Shown: positions 1 through 16,273 of the stretch, in pieces
How the letters are laid out: every line of letters starts with the position of its first letter
Position numbering within the stretch: the first letter of the stretch is position 1
Origin: a virus
Taxonomy: Duplodnaviria > Heunggongvirae > Uroviricota > Caudoviricetes
Direction: 5' to 3' (one strand)
Virus record (IMG/VR): IMGVR_UViG_2802429239_000001
Coordinates: 1-16,273 of that record
Length of the DNA stretch: 16,273 nucleotides
The notes under the pieces: generated by a model
What the model was told of the DNA's origin: nothing
The model's database searches: none
The model's input: the letters and a program-made list of their open reading frames with translations, nothing else
Position numbers and translations under genes: made by a program

Positions 1-792
1 ATGTCCTTAAATGGAGTCAGTGCTGCGATGCGTGAACGGGTATCGCAGCAGTTAAAGGAAATTGAACGGCGGTATGGTGTGAAAGTGCTGTACGCCTGCG
101 AATCAGGGAGTCGCGGCTGGGGTTTTGCTTCGCCAGACAGCGATTATGATGTGCGTTTTTTGTATGTTCATCCGCTGGAATGGTATCTGCGGGTGGAGTC
201 GCCGCGCGATGTTATCGAACTGCCCATCGACGACGAGTTGGATGTTTCAGGCTGGGAGTGGCGTAAGGCGCTGGGATTATTGAAAGGCGCGAACCCGACG
301 CTGATTGAATGGCTGGACTCACCGGTGGTCTATCAGCAAGACGAAGAAACGATAACGGCGCTAAAAGCGATGACGCCGAAGTGGTTTTCTCCGCTACGTG
401 CGCGCTGGCATTATTATTCGATGGCGCGAAAAAACTTTCGCGGTTATTTGCAGGGCGACGAAGTTCGGCTGAAAAAATACTTTTACGTACTGCGCCCGCT
501 ATTGGCTGTGCGCTGGGTCGAATCGGGTAAAGGTGTGCCGCCAATGCGCTTTGCCGAGCTACTGGCGGGAAGCGAACTTGATGCGCCGTTACGCGCAGAA
601 ATAGACGAATTGCTGGAACGTAAACAGCGCGCAGGAGAAGCGGAATATGGTCCGCGCCGTCCATTGCTACATGCGTTTATTCGTGCAGAACTGGTGCGTG
701 GAGAAATTCCACCGATTTTACCGGACAGCAGAGACGGCGATGTTCGGGAGCTAGATAATTTGCTGTATCAAACAGTATTGCGCCGGGCATAA
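1..792 (+). CDS. Pol-beta-superfamily nucleotidyltransferase, function unknown
   Basis: 263-aa ORF with ATG at 1. N-terminal motif GSRGWGFASPDSDYD fits the G[GS]-x9-13-DxD signature of Pol-beta-type NTases, followed by a helical C-terminal region. Stop codon sits in the loop of the hairpin at 781..801. Confidence 0.6.
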   Translation: MSLNGVSAAMRERVSQQLKEIERRYGVKVLYACESGSRGWGFASPDSDYDVRFLYVHPLEWYLRVESPRDVIELPIDDELDVSGWEWRKALGLLKGANPTLIEWLDSPVVYQQDEETITALKAMTPKWFSPLRARWHYYSMARKNFRGYLQGDEVRLKKYFYVLRPLLAVRWVESGKGVPPMRFAELLAGSELDAPLRAEIDELLERKQRAGEAEYGPRRPLLHAFIRAELVRGEIPPILPDSRDGDVRELDNLLYQTVLRRA

Positions 793-801
793 AGCCCGGC
801 G
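781..801 (+). terminator. Hairpin between convergent genes, likely intrinsic terminator for the NTase gene
   Basis: Perfect 8-bp GC-rich inverted repeat CGCCGGGC / GCCCGGCG with 5-nt loop, followed on the plus strand by TGATTTATT. It lies between the NTase stop (790..792) and the stop of the minus-strand gene (806..808). Confidence 0.4.
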
Positions 802-805
802 TGAT

Positions 806-1261
806 TTATTGCTGGTATTGCCAACTGCTGACTAAAGCGTACAAGTGGTTTGGAGAATAGCGCCAGCTTTCCTTCAGTTGCAGAAATTCAGCACAAAATT
901 CACTGCAAAACAGGCGATCGCGCTGTTCTTTATTACCGGTAATAATTCCTAATGCTCCGCGCCAGTCATATTTCTTGCCATCATGTTTACGGAAAAAAGT
1001 TTCCACATCCTGAAGGCTGGCCTGGAGCGGCAGCATATCCCACTTATCCGCAGGTAACGGCATTATCTTTCCGCGTACACCGCGATCGCGCAGTGATGCA
1101 GAGTAACAAAGGTAACTCTTTTCACCATGCTTAACGGCTAATTCACAGTGGGAATAACTACCGCGTGTGATTTTACGGGTAAGCCAGTCAGCCAGTCGGG
1201 CAATACCAAGGTGTTCTGTTCGGCCCTTATAACAAGCGAGCCAGACAGTGGTTTTACTCAT
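806..1261 (-). CDS. Small protein with possible permuted papain-like (YiiX/YaeF-type) cysteine hydrolase fold; function uncertain
   Basis: 151-aa ORF whose start overlaps the stop of the upstream gene by 4 nt (translational coupling). A His-containing segment (SYSHCELAV) precedes a Cys motif (LFCSEFCAEF), the His-before-Cys order I recall for permuted papain-fold proteins. Family assignment is from memory only. Confidence 0.4.
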   Translation of the reverse strand: MSKTTVWLACYKGRTEHLGIARLADWLTRKITRGSYSHCELAVKHGEKSYLCYSASLRDRGVRGKIMPLPADKWDMLPLQASLQDVETFFRKHDGKKYDWRGALGIITGNKEQRDRLFCSEFCAEFLQLKESWRYSPNHLYALVSSWQYQQ

Positions 1262-1863
1262 GGTTGCCAGCCTGTGGAGTAATCGTAGTCGAGCACCGCC
1301 TGAATATCGTCCAGTGCTTTCACCGCCGCGATATGGCGCTGAGCGTTGGCGAACAGGCGCATATCGTGATCCATTGTTACCGATTCAAACTGAGCGGCGA
1401 TTTCGTTGGTTAACTCAATCAGACCGTTATTTTTAGTTTTCCACATTAAACCTGGAGGGATTTTTTTCTCCGCTCCCATTTTAGTGAGTGAAAGCTGTTG
1501 GATACGGCTGCTTGTATCACTGTGGAAGTGATGGTTGTTGATGATGATGTAATCTACCGTTATTTCATCACGTCGATTTTTTATTTCCTGTGTAACCTGT
1601 GCCTTGGTATTCTCAAGTGCAATGGTAAATAATGTTTTGTCATATACCCATTTATCATTCTCTAAGATGTAAAAATCACCCGGCGGTGGTGTGGTGATAA
1701 TTTTGAATGGGTCAAGACATATCCAGCAGATATTATCCTTTAATTTCCATTGTTCATCATTTACTGGTATTACCGAGTTCGGTAACACAACATTTAATAA
1801 AGAATCATCTATCCAGTCAATAACTTCAAAAGTTACTGGATGGTAATACGCATATCGTGCCAT
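1258..1863 (-). CDS. Putative tail fiber assembly/chaperone protein (positional call)
   Basis: 201-aa ORF starting 5 nt after the tail fiber stop, in the position occupied by P2 G / Mu U-type fiber chaperones. Visibly AT-rich compared with the rest of the tail cluster. No conserved motif recognised with confidence. Confidence 0.4.
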   Translation of the reverse strand: MARYAYYHPVTFEVIDWIDDSLLNVVLPNSVIPVNDEQWKLKDNICWICLDPFKIITTPPPGDFYILENDKWVYDKTLFTIALENTKAQVTQEIKNRRDEITVDYIIINNHHFHSDTSSRIQQLSLTKMGAEKKIPPGLMWKTKNNGLIELTNEIAAQFESVTMDHDMRLFANAQRHIAAVKALDDIQAVLDYDYSTGWQP

Positions 1864-1867
1864 ATTT

Positions 1868-3421
1868 TCACCATGATATTTTTACAAAGCCATCTGAGCC
1901 GCGTCCGCCGGAAAAAGATGCTGATGTTTGATTATTTGCTGCACTACCACCAGCACCACCGGCACCATAACCAACGGCATTACCTCCGTTAGAAAGGGCT
2001 AAACCAATCCCCCCTAGGCCATATAGTGAATTCATTCCATTCCCACCAGGAGCAGAGTGTTGGTCAACCATGGTATTCCCACTACCGTTTCCACCTGTTC
2101 CCCCGTAAGCTACGCTGTCAGCAAATGATGAGTTCCCGCCTTGCATGCCATCTGAGCCATGAACATTCCAAAGAATACCTCCAGTTGATCCCATCTTTGA
2201 TTCTAATTTTCCCCCTTGACCACCTACACCTCCCGCTCCGACAGTGACAGCGTAATTTGTTCCTGGAATGACTGTGACTATTGATAATTTTGTTTCTCCG
2301 CATTGACCGCCAAAACCCTGTGTACTATATGGAAAACCAGAGTTTCCTTTTGCGTATCCACCGCCACCGCCACCGCCACCGCCACCGAGCATTTCTATAA
2401 AAAGTAAGGACACCCCATCAGGAACAGTAAACGTTCCATTGGTGGTAAAGAACTGGATGTGAGAATTCGTTGACCTACTATATGCAGCACCAGCCTTATC
2501 ATACGCCGCTTTCACCGCACTCGGCGTAGCCGCCTCCGTCGTACTGTTGCTATCCGTCGCATTATTAAGCTTCACAATCCCTTTTTGCGACAGGGTGCCG
2601 TCTGGAACACCCGTAATCTGTCCCCATGGGTGAGTATGGTTTCCCGCAGCCTTACTATTCGCCAGGTCATACGCCGCCTTCACCGCGCTCGGTGTTGCCG
2701 CCTCTGTCGTGCTGGTGCTATCAATCGCGTTACTAAGCTTCACAATCCCTTTTTGCGTCAGCGTACCATCCGGAATATCAGTAATCTGACTCCAGGTATG
2801 ACGATGATTTCGTGCCTCAATCATCGCCGCTTTCACCGCTTTTGGCGTAGCCGCTTTGGTTTCGTCATCACTGTCAGTGGCATTACTTAACTGCGTAAAG
2901 CCTTTTTGCGATAACGTAGCATCAGGGTGATTAGTCGAACGTTCATGTTCATCCAGTTGCGAATCAACATAATCTCGTGTTGCCAGCACAATACTGGGGT
3001 CAACGGTGAGTGTTACCGCTGCCGTGTTGGAAACTTCCATAATGAGACGAATGCAAACTTGCTTACCGCTGCCGCCGGGTAATAGCGGTTTATACGACTC
3101 CGGGAATTTACCGATAGCAATGAGTTCACCGTCAGTATCAAAAACACCGACTTCACGTACATACCAGCCGCCGATATTTTCGGGCAGTACAAGTTCCGCA
3201 ATTAACCAGTTAGGATTATTGGGCGCAACTGTTAATGTATTTAAATCACCTCGCCAGACTTCATGACGTAATTTAGTTTGGCTGACGGTGGGTTCATAAT
3301 ATTGCCCTCCGCTGTCGCCAACAGCCATTTTTTGTAGATGAAGCTGTTTTTTATCCGCCAGAGCATTAGCAATTTTTGCCATCCCTCTGTCGGTGAGTAG
3401 AGTATAAAACTCATTATCCAT
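1868..3421 (-). CDS. Tail fiber protein (P2 gpH / Mu S-like N-terminus, tandem fiber repeats, Gly-rich C-terminal tip)
   Basis: 517 aa. N-terminal 150 aa follow the P2 H-type pattern (MAVGDSGG..., HEVWRGDLN..., IAELVLPENIGGWYVREVGVFDTDGELIA..., ESYKP..., ATRDYVD). Three degenerate ~55-aa repeats follow (TLSQKG[IF]VKL[SN]NA.DS...TEAATP.AVKAAYD). The C-terminal ~180 aa are extremely Gly-rich, including a 10-residue poly-Gly. Confidence 0.9.
   Translation of the reverse strand: MDNEFYTLLTDRGMAKIANALADKKQLHLQKMAVGDSGGQYYEPTVSQTKLRHEVWRGDLNTLTVAPNNPNWLIAELVLPENIGGWYVREVGVFDTDGELIAIGKFPESYKPLLPGGSGKQVCIRLIMEVSNTAAVTLTVDPSIVLATRDYVDSQLDEHERSTNHPDATLSQKGFTQLSNATDSDDETKAATPKAVKAAMIEARNHRHTWSQITDIPDGTLTQKGIVKLSNAIDSTSTTEAATPSAVKAAYDLANSKAAGNHTHPWGQITGVPDGTLSQKGIVKLNNATDSNSTTEAATPSAVKAAYDKAGAAYSRSTNSHIQFFTTNGTFTVPDGVSLLFIEMLGGGGGGGGGGYAKGNSGFPYSTQGFGGQCGETKLSIVTVIPGTNYAVTVGAGGVGGQGGKLESKMGSTGGILWNVHGSDGMQGGNSSFADSVAYGGTGGNGSGNTMVDQHSAPGGNGMNSLYGLGGIGLALSNGGNAVGYGAGGAGGSAANNQTSASFSGGRGSDGFVKISW
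2358..2387 (-). repeat. Perfect hexanucleotide tandem repeat (CCACCG)x5, encoding the poly-Gly run of the tail fiber
   Basis: Plus-strand CCACCG repeated 5 times without interruption; on the coding strand this reads GGTGGC/GGTGGC... giving GGGGGGGGGG. Confidence 0.85.
2464..2914 (-). repeat. Three degenerate tandem repeats (~170-180 bp each) inside the tail fiber gene
   Basis: Long near-identical DNA stretches recur, e.g. AAGCTTCACAATCCCTTTTTGCG and GCCGCCTTCACCGC.CTCGG.GT.GCCGCCTC.GTCGT; they correspond to the protein repeats. Boundaries are approximate. Confidence 0.7.
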
Positions 3422-3423
3422 AA

Positions 3424-4071
3424 TTACTCCGGGTAAATAGATGTAATTTCAAGGCTCCATTGCCCTGTTCCGTAATAGATTGATGTGTTTTGCTGTACTT
3501 CCCGTATCTGGAAAGGTAAAACCGTCGTCAGTTCACCACCATAAAGTGCACAGCCAATAACAGGAATAGCACTTTGGTTAATGATCCAGACAATTAATGC
3601 TTCCAGTTTTGAACGTGTGTTTTTATATTCATGAATGAGTTCTACCAGATTATTGAAAAGGTTTTCATCCATGCCTTTATCCACCAGCTCTATATCAACC
3701 TTAAAAAAATAAGCCTTCCCCCCATATTCAAACCATTCTGAAATAGTTCCTGGTAGCGAAAGTATTTCCAGCACCCGCCGTACCGCCCAAATCGTTCCTT
3801 TATATTTATGCAGCTCAATGGCTTGCTTAATTAACTCGCGCTTCTCCCGTTCATCAGTGGTAAATAACCAACCTTCCAGCCCCTGAACGTGAAATTGTTC
3901 TGCAAGGGCAGGTAATGCCGAAGCATCAACCAGGTCTACCAGATAAACCATCAACGCTGTCAGATCGAGTTGGGCAAAACGCTCGGCAGCGATATTTGCC
4001 AGAGTTGAAAAACGCTCATCGCTGGCAAGCGGCGGTGGCGGCAGCAATTTATCCATCGCTGACTCCGGCAA
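3424..4071 (-). CDS. Baseplate/tail protein, P2 gpI-like (Mu gp48-like)
   Basis: 215 aa. Motifs HKYKGTIWAVRRVLEILS and a C-terminal ...YPE parallel the P2 gpI pattern (HCHKGTIGAIRRVVEPLG ... YPG) as I recall it. Sits between the gpJ-like gene and the tail fiber, as in P2/Mu. Confidence 0.8.
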   Translation of the reverse strand: MPESAMDKLLPPPPLASDERFSTLANIAAERFAQLDLTALMVYLVDLVDASALPALAEQFHVQGLEGWLFTTDEREKRELIKQAIELHKYKGTIWAVRRVLEILSLPGTISEWFEYGGKAYFFKVDIELVDKGMDENLFNNLVELIHEYKNTRSKLEALIVWIINQSAIPVIGCALYGGELTTVLPFQIREVQQNTSIYYGTGQWSLEITSIYPE

Positions 4072-5164
4072 TCGTGACGTCTATCGCGGTGCATTCCGCC
4101 CACTCATGCGCCTGCAAAATACGTTTTGTAGGCATATTCAGCGCAACGTCATAGACACCATCGACTTGTAACACTTTGATTATCTGGTTTGGCACAATGT
4201 CCCGTCCCAGATGTTTCTGCCGCTGTTGCGTCCAGAGGCTAATCGCTTTACGCGCCGCAGCCAGCGTTGTCTCCTGATCGGCAGTGGTAAACAGTGTGAG
4301 CTGCGCACGGATTTCATACGGCACCCTAACGGCGCATTTCGCACTTACTTTGTCGGTCAGCGGACGTTTTTTCTCCTTGCTAACCTCCAGTTCAATTTGC
4401 GCGAGCAGTTCCACGCCCGGCAGACCATTCAGCGTTAGCGGGTAGATCTCCACGCAGCCTTCTGGCAATCCTTCGTCCGGCCCCAGTACCGCGACGTCAA
4501 TAATCGACTGGCTTACGGAAAGCGTATGAAAGCGGTAGGCACCATAGCTGCCCGCATTGCTGAAACTTTCCGGCGCCAGTTGGATCCGCTGGCGTAGTGC
4601 GTCATCACTCTCTTCACCGCAGCCGCCGGTTGAGGCCGTCAGGTTGGTCACGCTGATATCGTAATAACCAATCCTGTCAACAAGGGCGCTAATCTGTGCA
4701 GGCTGCCAGCCATTGCCCGCTTCGCCTGTTGCCAGACTGGTGGCGGGAACGGCGATATGCAAACTTCCCGCCGGAATCAGAACATCTTCATCGGTAGCAA
4801 ACATCACGCTGTCAGAGGCGCTGGCACGTGTTCCTTGTGGAATTAGAATGTTATTTCGATTCTTACTGGCTACCGAAAACAGCAACGTGGTTTTTGCCGG
4901 TTGTGCAGGTAAGCGGTGAACGCCCACCAGCTCACCTAAATAATCCAGCATTGGCGCGCGGGAATACGCGACCAGATTCTGTTTCGCCGCTTCCTGAATG
5001 GCGATGCGTACAAGGTTTTCACGATAGGCAAAAAGGTCAATCAGCAACCGCTCGGCCTGTGCCGGGTAGAGCTTTTTGCCGCTGGCATCTTCATACTGCG
5101 CAATCATCTCGCTGGTAATTTGCGCAGGATCGCGGTCAATAAAATCGGGTTCGGCTATCGCCAT
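4049..5164 (-). CDS. Baseplate assembly protein J (gpJ-like)
   Basis: 371 aa with gpJ-type segments (LRQRIQLAPESFSNAGSYGAYRFHTLSVSQ..., ...GRDIVPNQIIKVLQVDGVYDV...). Overlaps the gpW-like gene upstream and the gpI-like gene downstream. Confidence 0.85.
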   Translation of the reverse strand: MAIAEPDFIDRDPAQITSEMIAQYEDASGKKLYPAQAERLLIDLFAYRENLVRIAIQEAAKQNLVAYSRAPMLDYLGELVGVHRLPAQPAKTTLLFSVASKNRNNILIPQGTRASASDSVMFATDEDVLIPAGSLHIAVPATSLATGEAGNGWQPAQISALVDRIGYYDISVTNLTASTGGCGEESDDALRQRIQLAPESFSNAGSYGAYRFHTLSVSQSIIDVAVLGPDEGLPEGCVEIYPLTLNGLPGVELLAQIELEVSKEKKRPLTDKVSAKCAVRVPYEIRAQLTLFTTADQETTLAAARKAISLWTQQRQKHLGRDIVPNQIIKVLQVDGVYDVALNMPTKRILQAHEWAECTAIDVTIAGVSDG

Positions 5165-5514
5165 AACACCTCCGTTGAGTTGATTACGCCGTCAGCGGCG
5201 CGCCATTGCACACGTAACGTCAGATGTTCCCCGTCGATTACCGGTGTCACCTTCAGCAACCGGCAGCGCGGTTCCCACTGGCGGATGGCCTCTACCGACT
5301 CCCTTACCACATGCGGAATCGCCCGCTCGATGGGATAATCGATGTAGTGCCACAAGTTGCTGCCAAACAGCGGTCTGTGGGGATCACTGCCGCGCGGTGT
5401 GCGCAGAATGATGTGTATTGCCTGGTGAATATCATCCAGTCCGCAGACGTATTCTTCAGGCCGCTGCAAGGCTGGTTGCCAGTGCAGCGTAGAGGGGCGT
5501 GTTGTCGTGTTCAT
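5155..5514 (-). CDS. Baseplate wedge protein, gpW / gp25-like
   Basis: 119 aa; segment LDDIHQAIHIILRTPRGSDPHRPLFGSNLWHYIDYP matches the gpW/gp25 core (cf. P2 W LEHISQSIGDILRTPVGSRVMRRDYGSLLASMIDQP from memory). Confidence 0.8.
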   Translation of the reverse strand: MNTTTRPSTLHWQPALQRPEEYVCGLDDIHQAIHIILRTPRGSDPHRPLFGSNLWHYIDYPIERAIPHVVRESVEAIRQWEPRCRLLKVTPVIDGEHLTLRVQWRAADGVINSTEVLWR

Positions 5515-5575
5515 GAGGGTATTTTCGCCCTGAACAGGCGGCGGGGATATTAAAGCGATTTAAAAAACTGATTGA

Positions 5576-5607
5576 TTAAAAAGAGAAAACCCGCCATCAG
5601 GCGGGTT
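5576..5607 (-). terminator. Intrinsic-terminator-like hairpin plus U-tract between the gpV and gpW genes
   Basis: On the minus-strand transcript, just after the gpV stop (5613..5615): AACCCGCC-UGAU-GGCGGGUU (8-bp GC-rich stem, 4-nt loop) followed directly by UUCUCUUUUU. Confidence 0.55.
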
Positions 5608-5612
5608 AAACG

Positions 5613-6314
5613 TCAGTGTGAATGGTGGTTGGAGTTGCCACCGCTGTCCTGCAATGTGCCGCTGGCCTGAACGTTACCAATCACATTAACATTGCCAGTT
5701 ATCGTGGCGGCGTTGCCGATGCCTCCACTTCCTGCCATGCCACCAAGCCAGGTGAGTTTTTTCATCACCGTGACGTTGCCGGTAAAGGTGCTCATGGGCG
5801 CATCTACCGTCACTGCTGCCGCTTTAACATCGACCTTACTGGCTTCAATGCTGACATCGGTGGCTTTCACATCAACAGTGTCGGAAGTCACGGTGACGTG
5901 TTGGGCTTTAACCTCAACGTTGGGCGATGTCAGGCTGGTACGGTCAATAACCTCAATCACGATTTTTTCGATGCCACCATTAATCGTAAGCTGGTGGGTG
6001 CTGCGGTCATATTCAAACGCTGCGCCATCAGAAAACTGGACATAGCGTTTGTCGCGCGATGCTACTGGCGCGGTATCTACCGTTGAATATACTGCGCCCA
6101 GCACCACGCCATCTTCACCGTTATCATCCAGCAGAACTTCCACCTGTTCGCCCATATCCGGTAGCCAGTAATCCTTATTGTCCTGAGAATTGCGCTGCAG
6201 CACCGCAAGCCAGTTACTCTTCAGATTGTCACACTCTGGTAGCGTGACCCGCACCCGAACGCTGGTTTCGTCAATATCGCTGATAATCCCCGTTTGCCGG
6301 GTTACTCCTTTCAT
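5613..6314 (-). CDS. Baseplate spike/assembly protein V (gpV-like)
   Basis: 233 aa. N-terminal OB-like region with a GEQV motif and the FxDGAxxEYD segment parallels P2 gpV; a repetitive V.V.-rich beta-helix-like section follows; C-terminus ends in a His cluster (NHHSH). Confidence 0.85.
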   Translation of the reverse strand: MKGVTRQTGIISDIDETSVRVRVTLPECDNLKSNWLAVLQRNSQDNKDYWLPDMGEQVEVLLDDNGEDGVVLGAVYSTVDTAPVASRDKRYVQFSDGAAFEYDRSTHQLTINGGIEKIVIEVIDRTSLTSPNVEVKAQHVTVTSDTVDVKATDVSIEASKVDVKAAAVTVDAPMSTFTGNVTVMKKLTWLGGMAGSGGIGNAATITGNVNVIGNVQASGTLQDSGGNSNHHSH

Positions 6315-6323
6315 ATTGCCTCC

Positions 6324-7364
6324 TTACTGGCTGGTCGCTGGCCCGCGTGAAACGTCGATTTCAGTGGTATAGCCGCTGCGCACAAAACTGTGAGTAGATT
6401 TATCAATCAGCCACTGACCGGAAAGCACACCAAAATCGGTTAGCTCGATTTTATTGCCTGCCGTCAGTTCCGGGCAGCCCATCATCCTGAGCGTTCCGGT
6501 TTGTTGATATTCGTTGTGGCTGTCGAGCGCGGCGTTGGCCTTTGCCTGTGCCGCGCCAACGTCCGGCGCCCGACTGTTCAGTTTCAGCGTGTCGGCACTG
6601 GTGCCGACTCCACGGGCAGACGGCTTTTGCTGGCTGTCGTGAGTGTAGATAACCAGTTCTTTTTTCTTACTATTTTGATGCTGTACGGTGGCGTTTTTGT
6701 AGATGCGGTTAATGGTATCTTTGAAGGTGAAATGCGAAACGTCTTTGCGGTCGATCTTTTTCACCGGCGCCAGGCAGCGCAGCGTGGGTAAATGCGAAAA
6801 AATCAGTTCTTTGGTGGTCACCTTTACCGCATAGCCATATTCGCTGGCCAGGCGCTTGAGAAATCCGACATCGGTTTCGCCGTACTGTGTCACCCGGTCA
6901 ATCGTCAGCGGCTCGATTTTGCCCACCAGCGTCAGGCCGTGAGTTTGCGCGATACGGCTGGCGATGGCTGAAAGCGTTGTCTCTTCAAAGCCCTGACTGT
7001 TACGGGTGCGCAGCGCCTGATTGACGGAAGTGGCGATGCCATCAATATTTACCGTGGAAGGTGGTGCTGAAATGTCAATTTTATCAATGATATATTGACC
7101 ACAATCGAGCAGTTTTTCCCCCTGATAACCCATATGTAGCGCCAGCGTATCGCCTTTGCCGGGATACCACTCTTTTATCCAGCGTCCATCGGTGTCATCC
7201 AGTGTGATCGCGATGGTATCCGACTCGTTTTTAATACTGTCCTGGTAACTGATGCTGGTGACATAAGGCGTGATGTCATAAGTGATATCTTTATGCCCAT
7301 ACCACAGGGTAAAAATGGGCGCGAGCGTGGCAAAGACGCCGCCAGTTACGCTTATCTCAGCCAT
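6324..7364 (-). CDS. Tail/baseplate hub protein, gpD-like (Mu gp44-like)
   Basis: 346 aa, in the gpD position immediately upstream of the gpV gene; overall pattern (ITLDDTDG..., tail ...GQWLIDKSTHSF...GYTTEIDV) is consistent with the phage late control gene D family. Confidence 0.8.
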   Translation of the reverse strand: MAEISVTGGVFATLAPIFTLWYGHKDITYDITPYVTSISYQDSIKNESDTIAITLDDTDGRWIKEWYPGKGDTLALHMGYQGEKLLDCGQYIIDKIDISAPPSTVNIDGIATSVNQALRTRNSQGFEETTLSAIASRIAQTHGLTLVGKIEPLTIDRVTQYGETDVGFLKRLASEYGYAVKVTTKELIFSHLPTLRCLAPVKKIDRKDVSHFTFKDTINRIYKNATVQHQNSKKKELVIYTHDSQQKPSARGVGTSADTLKLNSRAPDVGAAQAKANAALDSHNEYQQTGTLRMMGCPELTAGNKIELTDFGVLSGQWLIDKSTHSFVRSGYTTEIDVSRGPATSQ

Positions 7365-7561
7365 GGTGGGATCTCCGATACGGTCTTGTTGACGGTAATG
7401 ACCGGAATAATGAGCTGAATACCGGCAGGCAGTACCGGGTAAATGGCGACATGTGGATTGGCGGCGATAATGCGTTCATAAGCCAGTGCATCACCGTAGT
7501 AATGCCATGCCAGGTTATCCCAGCGTTCGCCGTCGGTGGTGATATGTTCAAGGTATCGCAT
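7352..7561 (-). CDS. Tail protein X (gpX-like, LysM-like fold)
   Basis: 69 aa; GERWDNLAWHYYGDALAYERIIAANPHVAIYPVLPAGIQLIIP parallels P2 gpX (GDTLDAICVRYYGRTEGVVETVLAANPGLAELGAVLPHGTAVELP, from memory). Confidence 0.75.
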   Translation of the reverse strand: MRYLEHITTDGERWDNLAWHYYGDALAYERIIAANPHVAIYPVLPAGIQLIIPVITVNKTVSEIPPWLR

Positions 7562-8514
7562 TACCAGCTCCTCGTAATGGTCGCGGCAGCGAGCTGAGTC
7601 ACTGCGGGAGTGGTTTGCTGTACCGTTGTACGCGCCTGCTCAACCAACGTTGTGGCTTTATCGAAAGTTGCTTCGGCGATGGCGCTGGTGATGCTGCCAA
7701 ACAGTTCTTGTGCATGGTCAACCAGTGTCCCGGCGTCTTTGGCGCAGTCGCGGATACCCGGCAGGCTACCCAGCAATGCTTTAATCTGCGCCGACAACGC
7801 TTTTGGTAATCCTGCCAGCGTTTGCAGATCCATCGGCTGTTTAAACAGGGTTTCGATGGCATCGATAGTCTTTTTCAACGACTTAATTATCTTTTCACAC
7901 TTTTCTTTTAACGCTTTGGCCTCTTTAATCAGTGCTTTGACCTTTGCCACTGTTTTTTTAATATCTTCAATGGATTGCGCCAGTTCATCGAGCATCTCTT
8001 TGGCTTTGCGCATACCTTCTTCAATGGCGTTCAATATCTGATCCAACCAGGACTCCACCTTGTCCGGAAAATCGCTCGCCTTTTCGTCAATATTAGGCTC
8101 CTGGGTGGTAATCGCCGGGGGCAGGAGTGGGTTTTTCGGATCGCCGGTATACTCCTGGAGCGACATTGTTCCGCTTTGGGCAATCACATTGCCCCAGGGA
8201 TCGGTGTGCTGGTGAGTGGCGGTTAACTCTGTAATTACAAACCAGCCGCGATAATCACCGTTGCCAAACACCAGCGCCATTGCTTTGTGGGCAAGCATGG
8301 CTTCACGCAGTCGATTCAGCTCTGTTGTGGGTTGGCAAAACTGGCTGTGCAGGAAAAATTCCAGCGCCAGCATGTCCAGCTTATCGCCAATAAACTGCAC
8401 GCCAGGTTTGCCTTCAATACGGGCATGTGTGGCGTAATCCACGCCCATTGTGCTTTTAAAGCCATCCCAGAATGTGACAACTTTAAATTCAATCTCACCT
8501 AAAACGGCATACAT
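7561..8514 (-). CDS. gpU-like tail protein with long C-terminal coiled-coil extension (Mu gp43 / DNA-circulation-N-like)
   Basis: 317 aa. The N-terminal ~130 aa follow the gpU pattern (MYAVLGEIEF..., FGNGDYRGWFVITELTATHQ). The C-terminal ~150 aa are K/E/A-rich heptad-like helix (EEGMRKAKEMLDELAQSIEDIKKTVAKVKALIKEAKALKEKCEKIIKSLKKTIDAIE). Start overlaps the tape measure stop by 1 nt. Confidence 0.7.
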   Translation of the reverse strand: MYAVLGEIEFKVVTFWDGFKSTMGVDYATHARIEGKPGVQFIGDKLDMLALEFFLHSQFCQPTTELNRLREAMLAHKAMALVFGNGDYRGWFVITELTATHQHTDPWGNVIAQSGTMSLQEYTGDPKNPLLPPAITTQEPNIDEKASDFPDKVESWLDQILNAIEEGMRKAKEMLDELAQSIEDIKKTVAKVKALIKEAKALKEKCEKIIKSLKKTIDAIETLFKQPMDLQTLAGLPKALSAQIKALLGSLPGIRDCAKDAGTLVDHAQELFGSITSAIAEATFDKATTLVEQARTTVQQTTPAVTQLAAATITRSW

Positions 8515-10874
8515 CAGGCATACCCCCGGCGCTGTTGCTGCGCCATTACGTCGTTAATCATTCTTTCCAGTTCGCGTTTACTCATCGTCAATACGTTCTG
8601 AATGTCTTTAGTGGTGTTTTGTCCGTTACCCTGCACGGTAATTTGTGGCGAAAAATTCACCTGGACTTTTCCTGGGGAACGGGAGGGTAGCGTCGCCGGT
8701 TTGGTTACGGATTTACCTGGTAAAGAGGCCGACGCGGGTTTTGCCACTGGCGCCGATGACGGCGTTGTCGTTTTGCTGGATGGCGCGAGTTGTTTGCCCA
8801 CAGGCGGCGTTAAAAGCGCACCGGCAACGCCTGGAACAACGGTCGCGGGGGAGACTGATGCGGTATTAGTCGTGCCTGTAACAGTCGCAGCCGATGCTTC
8901 TGTGCCGATCCCCATTGTGGCTTTTAGCCAGTCTGGCATGGCGTTTTTGACCTGATCAATAATGCCTTTCAGAGCGGGGAAAGCATTCATTATGCCGTCG
9001 GCCAGGCTACCCAGTATATTGCTGCCGAACTCGCTAAAACTCGCAGGCATCTCAACACCAAACCAATTCATCACACCGGAAAAGGCGCTGTAGAACAGCC
9101 CCAGTGGCGACCAGTCGAGAATCAACCGGCTAATACCTGCAATGCCACCGTCAAAGGCCGTGGTAATACGTTTCCAGATGGCGGAAAAGAACCTGGTGAT
9201 AGGTTCCCAGTTGCGATAAATCAGATAAGCCGCGCCCGCAATCGCAGTGATGACCAGACCAATGGGATTCATCAGTAGCACCCGGCCTAGTGAGAGAACG
9301 GTCCGACCAACCAGTTTCAATGCTCCGCTCAGGCCACGACCAAGCAGTTGCGTTAGCCATTTTGCGCCGCCACCCAATGACTTAACCGCCGATAGCACCT
9401 TACTCGCTGCGCCTCCGGGCGCCAGACTTGCCCTGACTTTCAGGAAGATATCGACCAGACGAATAAACGGCGAGGCGATGAAGTTCGCGCCCAGCTTTAA
9501 AACATTCAGCGCACCGTTAAACAGCCAAATCGCCCCGACGATTTTCGCAATGTTTTGCACTAGTGCCGGGTGTTCGCGTAGCCAGGCGCTGAACTGGCGA
9601 ATAACCGGCGCAAGGCTTTGCGCCAGCTCGCCAATCGCCGGCATAAGCTGCAAGCCAATGCTGAGCCATAAATCATTTAACGCCAGTTGTAACGCTTTAG
9701 TCTGTTCAATGGGCGAAGCCATTTGCGCAGAAAAGTCGGCATCAATCAGATTCTTGCTGGTGGCTTGCATGGCAGAGGCTTTTAGCTGGCGATACTCTTC
9801 CATATTCGCCAGCATAGGGGCCAGGAATTCCACCGTTTGCGCATCGCCGAACATTTCGCCCAGATTAAACTGCGTCACCATCGATTGCAGCGCAGTGCTG
9901 CGGGCAGATAAATCTTCAATCTGCATGGTGCGTTTGAAGGTATCGAGGATCGCCGGATTCATCTTCTCAAGCTGCATTTGCACGATATGAGTCATAGCTT
10001 CGCTAACACCCATACCGTTTTGCTGATGCTCAAGCAGAGAACCTTGCAGATCGACGCCCTGGCTGGCGAACCAGCTATCGGTTTTTTTCGAAAAGGTGGT
10101 TTGTAGAAAATGGTCGAAATTCTCCGCCGCTGCACTGGCGCTGGCACCGTTTTTCATGGCGATCTGCATGGTGGCGGTCAGTTCAGCCATACCTTCCAGA
10201 CCCTGAGCGCCGGTTTTACCTGCAAATTTCTCTATCCACTGCGTTTGTTCGGCAATGGCAGGCCCACCGCTTTTGGTAACGCTGTACATCATGTTTTGCG
10301 CAGTGTGGAAATTTTCCGGGGCAATATTCAGTCGATCATGAGTCGCGAGCGCGGCTTTCGCCCATGTTTCGGCGCTGTCGCGCGTGGCGGTGGCGGCTTT
10401 GGCGATCTCCGGCATATAGCGGTTGAGATCCTGCAAGGACGATATGTTGCCTTCAACTAAGGTCAGAGCGGCGGACTGTAACGTGGTCTGCTGCTGGTTA
10501 AAATCCATACTCCAGTCGCGCAGATTCAGGCTGAGCGTCTCGCGAGTGGCATCACTCATCCCACCTTTGGTCGCCATATTGACCATATTGTCCTGAAACT
10601 CATACGGCAACTTCCAGTCGGGGGCTTCAACATTGAATACTTTGCTAAATTGCCCGGCAAATGTTTGGGTTTTCTCCATCAGATTAGCGCGGCTGCGGCT
10701 ATTTTCCTCCAGGCGGAGAGCGGAATCGGCAAGTCGCTGCGTTAGTTTGATAACTGTCGCTTGCTGAGTAGAGAGAGTTAACAATGTTCTGGCGTTGAGT
10801 GAGCCGTAACGGGCTATTGCCTGCGTCAACGTCTCATTACGCGCCTGAAGCTGGGTAATAATATCGTTGGCCAA
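8514..10874 (-). CDS. Tail tape measure protein
   Basis: 786 aa, the largest ORF, located between the chaperone and gpU-like genes. Helical N-terminal half, hydrophobic/Gly-rich central segments and a Pro/Ser/Thr/Ala-rich low-complexity C-terminal region. Apparent TTG start with GAGA-type RBS upstream; the real start could be internal. Confidence 0.85.
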   Translation of the reverse strand: MANDIITQLQARNETLTQAIARYGSLNARTLLTLSTQQATVIKLTQRLADSALRLEENSRSRANLMEKTQTFAGQFSKVFNVEAPDWKLPYEFQDNMVNMATKGGMSDATRETLSLNLRDWSMDFNQQQTTLQSAALTLVEGNISSLQDLNRYMPEIAKAATATRDSAETWAKAALATHDRLNIAPENFHTAQNMMYSVTKSGGPAIAEQTQWIEKFAGKTGAQGLEGMAELTATMQIAMKNGASASAAAENFDHFLQTTFSKKTDSWFASQGVDLQGSLLEHQQNGMGVSEAMTHIVQMQLEKMNPAILDTFKRTMQIEDLSARSTALQSMVTQFNLGEMFGDAQTVEFLAPMLANMEEYRQLKASAMQATSKNLIDADFSAQMASPIEQTKALQLALNDLWLSIGLQLMPAIGELAQSLAPVIRQFSAWLREHPALVQNIAKIVGAIWLFNGALNVLKLGANFIASPFIRLVDIFLKVRASLAPGGAASKVLSAVKSLGGGAKWLTQLLGRGLSGALKLVGRTVLSLGRVLLMNPIGLVITAIAGAAYLIYRNWEPITRFFSAIWKRITTAFDGGIAGISRLILDWSPLGLFYSAFSGVMNWFGVEMPASFSEFGSNILGSLADGIMNAFPALKGIIDQVKNAMPDWLKATMGIGTEASAATVTGTTNTASVSPATVVPGVAGALLTPPVGKQLAPSSKTTTPSSAPVAKPASASLPGKSVTKPATLPSRSPGKVQVNFSPQITVQGNGQNTTKDIQNVLTMSKRELERMINDVMAQQQRRGYA

Positions 10875-10965
10875 AATTGTTTCTCTTTAAATATTGATAA
10901 TGGCCCGCTGGTTATTTTTCTAAAAAAAAGGGGCAGGGAAGAAATAAACCTGACGGGCTTGGGAA

Positions 10966-10990
10966 ACTCGCAGACATCAGGTCTGCGAGT
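10966..10990 (-). other. Perfect 10-bp inverted repeat (stem-loop) in the chaperone-tape measure intergenic gap
   Basis: ACTCGCAGAC-ATCAG-GTCTGCGAGT on the plus strand (10-bp stem, 5-nt loop). Not followed by a clean U-tract on either strand. Confidence 0.6.
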
Positions 10991-11064
10991 CATATTCGAT
11001 TTTTATTTGGGCGTTGGCTTCATCCAGCCAGTTGCTAAAGTCATCGACGGTAAGGGCGTCTATC

Positions 11065-11382
11065 TCACTGGGCGGAAAGCGAAACCATCTCGCCAGTAAC
11101 GCCATCGCTTGCCATAACAGTGGCGGATTCTGTAGCCACGCTAAGCATGGATTGAAATCGTTTCTGCAATGCCTGGTAATCCAGCAAATCCATTTCAGCT
11201 AAATCTTCTGGCACCAGTCCGGTCATTGCAGCCATTAGCGGTTCATCCCATTCTTCTGGTTTTTCGCTGATCCGGCGCGCGTTGCGCATATCTTTTACTT
11301 TCAGGCGACGTAATTGCAGAGTGTTAATTACGTCTCCCGCCGCTGAAGTAAACGGGAACTGTAAGGTATAATGTTCTTTCAT
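11065..11382 (-). CDS. Tail assembly chaperone (P2 gpE / Mu gp41-like)
   Basis: 105-aa acidic protein encoded between the tube and tape measure genes, the conserved position of the gpG/gpE-type chaperone. Good RBS context. Confidence 0.65.
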   Translation of the reverse strand: MKEHYTLQFPFTSAAGDVINTLQLRRLKVKDMRNARRISEKPEEWDEPLMAAMTGLVPEDLAEMDLLDYQALQKRFQSMLSVATESATVMASDGVTGEMVSLSAQ

Positions 11383-11409
11383 TTTGTATCCTTATTGGTC
11401 ATGCGGAAA

Positions 11410-11427
11410 TCGGGGCCGTAGCCCCGA
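11410..11427 (-). other. GC-rich stem-loop directly after the tail tube gene
   Basis: TCGGGGC-CGTA-GCCCCGA (7-bp stem, 4-nt loop) in the 50-bp gap between the tube stop and the chaperone start; followed on the minus strand by only a short UUUCC. Confidence 0.45.
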
Positions 11428-11432
11428 ATAAC

Positions 11433-11957
11433 TTAGCCACCGATGTTATTGCGATAGGTACTTAATTGATCCACGCCGTTAACGCGGAAAATATTCGCCA
11501 GGTAATCCAGTTCCAGCAGCGTTTCACCATCGACCACCTGTTTAATATAGGTACAACCAAAGGCGCTGCTGAATTCCGGGTTTTCATTCTGTTTAAATGT
11601 TCCCAATGGATTCTTTTTAAACATGACAGTCAAATGAGTGACTAACGCTAATTGATTCGCTTTCCCCTGGGAGTTATAGCAATCAATACTGGAGCGGCAC
11701 TGTAATGCTACCGCCTGCCACGGGTTTGCCGTTTTACGCATGACGTCCTGATAAAAGGAGTTCCATTTAATTTCCCCTTCCAGTTTATCGAAACCTGCCG
11801 GGAGTTCGATTTTGCCGACCATGCCCAGTGCTTTATGCTCCTGCATAATTAAACTGACATCCGGTAATTTAATTTCGGTTGCACGACCTAAAAGGTTATT
11901 ACCATCGAGATAAATATTGGCATTGGTAATACGGTTAATTTGAATTTTTCCAGCCAT
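11433..11957 (-). CDS. Tail tube protein (P2 FII / Mu M-like)
   Basis: 174 aa. N-terminal pattern and the C-terminal NGVDQLSTYRNNIGG parallel the P2 FII C-terminus (..NGVDRLEQHRRNIGL, from memory). Start overlaps the sheath stop by 1 nt. Confidence 0.85.
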   Translation of the reverse strand: MAGKIQINRITNANIYLDGNNLLGRATEIKLPDVSLIMQEHKALGMVGKIELPAGFDKLEGEIKWNSFYQDVMRKTANPWQAVALQCRSSIDCYNSQGKANQLALVTHLTVMFKKNPLGTFKQNENPEFSSAFGCTYIKQVVDGETLLELDYLANIFRVNGVDQLSTYRNNIGG

Positions 11958-13387
11958 TAGCTATTGCTCTCCAGAGAGACTAAATATTCAGAGGTAATTT
12001 CAGTTTCAAACGTCAGACGTTCCAGCGGCGGTGGCGGGGTGAATTTATAGCTCAGCAATAAATGCCCGGCACTGAGTTCGGTCGGTGAATTTCGCGCCGG
12101 ATCGTACCAGCACTCAAAGCCAAGCAGTGCGCCGTCGGCAATCAGCTTACGGCCCCAGGTATTTACCGACTCGGTCAGGGCATCAATTAGCGCCTGATTA
12201 ATCGGCATATCGATATACTGCTGGCTGAAATAACGGATCGACTCGTTAATCACATCACCCGTGCGGCGAACGTTTTCAAAGTTACGCATATGGGTCACGG
12301 TTGGCCATGCCGCAGTGCGGTTGCCCCATAAACGCAGACCAGAGCCGTAACTATTGAAAACTGTGGTAATGCCGTTTTCGTTGAGCTGATTCACTTCACT
12401 TTGCGGGTCATCAACCATTGCGGAAAGTGAACGTTCGATACCGATAATGCCCTGAATTTCCTGGTTTGAGTTGCTCCACCAGAAACCTTTCTCCAGGTCT
12501 ACTTTGGCACGCAGTCCGGCAGCGCGTGAAGATAGCGGTTCGAGAACTTCTTGGTTGGTTGAGCCGTCATAAACTTTGACGTGCGGATAGCACAAACGCG
12601 CACGGTCAGAACTGGTGTTGAAGTTGATTGCGCCTTTCGAGCCGCGACCAGCCAGTACCTGCTGGAATGTAGTACCGATTGGGGCGTCAATGTAGGCGAT
12701 AGCACCGAGTTTTTCCGCCTGAGCAATCAGTTCGGTGGTGACCGATTTTTGCGTACAGAAAACGGGAGCAAGCAGGATTTTGGCGTAGAAACCATACAGG
12801 TTATAGGTATCCTGTAGCAGTTTCATCCCCGTGCGATCGCCTGCGGTATTAACGGCGCCAATAATATCGGCTGCGGTAACTTTTGTTGGATCGGCCCATG
12901 AGTAATAGGCGCAAACTTTCGCTCCGGCAGGGATCTCAGTTTCTGCACGAGTGATTATTCCTGTTTGTTCATCAACATGAAACGCTGCGCTGCTATACGT
13001 AGTGGCTGATGTTGAAGAGGGTTTCAGGACGACATTGCGCACCGCACGATGAGCCAGTTTTGCCTGGTTGTTGGAATCAAAAGTGATACTCTCATTGCTG
13101 ATGCTGGAGCCATGTTTTGCCGGATCCAGTACGTTAATCACCACCACCGTACCGGCGCCGTGGTCATAAATCGCCTTCAGCGCCTGCGGGATAGTAAAGT
13201 TAGCCTGAGTCGAGCCAAACTGCGCGGCATCGCTTTCAGAAAGGCACAATGTTGGTTTGTTTACCGGACCGCATGGTGCACTACCGATTAAAGCGATTAC
13301 AGCGGATTTTACCGCTTTAACCGGGCGCGGACCGGTTTCAATTTCAATGGTTTCTACACCGTGCAGGTAATTAGCTGCCATGTACAA
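11957..13387 (-). CDS. Contractile tail sheath protein
   Basis: 476 aa, immediately upstream of the tube gene; size, position and N-terminal region (..GVETIEIETGPRPVKAVKSAVIALIGSAP..) are typical of Mu L / P2 FI-type sheath proteins. Confidence 0.85.
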   Translation of the reverse strand: MYMAANYLHGVETIEIETGPRPVKAVKSAVIALIGSAPCGPVNKPTLCLSESDAAQFGSTQANFTIPQALKAIYDHGAGTVVVINVLDPAKHGSSISNESITFDSNNQAKLAHRAVRNVVLKPSSTSATTYSSAAFHVDEQTGIITRAETEIPAGAKVCAYYSWADPTKVTAADIIGAVNTAGDRTGMKLLQDTYNLYGFYAKILLAPVFCTQKSVTTELIAQAEKLGAIAYIDAPIGTTFQQVLAGRGSKGAINFNTSSDRARLCYPHVKVYDGSTNQEVLEPLSSRAAGLRAKVDLEKGFWWSNSNQEIQGIIGIERSLSAMVDDPQSEVNQLNENGITTVFNSYGSGLRLWGNRTAAWPTVTHMRNFENVRRTGDVINESIRYFSQQYIDMPINQALIDALTESVNTWGRKLIADGALLGFECWYDPARNSPTELSAGHLLLSYKFTPPPPLERLTFETEITSEYLVSLESNS

Positions 13388-13568
13388 TTTCCTCTCCGTT
13401 ATTTTGTTCTTCCTGAGTGATGACAGGAGTCAGGTGATTGCGGGCAATCATGGTCATAACCCACTCGTTTTCTTCTGGCAGATCAATTTCACTGTTCGGC
13501 CACAATAAGATTTCTTGTCCGTCGGCAAGGGTGACGCCGCTTGCCGGGCCGTTGTAGATGTATTTCAT
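13371..13568 (-). CDS. Small conserved tail-operon protein, function unknown
   Basis: 65-aa ORF coupled by overlap to both neighbours, in the position of the small protein that precedes the sheath gene in Mu-like tail operons. Confidence 0.45.
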   Translation of the reverse strand: MKYIYNGPASGVTLADGQEILLWPNSEIDLPEENEWVMTMIARNHLTPVITQEEQNNGEEIVHGS

Positions 13569-14020
13569 TCAGTTTCCTCGTAATTAACTTCAGTAAGCAG
13601 GGTAAGGTCCGTGCTTTCCCGTTTTGCGATAAACAGCGATCTGGTCGCCATTTCCATGATGTAGCGGCAGAAACCACCGCTCTCGCCTGCATTGATTTCT
13701 GTTTCAAGCCAAAGAAGACGCTCGCAATCAGGAAGCTGGATCCCCCCCAATGCGCTGCGTATGCGATCCAGTGCGTTTAACGCGCCACAATTTTTGCCAA
13801 CAATAACGGTGGCAGTTAAACGGAGCGTTTGCTGTTGCACGAGGGCATCACTGCTTTCAGGCATGGCAAATAGAGAACCGCTATAATTAATAATCACTGT
13901 AACTTGCTGCGTCTGCGGAATATATTTATTGGCATCAACCGATGAAATAAATACGTCCATTTCGGGATTCTGTTCACGTAATCTGGTCACAACAGAATTA
14001 ATTACAGATAAAATTTCCAT
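13565..14020 (-). CDS. Putative tail completion/terminator-type protein, first gene of the tail operon (positional call)
   Basis: 151-aa ORF with an AAGGAA RBS about 9 nt upstream of the ATG; 4-nt overlap with the next gene. Contains a C7/G7 homopolymer at 13742..13748. Confidence 0.4.
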   Translation of the reverse strand: MEILSVINSVVTRLREQNPEMDVFISSVDANKYIPQTQQVTVIINYSGSLFAMPESSDALVQQQTLRLTATVIVGKNCGALNALDRIRSALGGIQLPDCERLLWLETEINAGESGGFCRYIMEMATRSLFIAKRESTDLTLLTEVNYEETE

Positions 14021-14126
14021 ATAGGGTGTTCCTTAATTACTGCTCACTTCGTTATCGTTGAAATGTATTCTGAAGCAGTGAAGGTGAAGAATCTTTTAAT
14101 GTGATTTAGAGAAAAAATTGAATGGC

Positions 14127-14162
14127 TATAAAAATCCCCACACTTACGTAAAGGTGGGGATG
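14127..14162 (-). terminator. Intrinsic-terminator-like hairpin after the lysis cassette
   Basis: On the minus-strand transcript, a few nt after the stop of the 104-aa gene: AUCCCCAC-(12-nt loop)-GUGGGGAU followed by UUUUUAUAG. Coordinates approximate to 1-2 nt. Confidence 0.5.
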
Positions 14163-14165
14163 TAT

Positions 14166-14480
14166 TTAATAGCTGCCACGTTGTAATAGCTCTATTTTGC
14201 TATATAAGGCATCCAGCTTTGCTTCTAATACTGCCTGGCCACGAAGATAATCTTCTCTGCGGACATAATGCAGCGGAAGCTCGGCACGAAATTCGAGAAA
14301 TTCTCTTTCCAGTTTCGACCAGCTTGTTTCTGATTCCCGGCGCGCGTTTTCCAGAGATTCAAAACGCTCATTAAGTCTTTTTTCAATTTGCGCTAACAGC
14401 AATTTTCCGGCAGCAAACATTAATCCAACGAAGGAAAGCATAAGGGAGATCACTTCCCAAAAATCGATACTGAGTTTCAT
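14166..14480 (-). CDS. Membrane-anchored coiled-coil protein, probable lysis accessory (i-spanin-like or releasin-like)
   Basis: 104 aa with one N-terminal transmembrane helix (VISLMLSFVGLMFAAGKLLLA) followed by a charged helical region; strong RBS (AGAGGGG); directly downstream of the transglycosylase gene. Confidence 0.5.
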   Translation of the reverse strand: MKLSIDFWEVISLMLSFVGLMFAAGKLLLAQIEKRLNERFESLENARRESETSWSKLEREFLEFRAELPLHYVRREDYLRGQAVLEAKLDALYSKIELLQRGSY

Positions 14481-14492
14481 CGGCCCCTCTGA

Positions 14493-15098
14493 TTAGTGAA
14501 GACAGCTTGCCTGCCCCCAGAGTAAGTAGCGGGCGGCATGTTGATAGAGGATCATCTTCGGATAGTGACGATTTTCTCGCCAGTTTGCGGCACTACGCCC
14601 GGCGTTGACGTGCTCAACATGACCAAACCAGATGGTGGCATCTAACCCTTTGGATGCGGCCAGTTTTTTATCCCGATTAACCCATCCCTGACCACCGTTA
14701 TAGGCGCTTAGGGTAAACGCCATACGCTGGCAGCCATTTTTCGCCGAGATGTTTTTCCACAAATGCTGGTCATATTGCACCAATGCGCGAATCGCCCAGG
14801 TTGGGTTATAGGGCTTGTTTTCACGTAGCTGTGGATACAACTGGCTTATCCATGTCGCTGTGGCAGGCATAAATTGCGCCATACCCTGTGCGCCGACGGG
14901 GGAACGCGCCATTGGCTGCCAGGCTGATTCCTGGTGCAACTGCCCGGCGAAGTCTGCCACCGGGGCGTTCAGTCCCCAGACTTCTCGTGCAGTTCGAATC
15001 AGTTCGTTTCGCCATGCCAGAGATGCTCGCGGCGGTTCAGATGCGTTAAGCGGGAAGAACGCGAACAGAGTAATTAGCGCGAGAAATTTTACCTGCAT
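14493..15098 (-). CDS. Soluble lytic transglycosylase (SLT domain) with signal peptide; probable endolysin
   Basis: SLT-type motifs ESAW, GAQGMAQFMP and SAYNGG. The track ORF extends to 15197, but the internal Met (MQVKFLALITLFAFFPLNA) starts a signal peptide and has an AGGA RBS, so the likely start is 15098. It lies 2 nt downstream of the holin-like gene stop. Confidence 0.8.
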   Translation of the reverse strand: MQVKFLALITLFAFFPLNASEPPRASLAWRNELIRTAREVWGLNAPVADFAGQLHQESAWQPMARSPVGAQGMAQFMPATATWISQLYPQLRENKPYNPTWAIRALVQYDQHLWKNISAKNGCQRMAFTLSAYNGGQGWVNRDKKLAASKGLDATIWFGHVEHVNAGRSAANWRENRHYPKMILYQHAARYLLWGQASCLH

Positions 15099-15100
15099 CA

Positions 15101-15388
15101 CTAAAGTCCTAACGCGACGGAAAGGCAGACGGCTGCAACGATGATAGCCCGACGAATCATTGCCGCCGCGCAGCATCGCGCCTCTTCCCAGGGGCAAAAT
15201 GAGTCAGGCCGCGCCCAGGGAAACAGACTGCGATCGAGCCAGTATCCCAGCACAGCGGCGAGCGAAACCAGACTTAGTTTATAAATGACAACCGGGATCT
15301 GTGCGGAAGATGTCCAGCCGATCGCGACAAACAGCGCGACGGAAGCGACCAGCCAGCCGGAAAGACGGGGAAAAGTGACTTTTTTCAT
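15101..15388 (-). CDS. Small multi-pass membrane protein, putative holin
   Basis: 95 aa with 2-3 predicted hydrophobic helices; strong RBS (AGGAGA 7 nt upstream); first gene of the lysis cassette directly upstream of the transglycosylase. Confidence 0.5.
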   Translation of the reverse strand: MKKVTFPRLSGWLVASVALFVAIGWTSSAQIPVVIYKLSLVSLAAVLGYWLDRSLFPWARPDSFCPWEEARCCAAAMIRRAIIVAAVCLSVALGL

Positions 15389-15684
15389 ACGATATCTCCT
15401 GATAAGTGAGCGTTTAGTGTTGCCAGATCCCTCCAGTGAAGAATGAAAAAAGCTTTAATAAATAACTTTAAAAAATAGATCCTCTATAAATGAACATGCT
15501 TGCTAATAAATCCACCCATTAATAAAAGAGCAAAAGGTGTCCTGGAGAATAAGCGCGTCATTATGCAGGGAAAAGAGGATGGTGAATCGTAGGAATAGCC
15601 CATAGTCATTTGATTTTTAAAGTTTGTTTAAGAAAGTCAGCGACTGTGAGGGAAACGATCTTTTTACACTACAGGTAAAAATAA

Positions 15685-15704
15685 TACTGTATGCACATAC
15701 AGTA
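15685..15704. promoter_or_regulatory. LexA operator (SOS box)
   Basis: TACTGTATGCACATACAGTA is a perfect palindrome with CTGT-N8-ACAG, differing from the 20-mer consensus TACTGTATATATATACAGTA only in the central positions. Confidence 0.7.
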
Positions 15705-15713
15705 TCGTGTAAA
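15686..15713 (-). promoter_or_regulatory. Candidate leftward sigma70 promoter overlapping the LexA box
   Basis: On the minus strand: TTTACA (-35), 16-nt spacer, TACAGT (-10, inside the LexA box). Would transcribe toward the lysis and tail genes. Confidence 0.4.
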
Positions 15714-15725
15714 ATGATACTCCAG

Positions 15726-15756
15726 TTGACAAGAAACATAACGCAAACAATATATT
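15726..15756 (+). promoter_or_regulatory. Candidate rightward sigma70 promoter for the Mor/C-like activator gene
   Basis: Consensus -35 TTGACA, then 18-19 nt spacer to ATATAT/TATATT; about 20 bp downstream of the LexA box and about 170 bp upstream of the activator ATG. Confidence 0.4.
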
Positions 15757-15925
15757 TATTTTGTGAATTTATGACGTTCATTGATATTAAAAATTTATAT
15801 TTTTGGTGATTGTTTATTTGTTTGTTGAATGTATTGAGTAGCAGTAATGACAACTGCTTAGCGTATATCCGTGGTTTTACACGCATCGGGTCTTATACAG
15901 GATGCAAGATATATGGAGATGAAAA

Positions 15926-16273
15926 ATGATACGAAAATCAAAAGAGATGGCCCGGACACCGGAGATCATTAACGACCTGGCGTTTCATGCATCGCAAGTT
16001 CTGATTGAGAGCATCAATCTCGACAGTTCATCGGCGGAAAATGTGGGCTTTGCCATTGCCGACCGAATGATGCGTAACTGGGGTGGGCAAAGCATTTATT
16101 TCCCGAAAGGGATCTCCGGACGGGCGTCGGAGCGTGACTACCAAATCTATAGCGAGTGCGATGGTCGCAACTACGCCGAATTAGCGAAGAAATATAATCT
16201 GACGTTGCAATGGATTTATAAGATAGTGAAACGCGTACATGCGGAAAAGCAACAGCGCCGTAGTAATTCGTAA
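15926..16273 (+). CDS. Mor/C-family transcriptional activator (phage Mu middle/late activator family)
   Basis: 115 aa; GGQSIYFPKG...RDYQIYSECDGRNYAELAKKYNLTLQWIYKIVKR aligns with the Mu Mor C-terminal region (GGGQVYIPRG...RDLRIWNDFNGRNVSELTTRYGVTFNTVYKAIRR, from memory). GGAG RBS 8 nt upstream. Confidence 0.8.
   Translation: MIRKSKEMARTPEIINDLAFHASQVLIESINLDSSSAENVGFAIADRMMRNWGGQSIYFPKGISGRASERDYQIYSECDGRNYAELAKKYNLTLQWIYKIVKRVHAEKQQRRSNS

What the first reader, a model, noticed from the sequence alone, without database searches (positions are those of the whole stretch)
806..16273. Complete contractile tail plus lysis cassette with no head genes in the window: candidate SOS-inducible Mu/P2-type tailocin
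All parts needed for a contractile tail particle are present in one coupled array: tail-completion-like proteins, sheath, tube, chaperone, tape measure, gpU/X/D hub proteins, gpV spike, gpW/J/I baseplate, fiber and chaperone. A holin/transglycosylase/spanin-like cassette sits directly upstream and a Mor/C-type activator with a LexA box lies beside it. The lysis genes abut the first tail gene with only about 145 bp and a terminator between them, whereas in Mu the head genes sit between lysis and tail. No capsid, portal, terminase, protease, integrase or transposase is visible. That is the architecture of R-type tailocins; the Mor-type regulator would make it Mu-derived and distinct from P2-derived pyocins.
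Basis: partly seen in the sequence, partly recalled or inferred. Interest (0 to 1): 0.8.

Follow-up and report, generated by a model that had tools for sequence, protein, structure and literature searches.

The report
Headless Mu-type phage-tail bacteriocin cluster
This is a complete contractile phage-tail gene set with its own lysis genes and a DNA-damage switch but no head genes; it sits between ordinary chromosomal genes in Escherichia, Salmonella and relatives and has been kept intact by selection, so it is most likely an overlooked tail-shaped bacteriocin related to carotovoricin, not a dead prophage.

Summary
Window 806-16273 encodes one divergent Mor-family activator plus 20 co-oriented genes on the minus strand. 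These are holin, a signal-peptide lytic transglycosylase, a small membrane protein, Gp37/gp38, sheath, tube, chaperone, tape measure, gpU/X/D/V/W/J/I, fibre, fibre chaperone and one moron-like gene.

No head, packaging, transposase or integrase gene lies in the window. None lies in the source contig either, where yjbD/rluF lie to the left and lysC/pgi to the right.

Gene by gene it matches Bcepmuvirus phages (BcepMu, PhiKM; sheath 71-75% identical). Four parts are missing: the early/transposition region, Rz/Rz1, gp26 and the whole head module.

The same headless cluster sits at lysC in E. coli (196 of 5,426 complete genomes), Salmonella (where it is called the 'Def4' remnant), Superficieibacter, Phytobacter and Dryocola. 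All genes are intact, with median dN/dS about 0.07 and the fibre evolving fastest.

A near-consensus LexA box is conserved beside mor. Three candidate late promoters share a TAAA-N4-WTTW box.

The third lysis gene is a BcepMu gp25 homologue, not a spanin. Carotovoricin is a separately derived sister.

It is a new member of a known kind. Particle production and killing are untested.

The parts
15926..16273 (+). Mor-family late transcription activator (115 aa), transcribed divergently from the rest of the cluster
   Evidence: PF08765 E 7e-38. It is 49% identical to BcepMu gp01. This exact protein occurs in 11,719 collection blocks and is followed by lysC in all six places shown.
15685..15704 (.). 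LexA (SOS) box TACTGTATGCACATACAGTA. The conserved TGTAAAATG next to it gives a -10 (TAAAAT, 15710-15715) pointing towards mor, or a -35 (TTTACA) for a minus-strand promoter
   Evidence: It is the only exact CTGT-N8-ACAG in the window, with 0 expected by chance for the longer pattern. It is conserved in the mor-holin spacer of all 8 lysC-linked loci, while the surrounding sequence diverges.
15416..15473 (-). Putative Mor-dependent promoter of the lysis operon: -10 AACACT 15416-15421, box TAAAGCTTTTTT 15446-15457, and a second dyad at 15459-15473
   Evidence: Conserved block in 8 loci. The 15-mer motif hits here. When anchored on the -10, the box lines up with the other two promoters. Function is inferred.
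15101..15388 (-). Holin (95 aa)
   Evidence: PF13272 E 1e-27; phrog_1528 holin; 66% identical to BcepMu gp21 over the aligned stretch (residues 6-64).
14493..15098 (-). Lytic transglycosylase endolysin (201 aa) with an N-terminal signal-peptide-like segment
   Evidence: PF01464 SLT E 3e-15; phrog_669 endolysin; 52% identical to BcepMu gp22. The signal peptide is read from the sequence (MQVKFLALITLFAFFPLNA).
14166..14480 (-). 104-aa membrane and coiled-coil protein, homologue of BcepMu gp25 (not a spanin)
   Evidence: 46% identical to BcepMu gp25 and 50% to the PhiKM equivalent; phrog_462. It is kept in all headless derivatives. It is 100% identical at the protein level in E. coli.
14127..14161 (-). 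Intrinsic terminator closing the lysis operon
   Evidence: Hairpin of -15.5 kcal/mol, z -3.9, followed by UUUUUAU. Conserved in 6 of 7 aligned loci.
14067..14108 (-). Putative Mor-dependent promoter of the tail operon: box TAAATCACATTAAAA 14094-14108, -10 CAGAAT 14067-14072
   Evidence: Exact motif hit. The box and an nAnAAT -10 are conserved in 7 loci. Register shown. Function is inferred.
13565..14020 (-). Gp37-family protein, first tail-side gene (tail completion or neck)
   Evidence: PF09646 E 6e-33. Homologue of BcepMu gp37, the gene just after the head module.
13371..13568 (-). 65-aa gp38-like protein
   Evidence: 45% identical to BcepMu gp38; phrog_895.
11957..13387 (-). Tail sheath
   Evidence: PF04984 and PF17482. 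71% identical to BcepMu gp39 and 75% to PhiKM.
11433..11957 (-). Tail tube
   Evidence: PF04985 E 5e-56. dN/dS 0.009 against E. coli.
11410..11427 (-). Conserved GC-rich hairpin after the tube gene (possible attenuator or RNA stabiliser)
   Evidence: Conserved in 7 loci. Fold.
10977..11382 (-). gpE-type tail assembly chaperone (11065-11382) plus an overlapping 42-aa ORF in the +1 frame (10977-11105)
   Evidence: PF10109 E 7e-19. Frame analysis. The 42-aa gene is called in public assemblies.
8514..10874 (-). Tape measure protein (786 aa)
   Evidence: PF10145. 91% identical to E. coli and 69% to Salmonella.
5613..8514 (-). gpU (7561-8514), gpX (7352-7561), gpD hub (6324-7364) and gpV spike (5613-6314)
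   Evidence: PF06995, PF05489, PF05954 and PF04717.
5515..5612 (-). Spacer holding a terminator (5588-5607) and a putative Mor-dependent promoter: box TAAATCGCTTTAATA 5548-5562, -10 GAAAAT 5521-5526
   Evidence: Hairpin of -15.3 kcal/mol, z -4.8. Exact motif hit. The box lies at the same distance upstream of gpW in the carotovoricin loci. Salmonella carries gtrABC inserted in this spacer.
3424..5514 (-). Baseplate wedge: gpW (5155-5514), gpJ (4049-5164), gpI (3424-4071)
   Evidence: PF04965, PF04865 and PF09684.
1868..3421 (-). Tail fibre (517 aa): collar N-domain, three fibre repeats, glycine-rich C-terminal domain
   Evidence: PF12571, PF03406 x3 and PF21722. It is among the most divergent genes of the cluster (59-78% aa identity, dN/dS 0.33). 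A different fibre tip is present in L087.
1258..1863 (-). DUF4376 tail-fibre assembly protein
   Evidence: PF14301; phrog_1807 and phrog_2837 tail families. It diverges together with the fibre.
806..1261 (-). 151-aa conserved protein of unknown role, last gene of the cluster (moron-like)
   Evidence: phrog_1128 E 1e-58. Orthologous to STM4198. dN/dS 0.056. No BcepMu or PhiKM counterpart was found.

Best explanation
What it is (shown). The region is a domesticated, headless derivative of a BcepMu-like (Bcepmuvirus) transposable prophage. It is fixed between yjbD/RlaP and lysC. It has lost the transposition and early region, the Rz/Rz1 spanins, gp26 and all head and packaging genes. It has kept every contractile-tail gene, the holin, the transglycosylase, the gp25-like protein and the Mor activator.

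How it most likely works (inferred).
1. In undamaged cells LexA sits on the box at 15685-15704 and keeps the promoter or promoters that overlap it shut.
2. DNA damage leads to RecA-stimulated LexA cleavage, and mor is then transcribed.
3. Mor binds the TAAA-N4-WTTW boxes, centred about 41 bp upstream of three predicted start points, and switches on three units: holin-SLT-gp25; Gp37 to gpV; gpW to the fibre, its chaperone and the 151-aa gene.
4. Tails assemble without heads. The holin and the exported transglycosylase then lyse the producer cell and release the particles.
5. The particles bind related bacteria through the variable fibre and kill by contraction and membrane puncture, as other R-type tailocins do.
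For: Anatomy. All tail, lysis and regulator families are present. There is one-to-one collinearity with BcepMu and PhiKM.

Headlessness. No head or early remnants are in the window. Host genes flank the element in the 100%-identical source contig and in E. coli and Salmonella.

Selection. All 20 genes are intact in three lineages. Median dN/dS is 0.07 (range 0-0.40). dS is of the same order as in flanking lysC and pgi. The tail core is uninterrupted in 191 of the 196 complete E. coli genomes that carry it. The same site is occupied in 5 genera, which form one clade in a 5-protein tree.

Specificity module. Fibre and chaperone are among the fastest-evolving genes, and the fibre tip differs within the source lineage.

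Regulation. The LexA box is conserved across genera. The shared promoter box occurs at 3 sites against 0.34 expected, sits in identical register at all three, and recurs upstream of gpW and the chaperone gene in carotovoricin loci. Terminators separate the units.

Precedent. Carotovoricin, with a 75-76% identical sheath, is a proven SOS-inducible tailocin of the same phage ancestry (PMC13195805, PMC13566846).
Against: There is no experimental evidence for particles, killing or induction in any member of the lysC-linked clade. The Salmonella literature treats it as a remnant (PMC5322425).

No spanin is present, so how the outer membrane is breached is unexplained.

Only 3.6% of complete E. coli genomes carry it, so it is dispensable and often absent.

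The direction of the LexA-controlled promoter is unresolved. The -35 of the mor-ward candidate is poor, and a minus-strand TTTACA-16-TACAGT promoter also fits.

The promoter boxes were partly found by eye in A/T-rich DNA. The predicted gpW promoter implies a leaderless mRNA.

dS against Salmonella is saturated.
Confidence: 0.7

Rival explanations
1. It is an inert prophage remnant (the 'Def4' view): leftover tail and lysis genes that have not yet decayed and do nothing for the cell.
For: It is catalogued as a remnant in Salmonella (PMC5322425, PMC3591323). It is absent from 96% of complete E. coli genomes. It has lost its spanins.
Against: No gene is broken in three lineages that differ by dS 0.2-2. 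dN/dS is well below 1 for all genes. The promoter, LexA box and terminators are conserved across 5 genera. The tail core is uninterrupted in 191 of 196 carrier genomes. Neutral decay over such distances would leave frameshifts and deletions.
Confidence: 0.1
2. It is maintained for a use other than killing competitors. Examples are SOS-triggered altruistic lysis or vesicle release driven by the holin and transglycosylase, or supplying tails and fibres to another phage or satellite in the same cell.
For: The lysis operon is a separate unit with its own terminator. The LexA box is closest to it. A maltocin endolysin drives DNA-damage vesiculation in Stenotrophomonas (title and abstract of PMC13393414). 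Complete BcepMu-like prophages are common in Enterobacterales.
Against: Lysis alone would not explain strong purifying selection on 16 tail genes or the faster evolution of the fibre. No head-only partner is known. Complete BcepMu-like prophages bring their own tails.
Confidence: 0.15
3. It is the tail half of a still-functional phage whose head and replication genes lie elsewhere in the chromosome.
For: None was found. The only consideration is that the window alone cannot exclude distant genes.
Against: About 10 kb on each side are housekeeping genes in the source contig and in the orthologues. No transposase, phage ends or packaging genes are present. The site is identical in 5 genera, which is unlike a randomly transposing Mu-type phage.
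Confidence: 0.03

Closest known systems
Salmonella enterica 'Def4' prophage remnant (STM4198-STM4219 of LT2; 'BTP6' position in D23580)
   Same: It sits at the same chromosomal site (yjbD ... lysC) with the same 21 genes in the same order and orientation. Amino-acid identity is 59-96%. It has the same LexA box and the same promoter blocks.
   Different: Salmonella carries the gtrABC O-antigen glucosylation operon inserted in the gpV-gpW spacer, and its fibre tip differs. It is described only as a remnant. No tailocin function was reported in the papers found.
Carotovoricin Er of Pectobacterium (R-type 'Mu-type' tailocin)
   Same: It has the same phage ancestry (sheath 75-76%, tube 76% identical). 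It has the same holin - lytic transglycosylase - tail order. It is headless and SOS-inducible. The same promoter box lies upstream of gpW (PMC13195805, PMC13566846).
   Different: It sits at a different locus (tolC_2-ybiB). It keeps Rz and gp26, so its head-deletion junction is different. No Mor gene and no LexA box lie within 10 kb of it. It forms a separate clade in the tail-protein tree, so the domestication was independent.
Bcepmuvirus phages (Burkholderia phage BcepMu, Escherichia phage PhiKM, Klebsiella phage KP12)
   Same: Every gene but one (the 151-aa last gene) has a counterpart in the same order: Mor, holin, SLT endolysin, gp25, gp37, gp38, then sheath through to gpI and the fibre.
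   Different: The phages also carry transposase A/B, a repressor, GemA, gam, Rz/Rz1, gp26, terminase, portal, MuF/G, protease and capsid. All of these are missing here.
R-type pyocins of Pseudomonas aeruginosa (P2/PS17-type tailocins)
   Same: Same logic: a headless contractile tail plus a lysis cassette, switched on after DNA damage through a dedicated activator. The tail gene families overlap (gpU/X/D/V/W/J/I).
   Different: The ancestry differs: P2-like phages fall in the below-60% identity band for the sheath. The regulators differ as well. From my own knowledge, pyocins use PrtN/PrtR, where this cluster has Mor and a LexA box. The endolysin type also differs.

Membership tests
R-type tailocin (phage tail-like bacteriocin) | Complete set of contractile-tail structural and assembly genes | tested here: met
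   Sheath, tube, chaperone, tape measure, gpU/X/D/V/W/J/I, fibre and fibre chaperone are all intact.
R-type tailocin (phage tail-like bacteriocin) | No head, packaging, replication or integration genes in or next to the cluster | tested here: met
   No hits in the window. Host genes lie on both sides in the source contig and in the orthologues.
R-type tailocin (phage tail-like bacteriocin) | Own lysis cassette for release | tested here: inconclusive
   A holin and an exported transglycosylase are present. The Rz/Rz1 spanins are absent and no substitute was identified.
R-type tailocin (phage tail-like bacteriocin) | Maintained by selection rather than decaying | tested here: met
   Median dN/dS is 0.07 and no gene is disrupted in three lineages. 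The cluster is conserved at one site in 5 genera.
R-type tailocin (phage tail-like bacteriocin) | Headless particles are produced and kill sensitive bacteria | not testable with these tools
   This needs induction, EM and spot assays.
SOS (LexA) regulon member | LexA box overlapping a promoter, with induction by DNA damage | tested here: inconclusive
   A box matching 17 of 20 consensus positions is conserved across genera and overlaps promoter-like hexamers. Binding and induction were not tested, and the promoter direction is unresolved.
Carotovoricin lineage (same domestication event) | Same locus, same deletion junction and monophyly with the Pectobacterium clusters | tested here: not met
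   The locus differs, the junction differs (no Rz, no gp26) and the clade is separate. It is homologous by phage ancestry only.
Salmonella Def4 orthologue group | Synteny at yjbD-lysC and gene-by-gene orthology | tested here: met
Functional Bcepmuvirus prophage | Transposase A/B, repressor, and head and packaging genes | tested here: not met
   None were detected.
Extracellular contractile injection system (Afp/PVC type) | Afp/PVC-type gene set with an AAA+ ATPase and toxin cargo | tested here: not met
   Pfam shows only P2/BcepMu-type tail families, no ATPase and no effector.

The most novel reading that the evidence does not exclude
E. coli-group bacteria, Salmonella and several other Enterobacteriaceae share an ancient, mostly vertically kept, still-functional R-type bacteriocin that has been filed for twenty years as the 'defective prophage Def4'. 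It would be wired directly to LexA through a captured Mor activator. It would release its particles without spanins, perhaps with the help of the gp25-like membrane protein.
Probability: 0.5. Interest if true: 0.6.

Novelty: new member of a known kind. Interest (0 to 1): 0.5.

Why it matters
If the particles are made and kill, two of the most studied bacteria would carry a native, uncharacterised tailocin whose fibre varies between lineages. The Salmonella fibre gene STM4200 is already used as a Typhimurium-specific PCR target (PMC6201931).

That bears on strain competition in the gut. It would offer an enterobacterial chassis for engineered tailocins. It would also give a clean case of how a transposable phage is reduced step by step to a host-controlled weapon: a Lelliottia intermediate still carries the transposase, and carotovoricin provides an independent parallel.

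The simple circuit, one LexA box, one activator and three promoters, is easy to test.

Tried and rejected
Literature.
- The E. coli ST131 'tailocin' paper (PMC9205054) describes a P2-like full prophage at another site, not this locus.
- All ten literature searches found no functional study of this locus.
- Kosakonicin (PMC6629978) is a headless P2-like cluster in Kosakonia.
- The Bobay et al. 2014 domestication paper is not held in the library.

Sequence searches.
- Megablast against phages found no true phage near-match, only a Salmonella chromosome contig and short unannotated fragments.
- The scan of species-representative genomes did not return the source organism. The source contig was found instead by exact-protein look-ups.
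- Most of the 1,635 E. coli 'matches' to the whole window are only the flanking RlaP gene.
- Rfam, tRNA and repeat scans gave nothing relevant. The only notable repeats are the fibre repeats.

Ideas dropped.
- The spanin idea was rejected.
- The 89-aa ORF over the LexA box was rejected as spurious.
- A -1 frameshift product of the chaperone gene was rejected: the -1 frame is closed and the open extension lies in the +1 frame.


Full report
1. What is in the window

All large ORFs from 806 to 15388 lie on the minus strand and are tightly packed. One gene, 15926-16273, is transcribed the other way.

Pfam assigns them as follows, in transcription order:
- Regulator and lysis: a Mor-family activator, a 2/3-TM holin and an SLT lytic transglycosylase.
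- Tail: Gp37, sheath, tube, a gpE-type chaperone and a tape measure.
- Hub and baseplate: gpU, gpX, gpD, gpV, gpW, gpJ and gpI.
- Fibre module: a collar/repeat/glycine-rich fibre and a DUF4376 fibre-assembly protein.

Three small genes without a Pfam family match PHROG families. They are the 104-aa membrane protein, a 65-aa protein and the last gene of 151 aa.

The gene at 1-792 is an RlaP nucleotidyltransferase. It occurs in about 1,600 E. coli genomes, most of which lack the cluster, so it is not part of the element.

2. Checking the details of the finding

- The spacer between the lysis genes and Gp37 is 145 bp. It contains a hairpin plus U-run (-15.5 kcal/mol, z -3.9).
- The LexA box TACTGTATGCACATACAGTA at 15685-15704 matches 17 of 20 positions of the E. 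coli consensus as I know it. It is the only exact CTGT-N8-ACAG in the window, and the longer pattern is expected zero times by chance.
- Head, packaging, transposition and Rz proteins of BcepMu and PhiKM give only noise in the window (best E 0.4).
- One point is wrong. The third lysis gene is not spanin-like. It is the homologue of BcepMu gp25, the gene that follows Rz/Rz1 in the phage. Rz/Rz1 themselves are missing, and no lipobox ORF is embedded.

3. Is it really headless?

Exact-protein look-ups recovered the source contig, GCA_026239195.1 JAEHAR010000001.1. L085 is 100% identical to window 1-11261, and L088 is 100% identical to 3565-16273.
- Left of the window lie yjbD, rluF, ccdA, pepE, yjbB, metH and iclR.
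- Right of mor, after 54 nt, lie lysC, pgi and yjbE-H.

The same holds for a 99.5% identical relative (L083), for E. coli PSJ-42 and for Salmonella Infantis.

4. Ancestry

The sheath is 71% identical to BcepMu gp39 and 75% to Escherichia phage PhiKM, both Bcepmuvirus. All but one of the window's genes have a counterpart in those phages, in the same order.

In BcepMu the order runs Mor, early and transposition genes, holin, SLT, Rz/Rz1, gp25, gp26, then terminase, portal, MuF/G, protease, capsid, gp35 and gp36, then gp37, gp38, sheath and so on to the fibre. The cluster is that genome minus three blocks:
- gp02-gp20, replaced by a 537-bp regulatory spacer;
- Rz/Rz1;
- gp26-gp36.

The precise parent type is a BcepMu-like transposable phage.

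5. Distribution and selection

A scan of one genome per species with the sheath protein, followed by a marker panel, sorted the loci into four classes.
- Class A is linked to lysC and reads Mor | holin SLT gp25 | Gp37 ... fibre. It occurs in Escherichia, Salmonella, Superficieibacter (2 species), Phytobacter and Dryocola.
- Class B is the carotovoricin type in Pectobacterium and Samsonia. It reads holin SLT Rz gp25 gp26 | Gp37 ..., with no Mor within 10 kb.
- Class C is headless but still carries the transposase. It occurs in Lelliottia and Brenneria.
- Class D comprises many complete prophages.

In a neighbour-joining tree of five concatenated tail proteins, class A is one clade with the Lelliottia element as sister. 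Carotovoricin is a separate clade. Heads were therefore lost at least twice.

The tail core is in 196 of 5,426 complete E. coli genomes at 91.6-93.6% identity, and it is uninterrupted in 191 of them.

The source lineage is not typical E. coli. Its flanking host DNA is about 94.7% identical to E. coli.

Nei-Gojobori estimates were made for all 20 cluster genes against E. coli and Salmonella.
- No gene is disrupted.
- Median dN/dS is 0.07, with a range of 0 to 0.40.
- dS is of the same order as in the neighbouring lysC and pgi genes.
- Fibre, fibre chaperone and Gp37 evolve fastest.
- dS against Salmonella is saturated, so those ratios are rough.

A close relative of the source (L087) carries a different fibre tip and chaperone. 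Strong constraint on the machine together with a fast-changing receptor-binding module is the pattern expected of a tailocin in use. It is not the pattern of a decaying remnant.

6. Regulation (inferred from sequence)

In the mor-holin spacer of all eight class A loci the LexA box is conserved together with an adjacent TGTAAAATG, while most of the spacer diverges. The carotovoricin loci have no such box.

The adjacent motif can be read in two ways. It gives a -10 (TAAAAT) pointing to mor with the box over the -35 region, or a -35 (TTTACA) for a minus-strand promoter whose -10 lies in the box. I cannot decide between them. Either way LexA would hold the cluster off.

Three operon starts carry a shared element. 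The 15-mer TAAATCRCWTTAAWA hits upstream of holin, Gp37 and gpW, giving 4 hits at 3 sites against 0.34 expected. When the three regions are anchored on their conserved -10 hexamers (AACACT, CAGAAT, GAAAAT), a TAAA-N4-WTTW box falls in exactly the same register. That places it about 41 bp upstream of the predicted starts. As far as I recall, Mu Mor and C bind at about that position.

The same box sits at a fixed distance upstream of gpW and of the chaperone gene in carotovoricin and Brenneria loci. Terminators after the gp25-like gene and after gpV separate the units. This agrees with the four transcription units reported for carotovoricin (Yamada 2006, as cited in PMC13195805).

From memory, carotovoricin and pectin lyase are induced through RdgA and a Mor-like RdgB (Liu et al. 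1994, cited in PMC13566846). If that is right, the Mor step is shared, and here LexA takes the place of the RdgA repressor.

7. Comparison with what is known

- The Salmonella orthologue is the 'Def4' remnant (PMC5322425, PMC3591323). It differs by a gtrABC insertion exactly in the gpV-gpW spacer.
- Carotovoricin is the nearest characterised tailocin and is already called 'Mu-type' (PMC13566846).
- I found no paper that assigns a tailocin function to the lysC-linked cluster in Escherichia or Salmonella.

8. Verdict

Four corrections apply: the parent is BcepMu-type, there is no spanin, it is not a new class, and it is already catalogued as a remnant.

The functional claim rests on conservation and on analogy with carotovoricin. 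I put it at about 0.7.

It is a new member of a known kind, and interest is moderate. The element sits in very well-studied bacteria, looks ancient and has a simple, testable circuit, but the concept itself is established.

Noticed in passing
window 1-792 (+): An RlaP-type nucleotidyltransferase gene flanks the cluster. It is present in about 1,600 complete E. coli genomes, most of which lack the tail cluster. In E. coli PSJ-42 it sits next to a slipin-family gene. It is not part of the element.
   Followed up: partly
window 14166-14480 (-): The 104-aa protein with an N-terminal TM segment and a coiled coil is the BcepMu gp25 homologue. It is kept in every headless derivative, although the Rz/Rz1 genes next to it were lost in the lysC-linked clade. 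Its role in lysis or release is unknown, and how the outer membrane is breached is unexplained.
   Followed up: partly
L002 14967-17802 (Salmonella), equivalent to window 5515-5612: Salmonella carries the gtrABC O-antigen glucosylation operon inserted exactly in the gpV-gpW spacer. In the window that spacer holds a terminator and a putative late promoter.
   Followed up: partly
L007 2476-10011 (Lelliottia wanjuensis): This element is sister to the lysC-linked clade. It has the same junction without spanins or heads, but it still carries Mor, TnpB, TnpA and early regulators. It looks like an intermediate stage of domestication.
   Followed up: partly
L087 7720-10004 versus window 1258-3421: A genome of the same lineage (97-99% identical elsewhere) has a different fibre C-terminus (526 aa, Collar domain) and a Caudo_TAP-type chaperone. 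This indicates cassette exchange of the receptor-binding module.
   Followed up: partly
L083 10403-11752 versus L001 32628-33977 (lysC): lysC, the gene next to mor, is only 86-87% identical between the source lineage and E. coli. The remaining 8.5 kb of flank is about 94.7% identical. This is a local pocket of high divergence next to the element.
   Followed up: no
window 10977-11105 (-): A 42-aa ORF in the +1 frame overlaps the 3' end of the chaperone gene, and the -1 frame is closed. If a chaperone-extension product is made, as in other tailed phages, it would need a +1 or -2 shift or a separate start.
   Followed up: partly
window 11410-11427 (-): A GC-rich hairpin (UUCGGGGCUACGGCCCCGA) directly after the tube gene is conserved in all seven lysC-linked loci aligned. 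It may be an attenuator or an mRNA-stabilising element that sets the ratio of sheath and tube to minor proteins.
   Followed up: partly
window 5514-5526 (-): The conserved -10-like GAAAAT lies 7 nt upstream of the gpW ATG, and no Shine-Dalgarno sequence is visible. The predicted transcript for the baseplate and fibre operon would therefore be leaderless.
   Followed up: no
window 15611-15660: The block TTGATTTTTAAAGTTTGTTTAA... in the mor-holin spacer is conserved in Escherichia, Salmonella and Phytobacter but not in Superficieibacter. It contains a TAAA-N5-TTTAA dyad. Its role is unknown.
   Followed up: no
window 806-1261 (-): The last gene (151 aa, phrog_1128 'moron' family, orthologue of STM4198) is strongly conserved (dN/dS 0.056). 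It has no counterpart in BcepMu or PhiKM and no known function.
   Followed up: partly
window 15617-15886 (-): An 89-aa ORF spans the LexA box in the A/T-rich spacer. It has no family match and is not annotated in E. coli. It is probably not a gene.
   Followed up: partly

Follow-up and report, generated by a model that had tools for sequence, protein, structure and literature searches.

A predicted permuted NlpC/P60 enzyme gene coupled to the tail-fibre chaperone gene of a putative tailocin-like contractile-tail island

Introduction

Fibre modules are the parts swapped when phages and tailocins are retargeted, and they are normally treated as a fibre gene plus its chaperone gene only. The DNA analysed here, a 16,273-nt stretch of a Caudoviricetes record in IMG/VR (IMGVR_UViG_2802429239_000001; the whole stretch is called the window), is one minus-strand operon of contractile-tail genes in which the fibre gene is followed by two short open reading frames (ORFs), the second encoding a protein of 151 aa. 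This arrangement raises the question of what such a terminal gene encodes, and whether it belongs to the fibre module, is cargo riding at its end, or acts from the finished particle. We addressed this question by a computational analysis of the window and of related loci.

Results and Discussion

A contractile-tail operon and its terminal genes

The core of the operon and its surroundings comprised the following features:

1-792: nucleotidyltransferase gene, convergent with the tail operon, at the opposite end of the window from the Mor gene
777..805, no strand assigned: hairpin with a 12-bp stem, 8 of the pairs being G-C (terminator-like scan and sequence)
Minus strand, between the tape measure and fibre genes: baseplate V, W, J and I genes
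8514-10874, minus strand: tape measure gene
Minus strand, between the sheath and tape measure genes: tube gene
11957-13387, minus strand: sheath gene
Minus strand, first in the order of the tail operon: holin gene
Minus strand, in the lysis cassette, between the holin and sheath genes: lytic transglycosylase gene
One end of the window: Mor-type activator gene, divergent from the tail operon

From the Mor gene to the 151-aa gene, the ORFs of the window were tail and lysis ORFs only. A locus in E. coli EC9 that is 92% identical to the window lies between yjbD/slipin/nucleotidyltransferase and lysC, and because this locus contained no head, replication or integration genes, the window is by its gene content a headless, tailocin-like contractile-tail island. 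The genes expected of an R-type tailocin (sheath, tube, baseplate, fibre and lysis cassette) were all present at a fixed chromosomal site. IMG/VR also held contigs of 15-17 kb with copies of the 151-aa gene at 95-98% identity. Among complete E. coli genomes, 196 carried the full 151-aa gene and 196 carried the sheath gene, every genome with the sheath gene having retained the 151-aa gene; three further E. coli matches were partial, and the one examined was an IS1-mediated deletion scar. Our literature search found no paper on this tail island locus. A published 'tailocin' of E. coli ST131 proved to be a different, P2-like prophage, and the paper describing it does not mention the 151-aa family.

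The end of the operon was annotated as follows:

1868..3421, minus strand: tail fibre gene, 517 aa (Pfam and PHROG tail families)
1258..1863, minus strand: predicted DUF4376 tail-fibre chaperone gene, 201 aa, pI 5.05 (Pfam PF14301)
1258..1261, minus strand: ATGA overlap of the chaperone stop codon and the 151-aa start codon (sequence; translational coupling)
806..1261, minus strand: gene for the 151-aa protein, a predicted enzyme of the permuted NlpC/P60, YaeF/YiiX-like clade and an uncurated family

The fibre protein combined an N-terminal collar domain, three fibre repeats and a glycine-rich tip, and matched Pfam Phage_tail_fib (4e-61), Phage_fiber_2 (1e-53) and Gly_rich_2 (4.9e-6). Its gene is the upstream partner of the module, with a 4-nt gap between the fibre stop codon and the chaperone gene. 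The 201-aa protein matched Pfam DUF4376 (PF14301) over residues 87-193 (E = 7.8e-14; 52.5 bits against a cut-off of 25) as well as the PHROG tail families phrog_1807 and phrog_2837; the DUF4376 domain is its conserved part, and the N-terminal portion of about 100 residues is variable and fibre-specific. These matches bore out the original prediction of a fibre-chaperone-like gene, and on sequence grounds we identify its product as a DUF4376 tail-fibre chaperone (a predicted activity). The 4-nt overlap on which the same prediction had remarked was likewise present, the minus-strand ORFs 1258-1863 and 806-1261 sharing the ATGA.

The hairpin lies where the 151-aa and nucleotidyltransferase genes converge, between their stop codons, and probably marks the end of the tail operon, and a scan of the minus strand from 600 to 4200 found no sigma-70-like promoter. 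Because the chaperone and 151-aa codons overlap, no promoter-like site was found and the hairpin occurs only after the 151-aa gene, the 151-aa protein would be expected late, from the fibre/chaperone mRNA and in step with the chaperone.

The exchanged block and the conserved flank

Both genes downstream of the fibre had been described as visibly lower in GC than the core tail genes, which, together with their overlap, had been taken to suggest a horizontally exchanged specificity cassette. The GC content of the window was 0.495, with a standard deviation of 0.050 over 456-nt segments. At a GC content of 0.471, the 151-aa gene lay within 0.5 standard deviations of this mean and was no outlier, 23.5% of equal-sized segments being as low or lower; its GC at third codon positions (GC3) was 0.45. 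The 201-aa gene was indeed lower overall (0.411), but it consisted of two unlike halves: residues 1-100 had a GC of 0.353 and a GC3 of 0.31, and residues 101-201 a GC of 0.469 and a GC3 of 0.55. The description of low GC thus held for the chaperone gene, by virtue of its N-terminal half only, and failed for the 151-aa gene. The fibre tip (residues 311-517) also had a GC3 of 0.31, compared with 0.567 in the core tail genes, and this low value was hidden in total GC by glycine codons.

We compared homology across six related loci (E. coli EC9, E. coli FDAARGOS_497, L005, L006, L020 and L008; besides EC9, FDAARGOS_497 and L005, two are from Superficieibacter and one is from Lelliottia). Followed from the side of the 151-aa gene, homology stopped at window positions 1554-1590 in all six, inside the chaperone gene at the start of DUF4376, and it resumed inside the fibre gene at about 2360-2499, or at 2814-2825 in L020 and L008. 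The boundaries and the base composition defined one further feature:

about 1555..2490, minus strand: exchanged block, AT-rich at synonymous sites (six-locus homology and GC3)

An AT-rich block therefore does exist, but it does not cover the two genes originally named. It is shifted upstream, and by the six-locus comparison the exchanged specificity block consists of the fibre tip (about residues 311-517) and chaperone residues 1 to about 100, with the C-terminal domain of the chaperone and the 151-aa gene assigned to the conserved flank. In these loci, the 151-aa gene lay outside the segment exchanged along with fibre specificity, and the boundary inside the chaperone gene, at the start of DUF4376, offers a natural splice point for swapping specificity.

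Predicted fold and active site of the 151-aa protein

The 151-aa protein is basic (pI 9.3), contains five cysteines and reached a maximum Kyte-Doolittle value of 0.25 over 19 residues; sequence analysis detected no signal peptide, lipobox or membrane segment in it, and we predict that it is soluble. A reading of 'WLAC' at residues 7-10 as a lipoprotein signal was considered and rejected, as Cys10 was unconserved, the N-terminus was too short and polar, and the segment formed a beta-strand in the model. The dN/dS ratio of the gene between the window and E. coli EC9 was 0.056, which points to strong purifying selection.

Scans of the 151-aa protein against Pfam (E up to 1), NCBIfam and PADLOC gave no matches. 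It matched phrog_1128 at 1e-58, and PHROGs places the family in the category 'moron, auxiliary metabolic gene and host takeover'. The name that the family carries in PHROG and GenBank, 'enoyl-CoA hydratase/carnithine racemase-like', was rejected as a propagated misnomer, the fold being that of NlpC/P60; the Pfam matches of 149 relatives were confined to three families, with no crotonase family among them.

A profile of 52 homologues detected the Bacillus cereus protein BcPPNE (3kw0) at E = 9e-5 and, weakly, E. coli YiiX. In the alignment with 3kw0, SH fell on SH and FCSEF on ICSEF, so that His38 aligned with BcPPNE His49 and Cys119 with BcPPNE Cys154 (profile alignment; numbering of PMC3142127). 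The residues of interest are encoded at:

1148..1150, minus strand: His38 codon, YSHCE motif, predicted catalytic histidine (invariance and BcPPNE alignment)
968..970, minus strand: Tyr98 codon, candidate NlpC/P60 active-site tyrosine (invariance)
905..907, minus strand: Cys119 codon, FCSEF motif, predicted nucleophile (invariance and BcPPNE alignment)

His38 and Cys119 were invariant in the 52 homologues and, together with Trp74 and Tyr98, in 149 representatives sharing less than 50% mutual identity, among which Ser37, Glu40, Ser56, Asp59, Gly61, Val62, Arg63, Ser120 and Glu121 were at least 90% conserved. In the predicted model, His38 opens the strand 38-45 and Cys119 opens the helix 119-126. 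The 151-aa protein thus showed the papain-like NlpC/P60 core in permuted order, with the catalytic His before the Cys and the Cys at the N-terminus of the C-terminal helix, and we assign it with high confidence to the circularly permuted NlpC/P60 (YaeF/YiiX-like) fold with the active site given above. The His...Cys order had earlier been read as that of a permuted papain-like protein of the YiiX/YaeF type, and this reading was sustained by the fold and by the conservation of both residues in the 52 homologues and 149 representatives. Nor did the profile searches lead to a non-enzymatic family in which the Cys and His vary, an outcome that would have spoken against it.

Tyr98, 21 residues before Cys119, may take the role of YiiX Tyr115 and BcPPNE Tyr127. 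In the profile alignment, Glu64, the acidic third residue of the triad in YiiX and BcPPNE, falls opposite position 55, where the window protein has Ala and the consensus Ser, and because of this substitution the chemistry of the 151-aa enzyme could differ. One of the nearly invariant residues Glu40, Ser56 or Asp59, perhaps Glu40, might replace the third member of the triad; LRAT and PPPDE1 are also without a classical third residue (PMC3142127).

The invariance of His38, Tyr98 and Cys119 makes it probable that the 151-aa protein is catalytically active, as a cysteine enzyme acting via an acyl-thioester intermediate. A non-catalytic structural or adaptor protein that merely keeps the papain-like fold would agree with the missing acidic residue at the aligned position and with the failure of the Pfam Peptidase_C92 model to detect the 151-aa protein. 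However, pseudo-enzymes normally lose such residues as the three that are strictly invariant here in 149 divergent representatives, and we find a non-catalytic role scarcely credible.

Closest relatives and the class of substrate

The 151-aa protein shares its permuted core and Cys/His dyad with LnsA, the LRAT/PLAAT proteins, Tox-Act1, the TseH effectors of type VI secretion systems (T6SS) and the MARTX RID domain. Crystals of YiiX contained a fatty acid bound in its hydrophobic S1 pocket, and the hydrophobic S1 pockets of the nearest structures were judged unsuitable for peptides (PMC3142127). LnsA of S. aureus is required for lipoprotein N-acylation (PMC7387801), lipids are the substrates of Tox-Act1 and the LRAT family (PMC12994826), and the PLAAT proteins and RID likewise act on lipids or acyl groups, showing that the permuted papain/NlpC-P60 clade typically handles acyl (lipid) groups. 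As the closest structural relatives handle such groups, an acyl amide, ester or isopeptide-type bond (fatty-acyl or similar) seems a likelier substrate by analogy than peptidoglycan.

These relatives bear on the earlier proposal of a particle-associated cell-wall hydrolase, for which we found no specific support: the protein has no signal peptide or membrane segment, and its closest structures have lipid-type pockets. Canonical peptidoglycan hydrolases also differ from it in that it has the permuted order, a single domain of 151 aa and no export signal, and a peptidoglycan hydrolase is unlikely. More broadly, a particle-borne enzyme on the chaperone-capped fibre tip might cleave a surface component of the target cell (an acyl amide of lipid A or of a lipoprotein, or else peptidoglycan) and so aid adsorption or puncture. 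We regard this as distinctly unlikely. The enzyme appeared in no virion or tailocin proteome in the literature searched, the main text of the SuMu paper does not mention it, and its five cysteines and lack of secretion features suggest a cytoplasmic enzyme. The S1 pockets described above argue against a peptide substrate, fibre tips do not reach peptidoglycan, and the lysis cassette already contains a lytic transglycosylase.

Family size, genomic context and coupling

An exhaustive profile search returned 4352 clusters at E up to 1e-3, of which 246 scored at E up to 1e-30; the 150 best-scoring of the 4352 were all small proteins of 132-232 aa. Longer relatives, considered as natural fusions that might hint at function, were uninformative, since they seem to reflect wrongly called starts or read-through into an adjacent lipobox gene. 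The Pfam family PF05708 (Peptidase_C92) weakly matched 2 of 149 relatives, with a best E of 1.6e-4, and did not match the window protein. By these sequence comparisons, the 151-aa family is a distinct, uncurated subfamily that is absent from Pfam. It is not mentioned in the retrieved papers on YiiX, permuted NlpC proteins, tail fibres and a Mannheimia phage, or in the main text of the SuMu paper. The fold and clade are known; for the subfamily and its tight association with tail-fibre chaperones, our search of the searchable literature found no description.

The association was found in bacterial genomes and in viral contigs. In 79 genome loci with an upstream ORF, from Enterobacterales, Pasteurellaceae, Neisseriaceae and Moraxellaceae, the start codon overlapped the upstream stop codon in 56 cases, the overlap being 4 nt in 24 loci, 8 nt in 23 and 11 nt in 9, and 65 of the 79 had a gap of at most 10 nt to an upstream ORF of 170-270 aa. 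The viral loci overlapped the upstream ORF in 62 of 79 cases and had a gap of at most 10 nt in 75 of 79. In total, an arrangement suited to translational coupling was kept in about 140 of 159 loci, and it disfavours the suggestion that the gene is unrelated cargo.

The upstream partners (n = 70) fell into three unrelated C-terminal classes of 35, 22 and 13 members; by Pfam, 35 of the 70 were DUF4376 proteins and 14 were Caudo_TAP proteins. Ahead of the partner stood a tail-fibre gene, and the fibres were of many architectures (Phage_fiber_2, Collar, Gp53-like_C, gp37 and J-type). SuMu, a Mu-like myovirus, and the siphoviruses Pm86 and Mcat28 likewise have the genes in the order fibre, chaperone, enzyme, and distant homologues turned up within fibre regions in a P2-like element and in other phage contigs. 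L087, a P2-like locus, had the enzyme gene between its fibre genes and its sheath gene.

The nearest neighbour of an enzyme homologue came from the same host family in 68 of 69 cases and shared the chaperone class in 58 of 69, against 29 expected; enzyme identity was 0.57 within and 0.54 between chaperone classes. Co-evolution of enzyme and chaperone class was considered and set aside, since the class signal is explained by recent common descent and the identities of 0.57 and 0.54 are not decisive. The tracking of host family, with little difference between chaperone classes, weakens the case for a fibre-directed target, since a host-directed one would fit equally well.

A host-directed target is what would be expected of an accessory 'moron' or cargo enzyme that rides at the end of fibre modules and is aimed at the producer cell, where it might modify an envelope lipid, a lipoprotein or another host factor and so provide superinfection exclusion, protection of the producer from its own tailocin, or freedom from re-adsorption. 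Accessory 'moron' genes typically lie at the end of tail operons or between fibre and sheath genes, and the receptor-blocking genes cor and llp adjoin receptor-binding genes in other phages. The enzyme gene is terminal, before the hairpin; its GC3 of 0.45 is intermediate between those of the core and the exchanged cassette; its homologues follow host family more than chaperone class; and the PHROGs category of the family points the same way, as does the position in L087, an interval known as an accessory-gene site in P2-like phages.

Against this, most of the 159 loci have overlapping chaperone stop and enzyme start codons and no promoter-like site was found, and such coupling means late co-expression, too late for envelope remodelling. 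Unlike Cor or Llp, the protein has no signal peptide, lipobox or membrane segment. It did not co-vary with the fibre tip, as would be expected of a receptor-matched protective factor, and it had no match in PADLOC. A moron is recognised by its own promoter and terminator, a gap and a deviant composition, and the window gene has instead a 4-nt overlap, a GC content of 0.471 and a downstream hairpin only. On balance, we consider a moron of this kind unlikely.

Proposed role in the fibre module

The evidence as a whole is best explained, with a probability that we put at roughly 55%, by a coupled enzyme of a three-gene fibre module that serves as an accessory in the cytoplasm of the producer cell. 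The tail operon would end in a module of fibre, DUF4376 chaperone and 151-aa enzyme, and membership of the enzyme in this module is very probable. The protein itself is best read as an acyl hydrolase or transferase of Cys/His/Tyr type, soluble and expressed late, and as the third part of fibre modules. In the producer cytoplasm it would either act on the complex of fibre and chaperone or work while attached to that complex; a cytoplasmic role directed at the fibre is a possibility that we advance tentatively, and the fibre-processing enzyme suggested earlier is likewise a possibility. The enzyme would be a generic accessory of fibre modules and not a receptor-matched factor. To our knowledge, no such third gene follows the fibre and chaperone genes of P2 or Mu, and because of this the enzyme is probably not generally required for fibre assembly.

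Two more specific proposals concern the fibre itself. In the first, the enzyme would be a counter-defence deconjugase, an isopeptidase or deacylase that, by analogy, strips host modifiers (ubiquitin-like or acyl groups) from fibre lysines before assembly. The conjugation-type defence that has been described acts on the central tail fibre of siphoviruses and not on side fibres, the closest relatives of the enzyme are YiiX-type and not PPPDE-type, and a domesticated tailocin would gain little from anti-defence, all of which makes such a deconjugase very improbable. In the second, the family would consist of dedicated fibre 'editing' enzymes, Cys/His isopeptidases, deacylases or acyltransferases that take off or attach a covalent modifier at lysines of the fibre or chaperone, either as a counter-measure against host conjugation-type (ubiquitin-like or acyl) defences or to lipidate the fibre and so aid its engagement with the outer membrane. 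We consider this broader proposal improbable as well; if true, an enzymatic third component of fibre assembly would have gone unrecognised in thousands of phages and tailocins.

The coupled accessory enzyme that we favour has consequences for how fibre modules are understood and used. A third, enzyme-encoding gene is conserved in modules of myoviruses, siphoviruses and a domesticated E. coli tail island, where it adjoins chaperones of three classes downstream of many fibre types, and the family that it represents counts more than 4000 sequence clusters, lacks a Pfam entry and widely carries the wrong label 'enoyl-CoA hydratase'. Should fibre maturation or particle activity depend on the enzyme, retargeting designs that move the fibre and chaperone alone could fail. 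Should its target be a host lipid or a protein modifier, the poorly understood YiiX-type enzymes of bacteria would gain their first biological context.

Comparison with known systems

The 151-aa protein is about 20% identical to YiiX (2if6) and BcPPNE (3kw0) and is shorter than their deposited chains of 180-214 aa. Its gene sits in phage tail-fibre modules, unlike YiiX, which is encoded by a chromosomal gene.

For the chaperone, the nearest described systems are those of the Alteromonas phages V22 (gp27) and A5 (gp9), whose DUF4376 proteins have been described as tail-fibre chaperones; V22 gp27 was reported to be essential for active fibres, with a reported need for it in folding or trimerisation of the fibre (PMC10579305). 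Unlike the window, the Alteromonas module tables name no permuted-papain gene after the chaperone (PMC10579305). As in V22 and A5, the window chaperone gene directly follows the fibre gene, its DUF4376 domain is C-terminal (residues 87-193 of 201, compared with 92-184 of 195) and its N-terminal part changes together with the fibre tip. The V22 and A5 chaperones have a helical C-terminal body like that of intramolecular chaperone domains, and beta-strands that pair with the fibre head (PMC10579305). This architecture agrees with the variable N-terminus and conserved C-terminus of the window chaperone.

The window also follows the two-gene logic of fibre plus chaperone, at the end of a contractile-tail operon, that is familiar from P2 (H/G), Mu (S/U), lambda (Stf/Tfa) and the R2 pyocin (PA0620/PA0621). 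We know of no third, enzyme-encoding gene in these classical pairs. The window chaperone is a DUF4376 protein and not a Caudo_TAP one.

Recombinant origin of the island

We compared the last gene of the tail operon and its sheath gene with their copies in E. coli genomes and observed that they differed in relatedness. The 151-aa gene (806-1261, minus strand), which encodes the permuted NlpC/P60 enzyme, was 95-99% identical to its copies in 151 genomes, whereas the sheath gene (11957-13387) reached only 80-90% identity in 189 genomes. On this evidence the window's island is a recombinant of different lineages, and its distal end lies closer than its core to alleles common in E. coli.

We also observed a second AT-rich mosaic joint, at 3424-3750 and 2900-3421. 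In the gpI-like baseplate protein, the C-terminal half had a GC content of 0.38, and the GC3 of the fibre collar domain was 0.39. Homology between the window and two comparison loci broke here as well, at about 3472-3548 relative to L090 (E. coli FDAARGOS_497) and at about 3479-3515 relative to L020. Together, this composition and these breaks suggest that the junction between the baseplate adaptor and the fibre N-terminus was exchanged as a separate unit of its own.

Boundaries and neighbouring genes

The following features lie at the two ends of the window:

1-792, plus strand: RlaP-family nucleotidyltransferase gene (PF10127, 8.9e-97), convergent with the tail operon
777-805: hairpin with a 12-bp stem (8 G-C pairs), between two convergent stop codons
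15617-15886, minus strand: ORF of 89 aa

The hairpin, which has no more than weak T-tracts on its two flanks, may be a bidirectional terminator. Beyond it, the nucleotidyltransferase gene is partnered in E. coli by a slipin-family gene (16169-18093 of comparison locus L001 and 14063-15987 of L090), and homology to window positions 66-792 continued in the Superficieibacter and Phytobacter loci, so that the two genes seem to move together with the tail island. A PADLOC search gave no match for this pair. At the opposite end, the AT-richest part of the window (15400-15900, GC 0.325) separates the divergent Mor activator gene from the operon's holin end; it is the probable regulatory region.

Disrupted copies in E. 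coli

At 23944-32456 of L090, an IS26/TnAs1 resistance region bearing tet(A), aac(6')-Ib-cr, OXA-1 and catB interrupts the island within the tape-measure gene. This copy no longer has a working tail machine, although its fibre, chaperone and 151-aa genes were still intact. An IS1-flanked deletion in E. coli MSB1_4I (L171, 2758-5799) removed the entire tail cluster, of which nothing but the 3'-terminal 64 nt of the 151-aa gene survives. Next to this scar, IS4 splits the nucleotidyltransferase gene, and an internal stop interrupts the slipin gene. The island as a whole is therefore decaying in this strain.

Annotation and alternative settings of the 151-aa family

The label "enoyl-CoA hydratase/carnithine racemase-like" is attached to phrog_1128 (the PHROG family matched by the 151-aa protein) and, in GenBank, to SuMu gp51, Pm86 ORF70 and many Pasteurellaceae proteins. 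This name is wrong, as the fold is permuted NlpC/P60 and none of 149 relatives (representatives sharing <50% identity) matched any Pfam crotonase family. In one longer relative, P0193, the C-terminus is extended and bears a lipobox (LALAGC), apparently through read-through into a gene for a spanin-like lipoprotein. Another relative lies immediately upstream of a gene with a faint GH108-like match (L088, 1399-2356). These arrangements indicate that in some phages the family adjoins putative lysis genes and is not the last gene of the operon.

What the first reader, a model, noticed from the sequence alone, without database searches (positions are those of the whole stretch)
5515..5612. Intrinsic-terminator-like element splitting the tail cluster between gpV and gpW
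A GC-rich 8-bp hairpin with a UUCUCUUUUU tail sits directly after the gpV stop, inside an otherwise tightly overlapping operon. It would separate a sheath-to-gpV unit from a gpW-to-fiber unit, implying an internal promoter, probably activator-dependent since the sigma70 elements are weak, or regulated read-through in the remaining ~60 bp before the gpW-like gene.
Basis: seen in the sequence. Interest (0 to 1): 0.5.

Follow-up and report, generated by a model that had tools for sequence, protein, structure and literature searches.

The report
Terminator plus Mor-type promoter before gpW
The 98-base gap between two phage-tail genes holds a transcription stop signal followed by a promoter of the kind switched on by the island's own Mor activator, apparently starting the RNA right at the next gene's start codon; this is a tidy but fairly ordinary Mu/P2-style operon boundary.

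Summary
On the minus strand, 5 nt after the gpV-like stop, sits an 8-bp GC-rich hairpin (5607-5588) with the tail TTCTCTTTTT (5587-5578). It folds at -15.3 kcal/mol. Under strict criteria it is the only such site in the window, against 0.03 expected by chance.

The rest of the gap is a promoter built like phage Mu's Mor/C-dependent promoters. It has a 16-bp dyad, TTTAA-ATCGCT-TTAAT (5564-5549), then 22 nt, then a -10 hexamer GAAAAT (5526-5521), and no -35. The gpW ATG (5514) follows 6 nt later, with no Shine-Dalgarno sequence.

This geometry holds in all 53 distinct gpW upstream sequences compared, from Enterobacteriaceae, Pandoraea, Chromobacterium and BcepMu-like phages. A matrix trained on other genera finds a second site upstream of gp37, also preceded by a terminator. 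A Mor-family gene lies in the window.

The window is a tail-only, BcepMu-derived island. Complete phages of this family have the promoter but not the hairpin. Salmonella carries gtrABC in the same gap.

The added prediction is a leaderless gpW mRNA, as annotated for P2 gene V. This is a new member of a known kind, of modest interest.

The parts
5613..6314 (-). gpV-like baseplate spike gene, the last gene of the upstream (gp37/sheath to V) unit
   Evidence: Pfam PF04717 Phage_base_V, 9.6e-08; PHROG baseplate assembly protein
5588..5607 (-). Terminator hairpin AACCCGCC-TGAT-GGCGGGTT, starting 5 nt after the gpV stop
   Evidence: -15.3 kcal/mol. Only strict terminator-like site in the window, 0.03 expected. 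Stem conserved and loop variable in relatives
5578..5587 (-). T-tract TTCTCTTTTT of the terminator; the RNA 3' end is expected here
   Evidence: TTTT directly after the stem is invariant in alignment A1
5565..5578 (-). Conserved A/T-rich block upstream of the promoter, TAATCAATCAGTTT (about -64 to -51). Possibly an alpha-CTD/UP-like contact, as described for Mu Pm -57 to -52
   Evidence: TAATCA is invariant in A1; TTCAA-type block at the same place in Chromobacterium and at the gp37 promoter. The functional analogy comes from PMC4390567 and is inferred
5549..5564 (-). 16-bp imperfect dyad TTTAA-ATCGCT-TTAAT, the predicted binding site of the island's Mor-family activator (about -50 to -35)
   Evidence: A perfect palindrome TTAAAGCGCTTTAA in Salmonella and Pandoraea. 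Same length and same 22-nt distance to the -10 as my placement of the Mor dyad in Mu Pm (AGTAA-AGCCGG-TTAAT, placed by eye; PMC4390567, PMC4287176)
5521..5526 (-). -10 hexamer GAAAAT. There is no -35 (TATCCC at the -35 position matches 2 of 6)
   Evidence: In all 50 matrix-positive upstream sequences the hexamer at this position has A at position 2 and T at position 6. No sigma-70 promoter in the gap
5512..5514 (-). gpW ATG. The predicted transcription start is the A at 5514, giving a leaderless mRNA. No Shine-Dalgarno in ACCCTC (5520-5515)
   Evidence: The -10 to ATG distance is 6 nt in 42 and 7 nt in 8 of the 50 matrix-positive sequences. Inferred, not measured
5155..5514 (-). gpW/gp25-like baseplate wedge gene, the first gene of the W-J-I-fibre unit
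   Evidence: Pfam PF04965, 5e-11; PHROG 43, 3e-34. The gpJ-like gene overlaps its end by 10 nt
14129..14161 (-). Second terminator-like hairpin plus TTTTT, after the lysis-cassette gene 14166-14480
   Evidence: (-16.2 kcal/mol for the folded stretch)
14067..14124 (-). Second promoter with the same motif: TCTAAATCACATTAAA, 22 nt, CAGAAT. It lies upstream of gp37 and has a leader of roughly 40 nt with AAGGA
   Evidence: Matrix score 27.0 bits, against a maximum of 9.4 in 300 shuffles. Conserved in E. coli (30.6) and Salmonella (23.4)
15926..16273 (+). Mor-family transcription activator gene, the presumed activator of both promoters
   Evidence: Pfam PF08765 Mor, 7e-38. 49% identical to BcepMu gp01 and 27% to Mu Mor

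Best explanation
The 98-bp gap is a back-to-back transcription boundary inside a tail-only island derived from a BcepMu-like phage (a phage tail-like bacteriocin or a prophage remnant).

Step 1, inferred from sequence and conservation. RNA polymerase coming from the upstream unit (gp37, sheath, tube, chaperone, tape measure, U, X, D, V) meets a rho-independent terminator 5 nt after the gpV stop and releases the RNA at about 5578-5585.

Step 2, inferred from architecture, recurrence and conservation. A dimer of the island's Mor-family activator binds the 16-bp dyad at 5564-5549. This site replaces a -35 element. The activator recruits sigma-70 RNA polymerase to the -10 hexamer GAAAAT.

Step 3, inferred from geometry only. 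Transcription starts at or next to the A of the gpW ATG, so gpW is translated from a leaderless mRNA. J, I and the fibre genes follow by overlap or tight spacing.

The boundary lets the shaft/hub unit and the wedge/fibre unit be dosed separately. It also keeps upstream transcription from running across the activator-dependent promoter. The promoter is the ancestral part, present in complete BcepMu-like phages with V-W gaps of 45-54 bp. The hairpin is an addition found in the enterobacterial tail-only islands. The segment between the gpV stop and the promoter is a tolerated insertion point: gtrABC in Salmonella, REP-like and ERIC-like elements in Phytobacter and Dryocola, and small ORFs in Pandoraea.
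For: Terminator. The hairpin and T-tract are seen. It is the only strict hit in the window, with 0.03 expected. It is conserved in 11 distinct variants, with an invariant stem core and TTTT and a variable loop. It is single-copy in E. coli genomes, so it is not a dispersed repeat.

Promoter. The gpW upstream regions of 53 distinct sequences from gamma- and beta-proteobacteria and from BcepMu-like phages all carry dyad, 22 nt and xAxxxT hexamer, followed by the ATG after 6 nt in most and 7 nt in a minority, although the intervening 22 nt diverge. A matrix trained without the window or its closest relatives scores this site at 43.8 bits. It finds a second, non-orthologous site upstream of gp37 at 27.0 bits; the maximum in 300 shuffles is 9.4. 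In a 41-kb E. coli locus the top three hits are the three island operon starts. In BcepMu the top hits precede gpW and the Mu I-equivalent protease, and the fourth-ranked hit (a score within the null range) precedes the holin.

Activator. A Mor gene is present and is 49% identical to the single Mor/C activator of BcepMu.

Published architecture of Mor/C promoters: a 16-bp dyad at -51 to -36, a -10 and no -35 (PMC4390567, PMC2582627, PMC4287176). By my placement, Mu Pm has the same 22-nt spacing. The Mu record annotates terminators directly before or within Pm, Plys and PI.

Leaderless precedent: the P2 record places the V-operon transcription start on the first base of the gene V coding sequence.
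Against: There are no transcript data, so neither the 3' end nor the 5' end has been observed. The only dRNA-seq set examined (uninduced B. cenocepacia J2315, which carries BcepMu) lists no start for gpW or for the other late operon starts I searched, so it is uninformative.

The hairpin stem shows no compensatory changes because its core never varies, so its structure is not proven by covariation. Salmonella and complete phages lack the hairpin, so termination is not essential to the family.

The matrix was trained on sequences related by descent. Mu's own promoters do not score with it. The third site, upstream of the holin, is within the null range in this window (0.5 bits). Activator specificity is assumed, not shown.
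Confidence: 0.72

Rival explanations
1. The promoter is real, but gpW mRNA has a leader. Transcription would start further upstream, or most gpW would be made from read-through RNA, with translation initiating without a Shine-Dalgarno sequence by another route such as S1-dependent binding or re-initiation.
For: The transcription start is only inferred from the distance between the -10 and the ATG. Complete phages lack the terminator, so read-through RNA carrying an internal gpW start must exist there. Eight of the 50 matrix-positive sequences have 7 nt instead of 6.
Against: The -10 to ATG distance is held at 6-7 nt across genera with very different G+C content, while the 6 nt themselves vary freely. 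Only 2 of the 50 matrix-positive sequences have any Shine-Dalgarno-like tetramer. By contrast, the gp37 promoter of the same island has a normal leader with AAGGA. P2 gene V gives a precedent for a leaderless baseplate operon.
Confidence: 0.25
2. The hairpin does not terminate transcription. It would be a 3'-end stabiliser or processing barrier, or simply the relic of a past insertion or deletion at a recombination-prone junction, and the tail cluster would be transcribed as one unit.
For: The junction is an insertion point: gtrABC flanked by REP-like repeats in Salmonella, and REP-like and ERIC-like inserts in L004 and L005. Phages of the family do without the hairpin. There is no covariation in the stem.
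Against: It has a canonical stem plus a run of 8 T in 10. It is on the coding strand 5 nt after the stop, and only 0.03 such sites are expected by chance. Stem and T-tract are invariant while loop and flanks vary across genera. L005 has lost the right arm of the hairpin but carries a different hairpin plus T-tract in the same gap, and L004's longer stem is still followed by the T-run. A second hairpin-promoter pair occurs upstream of gp37, and Mu has the same layout.
Confidence: 0.12
3. The dyad is not a Mor site. It would be the operator of another regulator, or a conserved DNA or RNA element unrelated to transcription initiation, and gpW would be driven by a different promoter.
For: No binding data exist. 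Mu promoters do not score with the matrix. A/T-rich palindromes can arise for other reasons.
Against: The dyad keeps a fixed 22-nt distance to a hexamer that has A at position 2 and T at position 6 in all 50 matrix-positive sequences. It recurs at other operon starts in the island and in BcepMu. It is found only in elements that encode a Mor/C activator, and its architecture matches the published one (PMC4390567, PMC2582627).
Confidence: 0.06

Closest known systems
Phage Mu middle and late promoters (Pm, Plys, PI, PP, Pmom), activated by Mor and C
   Same: A sigma-70 promoter with a -10 but no -35. A 16-bp imperfect dyad with 5-bp arms and a 6-bp spacer, centred about 43 bp upstream of the start. 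By my placement of the dyad, Mu Pm has the same 22-nt gap to the -10. The activator belongs to the same Pfam family and is encoded in the element. Terminators are annotated directly before or within Pm, Plys and PI. One promoter (PP) is internal to the tail and baseplate genes.
   Different: The box sequence differs, and Mu promoters do not score with the matrix built here. The island and BcepMu have one activator rather than the Mor-then-C cascade. The internal tail promoter lies between V and W, not inside gene N upstream of P. Mu's late genes carry annotated ribosome-binding sites, whereas gpW here has none.
Phage P2 late promoter PV (V-W-J-I-H-G operon)
   Same: An activator-dependent late promoter starting the baseplate/fibre operon. 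The transcription start is annotated on the first base of the first gene, so the mRNA is leaderless. It is preceded by a terminator of the previous operon and by a non-essential inserted gene (orf30). The tail gene families are homologous (V, W, J, I, H).
   Different: The P2 record annotates a 28-bp activator binding site about 40-70 bp upstream of the start. From background knowledge the activator is the zinc-finger protein Ogr, unrelated to Mor. The boundary lies one gene earlier, before V. The gene order of the two tail operons also differs.
BcepMu-like phages (Bcepmuvirus: BcepMu, phiE255, Escherichia phage PhiKM)
   Same: Same gene order from sheath to fibre, with 60-70% identical gpW. 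The same dyad, 22 nt, -10, 6 nt and ATG arrangement precedes gpW.
   Different: These are complete phages with head and transposition genes. Their V-W gap is only 53-54 bp, so it holds the promoter alone with no hairpin. I found no published description of their late promoters in the searchable library.
Moron insertion points in phage late operons (promoter-gene-terminator cassettes between structural genes)
   Same: The segment between the gpV stop and the promoter takes up foreign DNA in relatives: gtrABC in Salmonella, small ORFs in Pandoraea and repeat elements in other Enterobacteriaceae.
   Different: In this window no cargo gene is present. The gap holds only the two signals.

Membership tests
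Rho-independent (intrinsic) terminator | G+C-rich stem-loop with a short loop, on the transcribed strand downstream of a stop codon | tested here: met
   8-bp stem with 6 G-C pairs and a 4-nt loop, 5 nt after the TGA, -15.3 kcal/mol
Rho-independent (intrinsic) terminator | Run of U immediately 3' of the stem | tested here: met
   TTCTCTTTTT, 8 T in 10. Counting the two stem-closing T, this is TTTT then CTCTTTTT
Rho-independent (intrinsic) terminator | Rarer than chance and conserved in relatives | tested here: met
   0.03 expected per window under strict criteria. Stem core and TTTT are invariant and the loop is variable in 11 distinct variants. Absent in Salmonella and in complete phages
Rho-independent (intrinsic) terminator | Base pairs supported by compensatory changes | tested here: inconclusive
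   The core pairs never vary. Only the outermost and the loop-closing positions change
Rho-independent (intrinsic) terminator | RNA 3' ends form in the U-tract | not testable with these tools
   Needs Term-seq or in-vitro transcription
Mor/C-dependent promoter (Mu type) | A Mor/C-family activator is encoded in the same element | tested here: met
   15926-16273(+), Pfam PF08765, 7e-38
Mor/C-dependent promoter (Mu type) | 16-bp imperfect dyad with 5-bp inverted arms and a 6-bp spacer | tested here: met
   TTTAA-ATCGCT-TTAAT, arms matching 4 of 5. A perfect 14-bp palindrome in Salmonella and Pandoraea. Definition from PMC4390567
Mor/C-dependent promoter (Mu type) | Dyad centred at about -43.5, overlapping the -35 position; recognisable -10; no -35 | tested here: met
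   22 nt between dyad and -10, as I place it in Mu Pm. This puts the centre at -42.5 if the start is the A of the ATG. The -35 position matches 2 of 6. No sigma-70 promoter was called. The start site itself is inferred
Mor/C-dependent promoter (Mu type) | The same motif at the other activator-controlled operon starts of the element | tested here: met
   gp37 promoter at 27.0 bits against a shuffle maximum of 9.4. The holin site is weak (0.5 bits here, 10.0 in E. coli). In BcepMu, the sites before gpW and gp32 rank first and second; the holin site ranks fourth with a score in the null range
Mor/C-dependent promoter (Mu type) | Activator binds the dyad and transcription depends on it | not testable with these tools
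   Needs gel-shift or footprinting and reporter assays
Leaderless mRNA (lambda cI from PRM, P2 gene V) | Transcription starts on the A of an AUG start codon | not testable with these tools
   Only predicted: the -10 hexamer ends 6 nt (42 sequences) or 7 nt (8 sequences) before the ATG
Leaderless mRNA (lambda cI from PRM, P2 gene V) | No Shine-Dalgarno sequence upstream, and ATG rather than GTG or TTG as start | tested here: met
   2 of 50 sequences have any Shine-Dalgarno-like tetramer. An ATG is present at the expected position in every locus, but the script searched only for ATG, so this point is partly by construction

The most novel reading that the evidence does not exclude
Across BcepMu-like phages and the tail-only islands derived from them in beta- and gamma-proteobacteria, the baseplate-wedge/fibre operon would be expressed only as a leaderless mRNA, starting at the gpW AUG from a Mor-type activator-dependent promoter. 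This would be a second, independent case of the arrangement annotated for P2 gene V. In the domesticated enterobacterial islands, the added terminator would act as an insulator. Wedge and fibre proteins would then be made only from the leaderless transcript and never from read-through RNA, in which the gpW start has no ribosome-binding site.
Probability: 0.45. Interest if true: 0.5.

Novelty: new member of a known kind. Interest (0 to 1): 0.35.

Why it matters
It gives a concrete, testable regulatory map for a widespread but unstudied tail-only island. The island is found in 197 of 5426 complete E. coli genomes, in Salmonella as STM4198-4219, and in Phytobacter, Superficieibacter and other genera.

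The proposed map is a chain. A LexA box lies next to a Mor gene, which suggests induction by DNA damage (this first link is conjecture). Mor would then switch on two strong Mor-box promoters, each behind a terminator.

It also proposes the late-promoter motif of the BcepMu phage group, for which I found no published description.

It suggests that a leaderless start of the baseplate operon recurs in two unrelated activator systems, Ogr in P2 and Mor here. That is of interest to people who study leaderless translation and phage late-gene dosing.

Finally, it explains why gtrABC, an O-antigen modification operon in Salmonella, sits exactly at this junction. For anyone engineering these particles as antibacterials, the boundary marks where fibre and wedge expression can be controlled separately.

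Tried and rejected
- Rfam at gathering threshold over the whole window found nothing, so no known RNA family explains the gap.
- The sigma-70 scan finds no promoter in the gap. This fits activator dependence and argues against a constitutive internal promoter.
- Dispersed-repeat idea for the hairpin: rejected. The region is single-copy in every E. coli genome that has it, and the hairpin does not look like the REP-type palindromes seen in Salmonella and Phytobacter (judged by eye from background knowledge).
- Covariation test of the stem: the alignment shows an invariant core, so a pair-count test would say nothing. I did not run it.
- The matrix does not pick up Mu's own promoters. The similarity to Mu Pm rests on architecture and on a by-eye comparison of the dyad.
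- Experimental start sites: the dRNA-seq tables for B. cenocepacia J2315, which carries BcepMu, list no start for gpW (BCAS0508 by my coordinate inference) or for the neighbouring late-gene tags I searched. They list only an internal start in V. The cells were not induced, so this is uninformative.
- Literature on the Salmonella locus tags STM4200-4219 and on BcepMu promoters gave nothing on regulation. I could not find a paper in the library stating that P2 gene V mRNA is leaderless, so I rely on the GenBank annotation.
- The small ORF 15484-15609(-) downstream of the LexA box was rejected as a gene, because its ATG is not conserved in E. coli.
- ORF 5224-5553(+), which overlaps the gap on the other strand, was treated as spurious. 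It lies antisense to gpW, and no feature is annotated there in E. coli.

Full report
**1. What is in the sequence**

All genes of the cluster run on the minus strand. Pfam and PHROG searches give the following order in the direction of transcription:
- holin (15101-15388), SLT transglycosylase (14493-15197) and a small membrane protein (14166-14480);
- Gp37-family protein (13565-14020) and a 65-aa ORF;
- sheath (11957-13387), tube (11433-11957), tail assembly chaperone (11065-11382) and tape measure (8514-10874);
- gpU (7561-8514), gpX (7352-7561), gpD (6324-7364) and gpV (5613-6314);
- the 98-bp gap;
- gpW (5155-5514), gpJ (4049-5164), gpI (3424-4071), a tail fibre (1868-3421) and two small genes downstream of the fibre (1258-1863, a DUF4376 protein, and 806-1261, no family match).

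A Mor-family activator gene (15926-16273, Pfam 7e-38) is transcribed divergently.

In the gap, read on the minus strand, the elements follow one another directly:
- TGA stop (5615-5613) and 5 nt;
- AACCCGCC-TGAT-GGCGGGTT (5607-5588);
- TTCTCTTTTT (5587-5578);
- 64 nt up to the gpW ATG at 5514.

The hairpin folds at -15.3 kcal/mol.

**2. Is it more than chance?**

The loose scan finds terminator-like sites at the background rate, 21 against 18.7 expected. I then applied strict criteria: a perfect stem of at least 7 bp with at least 5 G-C pairs, a loop of 3-8, and at least 7 T in the next 10 bases. Under these, this is the only site on either strand of the window. Only 3% of 300 dinucleotide shuffles contain any such site. 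It lies on the coding strand, directly after a stop codon, in one of the few real gaps of the cluster.

**3. Genomic context**

Close relatives (93-95% identity) occur once per genome in 197 of 5426 complete E. coli genomes. In E. coli KK19-02 the cluster lies between yjbD/rluF and lysC. It contains lysis genes, tail genes and Mor, but no head, replication or transposition genes. It is therefore a tail-only island, either a phage tail-like bacteriocin or a prophage remnant.

The same island in Salmonella is STM4198-STM4219. The nearest complete phages are BcepMu-like: BcepMu, phiE255 and Escherichia phage PhiKM have gpW 60-70% identical. The island's Mor is 49% identical to BcepMu gp01, the only Mor/C-type activator of that phage, and 27% identical to Mu Mor.

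**4. The gap in relatives**

I compared the gpW upstream region in 94 loci. These came from GTDB genomes, IMG/VR contigs and phage records.

A gpV-like gene could be located upstream of gpW in 56 of these loci. In those, V and W never overlap, and the gap ranges from 45 bp to 3.5 kb.

Salmonella carries the O-antigen glucosylation operon gtrABC (STM4204-4206) exactly between V and W. The operon is flanked by direct copies of a REP-like palindrome. Nucleotide similarity to the window resumes at about 5576, which is at the promoter. One Salmonella-type contig (L049) has the REP-like element without gtr.

Phytobacter has a REP-like insert inside the hairpin. Dryocola has an ERIC-like insert plus a different hairpin and T-tract. 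Pandoraea prophages carry a small ORF in the gap.

All of these insertions lie between the gpV stop and the conserved promoter block.

**5. Conservation of the hairpin**

I aligned 11 distinct variants from the enterobacterial islands, with gaps of 97-103 bp. The stem core CCCGCC/GGCGGG and the following TTTT are invariant. The five loop columns and the flanks vary freely: TGAT, GCAAC, GTCAC, GTAAT, ATTCA, GCTAA, ATTAA and GCAAT.

This is the pattern expected of a working terminator. Because the core never varies, however, there is no covariation proof.

Complete BcepMu-like phages have V-W gaps of only 45-54 bp and no hairpin. Salmonella also lacks the right arm and the T-tract. The hairpin is therefore specific to the non-Salmonella enterobacterial islands.

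**6. The promoter**

The 64 nt upstream of gpW contain the following:
- TAATCAATCAGTTT;
- the 16-bp dyad TTTAA-ATCGCT-TTAAT (5564-5549);
- 22 nt;
- GAAAAT (5526-5521);
- ACCCTC;
- ATG.

The dyad is a perfect palindrome, TTAAAGCGCTTTAA, in Salmonella and Pandoraea.

Published work defines Mor- and C-dependent promoters of phage Mu by three features (PMC4390567, PMC4287176, PMC2582627):
- a 16-bp imperfect dyad with 5-bp inverted arms and a G/C-rich 6-bp spacer, at -51 to -36 and centred at -43.5;
- a recognisable -10;
- no -35.

Reading the Mu genome record, I placed the Pm dyad by eye as AGTAA-AGCCGG-TTAAT, followed 22 nt later by TATCCT. That is the same spacing as here.

Here the -35 position reads TATCCC, a 2-of-6 match, and the sigma-70 scan calls nothing in the gap.

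**7. Independent support for the motif**

I built a 58-column weight matrix from gpW upstream regions of other genera. The window, E. coli and the 99%-identical contig were excluded from training.

| Sequence scanned | Site | Score (bits) |
|---|---|---|
| Window | this gap, 5578-5521(-) | 43.8 |
| Window | 14124-14067(-), upstream of gp37 | 27.0 |
| Window | next best, upstream of the holin | 0.5 |
| 300 dinucleotide shuffles of the window | best score | mean -4.5, maximum 9.4 |
| E. coli locus, 41 kb | gpW, gp37 and holin promoters (top three hits) | 40.1, 30.6, 10.0 |
| Salmonella | gp37 site | 23.4 |
| BcepMu | before gpW | 37.8 |
| BcepMu | before gp32, the Mu I-equivalent protease (GATGAT, 7 nt, ATG) | 12.0 |
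| BcepMu | before the holin (ranks fourth; within the null range) | -6.2 |

The gp37 site is not orthologous to the gpW site. It has the same 22-nt spacing to a CAGAAT hexamer. It is itself preceded by a second hairpin and T-tract (14161-14129; -16.2 kcal/mol for the folded stretch).

The Mu record likewise annotates predicted terminators directly before or within Pm, Plys and PI. A terminator followed by a Mor/C promoter is thus the usual Mu layout.

**8. Predicted leaderless start**

There are 53 distinct upstream sequences.
- 50 score positively with the matrix. In all 50 the hexamer has A at position 2 and T at position 6.
- The hexamer ends 6 nt before the ATG in 42 of the 50, and 7 nt before it in 8.
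- Only 2 of the 50 carry any Shine-Dalgarno-like tetramer.
- The three low scorers show the same layout by eye.

The six intervening bases vary freely: ACCCTC, AGCCGC, GACGCC, GTAGCC and others.

A start site normally lies about 7 nt after a -10 hexamer. This points to initiation at the A of the ATG, so that gpW would be translated from a leaderless mRNA.

The gp37 promoter of the same island has an ordinary leader with AAGGA, so the lack of a leader is specific to gpW.

There is a precedent. The P2 genome record places the transcription start of the V-W-J-I-H-G operon on the first base of the gene V coding sequence. That start lies downstream of an activator binding site, a non-essential inserted gene and the terminator of the previous operon.

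This step is inference from geometry. No start site has been measured.

**9. Mechanism proposed**

Transcription of the gp37/sheath-to-V unit ends at the hairpin. The Mor-family activator binds the dyad and recruits RNA polymerase to GAAAAT. The W-J-I-fibre unit is then made from an RNA that begins at the gpW AUG.

The whole 98 bp is used: 5 nt, a 20-nt hairpin, a 10-nt T-tract and 64 nt of promoter, with an overlap of one base. No room is left for a separate read-through control element.

Because a read-through RNA would present gpW without a ribosome-binding site, the terminator may also ensure that wedge and fibre proteins come only from the leaderless transcript. That last point is speculation.

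**10. Comparison with known systems and novelty**

The boundary works like a Mu Pm, Plys or PI junction, and its downstream half works like P2 PV. It meets every sequence-level criterion of a Mor/C-type promoter and of an intrinsic terminator that could be tested here. Binding, activation, RNA 3' ends and RNA 5' ends could not be tested.

I found no description of late promoters for BcepMu-like phages, or of regulation of this island, in the searchable literature. The founding BcepMu paper is not in the library, so prior description cannot be excluded.

I rate it a new member of a known kind. It is useful as a regulatory map and as a second candidate for a leaderless baseplate operon, but it is not surprising to a specialist.

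**11. Attempts at experimental data**

Start-site tables from dRNA-seq of uninduced B. cenocepacia J2315, which carries BcepMu, list no start for gpW or for the other late-gene tags I searched. They list only an internal start in V. Late genes are silent under those conditions, so this neither supports nor refutes the model.

Noticed in passing
window 15685-15704: A perfect LexA (SOS) box, TACTGTATGCACATACAGTA, lies in the ~540-bp A/T-rich gap between the holin gene and the divergent Mor gene. None is expected by chance. It is conserved in E. coli. It overlaps a sigma-70-like TTTACA-16-TACAGT promoter on the minus strand (15713-15686). This suggests that the island is induced by DNA damage, but which strand's promoter it controls is unresolved.
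   Followed up: partly
whole window; L001 (E. coli KK19-02) 13553-31131: The cluster is a tail-only island: lysis cassette, tail genes and Mor, with no head, replication or transposition genes. It sits between yjbD/rluF and lysC. It is present in 197 of 5426 complete E. coli genomes and in Salmonella as STM4198-4219. It looks like a phage tail-like bacteriocin derived from a BcepMu-like phage. I found no paper describing it as such.
   Followed up: partly
L002 (Salmonella Infantis) 12416-15740: The gtrABC O-antigen glucosylation operon (STM4204-4206) is inserted exactly in the V-W gap. It is flanked by direct copies of a REP-like palindrome (GGCCCGGTAAGCGCAGAAGCGCCACCGGGC). Contig L049 has the REP-like element without gtr, which could be an empty site or a precise loss.
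   Followed up: partly
window 14067-14161: A second hairpin/T-tract plus Mor-box promoter pair lies upstream of gp37. In BcepMu, gp37 sits deep inside the head-tail operon. This promoter may therefore be the former head-operon promoter, brought next to gp37 when the head genes were deleted.
   Followed up: partly
L048 (IMGVR_UViG_3300050189_000002) about 50-481: This 'viral contig' carries the gpW gene directly behind a lac operator and AAGAAGGAGATATACC-ATG, the upstream region of a pET-type expression vector. It appears to be a cloned construct rather than a natural sequence.
   Followed up: no
L003 (JAEZCC010000043.1, labelled 'MAG: Bacillota bacterium'): A 6.7-kb contig with gpW 99% and gpV 96% identical to the window is binned as Bacillota. 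It is almost certainly an enterobacterial contig that was mis-binned.
   Followed up: no
L025 (BcepMu) 18797-18862: The predicted BcepMu promoter before gp32 (the Mu I-equivalent protease) has GATGAT, then 7 nt, then ATG, with no Shine-Dalgarno sequence. A second late operon of that phage may also start leaderless.
   Followed up: no
L017-L019 (Chromobacterium) 2650-6000: About 3.4 kb lies between the V-like gene and gpW. It includes a 623-aa ORF, possibly fibre-related (judged by eye, not searched), and a 242-aa ORF. Even so, the Mor-box promoter directly precedes gpW.
   Followed up: no
window 777-805: A strong 12-bp hairpin (8 G-C pairs) lies between the convergent genes 1-792(+) and 806-1261(-). 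It is likely the terminator that closes the tail cluster and the neighbouring nucleotidyltransferase gene.
   Followed up: no

What the first reader, a model, noticed from the sequence alone, without database searches (positions are those of the whole stretch)
10875..11064. Unusual chaperone-tape measure junction: no canonical -1 slippery site, a +1-frame extension, a 10-bp hairpin and a TTG start
Tail chaperones of this type usually yield a second, longer product by programmed frameshifting near their 3' end. Here the -1 frame closes 2 codons after the stop and I find no X_XXY_YYZ heptamer. The only frame open across the stop is +1, which runs through the last part of the chaperone gene and ~34 codons beyond (...DALTVDDFSNWLDEANAQIKIEYDSQT) and ends at a TGA in the loop of the perfect hairpin at 10966..10990. 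The tape measure then appears to start at TTG after a U8 run. This suggests a non-standard (+1 or -2) recoding event or a structured regulatory RNA.
Basis: partly seen in the sequence, partly recalled or inferred. Interest (0 to 1): 0.5.

Follow-up and report, generated by a model that had tools for sequence, protein, structure and literature searches.

The report
Tail chaperone +1 frameshift site
The "gap" between a phage-tail chaperone gene and the tape-measure gene encodes, one base out of frame, the second half of a P2-type E+E' chaperone; ribosomes most likely reach it by slipping forward one base on a conserved CGA-UUU-C motif, an unannotated forward-slipping variant of a well-known phage trick.

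Summary
There is no -1 heptamer. The +1 frame is open across the chaperone stop and ends at a TGA in the loop of a perfect 10-bp hairpin. The tape-measure gene starts at TTG. The +1 peptide is a homologue of P2 gpE' (hhalign 97.9%, E 6e-13).

In 119 related loci (Enterobacterales, Betaproteobacteria, BcepMu-like phages) E' is always in the +1 frame. Stop codons in different lineages bracket the shift to about 11 codons. The only invariant bases there are CGA_UUU_C, window 11160-11154 on the minus strand, about 90 nt upstream of the flagged interval. BcepMu-like relatives carry NCY_UUU_CGY instead, which matches the influenza PA-X motif.

Codon choice is frozen only at this site: TTT in 17 of 17 clusters and CGA in 13 of 14, while control Arg and Phe columns vary freely. 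Selection switches from the 0 frame to the +1 frame just downstream.

Best explanation: a programmed +1 slip of tRNA-Phe (UUU to UUC) gives a 134-aa E+E'. The hairpin is conserved but lies about 175 nt from the shift site, and its role is unknown. Nothing has been tested experimentally. I rate it a new variant of a known kind.

The parts
11065..11382 (-). Tail assembly chaperone, P2 gpE-like, 105 aa, 0 frame. The stop TGA is at 11067-11065.
   Evidence: ORF list. Pfam PF10109 Phage_TAC_7, E 6.8e-19. It lies between the tube gene (11957-11433) and the tape-measure gene. PGAP calls it 'phage tail assembly protein'.
11154..11160 (-). Proposed +1 frameshift site CGA_UUU_C (codons R75 and F76 plus the next base).
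   Evidence: TTT_C is present at the homologous Phe codon in 119 of 119 loci. CGA precedes it in 100 of the first 107; the rest have CGG, or NCY with a following CGY. It is the only invariant stretch in the interval bracketed by lineage-specific stops. Codon choice is frozen here but not at control Arg and Phe columns. All three third positions of AAA CGA TTT are invariant in 63 distinct enteric sequences.
10977..11198 (-). Complete +1-frame ORF: 73 codons plus TGA. It overlaps the 3' 131 nt of the chaperone and extends 29 codons beyond its stop.
   Evidence: Translations. Pfam GpE hit at 19.8 bits, below the 23-bit cut-off. Profile-profile match to P2-type E' at 97.9%, E 6e-13.
10977..11153 (-). 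Part of the +1 ORF predicted to be translated after the shift: 58 codons, NPCLAWLQNPPLLWQAMALLARWFRFPPSEIDALTVDDFSNWLDEANAQIKIEYDSQT, plus the stop. With codons 1-76 it gives a 134-aa E+E'.
   Evidence: The fusion has a TAC_7 (5-78) plus GpE (93-127) architecture like P2 E+E' (7-85 plus 104-139). Variability moves to the third position of the +1 frame from about codon +6 onward.
10965..10991 (-). Hairpin 1: a 10-bp perfect stem (10990-10981 / 10975-10966) plus a closing G-U pair. The loop CUGAU holds the E' stop codon.
   Evidence: Sequence. Folds. Kept in all 14 aligned Escherichia/Salmonella/Enterobacter-type sequences, with one compensatory pair (GC 10, AU 3, GU 1) and several G-U changes. 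Non-homologous hairpins at or around the E' stop occur in several other clades.
10903..10958 (-). Helix 2: GCCCGU 10958-10953 pairs with GCGGGC 10908-10903. It encloses a pyrimidine-rich loop that includes the U8 run at 10929-10922.
   Evidence: Predicted in the window and recovered independently in most of 14 homologous sequences, with G-C to G-U changes. No consensus terminator or promoter here and no Rfam family.
8514..10874 (-). Tape-measure protein gene, 786 aa, TTG start at 10874-10872 preceded by GAGAAA.
   Evidence: ORF list. Pfam PhageMin_Tail. PGAP uses the same start. ATTTTGGCCAACGA with TTG is invariant in 24 distinct sequences.

Best explanation
The interval holds the 3' part of an unannotated E' coding segment. 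This is the C-terminal extension of a P2-type E/E+E' tail assembly chaperone pair, here within a tail-only (tailocin-like) gene cluster.

Most ribosomes translate the chaperone in frame and stop at 11065, giving a 105-aa E. A minority shift +1 within the heptanucleotide CGA_UUU_C (11160-11154). The most likely event is that peptidyl-tRNA-Phe on UUU re-pairs with the overlapping UUC. The flanking CGA, read through an I:A wobble by tRNA-Arg(ICG), would act as a context enhancer. Shifted ribosomes continue for 58 codons to the TGA at 10979-10977, giving a 134-aa E+E' with a TAC_7 domain, a linker and a GpE domain.

By analogy with lambda G/GT and P2 E/E+E', both proteins would bind the tape-measure protein, and the rare long form would recruit the tube protein.

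Shown: the frame relationship, the homology, the conservation, the bracketing of the site and the frozen codons.

Inferred: that a ribosomal shift actually occurs, its exact codon, the role of CGA, its efficiency, and the function of the products.

The conserved hairpin at the E' stop and the helix after it are not part of the shift signal. My low-confidence guess is that, together with the invariant TTG start, they lower or tune expression of the tape-measure and downstream genes.
For: 1. Homology. The +1 peptide matches Pfam GpE: 19.4-19.8 bits for the window peptide and 39.2 bits for the Conchiformibius homologue L024. A profile of 12 +1 peptides matches a profile of -1-frame E' peptides from P2, Mana and a Pasteurella phage at 97.9%, E 6e-13. 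PGAP names the 42-aa tail of this ORF 'GpE family phage tail protein' in one E. coli genome.

2. Frame. E' is in the +1 frame in all 107 loci of the first set and in 12 further BcepMu-like loci. It is never in the -1 frame.

3. Bracketing. In Betaproteobacterial loci the +1 frame opens only 3 codons before the UUU. In L019, L058, L059 and L110 the 0 frame stops 8-9 codons after it. In L019 the stop is TGA versus GGA in L020, a change that is synonymous in the +1 frame.

4. Invariance. TTT_C is present in 119 of 119 loci. CGA precedes it in 100 of 107.

5. Codon controls. Among 17 clusters below 80% identity (minimum 31%), the site shows TTT 17/17 and CGA 13, CGG 1. A control conserved Arg column shows CGC 8, CGT 6, CGA 2, CGG 1, and a control Phe column shows TTT 5, TTC 9. 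GC-rich relatives use TTC for their other Phe codons.

6. Selection switch. Upstream of the UUU, diversity peaks at position 3 of the 0 frame (0.37 against 0.19 and 0.12). From about codon +6 it peaks at position 3 of the +1 frame (0.28 against 0.14 and 0.12), already inside the overlap.

7. Position. The site lies at the C-terminal edge of the TAC_7 domain, as does P2's GGT_TTT_TTG -1 site.

8. Precedent.
- UCC_UUU_CGU is the influenza PA-X +1 site (PMC3498833).
- UUU_CGN is the amalgavirus +1 motif (PMC5052127).
- CGA can replace GCG in the Ty3 +1 site, and CGA_AAG -1 sites involve I:A apposition (PMC5009743).
- Tail chaperones use -1, -2 or +1 shifts in different phages (PMC5009743; PMC10885494).
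Against: - There are no expression data of any kind.
- The 0-frame A-site codon after UUU (CAA or CAG in enterics, CUG in Betaproteobacteria, CGC in Burkholderia phages) is not obviously slow.
- No Shine-Dalgarno-like element is conserved upstream.
- The region around and 3' of the site shows no significant structure (z = -1.4). The efficiency may therefore be low, and the enhancer role of CGA is conjecture.
- Codons +1 to +5 after the site are poorly constrained in both frames. Selection alone does not pin the site. The bracketing assumes that the site is positionally conserved and that lineages with early 0-frame stops are functional.
- A Ty3-like variant gives the same frame and cannot be excluded: out-of-frame decoding of GAU while CGA waits in the A site, which would give ...K-D-F... 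instead of ...K-R-F....
- Many of the 119 loci are close relatives. Independent support comes from about 17 sequence clusters.
Confidence: 0.75

Rival explanations
1. E' is a separate small protein (42 aa) initiated at the ATG at 11105 in the +1 frame, as PGAP annotates it in some genomes. No recoding is involved.
For: An ATG-initiated 42-aa ORF exists at 11105..10977. RefSeq annotates the equivalent ORF as 'GpE family phage tail protein' WP_015674804.1 in E. coli Z226-1.
Against: The Met codon is absent in Pectobacterium (..KAQALLARWF), in Betaproteobacteria (..GAGLLARWF..GQSLLARWF) and in BcepMu-like loci. There is no Shine-Dalgarno sequence before it. +1-frame purifying selection and homology to P2 E' (alignment from residue ~10 of the post-shift peptide) both extend upstream of the Met. 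In P2 the homologous segment is made only as a fusion. Only 1 of the 20 E. coli records listed carries this annotation.
Confidence: 0.07
2. The shift occurs near the chaperone stop at CUU_UCC (11079-11074). This would be a prfB-like +1 slip of tRNA-Leu from CUU to UUU.
For: CUU_U is an in-phase, known +1-prone pattern and is present in the window. The +1 frame is open there.
Against: The A-site codon is UCC, not a stop, and there is no upstream Shine-Dalgarno-like element. The codon is GUU in Betaproteobacterial relatives (0-frame ..VVPVSAE). In L019, L058, L059, L110 and L064 the 0 frame ends 8-15 codons after the UUU, well before this position. A shift here would leave the conserved +1 residues W..LW..LLARWFRF untranslated, yet these are under purifying selection and align with P2 E'.
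Confidence: 0.03
3. A Mu-like -2 ribosomal frameshift reaches the same frame.
For: -2 and +1 lead to the same frame. Mu gp41 belongs to the same Pfam family description, and Mu is reported to use -2 (PMC5009743; PMC2628397). In Mu the +1/-2 frame opens over CGG_GGG_CGA, a run of five G.
Against: The window's overlap has no homopolymer of 5 or more and no dinucleotide repeat that would let a tRNA re-pair 2 nt upstream. tRNA-Phe moved back 2 nt from UUU would face GAU. The conserved motif fits +1 re-pairing (UUU to UUC) exactly.
Confidence: 0.03
4. The flagged interval is mainly a structured regulatory or stabilising RNA: hairpin 1, helix 2 and a CU-rich loop control the step-down in expression from sheath/tube/chaperone to tape measure. 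This is complementary to the frameshift, not exclusive of it.
For: z = -4.0 for the 151-nt intergenic RNA. Hairpin 1 is kept in all 14 aligned enteric sequences with one compensatory pair. Helix 2 is recovered in most of them. Unrelated hairpins sit on or just after the E' stop in several other clades. The tape-measure TTG start and weak Shine-Dalgarno sequence are invariant.
Against: The 5' arm of hairpin 1 is coding (..DSQ), so part of its conservation reflects protein constraint. There is little covariation. No U-tract follows either stem, so it is not a canonical terminator. There is no Rfam match. The hairpin is weak or absent in Pectobacterium.
Confidence: 0.35
5. Transcriptional slippage, or a sequencing or assembly error, creates the apparent frame change.
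For: In-frame E-E' fusion proteins exist in databases (P0031 and P0034, 134 aa).
Against: There is no homopolymer run in the overlap for RNA polymerase slippage. The out-of-frame arrangement is identical in 119 independent loci, including 200 complete E. coli genomes. The fusion allele is a 1-nt deletion about 25 nt downstream of the site and occurs in assemblies with fragmented neighbouring genes.
Confidence: 0.01

Closest known systems
Bacteriophage P2 E / E+E' tail chaperone pair (-1 frameshift at T_TTT_TTG)
   Same: Same two protein domains (TAC_7, then GpE after a linker of about 17-20 residues). Same position between the tube and tape-measure genes. The shift site is on a Phe UUU codon at the C-terminal edge of the TAC_7 domain.
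   Different: The direction is +1, not -1. The motif is CGA_UUU_C, not GGU_UUU_UUG. E' ends about 100 nt before the tape-measure start instead of overlapping it. The 0-frame tail after the site is long (29 codons) and poorly constrained.
Phage Mu gp41 (-2 frameshift) and lambda G/GT (-1)
   Same: Same logic: a tail assembly chaperone yields two N-terminally identical proteins from overlapping frames just upstream of the tape-measure gene. Mu's extension is likewise in the +1/-2 frame.
   Different: Mu slips on a G5 run (CGG_GGG_CGA), and none is present here. Mu's extension shows no evident GpE-like motif; this was judged only by eye from the translation and was not tested against the GpE profile. 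Lambda uses a canonical -1 heptamer (my own knowledge).
UUU_C-type +1 frameshift sites: influenza A PA-X (UCC_UUU_CGU) and plant amalgaviruses (UUU_CGN)
   Same: In-phase UUU followed by C allows tRNA-Phe to re-pair with UUC. BcepMu-like and some metagenomic relatives carry UCC/UCU/GCC/ACC_UUU_CGC/CGU, the same motif.
   Different: Those are eukaryotic viruses, where CGN is thought to be slow to decode. In the window the following codon is CAA, and an Arg CGA codon precedes the UUU instead. The hosts are bacteria in which CGC/CGU are common codons (my own knowledge).
Bacterial prfB (RF2) +1 frameshift, CUU_UGA with upstream Shine-Dalgarno-like element
   Same: A +1 slip of a single P-site tRNA onto an overlapping cognate or near-cognate codon in a bacterial ribosome (my own knowledge; mentioned in PMC10885494).
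   Different: There is no stop codon in the A site, no conserved Shine-Dalgarno-like stimulator, and no autoregulatory logic.
CGA-context frameshift sites (B. subtilis cdd A_CGA_AAG, IS1222 G_CGA_AAG, yeast Ty3 variants with CGA)
   Same: A CGA codon, decoded with I:A wobble apposition, lies immediately 5' of the codon where the frame changes (PMC5009743).
   Different: The bacterial examples are -1 shifts on A_AAG. Ty3 is a yeast +1 shift without re-pairing. None involves UUU_C.

Membership tests
Tail assembly chaperone with programmed frameshift (lambda G/GT, P2 E/E+E' class) | Gene lies between the major tail/tube gene and the tape-measure gene. | tested here: met
   Tube 11957-11433, chaperone 11382-11065, tape measure 10874-8514.
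Tail assembly chaperone with programmed frameshift (lambda G/GT, P2 E/E+E' class) | A second ORF in another frame overlaps the 3' end of the chaperone gene and extends towards the tape-measure gene. | tested here: met
   +1 ORF 11198-10977: 131 nt of overlap and 29 codons beyond the stop. Conserved in 119 loci.
Tail assembly chaperone with programmed frameshift (lambda G/GT, P2 E/E+E' class) | Two proteins with a common N-terminus are actually made, in a fixed ratio. | not testable with these tools
   No proteomic or ribosome-profiling data are available.
P2 E/E+E' protein family (Pfam PF10109 + PF06528) | N-terminal Phage_TAC_7 domain. | tested here: met
   68.1 bits against a cut-off of 25.
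P2 E/E+E' protein family (Pfam PF10109 + PF06528) | C-terminal GpE domain in the extension. | tested here: met
   The Pfam hit is below threshold for the window (19.4-19.8 bits against 23). The profile-profile match to P2-type E' is 97.9%, E 6e-13. Homologue L024 scores 39.2 bits.
P2-type -1 frameshift signal | In-phase X_XXY_YYZ heptamer (T_TTT_TTG) with the extension in the -1 frame. | tested here: not met
   No such heptamer in any phase. The -1 frame closes 2 codons after the stop.
Mu-type -2 frameshift signal | A run or repeat that allows re-pairing 2 nt upstream (G5 in Mu), with the extension in the -2/+1 frame. | tested here: not met
   The frame relation is met, but the overlap has no run of 5 or more and no repeat. 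Mu's G5 was seen in L029.
UUU_C-type +1 frameshift signal (PA-X / amalgavirus-like) | In-phase UUU followed by C at a conserved position, with the +1 ORF open. | tested here: met
   119 of 119 loci. TTT in 17 of 17 clusters against 5 of 14 at a control Phe column.
UUU_C-type +1 frameshift signal (PA-X / amalgavirus-like) | Slow-to-decode CGN codon in the A site after UUU. | tested here: not met
   The window has CAA. CGC/CGU follows UUU only in the BcepMu-like and related class. Decoding rates were not tested.
prfB-type +1 frameshift signal | CUU_U slip at an in-frame stop codon, with a Shine-Dalgarno-like element 3 nt upstream. | tested here: not met
   The CUU_U at codon 102 is followed by CC, not by a stop. 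There is no Shine-Dalgarno-like element, and the pattern is not conserved.
Intrinsic (Rho-independent) terminator, for the hairpin | GC-rich stem followed directly by a U-tract. | tested here: not met
   The scan finds none on the minus strand in 10700-11500. The stem is followed by UUUCCCAAG.
Any curated RNA family (Rfam 15) | Covariance-model match in 10700-11500. | tested here: not met
   No match up to E = 1.

The most novel reading that the evidence does not exclude
CGA_UUU_C, with its sister form NCY_UUU_CGY, may be a previously undescribed +1 frameshift signal of Proteobacterial tail modules that needs no separate stimulator. Its key determinant would be a codon read by tRNA-Arg(ICG) immediately flanking a UUU_C slip codon. 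In addition, the conserved hairpin with the stop codon in its loop, together with helix 2, might couple the arrival of the rare frameshifted ribosomes to opening of the TTG-initiated tape-measure gene. That would match tape-measure synthesis to E+E' synthesis.
Probability: 0.25. Interest if true: 0.75.

Novelty: new variant of a known kind. Interest (0 to 1): 0.55.

Why it matters
Programmed +1 frameshifting is rare in bacteria, and no general motif is recognised for it (PMC10885494). This case is phylogenetically deep, spanning about 17 sequence clusters and two proteobacterial classes. It has a sharply defined 7-nt motif, and it sits in a 16-kb tail-only cluster present in about 4% of complete E. 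coli genomes, so it can be tested directly in E. coli.

It shows that one homologous chaperone module (TAC_7 + GpE) has been re-solved by evolution at the same domain boundary, using -1 (P2), +1 (this family) and, in the more distant Mu, -2.

It also exposes a systematic annotation gap. RefSeq either omits E' or calls it a free-standing 42-aa protein. The BcepMu record annotates a different, probably incorrect, slippage.

If the CGA/CGY flanking rule holds, it would link tRNA-Arg(ICG) wobble decoding to frame maintenance in bacteria.

Tried and rejected
- Canonical -1 heptamers and homopolymer runs in the chaperone gene: none found. This rejects a -1 shift, a Mu-like -2 shift and transcriptional slippage.
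- Slip on AAA_C (codon 74), the only other in-phase homotriplet in the +1-open window: the Lys codon is absent or different (AAG, ACA, GAG...) in other clades, and re-pairing would be poor.
- Conserved Shine-Dalgarno-like stimulator upstream: AAGGAG is seen only in a few Betaproteobacterial loci.
- Stimulatory structure around or 3' of the site: z = -1.4, not significant.
- Rfam search of 10700-11500: nothing.
- Promoter/terminator scan: nothing on the minus strand.
- NCBIfam scan of E, E' and the fusion: no meaningful hit.
- Database fusion proteins (P0002, P0009, P0031, P0034...) as clues to the natural junction: the junctions differ, and the one checked at DNA level (P0034) is a 1-nt deletion allele lying in assemblies with fragmented neighbouring genes.
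- RNAalifold on a MAFFT alignment missed helix 2 because of misalignment. Single-sequence folds were used instead, so no formal covariation count was made for helix 2.
- Literature searches found no description of a +1 shift in this E/E' family. Xu et al. 2004, Christie et al. 2002 and Summer et al. 2004 are not in the held library, so prior description there cannot be excluded.
Full report
**1. Observation**

All genes of interest are on the minus strand. The order is sheath (13387-11957), tube (11957-11433), a 105-aa chaperone (11382-11065; Pfam Phage_TAC_7, 68 bits), a 190-nt apparent gap, and then a 786-aa tape-measure gene starting at TTG 10874.

- The -1 frame closes two codons after the chaperone stop.
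- The chaperone gene contains no XXXYYYZ heptamer in any phase, and no homopolymer of 5 or more within the overlap.
- The +1 frame is open from 11198 to a TGA at 10979-10977.
- The TGA lies in the 5-nt loop of a perfect 10-bp hairpin at 10990-10966.
- A U8 run lies at 10929-10922.

The description is therefore confirmed.

**2. What the +1 ORF is**

- Its C-terminal half hits Pfam Phage_P2_GpE at 19.4-19.8 bits, below the 23-bit cut-off.
- The homologous +1 peptide from a Conchiformibius genome (L024) scores 39.2 bits.
- A profile of twelve +1 peptides from different clades matches a profile of the -1-frame E' peptides of P2, Burkholderia phage Mana and a Pasteurella phage with 97.9% probability, E 6e-13, over 48 columns.
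- PGAP calls the last 42 codons 'GpE family phage tail protein' in one E. coli genome and leaves the ORF unannotated in others.

The gap therefore encodes the E' half of a P2-type E/E+E' chaperone, in the +1 frame rather than the -1 frame.

**3. Comparative evidence**

I collected 23 genome loci (Superficieibacter, Dryocola, Phytobacter, Lelliottia, Samsonia, Pectobacterium, Rivihabitans, Undibacterium, Pandoraea, Verminephrobacter, Conchiformibius and others). I added three phage records (PhiKM, KP12, BcepMu), 80 IMG/VR contigs and 12 further BcepMu-like contigs. Chaperone identity to the window ranges from 99% down to about 36%. E' is in the +1 frame in every one of the 119 loci.

**4. Locating the shift**

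- In the Betaproteobacterial loci a TGA closes the +1 frame three codons before a conserved Phe codon.
- In L019 the 0 frame stops eight codons after that Phe codon, and in L058, L059 and L110 nine codons after it. In L019 the stop is TGA where L020 has GGA, a change that is synonymous in the +1 frame.
- If the site is positionally conserved, it lies within about 11 codons.
- The only invariant nucleotides in that interval are CGA TTT C, at window 11160-11154 (codons R75 and F76).
- TTT_C is present in 119 of 119 loci. CGA precedes it in 100 of the first 107.
- The exceptions are CGG (one locus) and a second class, [U/G/A]C[C/U]_UUU_CG[C/U]. This class is found in BcepMu-like phages, in Conchiformibius and in some metagenomic contigs.

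**5. Codon-level controls**

Among 17 clusters below 80% identity (minimum 31%):

| Column | Codon counts |
|---|---|
| Phe at the site | TTT 17/17 |
| Arg at the site (14 clusters; the other 3 have Ser or Thr) | CGA 13, CGG 1 |
| Another universally conserved Arg | CGC 8, CGT 6, CGA 2, CGG 1 |
| Another conserved Phe | TTT 5, TTC 9 |

GC-rich relatives use TTC for their other Phe codons.

In 63 distinct enteric sequences the third positions of AAA CGA TTT are invariant, while the mean third-position diversity upstream is 0.37.

**6. Selection switches frame at the site**

Upstream of the site, diversity is highest at position 3 of the 0 frame (0.37 against 0.19 and 0.12). From about six codons downstream it is highest at position 3 of the +1 frame (0.28 against 0.14 and 0.12). 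This holds already inside the overlap, and the pattern continues beyond the chaperone stop. The 29-codon 0-frame tail is thus weakly constrained, and the +1 reading is the selected one. This includes residues upstream of the ATG that PGAP uses.

**7. Mechanism**

UUU followed by C lets tRNA-Phe (anticodon GAA) re-pair perfectly one base downstream.

- The second-class motif UCC_UUU_CGU/C is the experimentally defined +1 site of influenza PA-X (PMC3498833).
- It also matches the amalgavirus UUU_CGN motif (PMC5052127).
- From my own knowledge, UUU-pyrimidine sites are +1-prone in E. coli (Fu and Parker 1994; Schwartz and Curran 1997).
- CGA is read by tRNA-Arg(ICG) through a weak I:A apposition.
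- The Atkins et al. review notes that CGA is one of the few codons able to replace GCG in the Ty3 +1 site. It also notes that the bacterial -1 sites A_CGA_AAG and G_CGA_AAG involve the same apposition (PMC5009743).

I therefore propose a +1 slip on UUU_C, with the flanking Arg codon as context. The product would be 134 aa: residues 1-76 plus 58 new residues. Its architecture is TAC_7 (5-78) plus GpE (93-127), which mirrors P2 E+E' (7-85 plus 104-139). P2's own -1 site, GGT_TTT_TTG, falls on the Phe codon at the same domain edge.

A Ty3-like variant, with Asp-tRNA reading GAU while CGA is awaited, cannot be excluded. It would change one residue.

No conserved Shine-Dalgarno-like element or 3' structure was found. 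The efficiency is therefore unknown and may be low, as is usual for tail chaperones (lambda G:GT is about 30:1; PMC5009743).

**8. Rivals**

Details are in the rival entries.
- Mu's own site (CGG_GGG_CGA, a G5 run) is visible in the Mu record. It has no counterpart here.

**9. The hairpin, U8 and TTG**

- Hairpin 1 is kept in all 14 aligned Escherichia/Salmonella/Enterobacter-type sequences. It shows one compensatory pair and several G-U changes.
- Different hairpins sit on or right after the E' stop in several other clades. The hairpin is weak in Pectobacterium.
- A second helix (10958-10953 with 10908-10903) encloses the CU-rich tract with the U8 run. It recurs in most homologues.
- The TTG start is invariant.
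- There is no canonical terminator, promoter or Rfam family.
- These elements are too far from the shift site, about 175 nt, to stimulate it.
- My low-confidence inference is that they tune the expression step-down to the tape-measure gene.

**10. Context and novelty**

The window is a tail-only cluster: a Mor-type activator, holin, transglycosylase, lipoprotein, then sheath through tail fibre, with no head, terminase or integrase genes. In E. coli A37 it is flanked by core genes such as lysC. The gene order matches Pectobacterium carotovoricin (PMC13195805).

Tail chaperones are known to use -1, -2 or +1 shifts, so the kind is known. I found no description of a +1 shift, or of this motif, for the E/E' family, and RefSeq does not annotate it. 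I rate it a new variant of a known kind, with interest 0.55.

Noticed in passing
window 1-16273; L117 (E. coli A37, NZ_CP029327.1 329768-363267): The window is a tail-only cluster: a Mor-family activator, holin, lytic transglycosylase, lipoprotein, then sheath through tail fibre and fibre-assembly genes. It has no head, terminase, integrase or replication genes. In E. coli it sits between a nucleotidyltransferase/slipin pair and lysC. It looks like an R-type tailocin with the same gene order as Pectobacterium carotovoricin. 200 of 5426 complete E. coli genomes carry it at 90-97% identity.
   Followed up: partly
L113-L116 (protein P0034), equivalent to window ~11135-11120: An allele with a 1-nt deletion (GAATCCTCCCTGCTATGG versus GAATCCGCCACTGTTATGG) fuses E and E' in frame into a 134-aa protein. 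It is identical in four assemblies and keeps CGA TTT C. The neighbouring tail genes are fragmented in three of the four, so it may reflect a decaying cluster or error-prone assemblies.
   Followed up: partly
L027 (BcepMu NC_005882.1 23448-26546); L122-L132, L136: In BcepMu-like phages E' lies in the +1 frame of gp41, with [U/G]CC_UUU_CGC at the homologous Phe codon. The GenBank record instead annotates gp42 and a slippage product gp43, in frames that do not correspond to this arrangement.
   Followed up: partly
all related loci; window 11160-11152: The flanking codons are correlated. When CGA precedes UUU, the next codon is C[A/U]N. When NCY precedes it, the next codon is CGC or CGU. A codon read by tRNA-Arg(ICG) therefore always touches the UUU. 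This has not been tested with phylogenetic correction.
   Followed up: partly
L019, L058, L059, L110, L064, L060-L063: In several lineages the 0-frame chaperone is truncated 8-25 codons after the UUU, by stop codons that leave the +1 peptide intact. In L019 the change is TGA versus GGA, synonymous in the +1 frame. This suggests that the long 0-frame tail of E is dispensable.
   Followed up: partly
L112 (Pasteurella phage AFS-2018a, MH238466.1 21734-23647): An unannotated E' ORF lies in the -1 frame after the 'tail assembly protein'. Its peptide (..ADVAWWFGWNVSEIEQMTLDELSTWLEQANRQIK..) is close to the +1-frame E' of Conchiformibius L024. Closely related E' segments therefore occur in both frame arrangements.
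   Followed up: no
window 11010-11006 and 10876-10872: In the minimum-free-energy fold, CCAAA near the end of the E' coding sequence pairs with UUUGG, which overlaps the tape-measure TTG start. Only four pairs survive in the centroid structure. It is a weak lead for coupling E' translation to tape-measure initiation.
   Followed up: no
window 8514-10874 and homologues (24 distinct sequences): The tape-measure gene start context ATTTTGGCCAACGA, with TTG as initiator, is invariant across Escherichia, Salmonella, Enterobacter and Superficieibacter-type clusters, although the upstream intergenic sequence has diverged.
   Followed up: partly

What the first reader, a model, noticed from the sequence alone, without database searches (positions are those of the whole stretch)
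14166..15388. Non-canonical lysis module: secreted lytic transglycosylase with a holin-like protein and a lone TM/coiled-coil protein
The muralytic enzyme carries a cleavable-looking signal peptide, so it would be exported by Sec rather than released through holin lesions, which raises the question of what the 95-aa Cys-rich membrane protein does (pinholin, antiholin or unrelated). The 104-aa TM plus coiled-coil protein resembles an i-spanin, but no partner outer-membrane lipoprotein ORF is evident nearby; it could instead act as a releasin-type or unimolecular factor.
Basis: partly seen in the sequence, partly recalled or inferred. Interest (0 to 1): 0.45.

Follow-up and report, generated by a model that had tools for sequence, protein, structure and literature searches.

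The report
Spanin-less tailocin lysis cassette
These three genes are the cell-bursting module of a headless phage-tail weapon island in E. coli: a reduced copy of the phage BcepMu lysis cassette that has lost its outer-membrane-breaking genes but kept a small, uncharacterised membrane protein that is not a spanin.

Summary
On the minus strand, 14166-15388 holds three real genes under strong purifying selection:
- a PF13272 holin (95 aa);
- an SLT lytic transglycosylase with a Sec-type signal peptide (201 aa; true ATG at 15098);
- a 104-aa protein with one transmembrane segment and a helical tail.

They form one transcription unit with a conserved promoter motif and a conserved terminator. It lies between a Mor activator and a complete contractile-tail operon with no head genes. 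This island sits beside lysC in about 3.6% of complete E. coli genomes.

The cassette is a reduced BcepMu-type lysis module (gp21, gp22, gp25). In 63 of 69 related loci, Rz/Rz1 spanin genes lie between the SLT gene and the gp25-like gene. Here, and in six enterobacterial headless relatives, only 12-27 bp remain.

The 104-aa protein is the BcepMu gp25 orthologue. It coexists with Rz/Rz1 in phages and is predicted N-out/C-in, so it is not an i-spanin. It occupies the position and has the topology of the Mu gp25 releasin, but no sequence homology was detectable.

The signal peptide on the SLT is ancestral to the whole family. Overall this is a new variant of a known kind, of moderate interest.

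The parts
15926..16273 (+). Mor-family transcription activator, divergent from the lysis operon (context; presumed activator of the two late promoters)
   Evidence: PF08765 at 129 bits; phrog_532 late transcriptional activator; the same gene lies next to lysC in E. coli A37 and in all places returned.
15436..15459 (-). Promoter-region motif ATTAAAGCTTTTTTCATTCTTCAC, about 50-70 nt upstream of the holin ATG
   Evidence: The pattern ATTAAAR-N(0-14)-TTCTTCAC occurs exactly twice in the window (0.01 expected), once upstream of the holin and once upstream of Gp37. The block TTATTTATTAAA is invariant in six taxa. Promoter function is inferred.
15101..15388 (-). Holin, 95 aa, PF13272 (Holin_2-3); orthologue of BcepMu gp21
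   Evidence: Pfam 96.7 bits against a cutoff of 27; phrog_1528 holin E 1e-36; 66% identity to BcepMu gp21 over residues 6-64; both ends conserved, with a loop shorter than in phage homologues; dN/dS 0.05-0.08.
14493..15098 (-). Lytic transglycosylase, 201 aa (SLT domain), orthologue of BcepMu gp22; catalytic Glu57; Cys123/Cys199 pair
   Evidence: PF01464 56.6 bits; 56% identity to BcepMu gp22; aligns to the Slt70 catalytic domain including QESAW; E57 conserved in 69/70, C123 in 63/70 and C199 in 61/70 homologues.
15042..15098 (-). Predicted Sec signal peptide of the SLT (residues 1-19, MQVKFLALITLFAFFPLNA, cleavage inferred before SEPPRA)
   Evidence: One Lys in the n-region, an 11-residue strongly hydrophobic core, Pro at -4 and Ala at -1 (read from the sequence). 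Across the family the h-regions are not conserved in sequence but each ends in an AXA-like site just before the conserved mature N-terminus. Composition differs from SAR domains: G/A/S/T fraction 0.31 against 0.59 for Mu gp22. Cleavage was not tested.
14166..14480 (-). 104-aa membrane-tethered helical protein; orthologue of BcepMu gp25 and B3 ORF28 (phrog_462); predicted N-out/C-in; not a spanin and not a lipoprotein
   Evidence: 46% identity to BcepMu gp25, E 2e-35; phrog_462 E 6e-34; 99/100 family members have more Lys/Arg after the TM segment than before it; 0/100 have a lipobox and the window protein has no Cys; AF2 model has helices 7-67 and 75-101; dN/dS 0.04-0.07, and the protein is identical to that of E. 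coli A37 despite dS 0.11.
14130..14161 (-). Intrinsic terminator closing the lysis operon (hairpin AUCCCCAC...GUGGGGAU followed by UUUUU)
   Evidence: MFE -20.2 kcal/mol, z = -5.75, 0 of 200 shuffles fold as well. A hairpin plus T-run is kept through compensatory changes in 5 of 6 taxa. The consensus scan missed it, apparently because it models a simple stem with a loop of 3-8 nt, whereas this hairpin has a bulged stem.
14084..14100 (-). Second copy of the promoter motif (ATTAAAAGATTCTTCAC), upstream of Gp37, the first gene of the tail operon
   Evidence: 2 matches against 0.01 expected; ATTAAAAG is invariant in six taxa.
13565..14020 (-). Gp37-family protein, first gene of the tail operon (context: shows that the head genes between gp25 and gp37 of BcepMu are absent)
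   Evidence: PF09646 114 bits. In BcepMu, gp26 to gp36 (terminase, portal, head genes) lie between gp25 and gp37.

Best explanation
The region is the three-gene lysis operon of a headless, BcepMu-derived contractile-tail island (an R-type tailocin-like element) inserted beside lysC in E. coli.

Shown:
- The gene order is holin (BcepMu gp21 type, PF13272), lytic transglycosylase (gp22 type) and a gp25-type membrane protein.
- The operon has its own conserved promoter motif, which is shared with the tail operon, and its own conserved terminator.
- The Rz/Rz1 spanin pair and gp26, which flank gp25 in the parent phages and in carotovoricin-like loci, are cleanly absent.
- All three genes are under strong purifying selection.
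- The 104-aa protein is not a spanin subunit.

Inferred mechanism:
1. The Mor-type activator switches on the lysis and tail operons.
2. The transglycosylase is exported by Sec, its signal peptide is cut off, and a Cys123-Cys199 disulfide probably forms in the periplasm.
3. The enzyme stays harmless while the membrane is energised.
4. The holin accumulates in the inner membrane and, on triggering, collapses the proton-motive force. It need only act as a timer or depolariser, because the enzyme is already outside.
5. The gp25-like protein has a single N-terminal anchor and a roughly 75-residue helical cytoplasmic domain. It most likely acts at the inner membrane as an accessory lysis factor at the holin or endolysin-activation step. 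This would be analogous to, but not demonstrably homologous with, the Mu gp25 releasin.
6. With no spanin, the outer membrane is not actively fused. It fails mechanically once the murein is gone, releasing the tail particles.
For: Identity and synteny:
- BLASTP to BcepMu gp21, gp22 and gp25 gives E values of 9e-22, 5e-74 and 2e-35; the BcepMu gene map is.
- The E. coli island map runs from Mor to the tail-fibre genes, between yjbD-side genes and lysC, with no head, replication or transposase genes.
- 197 of 5426 complete E. coli genomes carry it, always on the chromosome.
- The exact SLT protein is found with the same context, pgi-lysC-Mor-holin-SLT-104aa-Gp37-sheath.

Spanin loss is lineage-specific:
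- Of 69 loci with both SLT and gp25-like genes, 63 have 518-2606 bp between them. 58 of those have a lipobox ORF in the gap, and all keep gp26.
- Six headless enterobacterial loci have 15-27 bp, no Rz and no gp26. The window itself has 12 bp.
- There is no plausible lipoprotein ORF anywhere in the window.

Functionality:
- dN/dS is 0.04-0.08.
- The terminator is conserved with compensatory changes.
- The shared promoter motif occurs twice against 0.01 expected.

Exported enzyme:
- Family-wide signal-peptide architecture ending in AXA-like sites.
- Hydrophobic composition unlike a SAR domain.
- Conserved Cys pair and catalytic Glu.

gp25-like protein:
- N-out/C-in by the positive-inside rule in 99/100 members.
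- Kept in every headless derivative, including those that lost Rz/Rz1 and gp26.
- In phages B3 and BcepMu it is followed by gp26-like and TerS genes, exactly as Mu gp25 is.

Published precedents:
- Mu gp25 is an N-out/C-in releasin encoded within five genes of the endolysin (PMC9239132).
- Accessory single-TM lysis factor Lcc6 in phage LambdaSo (10.1101/2024.01.23.576932).
- Tailocins and phages without spanins (PMC4684702; 91 of 677 phages in PMC6139136).
Against: - No experiment exists on this cassette or on any member of the gp25-like family.
- No dedicated signal-peptide or topology predictor was available. Cleavage is inferred from sequence features, and -3 is Leu, which is acceptable but not optimal.
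- There is no detectable homology between the gp25-like family and DUF2730: BLASTP found nothing, hhalign gave probability below 1%, and only 3 of 100 members gave weak Pfam hits among coiled-coil noise.
- A fully cleaved, soluble periplasmic enzyme has no obvious need for a 'release' factor.
- In some phages the gp25-gp26-TerS block is not next to a holin/SLT pair. L072 has no lysis genes within 6 kb upstream, and L081 has a signal-less amidase. The link of gp25 to lysis is therefore not universal.
- How a free periplasmic transglycosylase is kept inactive before holin triggering is unexplained.
Confidence: 0.7

Rival explanations
1. Releasin model. The SLT N-terminus is not cleaved and acts as a signal anchor that tethers an inactive enzyme. 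The 104-aa protein is a functional releasin that frees it, as Mu gp25 does for gp22, with the holin as timer.
For: Same gene position, size (104 aa against 99 aa) and N-out/C-in topology as Mu gp25 (PMC9239132). Retained in every headless derivative. Leu at -3 makes the cleavage site suboptimal.
Against: The hydrophobic core is short (11 residues before Pro16) and strongly hydrophobic, unlike SAR domains. AXA-like sites are conserved at the end of otherwise unconserved h-regions across the family, which is the signature of cleaved signal peptides. No homology to DUF2730. The Lys pair that makes Mu gp22 releasin-dependent has no counterpart here, where there is only one Lys.
Confidence: 0.15
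2. The 104-aa protein has nothing to do with lysis. It serves tail production, regulation or another membrane-associated role, and merely travels with the cassette.
For: In several phages the gp25-gp26-TerS block is separated from holin/SLT genes or paired with unrelated endolysins. No family annotation exists in Pfam or NCBIfam. The cytoplasmic domain carries no enzymatic motif.
Against: It is co-transcribed with the holin and SLT and separated from the tail operon by a conserved terminator. Head and packaging genes were all lost but this gene was kept. Its positional analogue in Mu is a proven lysis factor (PMC9239132).
Confidence: 0.25
3. The 104-aa protein is an i-spanin or unimolecular spanin that handles the outer membrane by itself.
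For: An N-terminal TM segment followed by long helices superficially resembles Rz.
Against: Orthologues sit next to genuine Rz/Rz1 pairs in 63 loci. The positive-inside rule puts the helical domain in the cytoplasm in 99/100 members. There is no lipobox, no Cys and no second TM segment. No o-spanin ORF exists in the window.
Confidence: 0.03
4. The cassette is a decaying remnant. Loss of Rz/Rz1 marks a defective prophage whose lysis genes no longer work.
For: Spanin genes and gp26 are missing. In some E. coli strains an ISEc53 element sits between mor and the holin gene.
Against: dN/dS is 0.04-0.08 over dS above 1. ORFs, ribosome-binding sites, promoter motif and terminator are intact across at least five genera. 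The tail operon is complete. Spanin-less phages and tailocins are known (PMC6139136, PMC4684702).
Confidence: 0.07

Closest known systems
Lysis cassette of Burkholderia phage BcepMu (gp21 holin, gp22 SLT, gp23/gp24 Rz/Rz1, gp25 inner-membrane protein, gp26)
   Same: Holin, SLT and gp25 are orthologous (66%, 56% and 46% identity), lie in the same order and are tightly packed. The SLT also starts with a hydrophobic signal ending in an AXA-type site.
   Different: Rz/Rz1 and gp26 are absent, leaving a 12-bp spacer. The holin loop is 14-19 residues shorter and carries lineage-specific Cys residues. The cassette is followed by a terminator and the tail operon rather than by terminase and head genes.
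Headless BcepMu-type loci of Pectobacterium, Samsonia and Lonsdalea (carotovoricin Er-like tailocin clusters)
   Same: They have also lost the head genes and keep holin-SLT-...-gp25-like in front of Gp37 and the sheath gene. Literature says carotovoricin shares ancestry with a Salmonella Typhi prophage (cited in PMC4684702, PMC11974492).
   Different: They retain Rz/Rz1 (lipobox ORF ...LLVASCS...) and gp26. I did not align these loci to the deposited carotovoricin Er sequence, so the equation with carotovoricin is an inference.
Phage Mu gp25 releasin (DUF2730, PF10805)
   Same: About 100 aa, a single N-terminal TM segment, N-out/C-in, and a helical cytoplasmic domain with a net charge near zero or slightly negative. 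In the parent phages it is encoded downstream of the endolysin and spanins and upstream of gp26-like and TerS genes (PMC9239132).
   Different: No sequence or profile similarity. Mu has no holin and uses a Gly-rich SAR muramidase. Here there is a holin and an SLT with a signal-peptide-like N-terminus.
Sec-exported endolysins (Lys44 of Oenococcus phage fOg44; predicted for Burkholderia phage KS10 lysin)
   Same: The muralytic enzyme carries a predicted cleavable signal peptide, so the holin is needed for timing or activation rather than export (KS10 discussion in PMC2628397).
   Different: fOg44 infects a Gram-positive host. For KS10, and here, the signal peptide is only predicted.
Spanin-less R-type tailocin clusters and phages (P. 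aeruginosa R pyocins and a few other pseudomonad tailocins; 91 of 677 phages of Gram-negative hosts)
   Same: A holin plus a murein hydrolase with no Rz/Rz1 (PMC4684702, PMC6139136).
   Different: Different holin and hydrolase families, P2-type rather than BcepMu-type tails, and no gp25-like gene reported.

Membership tests
Holin_2-3 (PF13272) / phrog_1528 | Profile HMM match above the curated cutoff | tested here: met
   96.7 bits against a cutoff of 27; phrog_1528 E 1e-36.
Holin_2-3 (PF13272) / phrog_1528 | Small protein with 2-3 transmembrane segments encoded immediately upstream of the endolysin | tested here: met
   95 aa; hydrophobic segments at about 12-28, 31-51 and 81-95 (sequence); its stop codon lies 2 nt before the SLT ATG.
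Holin_2-3 (PF13272) / phrog_1528 | Membrane permeabilisation that times lysis | not testable with these tools
   I found no experimental paper on this family.
Family 1 lytic transglycosylase (SLT, PF01464) | Profile match, catalytic Glu in the E-S motif, and the G-x-x-Q and A-Y-N-x-G motifs | tested here: met
   56.6 bits against 21.3. QESAW aligns with QESAW of Slt70. GMAQFMP at residue 72 and AYNGG at 132; Glu57 is kept in 69/70 homologues.
Cleavable Sec (SPase I) signal peptide | Basic n-region, 7-15-residue hydrophobic core, helix breaker, and small residues at -1 and -3 | tested here: met
   MQVK / FLALITLFAFF / P / LNA|S, with Ala at -1 and Leu at -3 (tolerated). The same architecture recurs with AXA sites in divergent homologues. 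No SignalP-type predictor was available, and cleavage itself was not tested.
SAR (signal-anchor-release) endolysin | Weakly hydrophobic N-terminal TM segment rich in Gly/Ala/Ser/Thr and long enough to span the membrane | tested here: not met
   Only 16 uncharged residues, interrupted by Pro16. G/A/S/T fraction is 0.31 against 0.59 for Mu gp22; values of 0.50-0.62 for R21 and P1 Lyz come from sequences quoted from memory.
Two-component spanin, i-spanin subunit (Rz-like) | Type II (N-in, C-out) topology with a periplasmic coiled-coil domain | tested here: not met
   The positive-inside rule gives N-out/C-in for the window protein and for 99/100 family members.
Two-component spanin, i-spanin subunit (Rz-like) | Partner o-spanin lipoprotein gene embedded in, overlapping or adjacent to it | tested here: not met
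   No lipobox ORF in 13900-15500 on either strand, and none plausible in the whole window. In relatives the real Rz/Rz1 pair is a separate gene pair upstream of the gp25-like gene.
Unimolecular spanin | N-terminal lipoprotein signal plus a C-terminal TM segment | tested here: not met
   No Cys in the protein and no second hydrophobic segment.
Releasin / DUF2730 (PF10805, Mu gp25) | Match to the DUF2730 profile or to Mu gp25 | tested here: not met
   No Pfam hit at E <= 10. 3/100 members have E >= 0.025 among coiled-coil noise. BLASTP found nothing. hhalign probability was 0.5-0.7%.
Releasin / DUF2730 (PF10805, Mu gp25) | About 100 aa, single N-terminal TM segment, N-out/C-in, and encoded within five genes downstream of the endolysin of a Mu-like element | tested here: met
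   criteria as stated in PMC9239132.
Releasin / DUF2730 (PF10805, Mu gp25) | Required for release or activation of the endolysin | not testable with these tools
   Needs genetics.
BcepMu gp25 / B3 ORF28 family (phrog_462; no Pfam or NCBIfam model) | Sequence homology over the full length, including the invariant LPxxYVRREDYxRxQ...EAKLDA motif | tested here: met
   E 2e-35 to BcepMu gp25; phrog_462 E 6e-34; motif seen in alignments A1 and A4; 994 cluster representatives at E <= 0.001.
R-type tailocin (headless contractile phage-tail element) | Complete sheath, tube, tape-measure, baseplate and fibre gene set plus a lysis cassette and regulator, with no head, packaging or replication genes | tested here: met
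   E. coli A37 island annotation; window ORF map; head genes gp26-gp36 of BcepMu are missing.
R-type tailocin (headless contractile phage-tail element) | Production of bactericidal tail particles | not testable with these tools
   I found no paper on this E. coli island.

The most novel reading that the evidence does not exclude
The BcepMu gp25-like family has about 1000 cluster representatives, no Pfam or NCBIfam model, and is mis-annotated as 'lipoprotein'. It could be a second, sequence-unrelated class of releasin-type inner-membrane lysis factors. In that reading it is required even with signal-peptide endolysins, and together with a PF13272 holin and a secreted transglycosylase it forms a minimal three-gene, spanin-free system sufficient to release tailocins from E. 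coli.
Probability: 0.3. Interest if true: 0.55.

Novelty: new variant of a known kind. Interest (0 to 1): 0.35.

Why it matters
The island is a natural 'minimal' version of a widespread phage lysis cassette. Everything not needed to make and release tails has been removed, including the spanins, yet the small gp25-like membrane protein is kept under strong selection in the lysis operon.

That makes E. coli carriers of this island a convenient system for three open questions:
- What do the proteins at the 'gp25 position' of Mu-like phages do? Only Mu gp25 itself has been studied.
- How is a Sec-exported endolysin held in check in a Gram-negative periplasm?
- Does tailocin release really need active outer-membrane disruption?

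It also corrects an annotation: members of this family are labelled 'lipoprotein' in RefSeq and PHROGs without any lipobox.

Tried and rejected
- **Embedded or adjacent o-spanin:** scanned all frames with strict and relaxed lipobox patterns. Only antisense or AT-rich artefacts turned up.
- **Homology of the 104-aa family to Mu gp25/DUF2730:** BLASTP, two profile-profile comparisons and Pfam scans of 18 and 100 members were all negative. My DUF2730 alignment covered only Mu-type (type I) members, but the Pfam model covers the other types.
- **Structure route:** the AF2 model (pLDDT 79) is a helical hairpin. Foldseek against BFVD gave nothing (E 9.6), so I did not search the PDB.
- **Consensus terminator and promoter scan:** it missed the real terminator, and its counts were no higher than in the shuffled controls.
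- **Rfam on 13900-16273:** no hit.
- **Literature:** I found no paper on this E. coli lysC-linked island. The ST131 'tailocin' paper (PMC9205054) and BceTMilo (PMC5411513) describe P2-type elements unrelated to this one.
- **The 151-aa ORF at 806-1261 as a hidden lysis gene:** no TM segment, no lipobox, and no Pfam or NCBIfam hit.
- **BcepMu gp26 against Mu gp26:** only a weak similarity (E 0.066). I used it as a hint of synteny, not as proof.
Full report
**Observation.** The minus strand of 14166-15388 carries three tightly packed ORFs:
- a 95-aa membrane protein (15388-15101);
- a lytic transglycosylase;
- a 104-aa protein (14480-14166).

The mechanical ORF for the enzyme starts at a TTG at 15197. 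The sequence instead shows an ATG at 15098, preceded by AGGA and lying 2 nt after the holin stop. PGAP in E. coli and independent gene calls use that start, giving 201 aa.

Pfam assigns the first protein to Holin_2-3 (PF13272, 96.7 bits) and the second to SLT (PF01464, 56.6 bits). The third has no Pfam or NCBIfam family and matches only phrog_462. Nei-Gojobori dN/dS against five orthologous loci from other genera is 0.04-0.08 for all three, with dS above 1.

**Genomic context.** The window is a headless contractile-tail island. A divergent Mor-family activator (15926-16273) comes first, then the three genes. The tail genes follow in this order:
- Gp37 and a 65-aa protein;
- sheath and tube;
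- chaperone and tape measure;
- baseplate;
- fibre.

DNA about 93% identical is present in 197 of 5426 complete E. coli genomes, always on the chromosome. In strain A37 the island lies between yjbD-side genes and lysC and contains no head, packaging, replication or transposase gene. The exact SLT protein of the window occurs in many assemblies in the same context, pgi-lysC-Mor-holin-SLT-104aa-Gp37-sheath. By gene content this is an R-type tailocin-like element. I found no paper describing it.

**What the cassette is.** Phage BcepMu has the order gp21 holin, gp22 SLT, gp23 Rz, gp24 Rz1 (embedded), gp25 'inner membrane protein', gp26, then terminase. The window proteins match as follows:

| Window protein | BcepMu protein | Identity |
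|---|---|---|
| 95-aa holin | gp21 | 66% over the N-terminal 59 residues |
| SLT | gp22 | 56% |
| 104-aa protein | gp25 | 46%, E 2e-35 |

The 104-aa protein is therefore the gp25 orthologue and not the Rz equivalent.

I fetched 80 loci encoding gp25-like proteins from species-representative genomes and mapped BcepMu and window proteins onto them. Among 69 loci that have both the SLT and the gp25-like gene:
- 63 have 518-2606 bp between the two genes. 58 of these contain an obvious lipobox ORF of the Rz1 type (for example ...LLVASCSSTTPP...), and all keep gp26.
- Of those 63, 45 are complete prophages, 14 are headless loci in Pectobacterium, Samsonia and Lonsdalea (carotovoricin-like), and 4 could not be classified.
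- Six loci have 15-27 bp between the genes, no Rz/Rz1 and no gp26: E. coli A37, two Superficieibacter, Phytobacter, Dryocola and Lelliottia. All six are headless. The window has 12 bp.

Spanin loss is thus a derived feature of one enterobacterial tailocin lineage. Strict and relaxed lipobox scans of every frame of the whole window found nothing plausible.

**Operon structure.** Directly after the 104-aa stop codon there is a hairpin (AUCCCCAC...GUGGGGAU) followed by UUUUU. Its MFE is -20.2 kcal/mol with z = -5.75. The hairpin and T-run are kept through compensatory substitutions in five of six taxa.

The motif ATTAAA(A)G...TTCTTCAC occurs exactly twice in the window (0.01 expected). One copy is upstream of the holin gene and one is upstream of Gp37. 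Both lie in blocks that are invariant across six taxa. I infer two co-regulated late promoters, presumably Mor-dependent, and a self-contained three-gene lysis transcript.

**The enzyme.**
- The SLT aligns to the catalytic domain of E. coli Slt70, including QESAW.
- Glu57 is kept in 69 of 70 homologues, and Cys123 and Cys199 in 63 and 61. A conserved Cys pair fits a periplasmic, disulfide-bonded protein; this is an inference.
- The N-terminus MQVKFLALITLFAFFPLNA|SEPPRA has one basic residue, an 11-residue strongly hydrophobic core, Pro at -4 and Ala at -1.
- Across the family the hydrophobic regions are not conserved in sequence, yet each ends in an AXA-like site immediately before the conserved mature N-terminus. 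BcepMu has ...APVAA|QVP and Pectobacterium has ...TLVCA|ETIP. That is the usual signature of cleaved Sec signal peptides.
- Its composition (G/A/S/T 0.31, L/I/V/F/M 0.56) differs from the Mu gp22 SAR domain (0.59 and 0.29).

Export by Sec is therefore ancestral to the BcepMu-type cassette and not special to this window. A signal peptide was already predicted for the related KS10 lysin (PMC2628397). No dedicated predictor was available, and cleavage is untested.

**The 104-aa protein.**
- A profile search found 994 cluster representatives. The family is also present in Pseudomonas phage B3 and relatives, where it is followed by an ORF annotated as similar to Mu gp26 and by TerS.
- In 99 of 100 members, Lys/Arg are more frequent in the 15 residues after the single N-terminal hydrophobic segment than before it. 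None has a second hydrophobic segment. The predicted topology is therefore N-out/C-in, the opposite of an i-spanin.
- None of the 100 has a lipobox, and the window protein has no Cys. The 'lipoprotein' label in RefSeq and PHROGs is unfounded.
- AF2 predicts helices 7-67 and 75-101, with a break at the invariant LPxxYVRREDY motif.

Size, topology and position match the Mu gp25 releasin. That protein is a 99-aa N-out/C-in membrane-tethered cytoplasmic protein required for release of the Mu SAR endolysin, and DUF2730 genes map within five genes downstream of the endolysin (PMC9239132). No homology could be shown, however.

**Inference about function.** The gene survives under strong selection inside the lysis transcript of elements that have discarded heads, packaging genes, gp26 and even spanins. 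This argues for a role in lysis over a role in head assembly. I rate that at roughly 0.5-0.6.

Two facts argue for caution:
- In some phages the gp25-gp26-TerS block is not adjacent to holin/SLT genes, or it accompanies a signal-less amidase. Chamblee et al. report the same pattern for DUF2730.
- A cleaved, soluble enzyme has no obvious need for release.

**The holin.** Both ends are conserved with phage homologues, including YWLDRSLFP.ARP and the invariant RR before the C-terminal hydrophobic segment. The loop is 14-19 residues shorter, and three of the four Cys residues are specific to this lineage. With the enzyme exported independently, the holin need only depolarise and time lysis. Whether it makes small or large holes cannot be decided here.

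**Outer membrane.** No spanin, unimolecular spanin or small cationic candidate is encoded in the island. Spanin-less systems have precedent: pseudomonad R-tailocin clusters lacking rz/rz1 (PMC4684702), and 91 of 677 phages of Gram-negative hosts (PMC6139136). I infer passive outer-membrane failure after murein degradation.

**Verdict.**
- The module is a reduced, spanin-less variant of the known BcepMu-type cassette inside an undescribed E. coli tailocin-like island. It is of moderate interest, mainly as a clean genetic handle on the uncharacterised gp25-like family.

Noticed in passing
window 806-1261 (-): 151-aa ORF at the far end of the island, after the DUF4376 fibre-assembly gene. It matches phrog_1128 (E 1e-58, labelled 'enoyl-CoA hydratase/carnithine racemase-like') but has no Pfam or NCBIfam family, no TM segment and no lipobox. 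It contains SHCE...CSEFC motifs. Function unknown; PGAP annotates the counterpart in E. coli A37 as hypothetical.
   Followed up: partly
window 1-792 (+): RlaP-family nucleotidyltransferase (PF10127, 324 bits) flanking the island on the side away from lysC. In E. coli A37 it follows a slipin-family gene. It may be cargo or a neighbouring defence-type gene.
   Followed up: no
L089 (E. coli IAI39) 2927-4684; corresponds to the window intergenic region 15389-15925: In IAI39, CE10 and several other E. coli strains, an ISL3-like ISEc53 transposase gene plus a ClbS/DfsB-family gene are inserted between the holin gene and mor. This could uncouple or alter regulation of the lysis operon.
   Followed up: partly
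window 15389-15925: A 537-bp AT-rich (28-37% GC) intergenic region lies between the holin gene and mor. The 89-aa ORF at 15617-15886 has no family hits and is not annotated in E. coli, so it is probably spurious. There is no Rfam match. What controls mor in this headless element is unknown.
   Followed up: partly
window 14062-14079 and 15828-15845: An 18-nt direct repeat (AATGTATTCTGAAGCAGT / AATGTATTGAGTAGCAGT, 83% identical). One copy is 42-59 nt upstream of Gp37 and the other is 81-98 nt upstream of mor. It could be a shared operator or chance.
   Followed up: no
L031, L047, L054, L067, L083 (SLT genes of full BcepMu-like prophages in Serratia, Dickeya, Buttiauxella, Pandoraea and Salmonella diarizonae): These SLT homologues have a longer N-terminus with two hydrophobic segments separated by a basic loop (for example MNWPQITWIVAVTLGLGMTVTLHGKPRTGKYSFWWQLFGAGVTAWLLWCGGFFSQAQA|AQP) before the AXA-like site. 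This suggests a membrane-anchored pro-form in some lineages.
   Followed up: no
L081 4567-6345 and L072 3300-6345: The gp25-like gene is not always next to holin/SLT. In L081 (Rhodocyclaceae MAG) it follows a signal-less Amidase_2-like ORF and two other ORFs. In L072 (Rhodocyclus tenuis) no lysis gene lies within 6 kb upstream. In every complete prophage it is followed by gp26 and TerS.
   Followed up: partly
NC_005882 (BcepMu gp25), NC_006548 (B3 ORF28), phrog_462: Public annotations call this family 'lipoprotein'. None of 100 diverse members has a lipobox and most have no Cys, so the label appears to be an annotation error that has been propagated.
   Followed up: yes

What the first reader, a model, noticed from the sequence alone, without database searches (positions are those of the whole stretch)
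15680..15760. Near-consensus LexA box inside divergent promoters between the lysis/tail genes and the Mor-like activator
The palindrome TACTGTATGCACATACAGTA overlaps the -10 (TACAGT) of a leftward promoter candidate with a TTTACA -35 at 16-nt spacing, which would put lysis and possibly tail transcription under direct SOS control. A consensus TTGACA -35 for the rightward activator gene lies only about 20 bp away. Direct LexA wiring differs from the PrtR/PrtN relay of pyocins and from Mu repressor c control.
Basis: seen in the sequence. Interest (0 to 1): 0.7.

Follow-up and report, generated by a model that had tools for sequence, protein, structure and literature searches.

The report
LexA operator gating a tailocin activator
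A strongly conserved binding site for the DNA-damage repressor LexA lies between the lysis/tail genes and the Mor-type activator gene of a headless phage-tail cluster shared by Escherichia, Salmonella ('Def4') and relatives, so these particles are probably made as a direct branch of the SOS response, an expected but undescribed wiring.

Summary
TACTGTATGCACATACAGTA lies at 15685-15704. It matches the LexA consensus at 17 of 20 positions, no shuffle reaches that, and its approximate heterology index (about 4) is in the range of recA and sulA. It is under selection. In 24 non-redundant orthologous holin-mor spacers from Escherichia, Salmonella, Dryocola, Phytobacter, Superficieibacter and IMG/VR, CTGT and ACAG never change, while 16 different 20-mers occur and the spacer averages 71% column identity.

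Two equally conserved promoter candidates overlap the box. One runs leftward (TTTACA-16-TACAGT, 22/24). The other runs rightward toward mor (CTGTAT-17-TAAAAT, 21/24). The "consensus TTGACA" is confined to the Escherichia lineage.

The lysis and tail operons carry their own activator-type promoter elements: a T-run, then a TTTAA-N6-TTAAA dyad, then a weak -10. Terminators separate these operons. In published Salmonella RNA-seq the mor homologue rises 4-fold with nalidixic acid, and no lysis or tail gene is in the induced list.

The most likely cascade is LexA ⊣ mor → Mor → late promoters. No element-encoded repressor is present. The closest characterised relative is Pectobacterium RdgA/RdgB (RdgB is 50% identical), with host LexA replacing RdgA. 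I rate this a new variant of a known kind, of moderate interest.

The parts
15685..15704 (.). LexA (SOS) box TACTGTATGCACATACAGTA
   Evidence: CTGT and ACAG are invariant in 24/24 orthologous spacers, and 16 distinct 20-mers occur.
15686..15713 (-). Leftward promoter candidate P_L: -35 TTTACA (15713..15708), 16-nt spacer, -10 TACAGT (15691..15686). Predicted start is about 15679, 290 nt upstream of the holin ATG.
   Evidence: Predicted in 22/24 orthologues. The -7T is lost in L089, L090 and L091.
15687..15715 (+). Rightward promoter candidate P_R: -35 CTGTAT (15687-15692, inside the box), 17-nt spacer, -10 TAAAAT (15710-15715). Predicted start is about 15722, 204 nt upstream of the mor ATG.
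   Evidence: Predicted in 21/24 orthologues. T15710 and T15715 are invariant.
15707..15716 (.). Conserved GTGTAAAATG next to the box. It reads as the -35 of P_L or the -10 of P_R.
   Evidence: 95% mean column identity. It is lost together with the box in the LexA-less lineage.
15726..15753 (+). It is confined to the Escherichia lineage and does not overlap the box.
   Evidence: Present in 10/24 sequences; other genera have GTGAAG.
15616..15659 (+). Block iii: dyad TTTAAAGTTTGTTTAA (15616-15631), N22, then AACGAT (15654-15659), preceded by TTGATT. Candidate Mor-dependent promoter pointing through the LexA box toward mor (inferred positive feedback).
   Evidence: The dyad and the downstream GTGAGG..CGATCTTTTT are conserved in 19/24 sequences; the leftward flank is not.
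15416..15476 (-). P_lys candidate late promoter: T-run plus TTTAAAGTTATTTATTAAA (15472..15454), 32 nt, then -10-like AACACT (15421..15416). The holin RBS and ATG follow 25 nt downstream.
   Evidence: 94% column identity; no chance match in 200 shuffles.
15926..16273 (+). mor: Mor/C-family transcription activator, 115 aa
   Evidence: PF08765 E 7e-38; phrog_532 late transcriptional activator; Mu Mor 1RR7 E 5e-8; 50% identical to Pectobacterium RdgB.
14166..15388 (-). Lysis cassette: holin (15388..15101), SLT transglycosylase (15095..14493), 104-aa membrane/lipoprotein (14480..14166)
   Evidence: RefSeq annotation of E. coli A10.
14125..14161 (-). Hairpin plus U-run (intrinsic terminator) after the lysis cassette
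   Evidence: -15.5 kcal/mol, z -3.97. Present in Salmonella, Phytobacter and Superficieibacter; deleted in E. coli A10.
14067..14118 (-). P_tail candidate late promoter: T-run, dyad TCTAAATCACATTAAA (14110..14095), N22, -10 CAGAAT (14072..14067), upstream of gp37 and the sheath/tube genes
   Evidence: Alignment A4 of 7 taxa: ATTAAAAG and AATAC are invariant.
5521..5607 (-). Terminator (5607..5588), then P_W candidate: dyad TTTAAATCGCTTTAAT (5564..5549), N22, -10 GAAAAT (5526..5521), upstream of gpW/J/I/fibre
1868..14020 (-). Contractile-tail structural genes: Gp37, sheath, tube, chaperones, tape measure, X, D, V, W, J, I and fibre. No head, replication or integrase genes.

Best explanation
The palindrome is a functional operator for host LexA. 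LexA is the only repressor of a domesticated, headless contractile-tail cluster. The cluster resembles an R-type tailocin, corresponds to Salmonella 'Def4', and sits next to lysC. The operator lies in the shared core of two fully overlapping, oppositely oriented sigma-70 promoter candidates. The physiologically important output is the rightward one. While LexA is bound, transcription of the Mor-family activator gene stays low. After DNA damage, RecA-stimulated LexA self-cleavage frees the promoter and Mor accumulates. Mor then switches on at least three activator-dependent late promoters (P_lys, P_tail, P_W). These promoters lack a -35. They carry a T-run and a TTTAA-N6(9)-TTAAA dyad centred about 43 bp (P_tail, P_W) or about 54 bp (P_lys) upstream of the predicted start. 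A fourth copy of the element (block iii) points through the operator toward mor. It may add Mor positive feedback that LexA also blocks. Status of each step: shown here are the site, its strength, its selective conservation, the absence of another repressor gene, Mor-family membership and the conserved late-promoter elements. Inferred are LexA binding, which promoter fires, Mor acting on the dyads, the feedback loop and particle production.
For: Site quality and significance.

Selective conservation. The box is present at the same place in E. coli A10, Salmonella Infantis, Dryocola, Phytobacter, two Superficieibacter loci, and 22 of 25 close IMG/VR relatives. The CTGT and ACAG arms are 100% conserved. 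The box centre is 70% conserved and the whole spacer 71%.

Lineage specificity. No box occurs in about 125 more distant Mor loci, including Pectobacterium rdgAB.

Co-loss. The box and GTGTAAAATG are lost together in the Enterobacter-like lineage.

Rightward promoter. The box covers its -35 and spacer in 21/24 orthologues, and the invariant positions fit a -10 hexamer.

Expression data. The mor homologue STM14_5073 is up 4.08-fold (49 to 204) with nalidixic acid in S. Typhimurium. That is similar to umuC (3.9) and sbmC (3.6) in the same data. No Def4 lysis or tail gene is in the up list (PMC8072944).

No other repressor gene in the cluster.

Activator and targets. Mor family membership. The late-promoter architecture parallels Mu Pm, which has no -35, a 16-bp dyad of 5-bp repeats with a 6-bp spacer centred at -43.5, and an A/T-rich proximal UP subsite (PMC4390567). 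The dyad pattern gives 4 hits against 0.69 expected, and 3 of the 4 lie in the roughly 1 kb of intergenic DNA.

Long-term maintenance. The cluster occupies the same chromosomal site next to lysC in five genera.
Against: No transcription start, LexA-binding or ChIP data exist for this locus.

The rightward -35 (CTGTAT) is poor. By consensus match the leftward promoter is the better one (9/12).

In the Salmonella data 1091 genes are 'up' and the cultures differ in growth state, so a 4-fold change is weak evidence. Whether strain 14028 itself carries the box is inferred: all 5 loci that encode the most common Salmonella Mor allele carry it.

The published SOS-regulon screen did not list this gene.

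If Mor rises 4-fold, the failure of tail genes to rise in that experiment needs an extra assumption, such as a threshold, H-NS silencing of the 33% GC spacer, or a defective Typhimurium copy.

In the Escherichia lineage a box-independent TTGACA promoter could give constitutive mor transcription.

The -10 elements I assign to the late promoters are weak, and the P_lys geometry differs from P_tail and P_W.
Confidence: 0.6

Rival explanations
1. LexA mainly represses the leftward promoter TTTACA-16-TACAGT. On this model the holin/lysis cassette, and tail genes by read-through, are transcribed directly on SOS induction, and mor is driven separately.
For: It is the best consensus match of any promoter candidate at the box. 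The candidate is conserved in 22/24 orthologues, with TGT (= ACA of the -35) invariant. In L090/L091 the rightward -10 loses its -11A, while the leftward -35 keeps ACA. No terminator-like site was found between the box and the holin.
Against: The start would lie 290 nt from the holin, across a stretch that is not conserved in sequence or length (59% identity). The holin has its own highly conserved activator-type element 25-90 nt upstream. Terminators after the lysis cassette and after gene V would stop read-through into tail genes. No Def4 lysis or tail gene is in the nalidixic-acid-induced list, whereas mor is. The -7T of this -10 is lost in L089, L090 and L091. Lysis ahead of tail assembly would be self-defeating. 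The two-strand symmetry of any LexA box generates TACAGT/TACTGT -10 look-alikes on both strands.
Confidence: 0.2
2. LexA acts mainly as a downstream roadblock. The relevant promoter would be the Mor-dependent block iii element (dyad 15616-15631, -10 about 15654-15659, start about 15666). The box would sit at about +20 to +39 and gate a Mor auto-activation loop, while basal mor transcription comes from proximal promoters.
For: Block iii has the same T-run, dyad, N22, nAnnAT geometry as P_tail and P_W. Its rightward flank is conserved and its leftward flank is not. Basal mor expression in Salmonella is appreciable (49 units).
Against: Block iii is absent or unrecognisable in Dryocola, Superficieibacter and L097, which still keep the box and GTGTAAAATG. 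Its -10 is weak, and the -11 position is G in Salmonella. The distance from block iii to the box varies by about 10 bp between genera. The model does not explain why GTGTAAAATG is conserved and lost together with the box.
Confidence: 0.12
3. The box is a non-functional relic or a chance palindrome, for example a leftover of an ancestral prophage antirepressor promoter.
For: No experimental evidence of binding exists. The S. Typhimurium SOS-regulon study did not list the locus. One related lineage manages without the box.
Against: No shuffle in 200 gives such a match. The LexA-contact bases are invariant across 24 divergent spacers from at least 5 genera, while the non-contact centre changes freely (16 variants). 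A relic would decay at the spacer's background rate (59-71% identity).
Confidence: 0.05

Closest known systems
RecA-RdgA-RdgB circuit of Pectobacterium (controls pectin lyase and the Mu-type tailocin carotovoricin)
   Same: A Mor-family activator, 50% identical over 107 residues with a nearly identical C-terminal helix region, turns on late or tailocin genes after DNA damage. The tailocin cluster itself carries no repressor (PMC13566846).
   Different: In Pectobacterium the activator gene is preceded by rdgA, a 249-aa repressor with an HTH and an S24 peptidase domain (L027 2729-3478), and those loci have no LexA box. Here there is no rdgA-like gene, and a host LexA box occupies the mor control region.
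Phage Mu early-middle-late cascade (repressor c, then Mor at Pm, then C at the late promoters)
   Same: The activator belongs to the Mor/C family (PF08765; 1RR7 E 5e-8). The target promoters appear to lack a -35 and to have a 16-bp dyad near -43 with an A/T-rich tract just upstream, as at Pm (PMC4390567).
   Different: There is a single activator tier instead of Mor followed by C. There is no c repressor, transposase or head genes. The half-sites are A/T-rich (TTTAA) rather than Mu's sequence. Host LexA provides the input.
R/F-pyocin control by PrtR/PrtN in Pseudomonas (and MpsR/MpsA/MpsH for maltocin)
   Same: A DNA-damage-induced tail-like particle cluster with its own lysis cassette and a dedicated positive regulator.
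   Different: Pyocins use an element-encoded, RecA-cleavable repressor (PrtR) over an unrelated activator (PrtN) (summarised in PMC12297226). Here no such repressor exists and LexA is predicted to act directly.
Colicin operons, and LexA-controlled prophage antirepressor promoters (186 tum, Gifsy dinI-gfoA)
   Same: A host LexA box lies directly on the promoter of a mobile-element gene, so a lethal or lytic function becomes an SOS output (own knowledge; the Gifsy dinI homologues are listed as LexA-regulated in PMC8072944).
   Different: Colicins typically have two overlapping boxes downstream of the -10 and regulate the toxin/lysis operon itself. The antirepressor systems still act through a phage repressor. 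Here a single box is predicted to control a transcription activator.
Salmonella prophage remnant Def4 (STM4196-STM4219; 'BTP6' in D23580)
   Same: This is the orthologous element, with the same genes and the same site next to lysC. S. Infantis carries AACTGTATATATATACAGTA 227 bp upstream of its mor.
   Different: The literature I could search treats Def4 only as a 20-kb remnant carrying gtrAB (PMC5322425; PMC3591323). I found no report of its regulation, of the LexA box, or of particle production.

Membership tests
Gammaproteobacterial LexA (SOS) box | Palindrome CTGT-N8-ACAG, close to TACTGTATATATATACAGTA | tested here: met
   17/20 match at 15685-15704. It is the only CTGT-N8-ACAG in the window.
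Gammaproteobacterial LexA (SOS) box | Heterology index in the range of sites that bind LexA (commonly taken as below about 12.6) | tested here: met
   About 3.9/4.5 with a matrix rebuilt from 25 remembered sites, so approximate. On the same matrix recA scores 5.3.
Gammaproteobacterial LexA (SOS) box | Overlaps core promoter elements of a regulated gene | tested here: inconclusive
   It overlaps two conserved predicted promoters, one on each strand. No mapped start site is available.
Gammaproteobacterial LexA (SOS) box | Contact bases conserved in orthologous regions | tested here: met
   CTGT and ACAG are invariant in 24/24 sequences, with 16 sequence variants of the 20-mer.
Gammaproteobacterial LexA (SOS) box | LexA binding in vitro or in vivo | not testable with these tools
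   Needs EMSA, footprinting or ChIP.
Gammaproteobacterial LexA (SOS) box | DNA-damage induction of the adjacent gene | tested here: inconclusive
   The Salmonella mor homologue rises 4.08-fold with nalidixic acid, in a data set with 1091 induced genes. Lysis and tail genes are not listed as induced (PMC8072944).
Mor/C family of phage transcription activators | Mor domain (PF08765) and homology to Mu Mor and Mu C | tested here: met
   PF08765 E 7e-38; 1RR7 Mor E 5e-8 and Mu C E 7e-5; phrog_532.
Mor/C family of phage transcription activators | Target promoters without a -35, with an imperfect dyad just upstream of the -35 position (16 bp, centred about -43.5 at Pm) | tested here: inconclusive
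   TTTAA-N6-TTAAA dyads lie 22 nt upstream of nAnnAT hexamers at P_tail, P_W and block iii, and are conserved across genera. Starts are predicted, not mapped, and P_lys has N9 spacing and sits one helical turn further upstream.
R-type tailocin (phage tail-like bacteriocin) | Complete contractile-tail gene set plus a lysis cassette | tested here: met
   Sheath, tube, tape measure, baseplate V/W/J/I, D, X, fibre, holin and SLT are present.
R-type tailocin (phage tail-like bacteriocin) | No head, packaging, replication or integration genes | tested here: met
   In E. coli A10 the cluster runs from the fibre-accessory genes to mor, between a nucleotidyltransferase gene and lysC. It occupies the same site in five genera.
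R-type tailocin (phage tail-like bacteriocin) | Released particles that kill related strains | not testable with these tools
   I found no report for this cluster in the searchable literature.
RdgA/RdgB-type SOS relay | Mor-like activator paired with an adjacent RecA-cleavable HTH-S24 repressor gene | tested here: not met
   The activator is homologous (50%). No repressor gene lies in or beside the cluster. In Pectobacterium rdgA lies 500 bp upstream of rdgB.
Colicin-type LexA control | Tandem overlapping LexA boxes just downstream of the -10 of the toxin/lysis operon | tested here: not met
   There is a single box. The next-best site in the window scores HI 11.6 and lies inside a coding region.

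The most novel reading that the evidence does not exclude
Host LexA is the sole repressor of a domesticated tailocin and sits at the centre of a compact bistable suicide switch. One operator would close two fully overlapping divergent promoters, in which the -10 of each is the -35 of the other. The same operator would also block a Mor-dependent positive-feedback promoter that reads through it. A transient drop in LexA would then be converted into all-or-none Mor accumulation, tail synthesis and lysis in a subset of cells. This would be the first tailocin wired directly to LexA through a Mor-family activator. It would also mean that the widespread 'Def4' remnant of Salmonella and its E. coli counterpart is an active SOS-induced weapon.
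Probability: 0.25. Interest if true: 0.65.

Novelty: new variant of a known kind. Interest (0 to 1): 0.47.

Why it matters
Natural tailocins of Escherichia and Salmonella are essentially unstudied. The Salmonella copy is catalogued only as the prophage remnant Def4. A LexA operator maintained across at least five genera, together with intact activator-type late promoters, argues that the element is a functioning SOS-induced system rather than debris. The locus is carried by 197 of 5426 complete E. coli genomes and by many Salmonella serovars. The result adds an overlooked member to the enterobacterial SOS regulon, since the 2021 Salmonella screen saw the induction but not the box. It gives a minimal, repressor-free design for damage-induced tailocin expression (LexA, then Mor, then late promoters). 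That design can be compared with RdgA/RdgB and PrtR/PrtN. It also predicts that quinolones and other SOS inducers trigger lysis and particle release in carrier strains.

Tried and rejected
1. Direction of the LexA-controlled promoter from conservation alone. A position-weight scan over 24 orthologues gave both strands nearly equal support. The exceptions (L089, L090, L091, Dryocola) do not discriminate cleanly.

2. Published start-site data. Kröger et al. 2012 and 2013 are not held. The D23580 supplementary tables are truncated before this part of the genome.

3. A list of predicted boxes in the supplement of PMC8072944. None is held.

4. Fetching S. Typhimurium DNA directly. Presence of the box in strain 14028 is therefore inferred from five loci with the identical Mor protein.

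5. The long ORFs across the spacer (15617..15886 minus strand, 89 aa; 15624..15809 plus strand, 61 aa; 15484..15609 minus strand, 41 aa). I rejected them as genes because they lie in or across non-conserved sequence.

6. A structured RNA in the spacer. There are no Rfam hits in the window.

7. Reading GTGTAAAATG as an extended -10 (TGn) or a CRP half-site. The register does not fit.

8. Inverted repeats flanking the box (15658-69/15707-18 and 15706-14/15875-83). They are specific to the Escherichia lineage and not conserved.

9. Fitting P_lys to the same dyad-N22 geometry as P_tail and P_W. It does not fit; P_lys has an N9 dyad about one helical turn further upstream.
Full report
**What is in the window**

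The window is a 16.3-kb headless contractile-tail cluster. On the minus strand it carries a lysis cassette: holin 15388..15101 (PF13272), SLT transglycosylase, and a 104-aa membrane/lipoprotein. Behind that come Gp37, sheath, tube, chaperones, tape measure, X, D, V, W, J, I and a tail fibre. On the plus strand, diverging across a 537-bp spacer of 33.5% GC (window 49.5%), is a 115-aa Mor-family gene at 15926-16273.

Homologous clusters at about 92-96% identity occur in 197 of 5426 complete E. coli genomes. All are chromosomal and lie between a nucleotidyltransferase/slipin pair and lysC. None has head, integrase, replication or repressor genes.

The Salmonella orthologue is the LT2 region STM4196-STM4219, known as prophage remnant Def4 (PMC5322425; PMC3591323). 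Dryocola, Phytobacter and Superficieibacter carry it at the same site next to an aspartokinase gene. The window is 99.8% identical over its last 3.3 kb to an IMG/VR contig (L080).

**Check of the observation**

TACTGTATGCACATACAGTA is at 15685-15704.
- It is the only CTGT-N8-ACAG in the window, against 0.13 expected.
- It matches the consensus palindrome with three mismatches, and none of 200 shuffles does so.
- It differs from the recA operator as I remember it (TACTGTATGAGCATACAGTA) at two central positions.
- An approximate heterology index is 3.9/4.5, computed from 25 remembered E. coli sites. On the same matrix recA scores 5.3, sulA 4.0, and the next site in the window 11.6.

The leftward TTTACA-16-TACAGT and the TTGACA at 15726-15731 are both present. 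The promoter scan finds fewer sites in this A/T-rich spacer than shuffles give (1 versus 2.4). Promoter likeness is therefore not evidence by itself.

**Is the box more than chance? Comparative evidence**

I collected Mor-homologue loci from one genome per species and from IMG/VR. A strong box (HI below 6) lies 220-310 bp upstream of mor in:
- E. coli A10;
- S. Infantis;
- Dryocola;
- Phytobacter;
- both Superficieibacter loci;
- 22 of 25 close IMG/VR relatives.

None of about 125 more distant Mor loci has one. These include Pectobacterium, Pseudomonas, Burkholderia and Pasteurellaceae.

In 24 non-redundant holin-mor spacers:
- the CTGT and ACAG arms are invariant;
- the four central bases are 70% conserved;
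- the whole spacer is 71% conserved;
- the stretch between the conserved blocks is 59% conserved;
- sixteen different 20-mers occur.

This is the signature of selection on the LexA contact bases.

An Enterobacter-like lineage (L098, L102, L103) has lost the box together with the adjacent GTGTAAAATG, while keeping the other conserved blocks. The box and GTGTAAAATG therefore behave as one promoter-operator module.

**Which promoter does the box control?**

The only other strongly conserved element near the box is GTGTAAAATG (15707-15716, 95% identity). It can be read in two ways:
- as the -10 (TAAAAT) of a rightward promoter, whose -35 (CTGTAT, 17-nt spacing) lies in the same arm.

A position-weight scan of all 24 orthologues finds these two as the most widely conserved predicted promoters in the spacer. 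The leftward one is found in 22/24 and the rightward one in 21/24. The two are fully overlapping and divergent, and one LexA dimer would close both.

Details pull in both directions:
- The leftward promoter has the better consensus match.
- Its -7T is lost in three lineages.
- T15715 and G15716, which are invariant, lie outside its -35 but inside or next to the rightward -10.
- The rightward -10 loses its -11A in L090/L091.

The "consensus TTGACA" is confined to the Escherichia lineage (10/24; GTGAAG elsewhere). It has a weak -10 and does not overlap the box.

**Surroundings that bear on the mechanism**

The holin is preceded at 25-90 nt by the most conserved block of the spacer, on the minus strand: ATTTTTTAAAGTTATTTATTAAAG. 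This block is 94% identical and has no chance match. It is followed by a conserved nA(T/C)ACT hexamer and then the RBS.

After the lysis cassette there is a hairpin with a U-run. Upstream of gp37 there is a second block, conserved in seven taxa (alignment A4). After gene V there is another terminator, followed by a third block upstream of W.

P_tail and P_W have identical geometry: a T-run, a 16-bp dyad (TCTAA-N6-TTAAA or TTTAA-N6-TTAAT), 22 nt, then CAGAAT or GAAAAT. The dyad pattern gives four hits in the window against 0.69 expected. Three of the four lie in the roughly 1 kb of intergenic DNA.

This geometry resembles Mu Pm. Pm has no -35, and a Mor dimer binds two 5-bp inverted repeats in a 16-bp element centred at -43.5, with an A/T-rich proximal UP subsite just upstream (PMC4390567; bioRxiv 10.1101/2025.05.02.651988). 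P_lys has an N9 dyad about one helical turn further upstream.

The lysis and tail operons thus look Mor-dependent and insulated from each other. That argues against their being driven by read-through from a LexA-controlled start 290 nt upstream of the holin.

A fourth dyad, block iii (15616-15631), has the same geometry (N22, then AACGAT). Its rightward flank is conserved and its leftward flank is not. It would start transcription about 20 nt upstream of the box, toward mor. This suggests, speculatively, a Mor auto-activation loop that LexA also blocks.

**Expression evidence from the literature**

PMC8072944 reports RNA-seq of S. Typhimurium 14028 with and without nalidixic acid. In its Dataset S1 the gene STM14_5073 rises 4.08-fold, from 49 to 204.5. 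This gene is on the plus strand at 4451529-4451876, is 348 nt long, and lies at the lysC end of Def4, so it is the mor homologue. None of STM14_5042-5072 appears in the induced list.

The gene is not among the 47 SOS genes of that paper's Table 1, so the box was overlooked. One possible reason is that a small ORF is annotated over it in Salmonella records.

Three caveats apply:
- 1091 genes are "induced" in that comparison.
- The stored file is truncated at its down-regulated end.
- Presence of the box in 14028 is inferred from five loci that encode the identical, most common Salmonella Mor protein.

**Best explanation**

The box is a functional LexA operator, with about 0.9 confidence. Its main role is to keep mor off until LexA is cleaved. 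Mor then activates P_lys, P_tail and P_W. My confidence in this cascade is 0.6.

The rivals are:
- direct LexA control of the lysis promoter as the main output (0.2);
- LexA as a roadblock on a Mor feedback promoter as the main mechanism (0.12);
- a non-functional relic (0.05).

**Comparison with known systems**

The protein belongs to the Mor/C family. Its closest characterised relative is Pectobacterium RdgB, at 50% identity. RdgB is the activator of pectin lyase and of the Mu-type tailocin carotovoricin. There the activator gene is preceded by rdgA, a repressor with an HTH and an S24 peptidase domain, and no LexA box is present. Here rdgA is absent and a host LexA box stands in its place.

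Pyocins use PrtR/PrtN and maltocin uses MpsR/MpsA/MpsH (PMC12297226). Direct LexA boxes are classical for colicins and for prophage antirepressor promoters (own knowledge). I found no paper in the searchable library that couples a tailocin with a LexA box, and none on the regulation of Def4.

**Verdict**

The finding is a real, selected SOS operator in an uncharacterised but widespread enterobacterial tailocin-like cluster. Its wiring (LexA, then a Mor-type activator, then late promoters, with no element-encoded repressor) is a new variant of a known kind. SOS control of tailocins is expected, so the surprise is moderate. The value lies in marking Def4-type clusters as probably active and in providing a minimal, testable circuit.

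Noticed in passing
window 14067-14118, 5521-5570, 15616-15659, 15416-15476: There is a recurring late-promoter-like architecture: a T-run, a TTTAA-N6-TTAAA dyad, 22 nt, then an nAnnAT hexamer. It sits upstream of gp37, upstream of gpW and, pointing the other way, upstream of the LexA box. The holin promoter has an N9 version one helical turn further upstream. These are likely the Mor-binding sites of this element.
   Followed up: partly
window 5509-5526: The predicted -10 of P_W (GAAAAT, 5526..5521) lies only 6 nt from the annotated ATG of gpW (5514). Either gpW is made from a leaderless mRNA or its real start codon is further downstream.
   Followed up: no
window 14125-14161 (minus strand); L001 18750-18866: A stable hairpin with a U-run follows the lysis cassette (-15.5 kcal/mol, z -4). 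It is present in Salmonella, Phytobacter and Superficieibacter but cleanly deleted in E. coli A10.
   Followed up: partly
L098, L102, L103 (IMG/VR; Mor most like the Enterobacter hormaechei protein P0008): This is a sister lineage with the same holin-mor arrangement, and it keeps the block ii and block iii elements. It has no LexA box and no GTGTAAAATG. Its input signal is unknown.
   Followed up: partly
L077 1-1300, L078 1-870 (Salmonella, serovar Stanley-type contigs): The whole tail cluster and the LexA box are replaced by a hexapeptide-repeat protein gene. An orphan mor is left next to lysC, with only about 150 bp of its original upstream region.
   Followed up: partly
L002-L005 4388-5758; L001 21028-22377; L076 6338-7687: The cluster sits at the same chromosomal site, with mor convergent with an aspartokinase (lysC) gene, in Escherichia, Salmonella, Dryocola, Phytobacter and Superficieibacter. 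This suggests old, vertically maintained domestication with patchy loss.
   Followed up: yes
Salmonella Typhimurium 14028 STM14_5073 (PMC8072944 Dataset S1): The mor homologue is induced 4.08-fold by nalidixic acid but is missing from the paper's list of 47 SOS genes. In the S. Infantis record a 43-aa hypothetical ORF (L076 5509-5640) is annotated across the LexA box, which may have hidden it from upstream-region searches.
   Followed up: partly
window 1-1863: There is cargo at the fibre end. An RlaP-type nucleotidyltransferase (1-792, PF10127) is paired with a slipin-family gene in E. coli A10. A 151-aa protein (806-1261) matches only the N-terminal part of PHROG 1128. A DUF4376 protein follows. 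The function of these genes and their relation to the tail cluster are unknown.
   Followed up: no
window 3796-3815: A weak LexA-like site, TCCTTTATATTTATGCAGCT (approximate HI 11.6), lies inside the gpI-like baseplate gene. It is probably chance.
   Followed up: no
window 15658-15669/15707-15718 and 15706-15714/15875-15883: Two inverted repeats built on TTTTACAC/GTGTAAAA bracket the LexA box and reach toward the mor RBS. They are confined to the Escherichia lineage.
   Followed up: partly
window 11433-11957: RefSeq annotates this gene as the major tail tube protein, but its best PHROG hit (phrog_55) is labelled 'head closure'. This looks like a label inconsistency in one of the two resources.
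   Followed up: no
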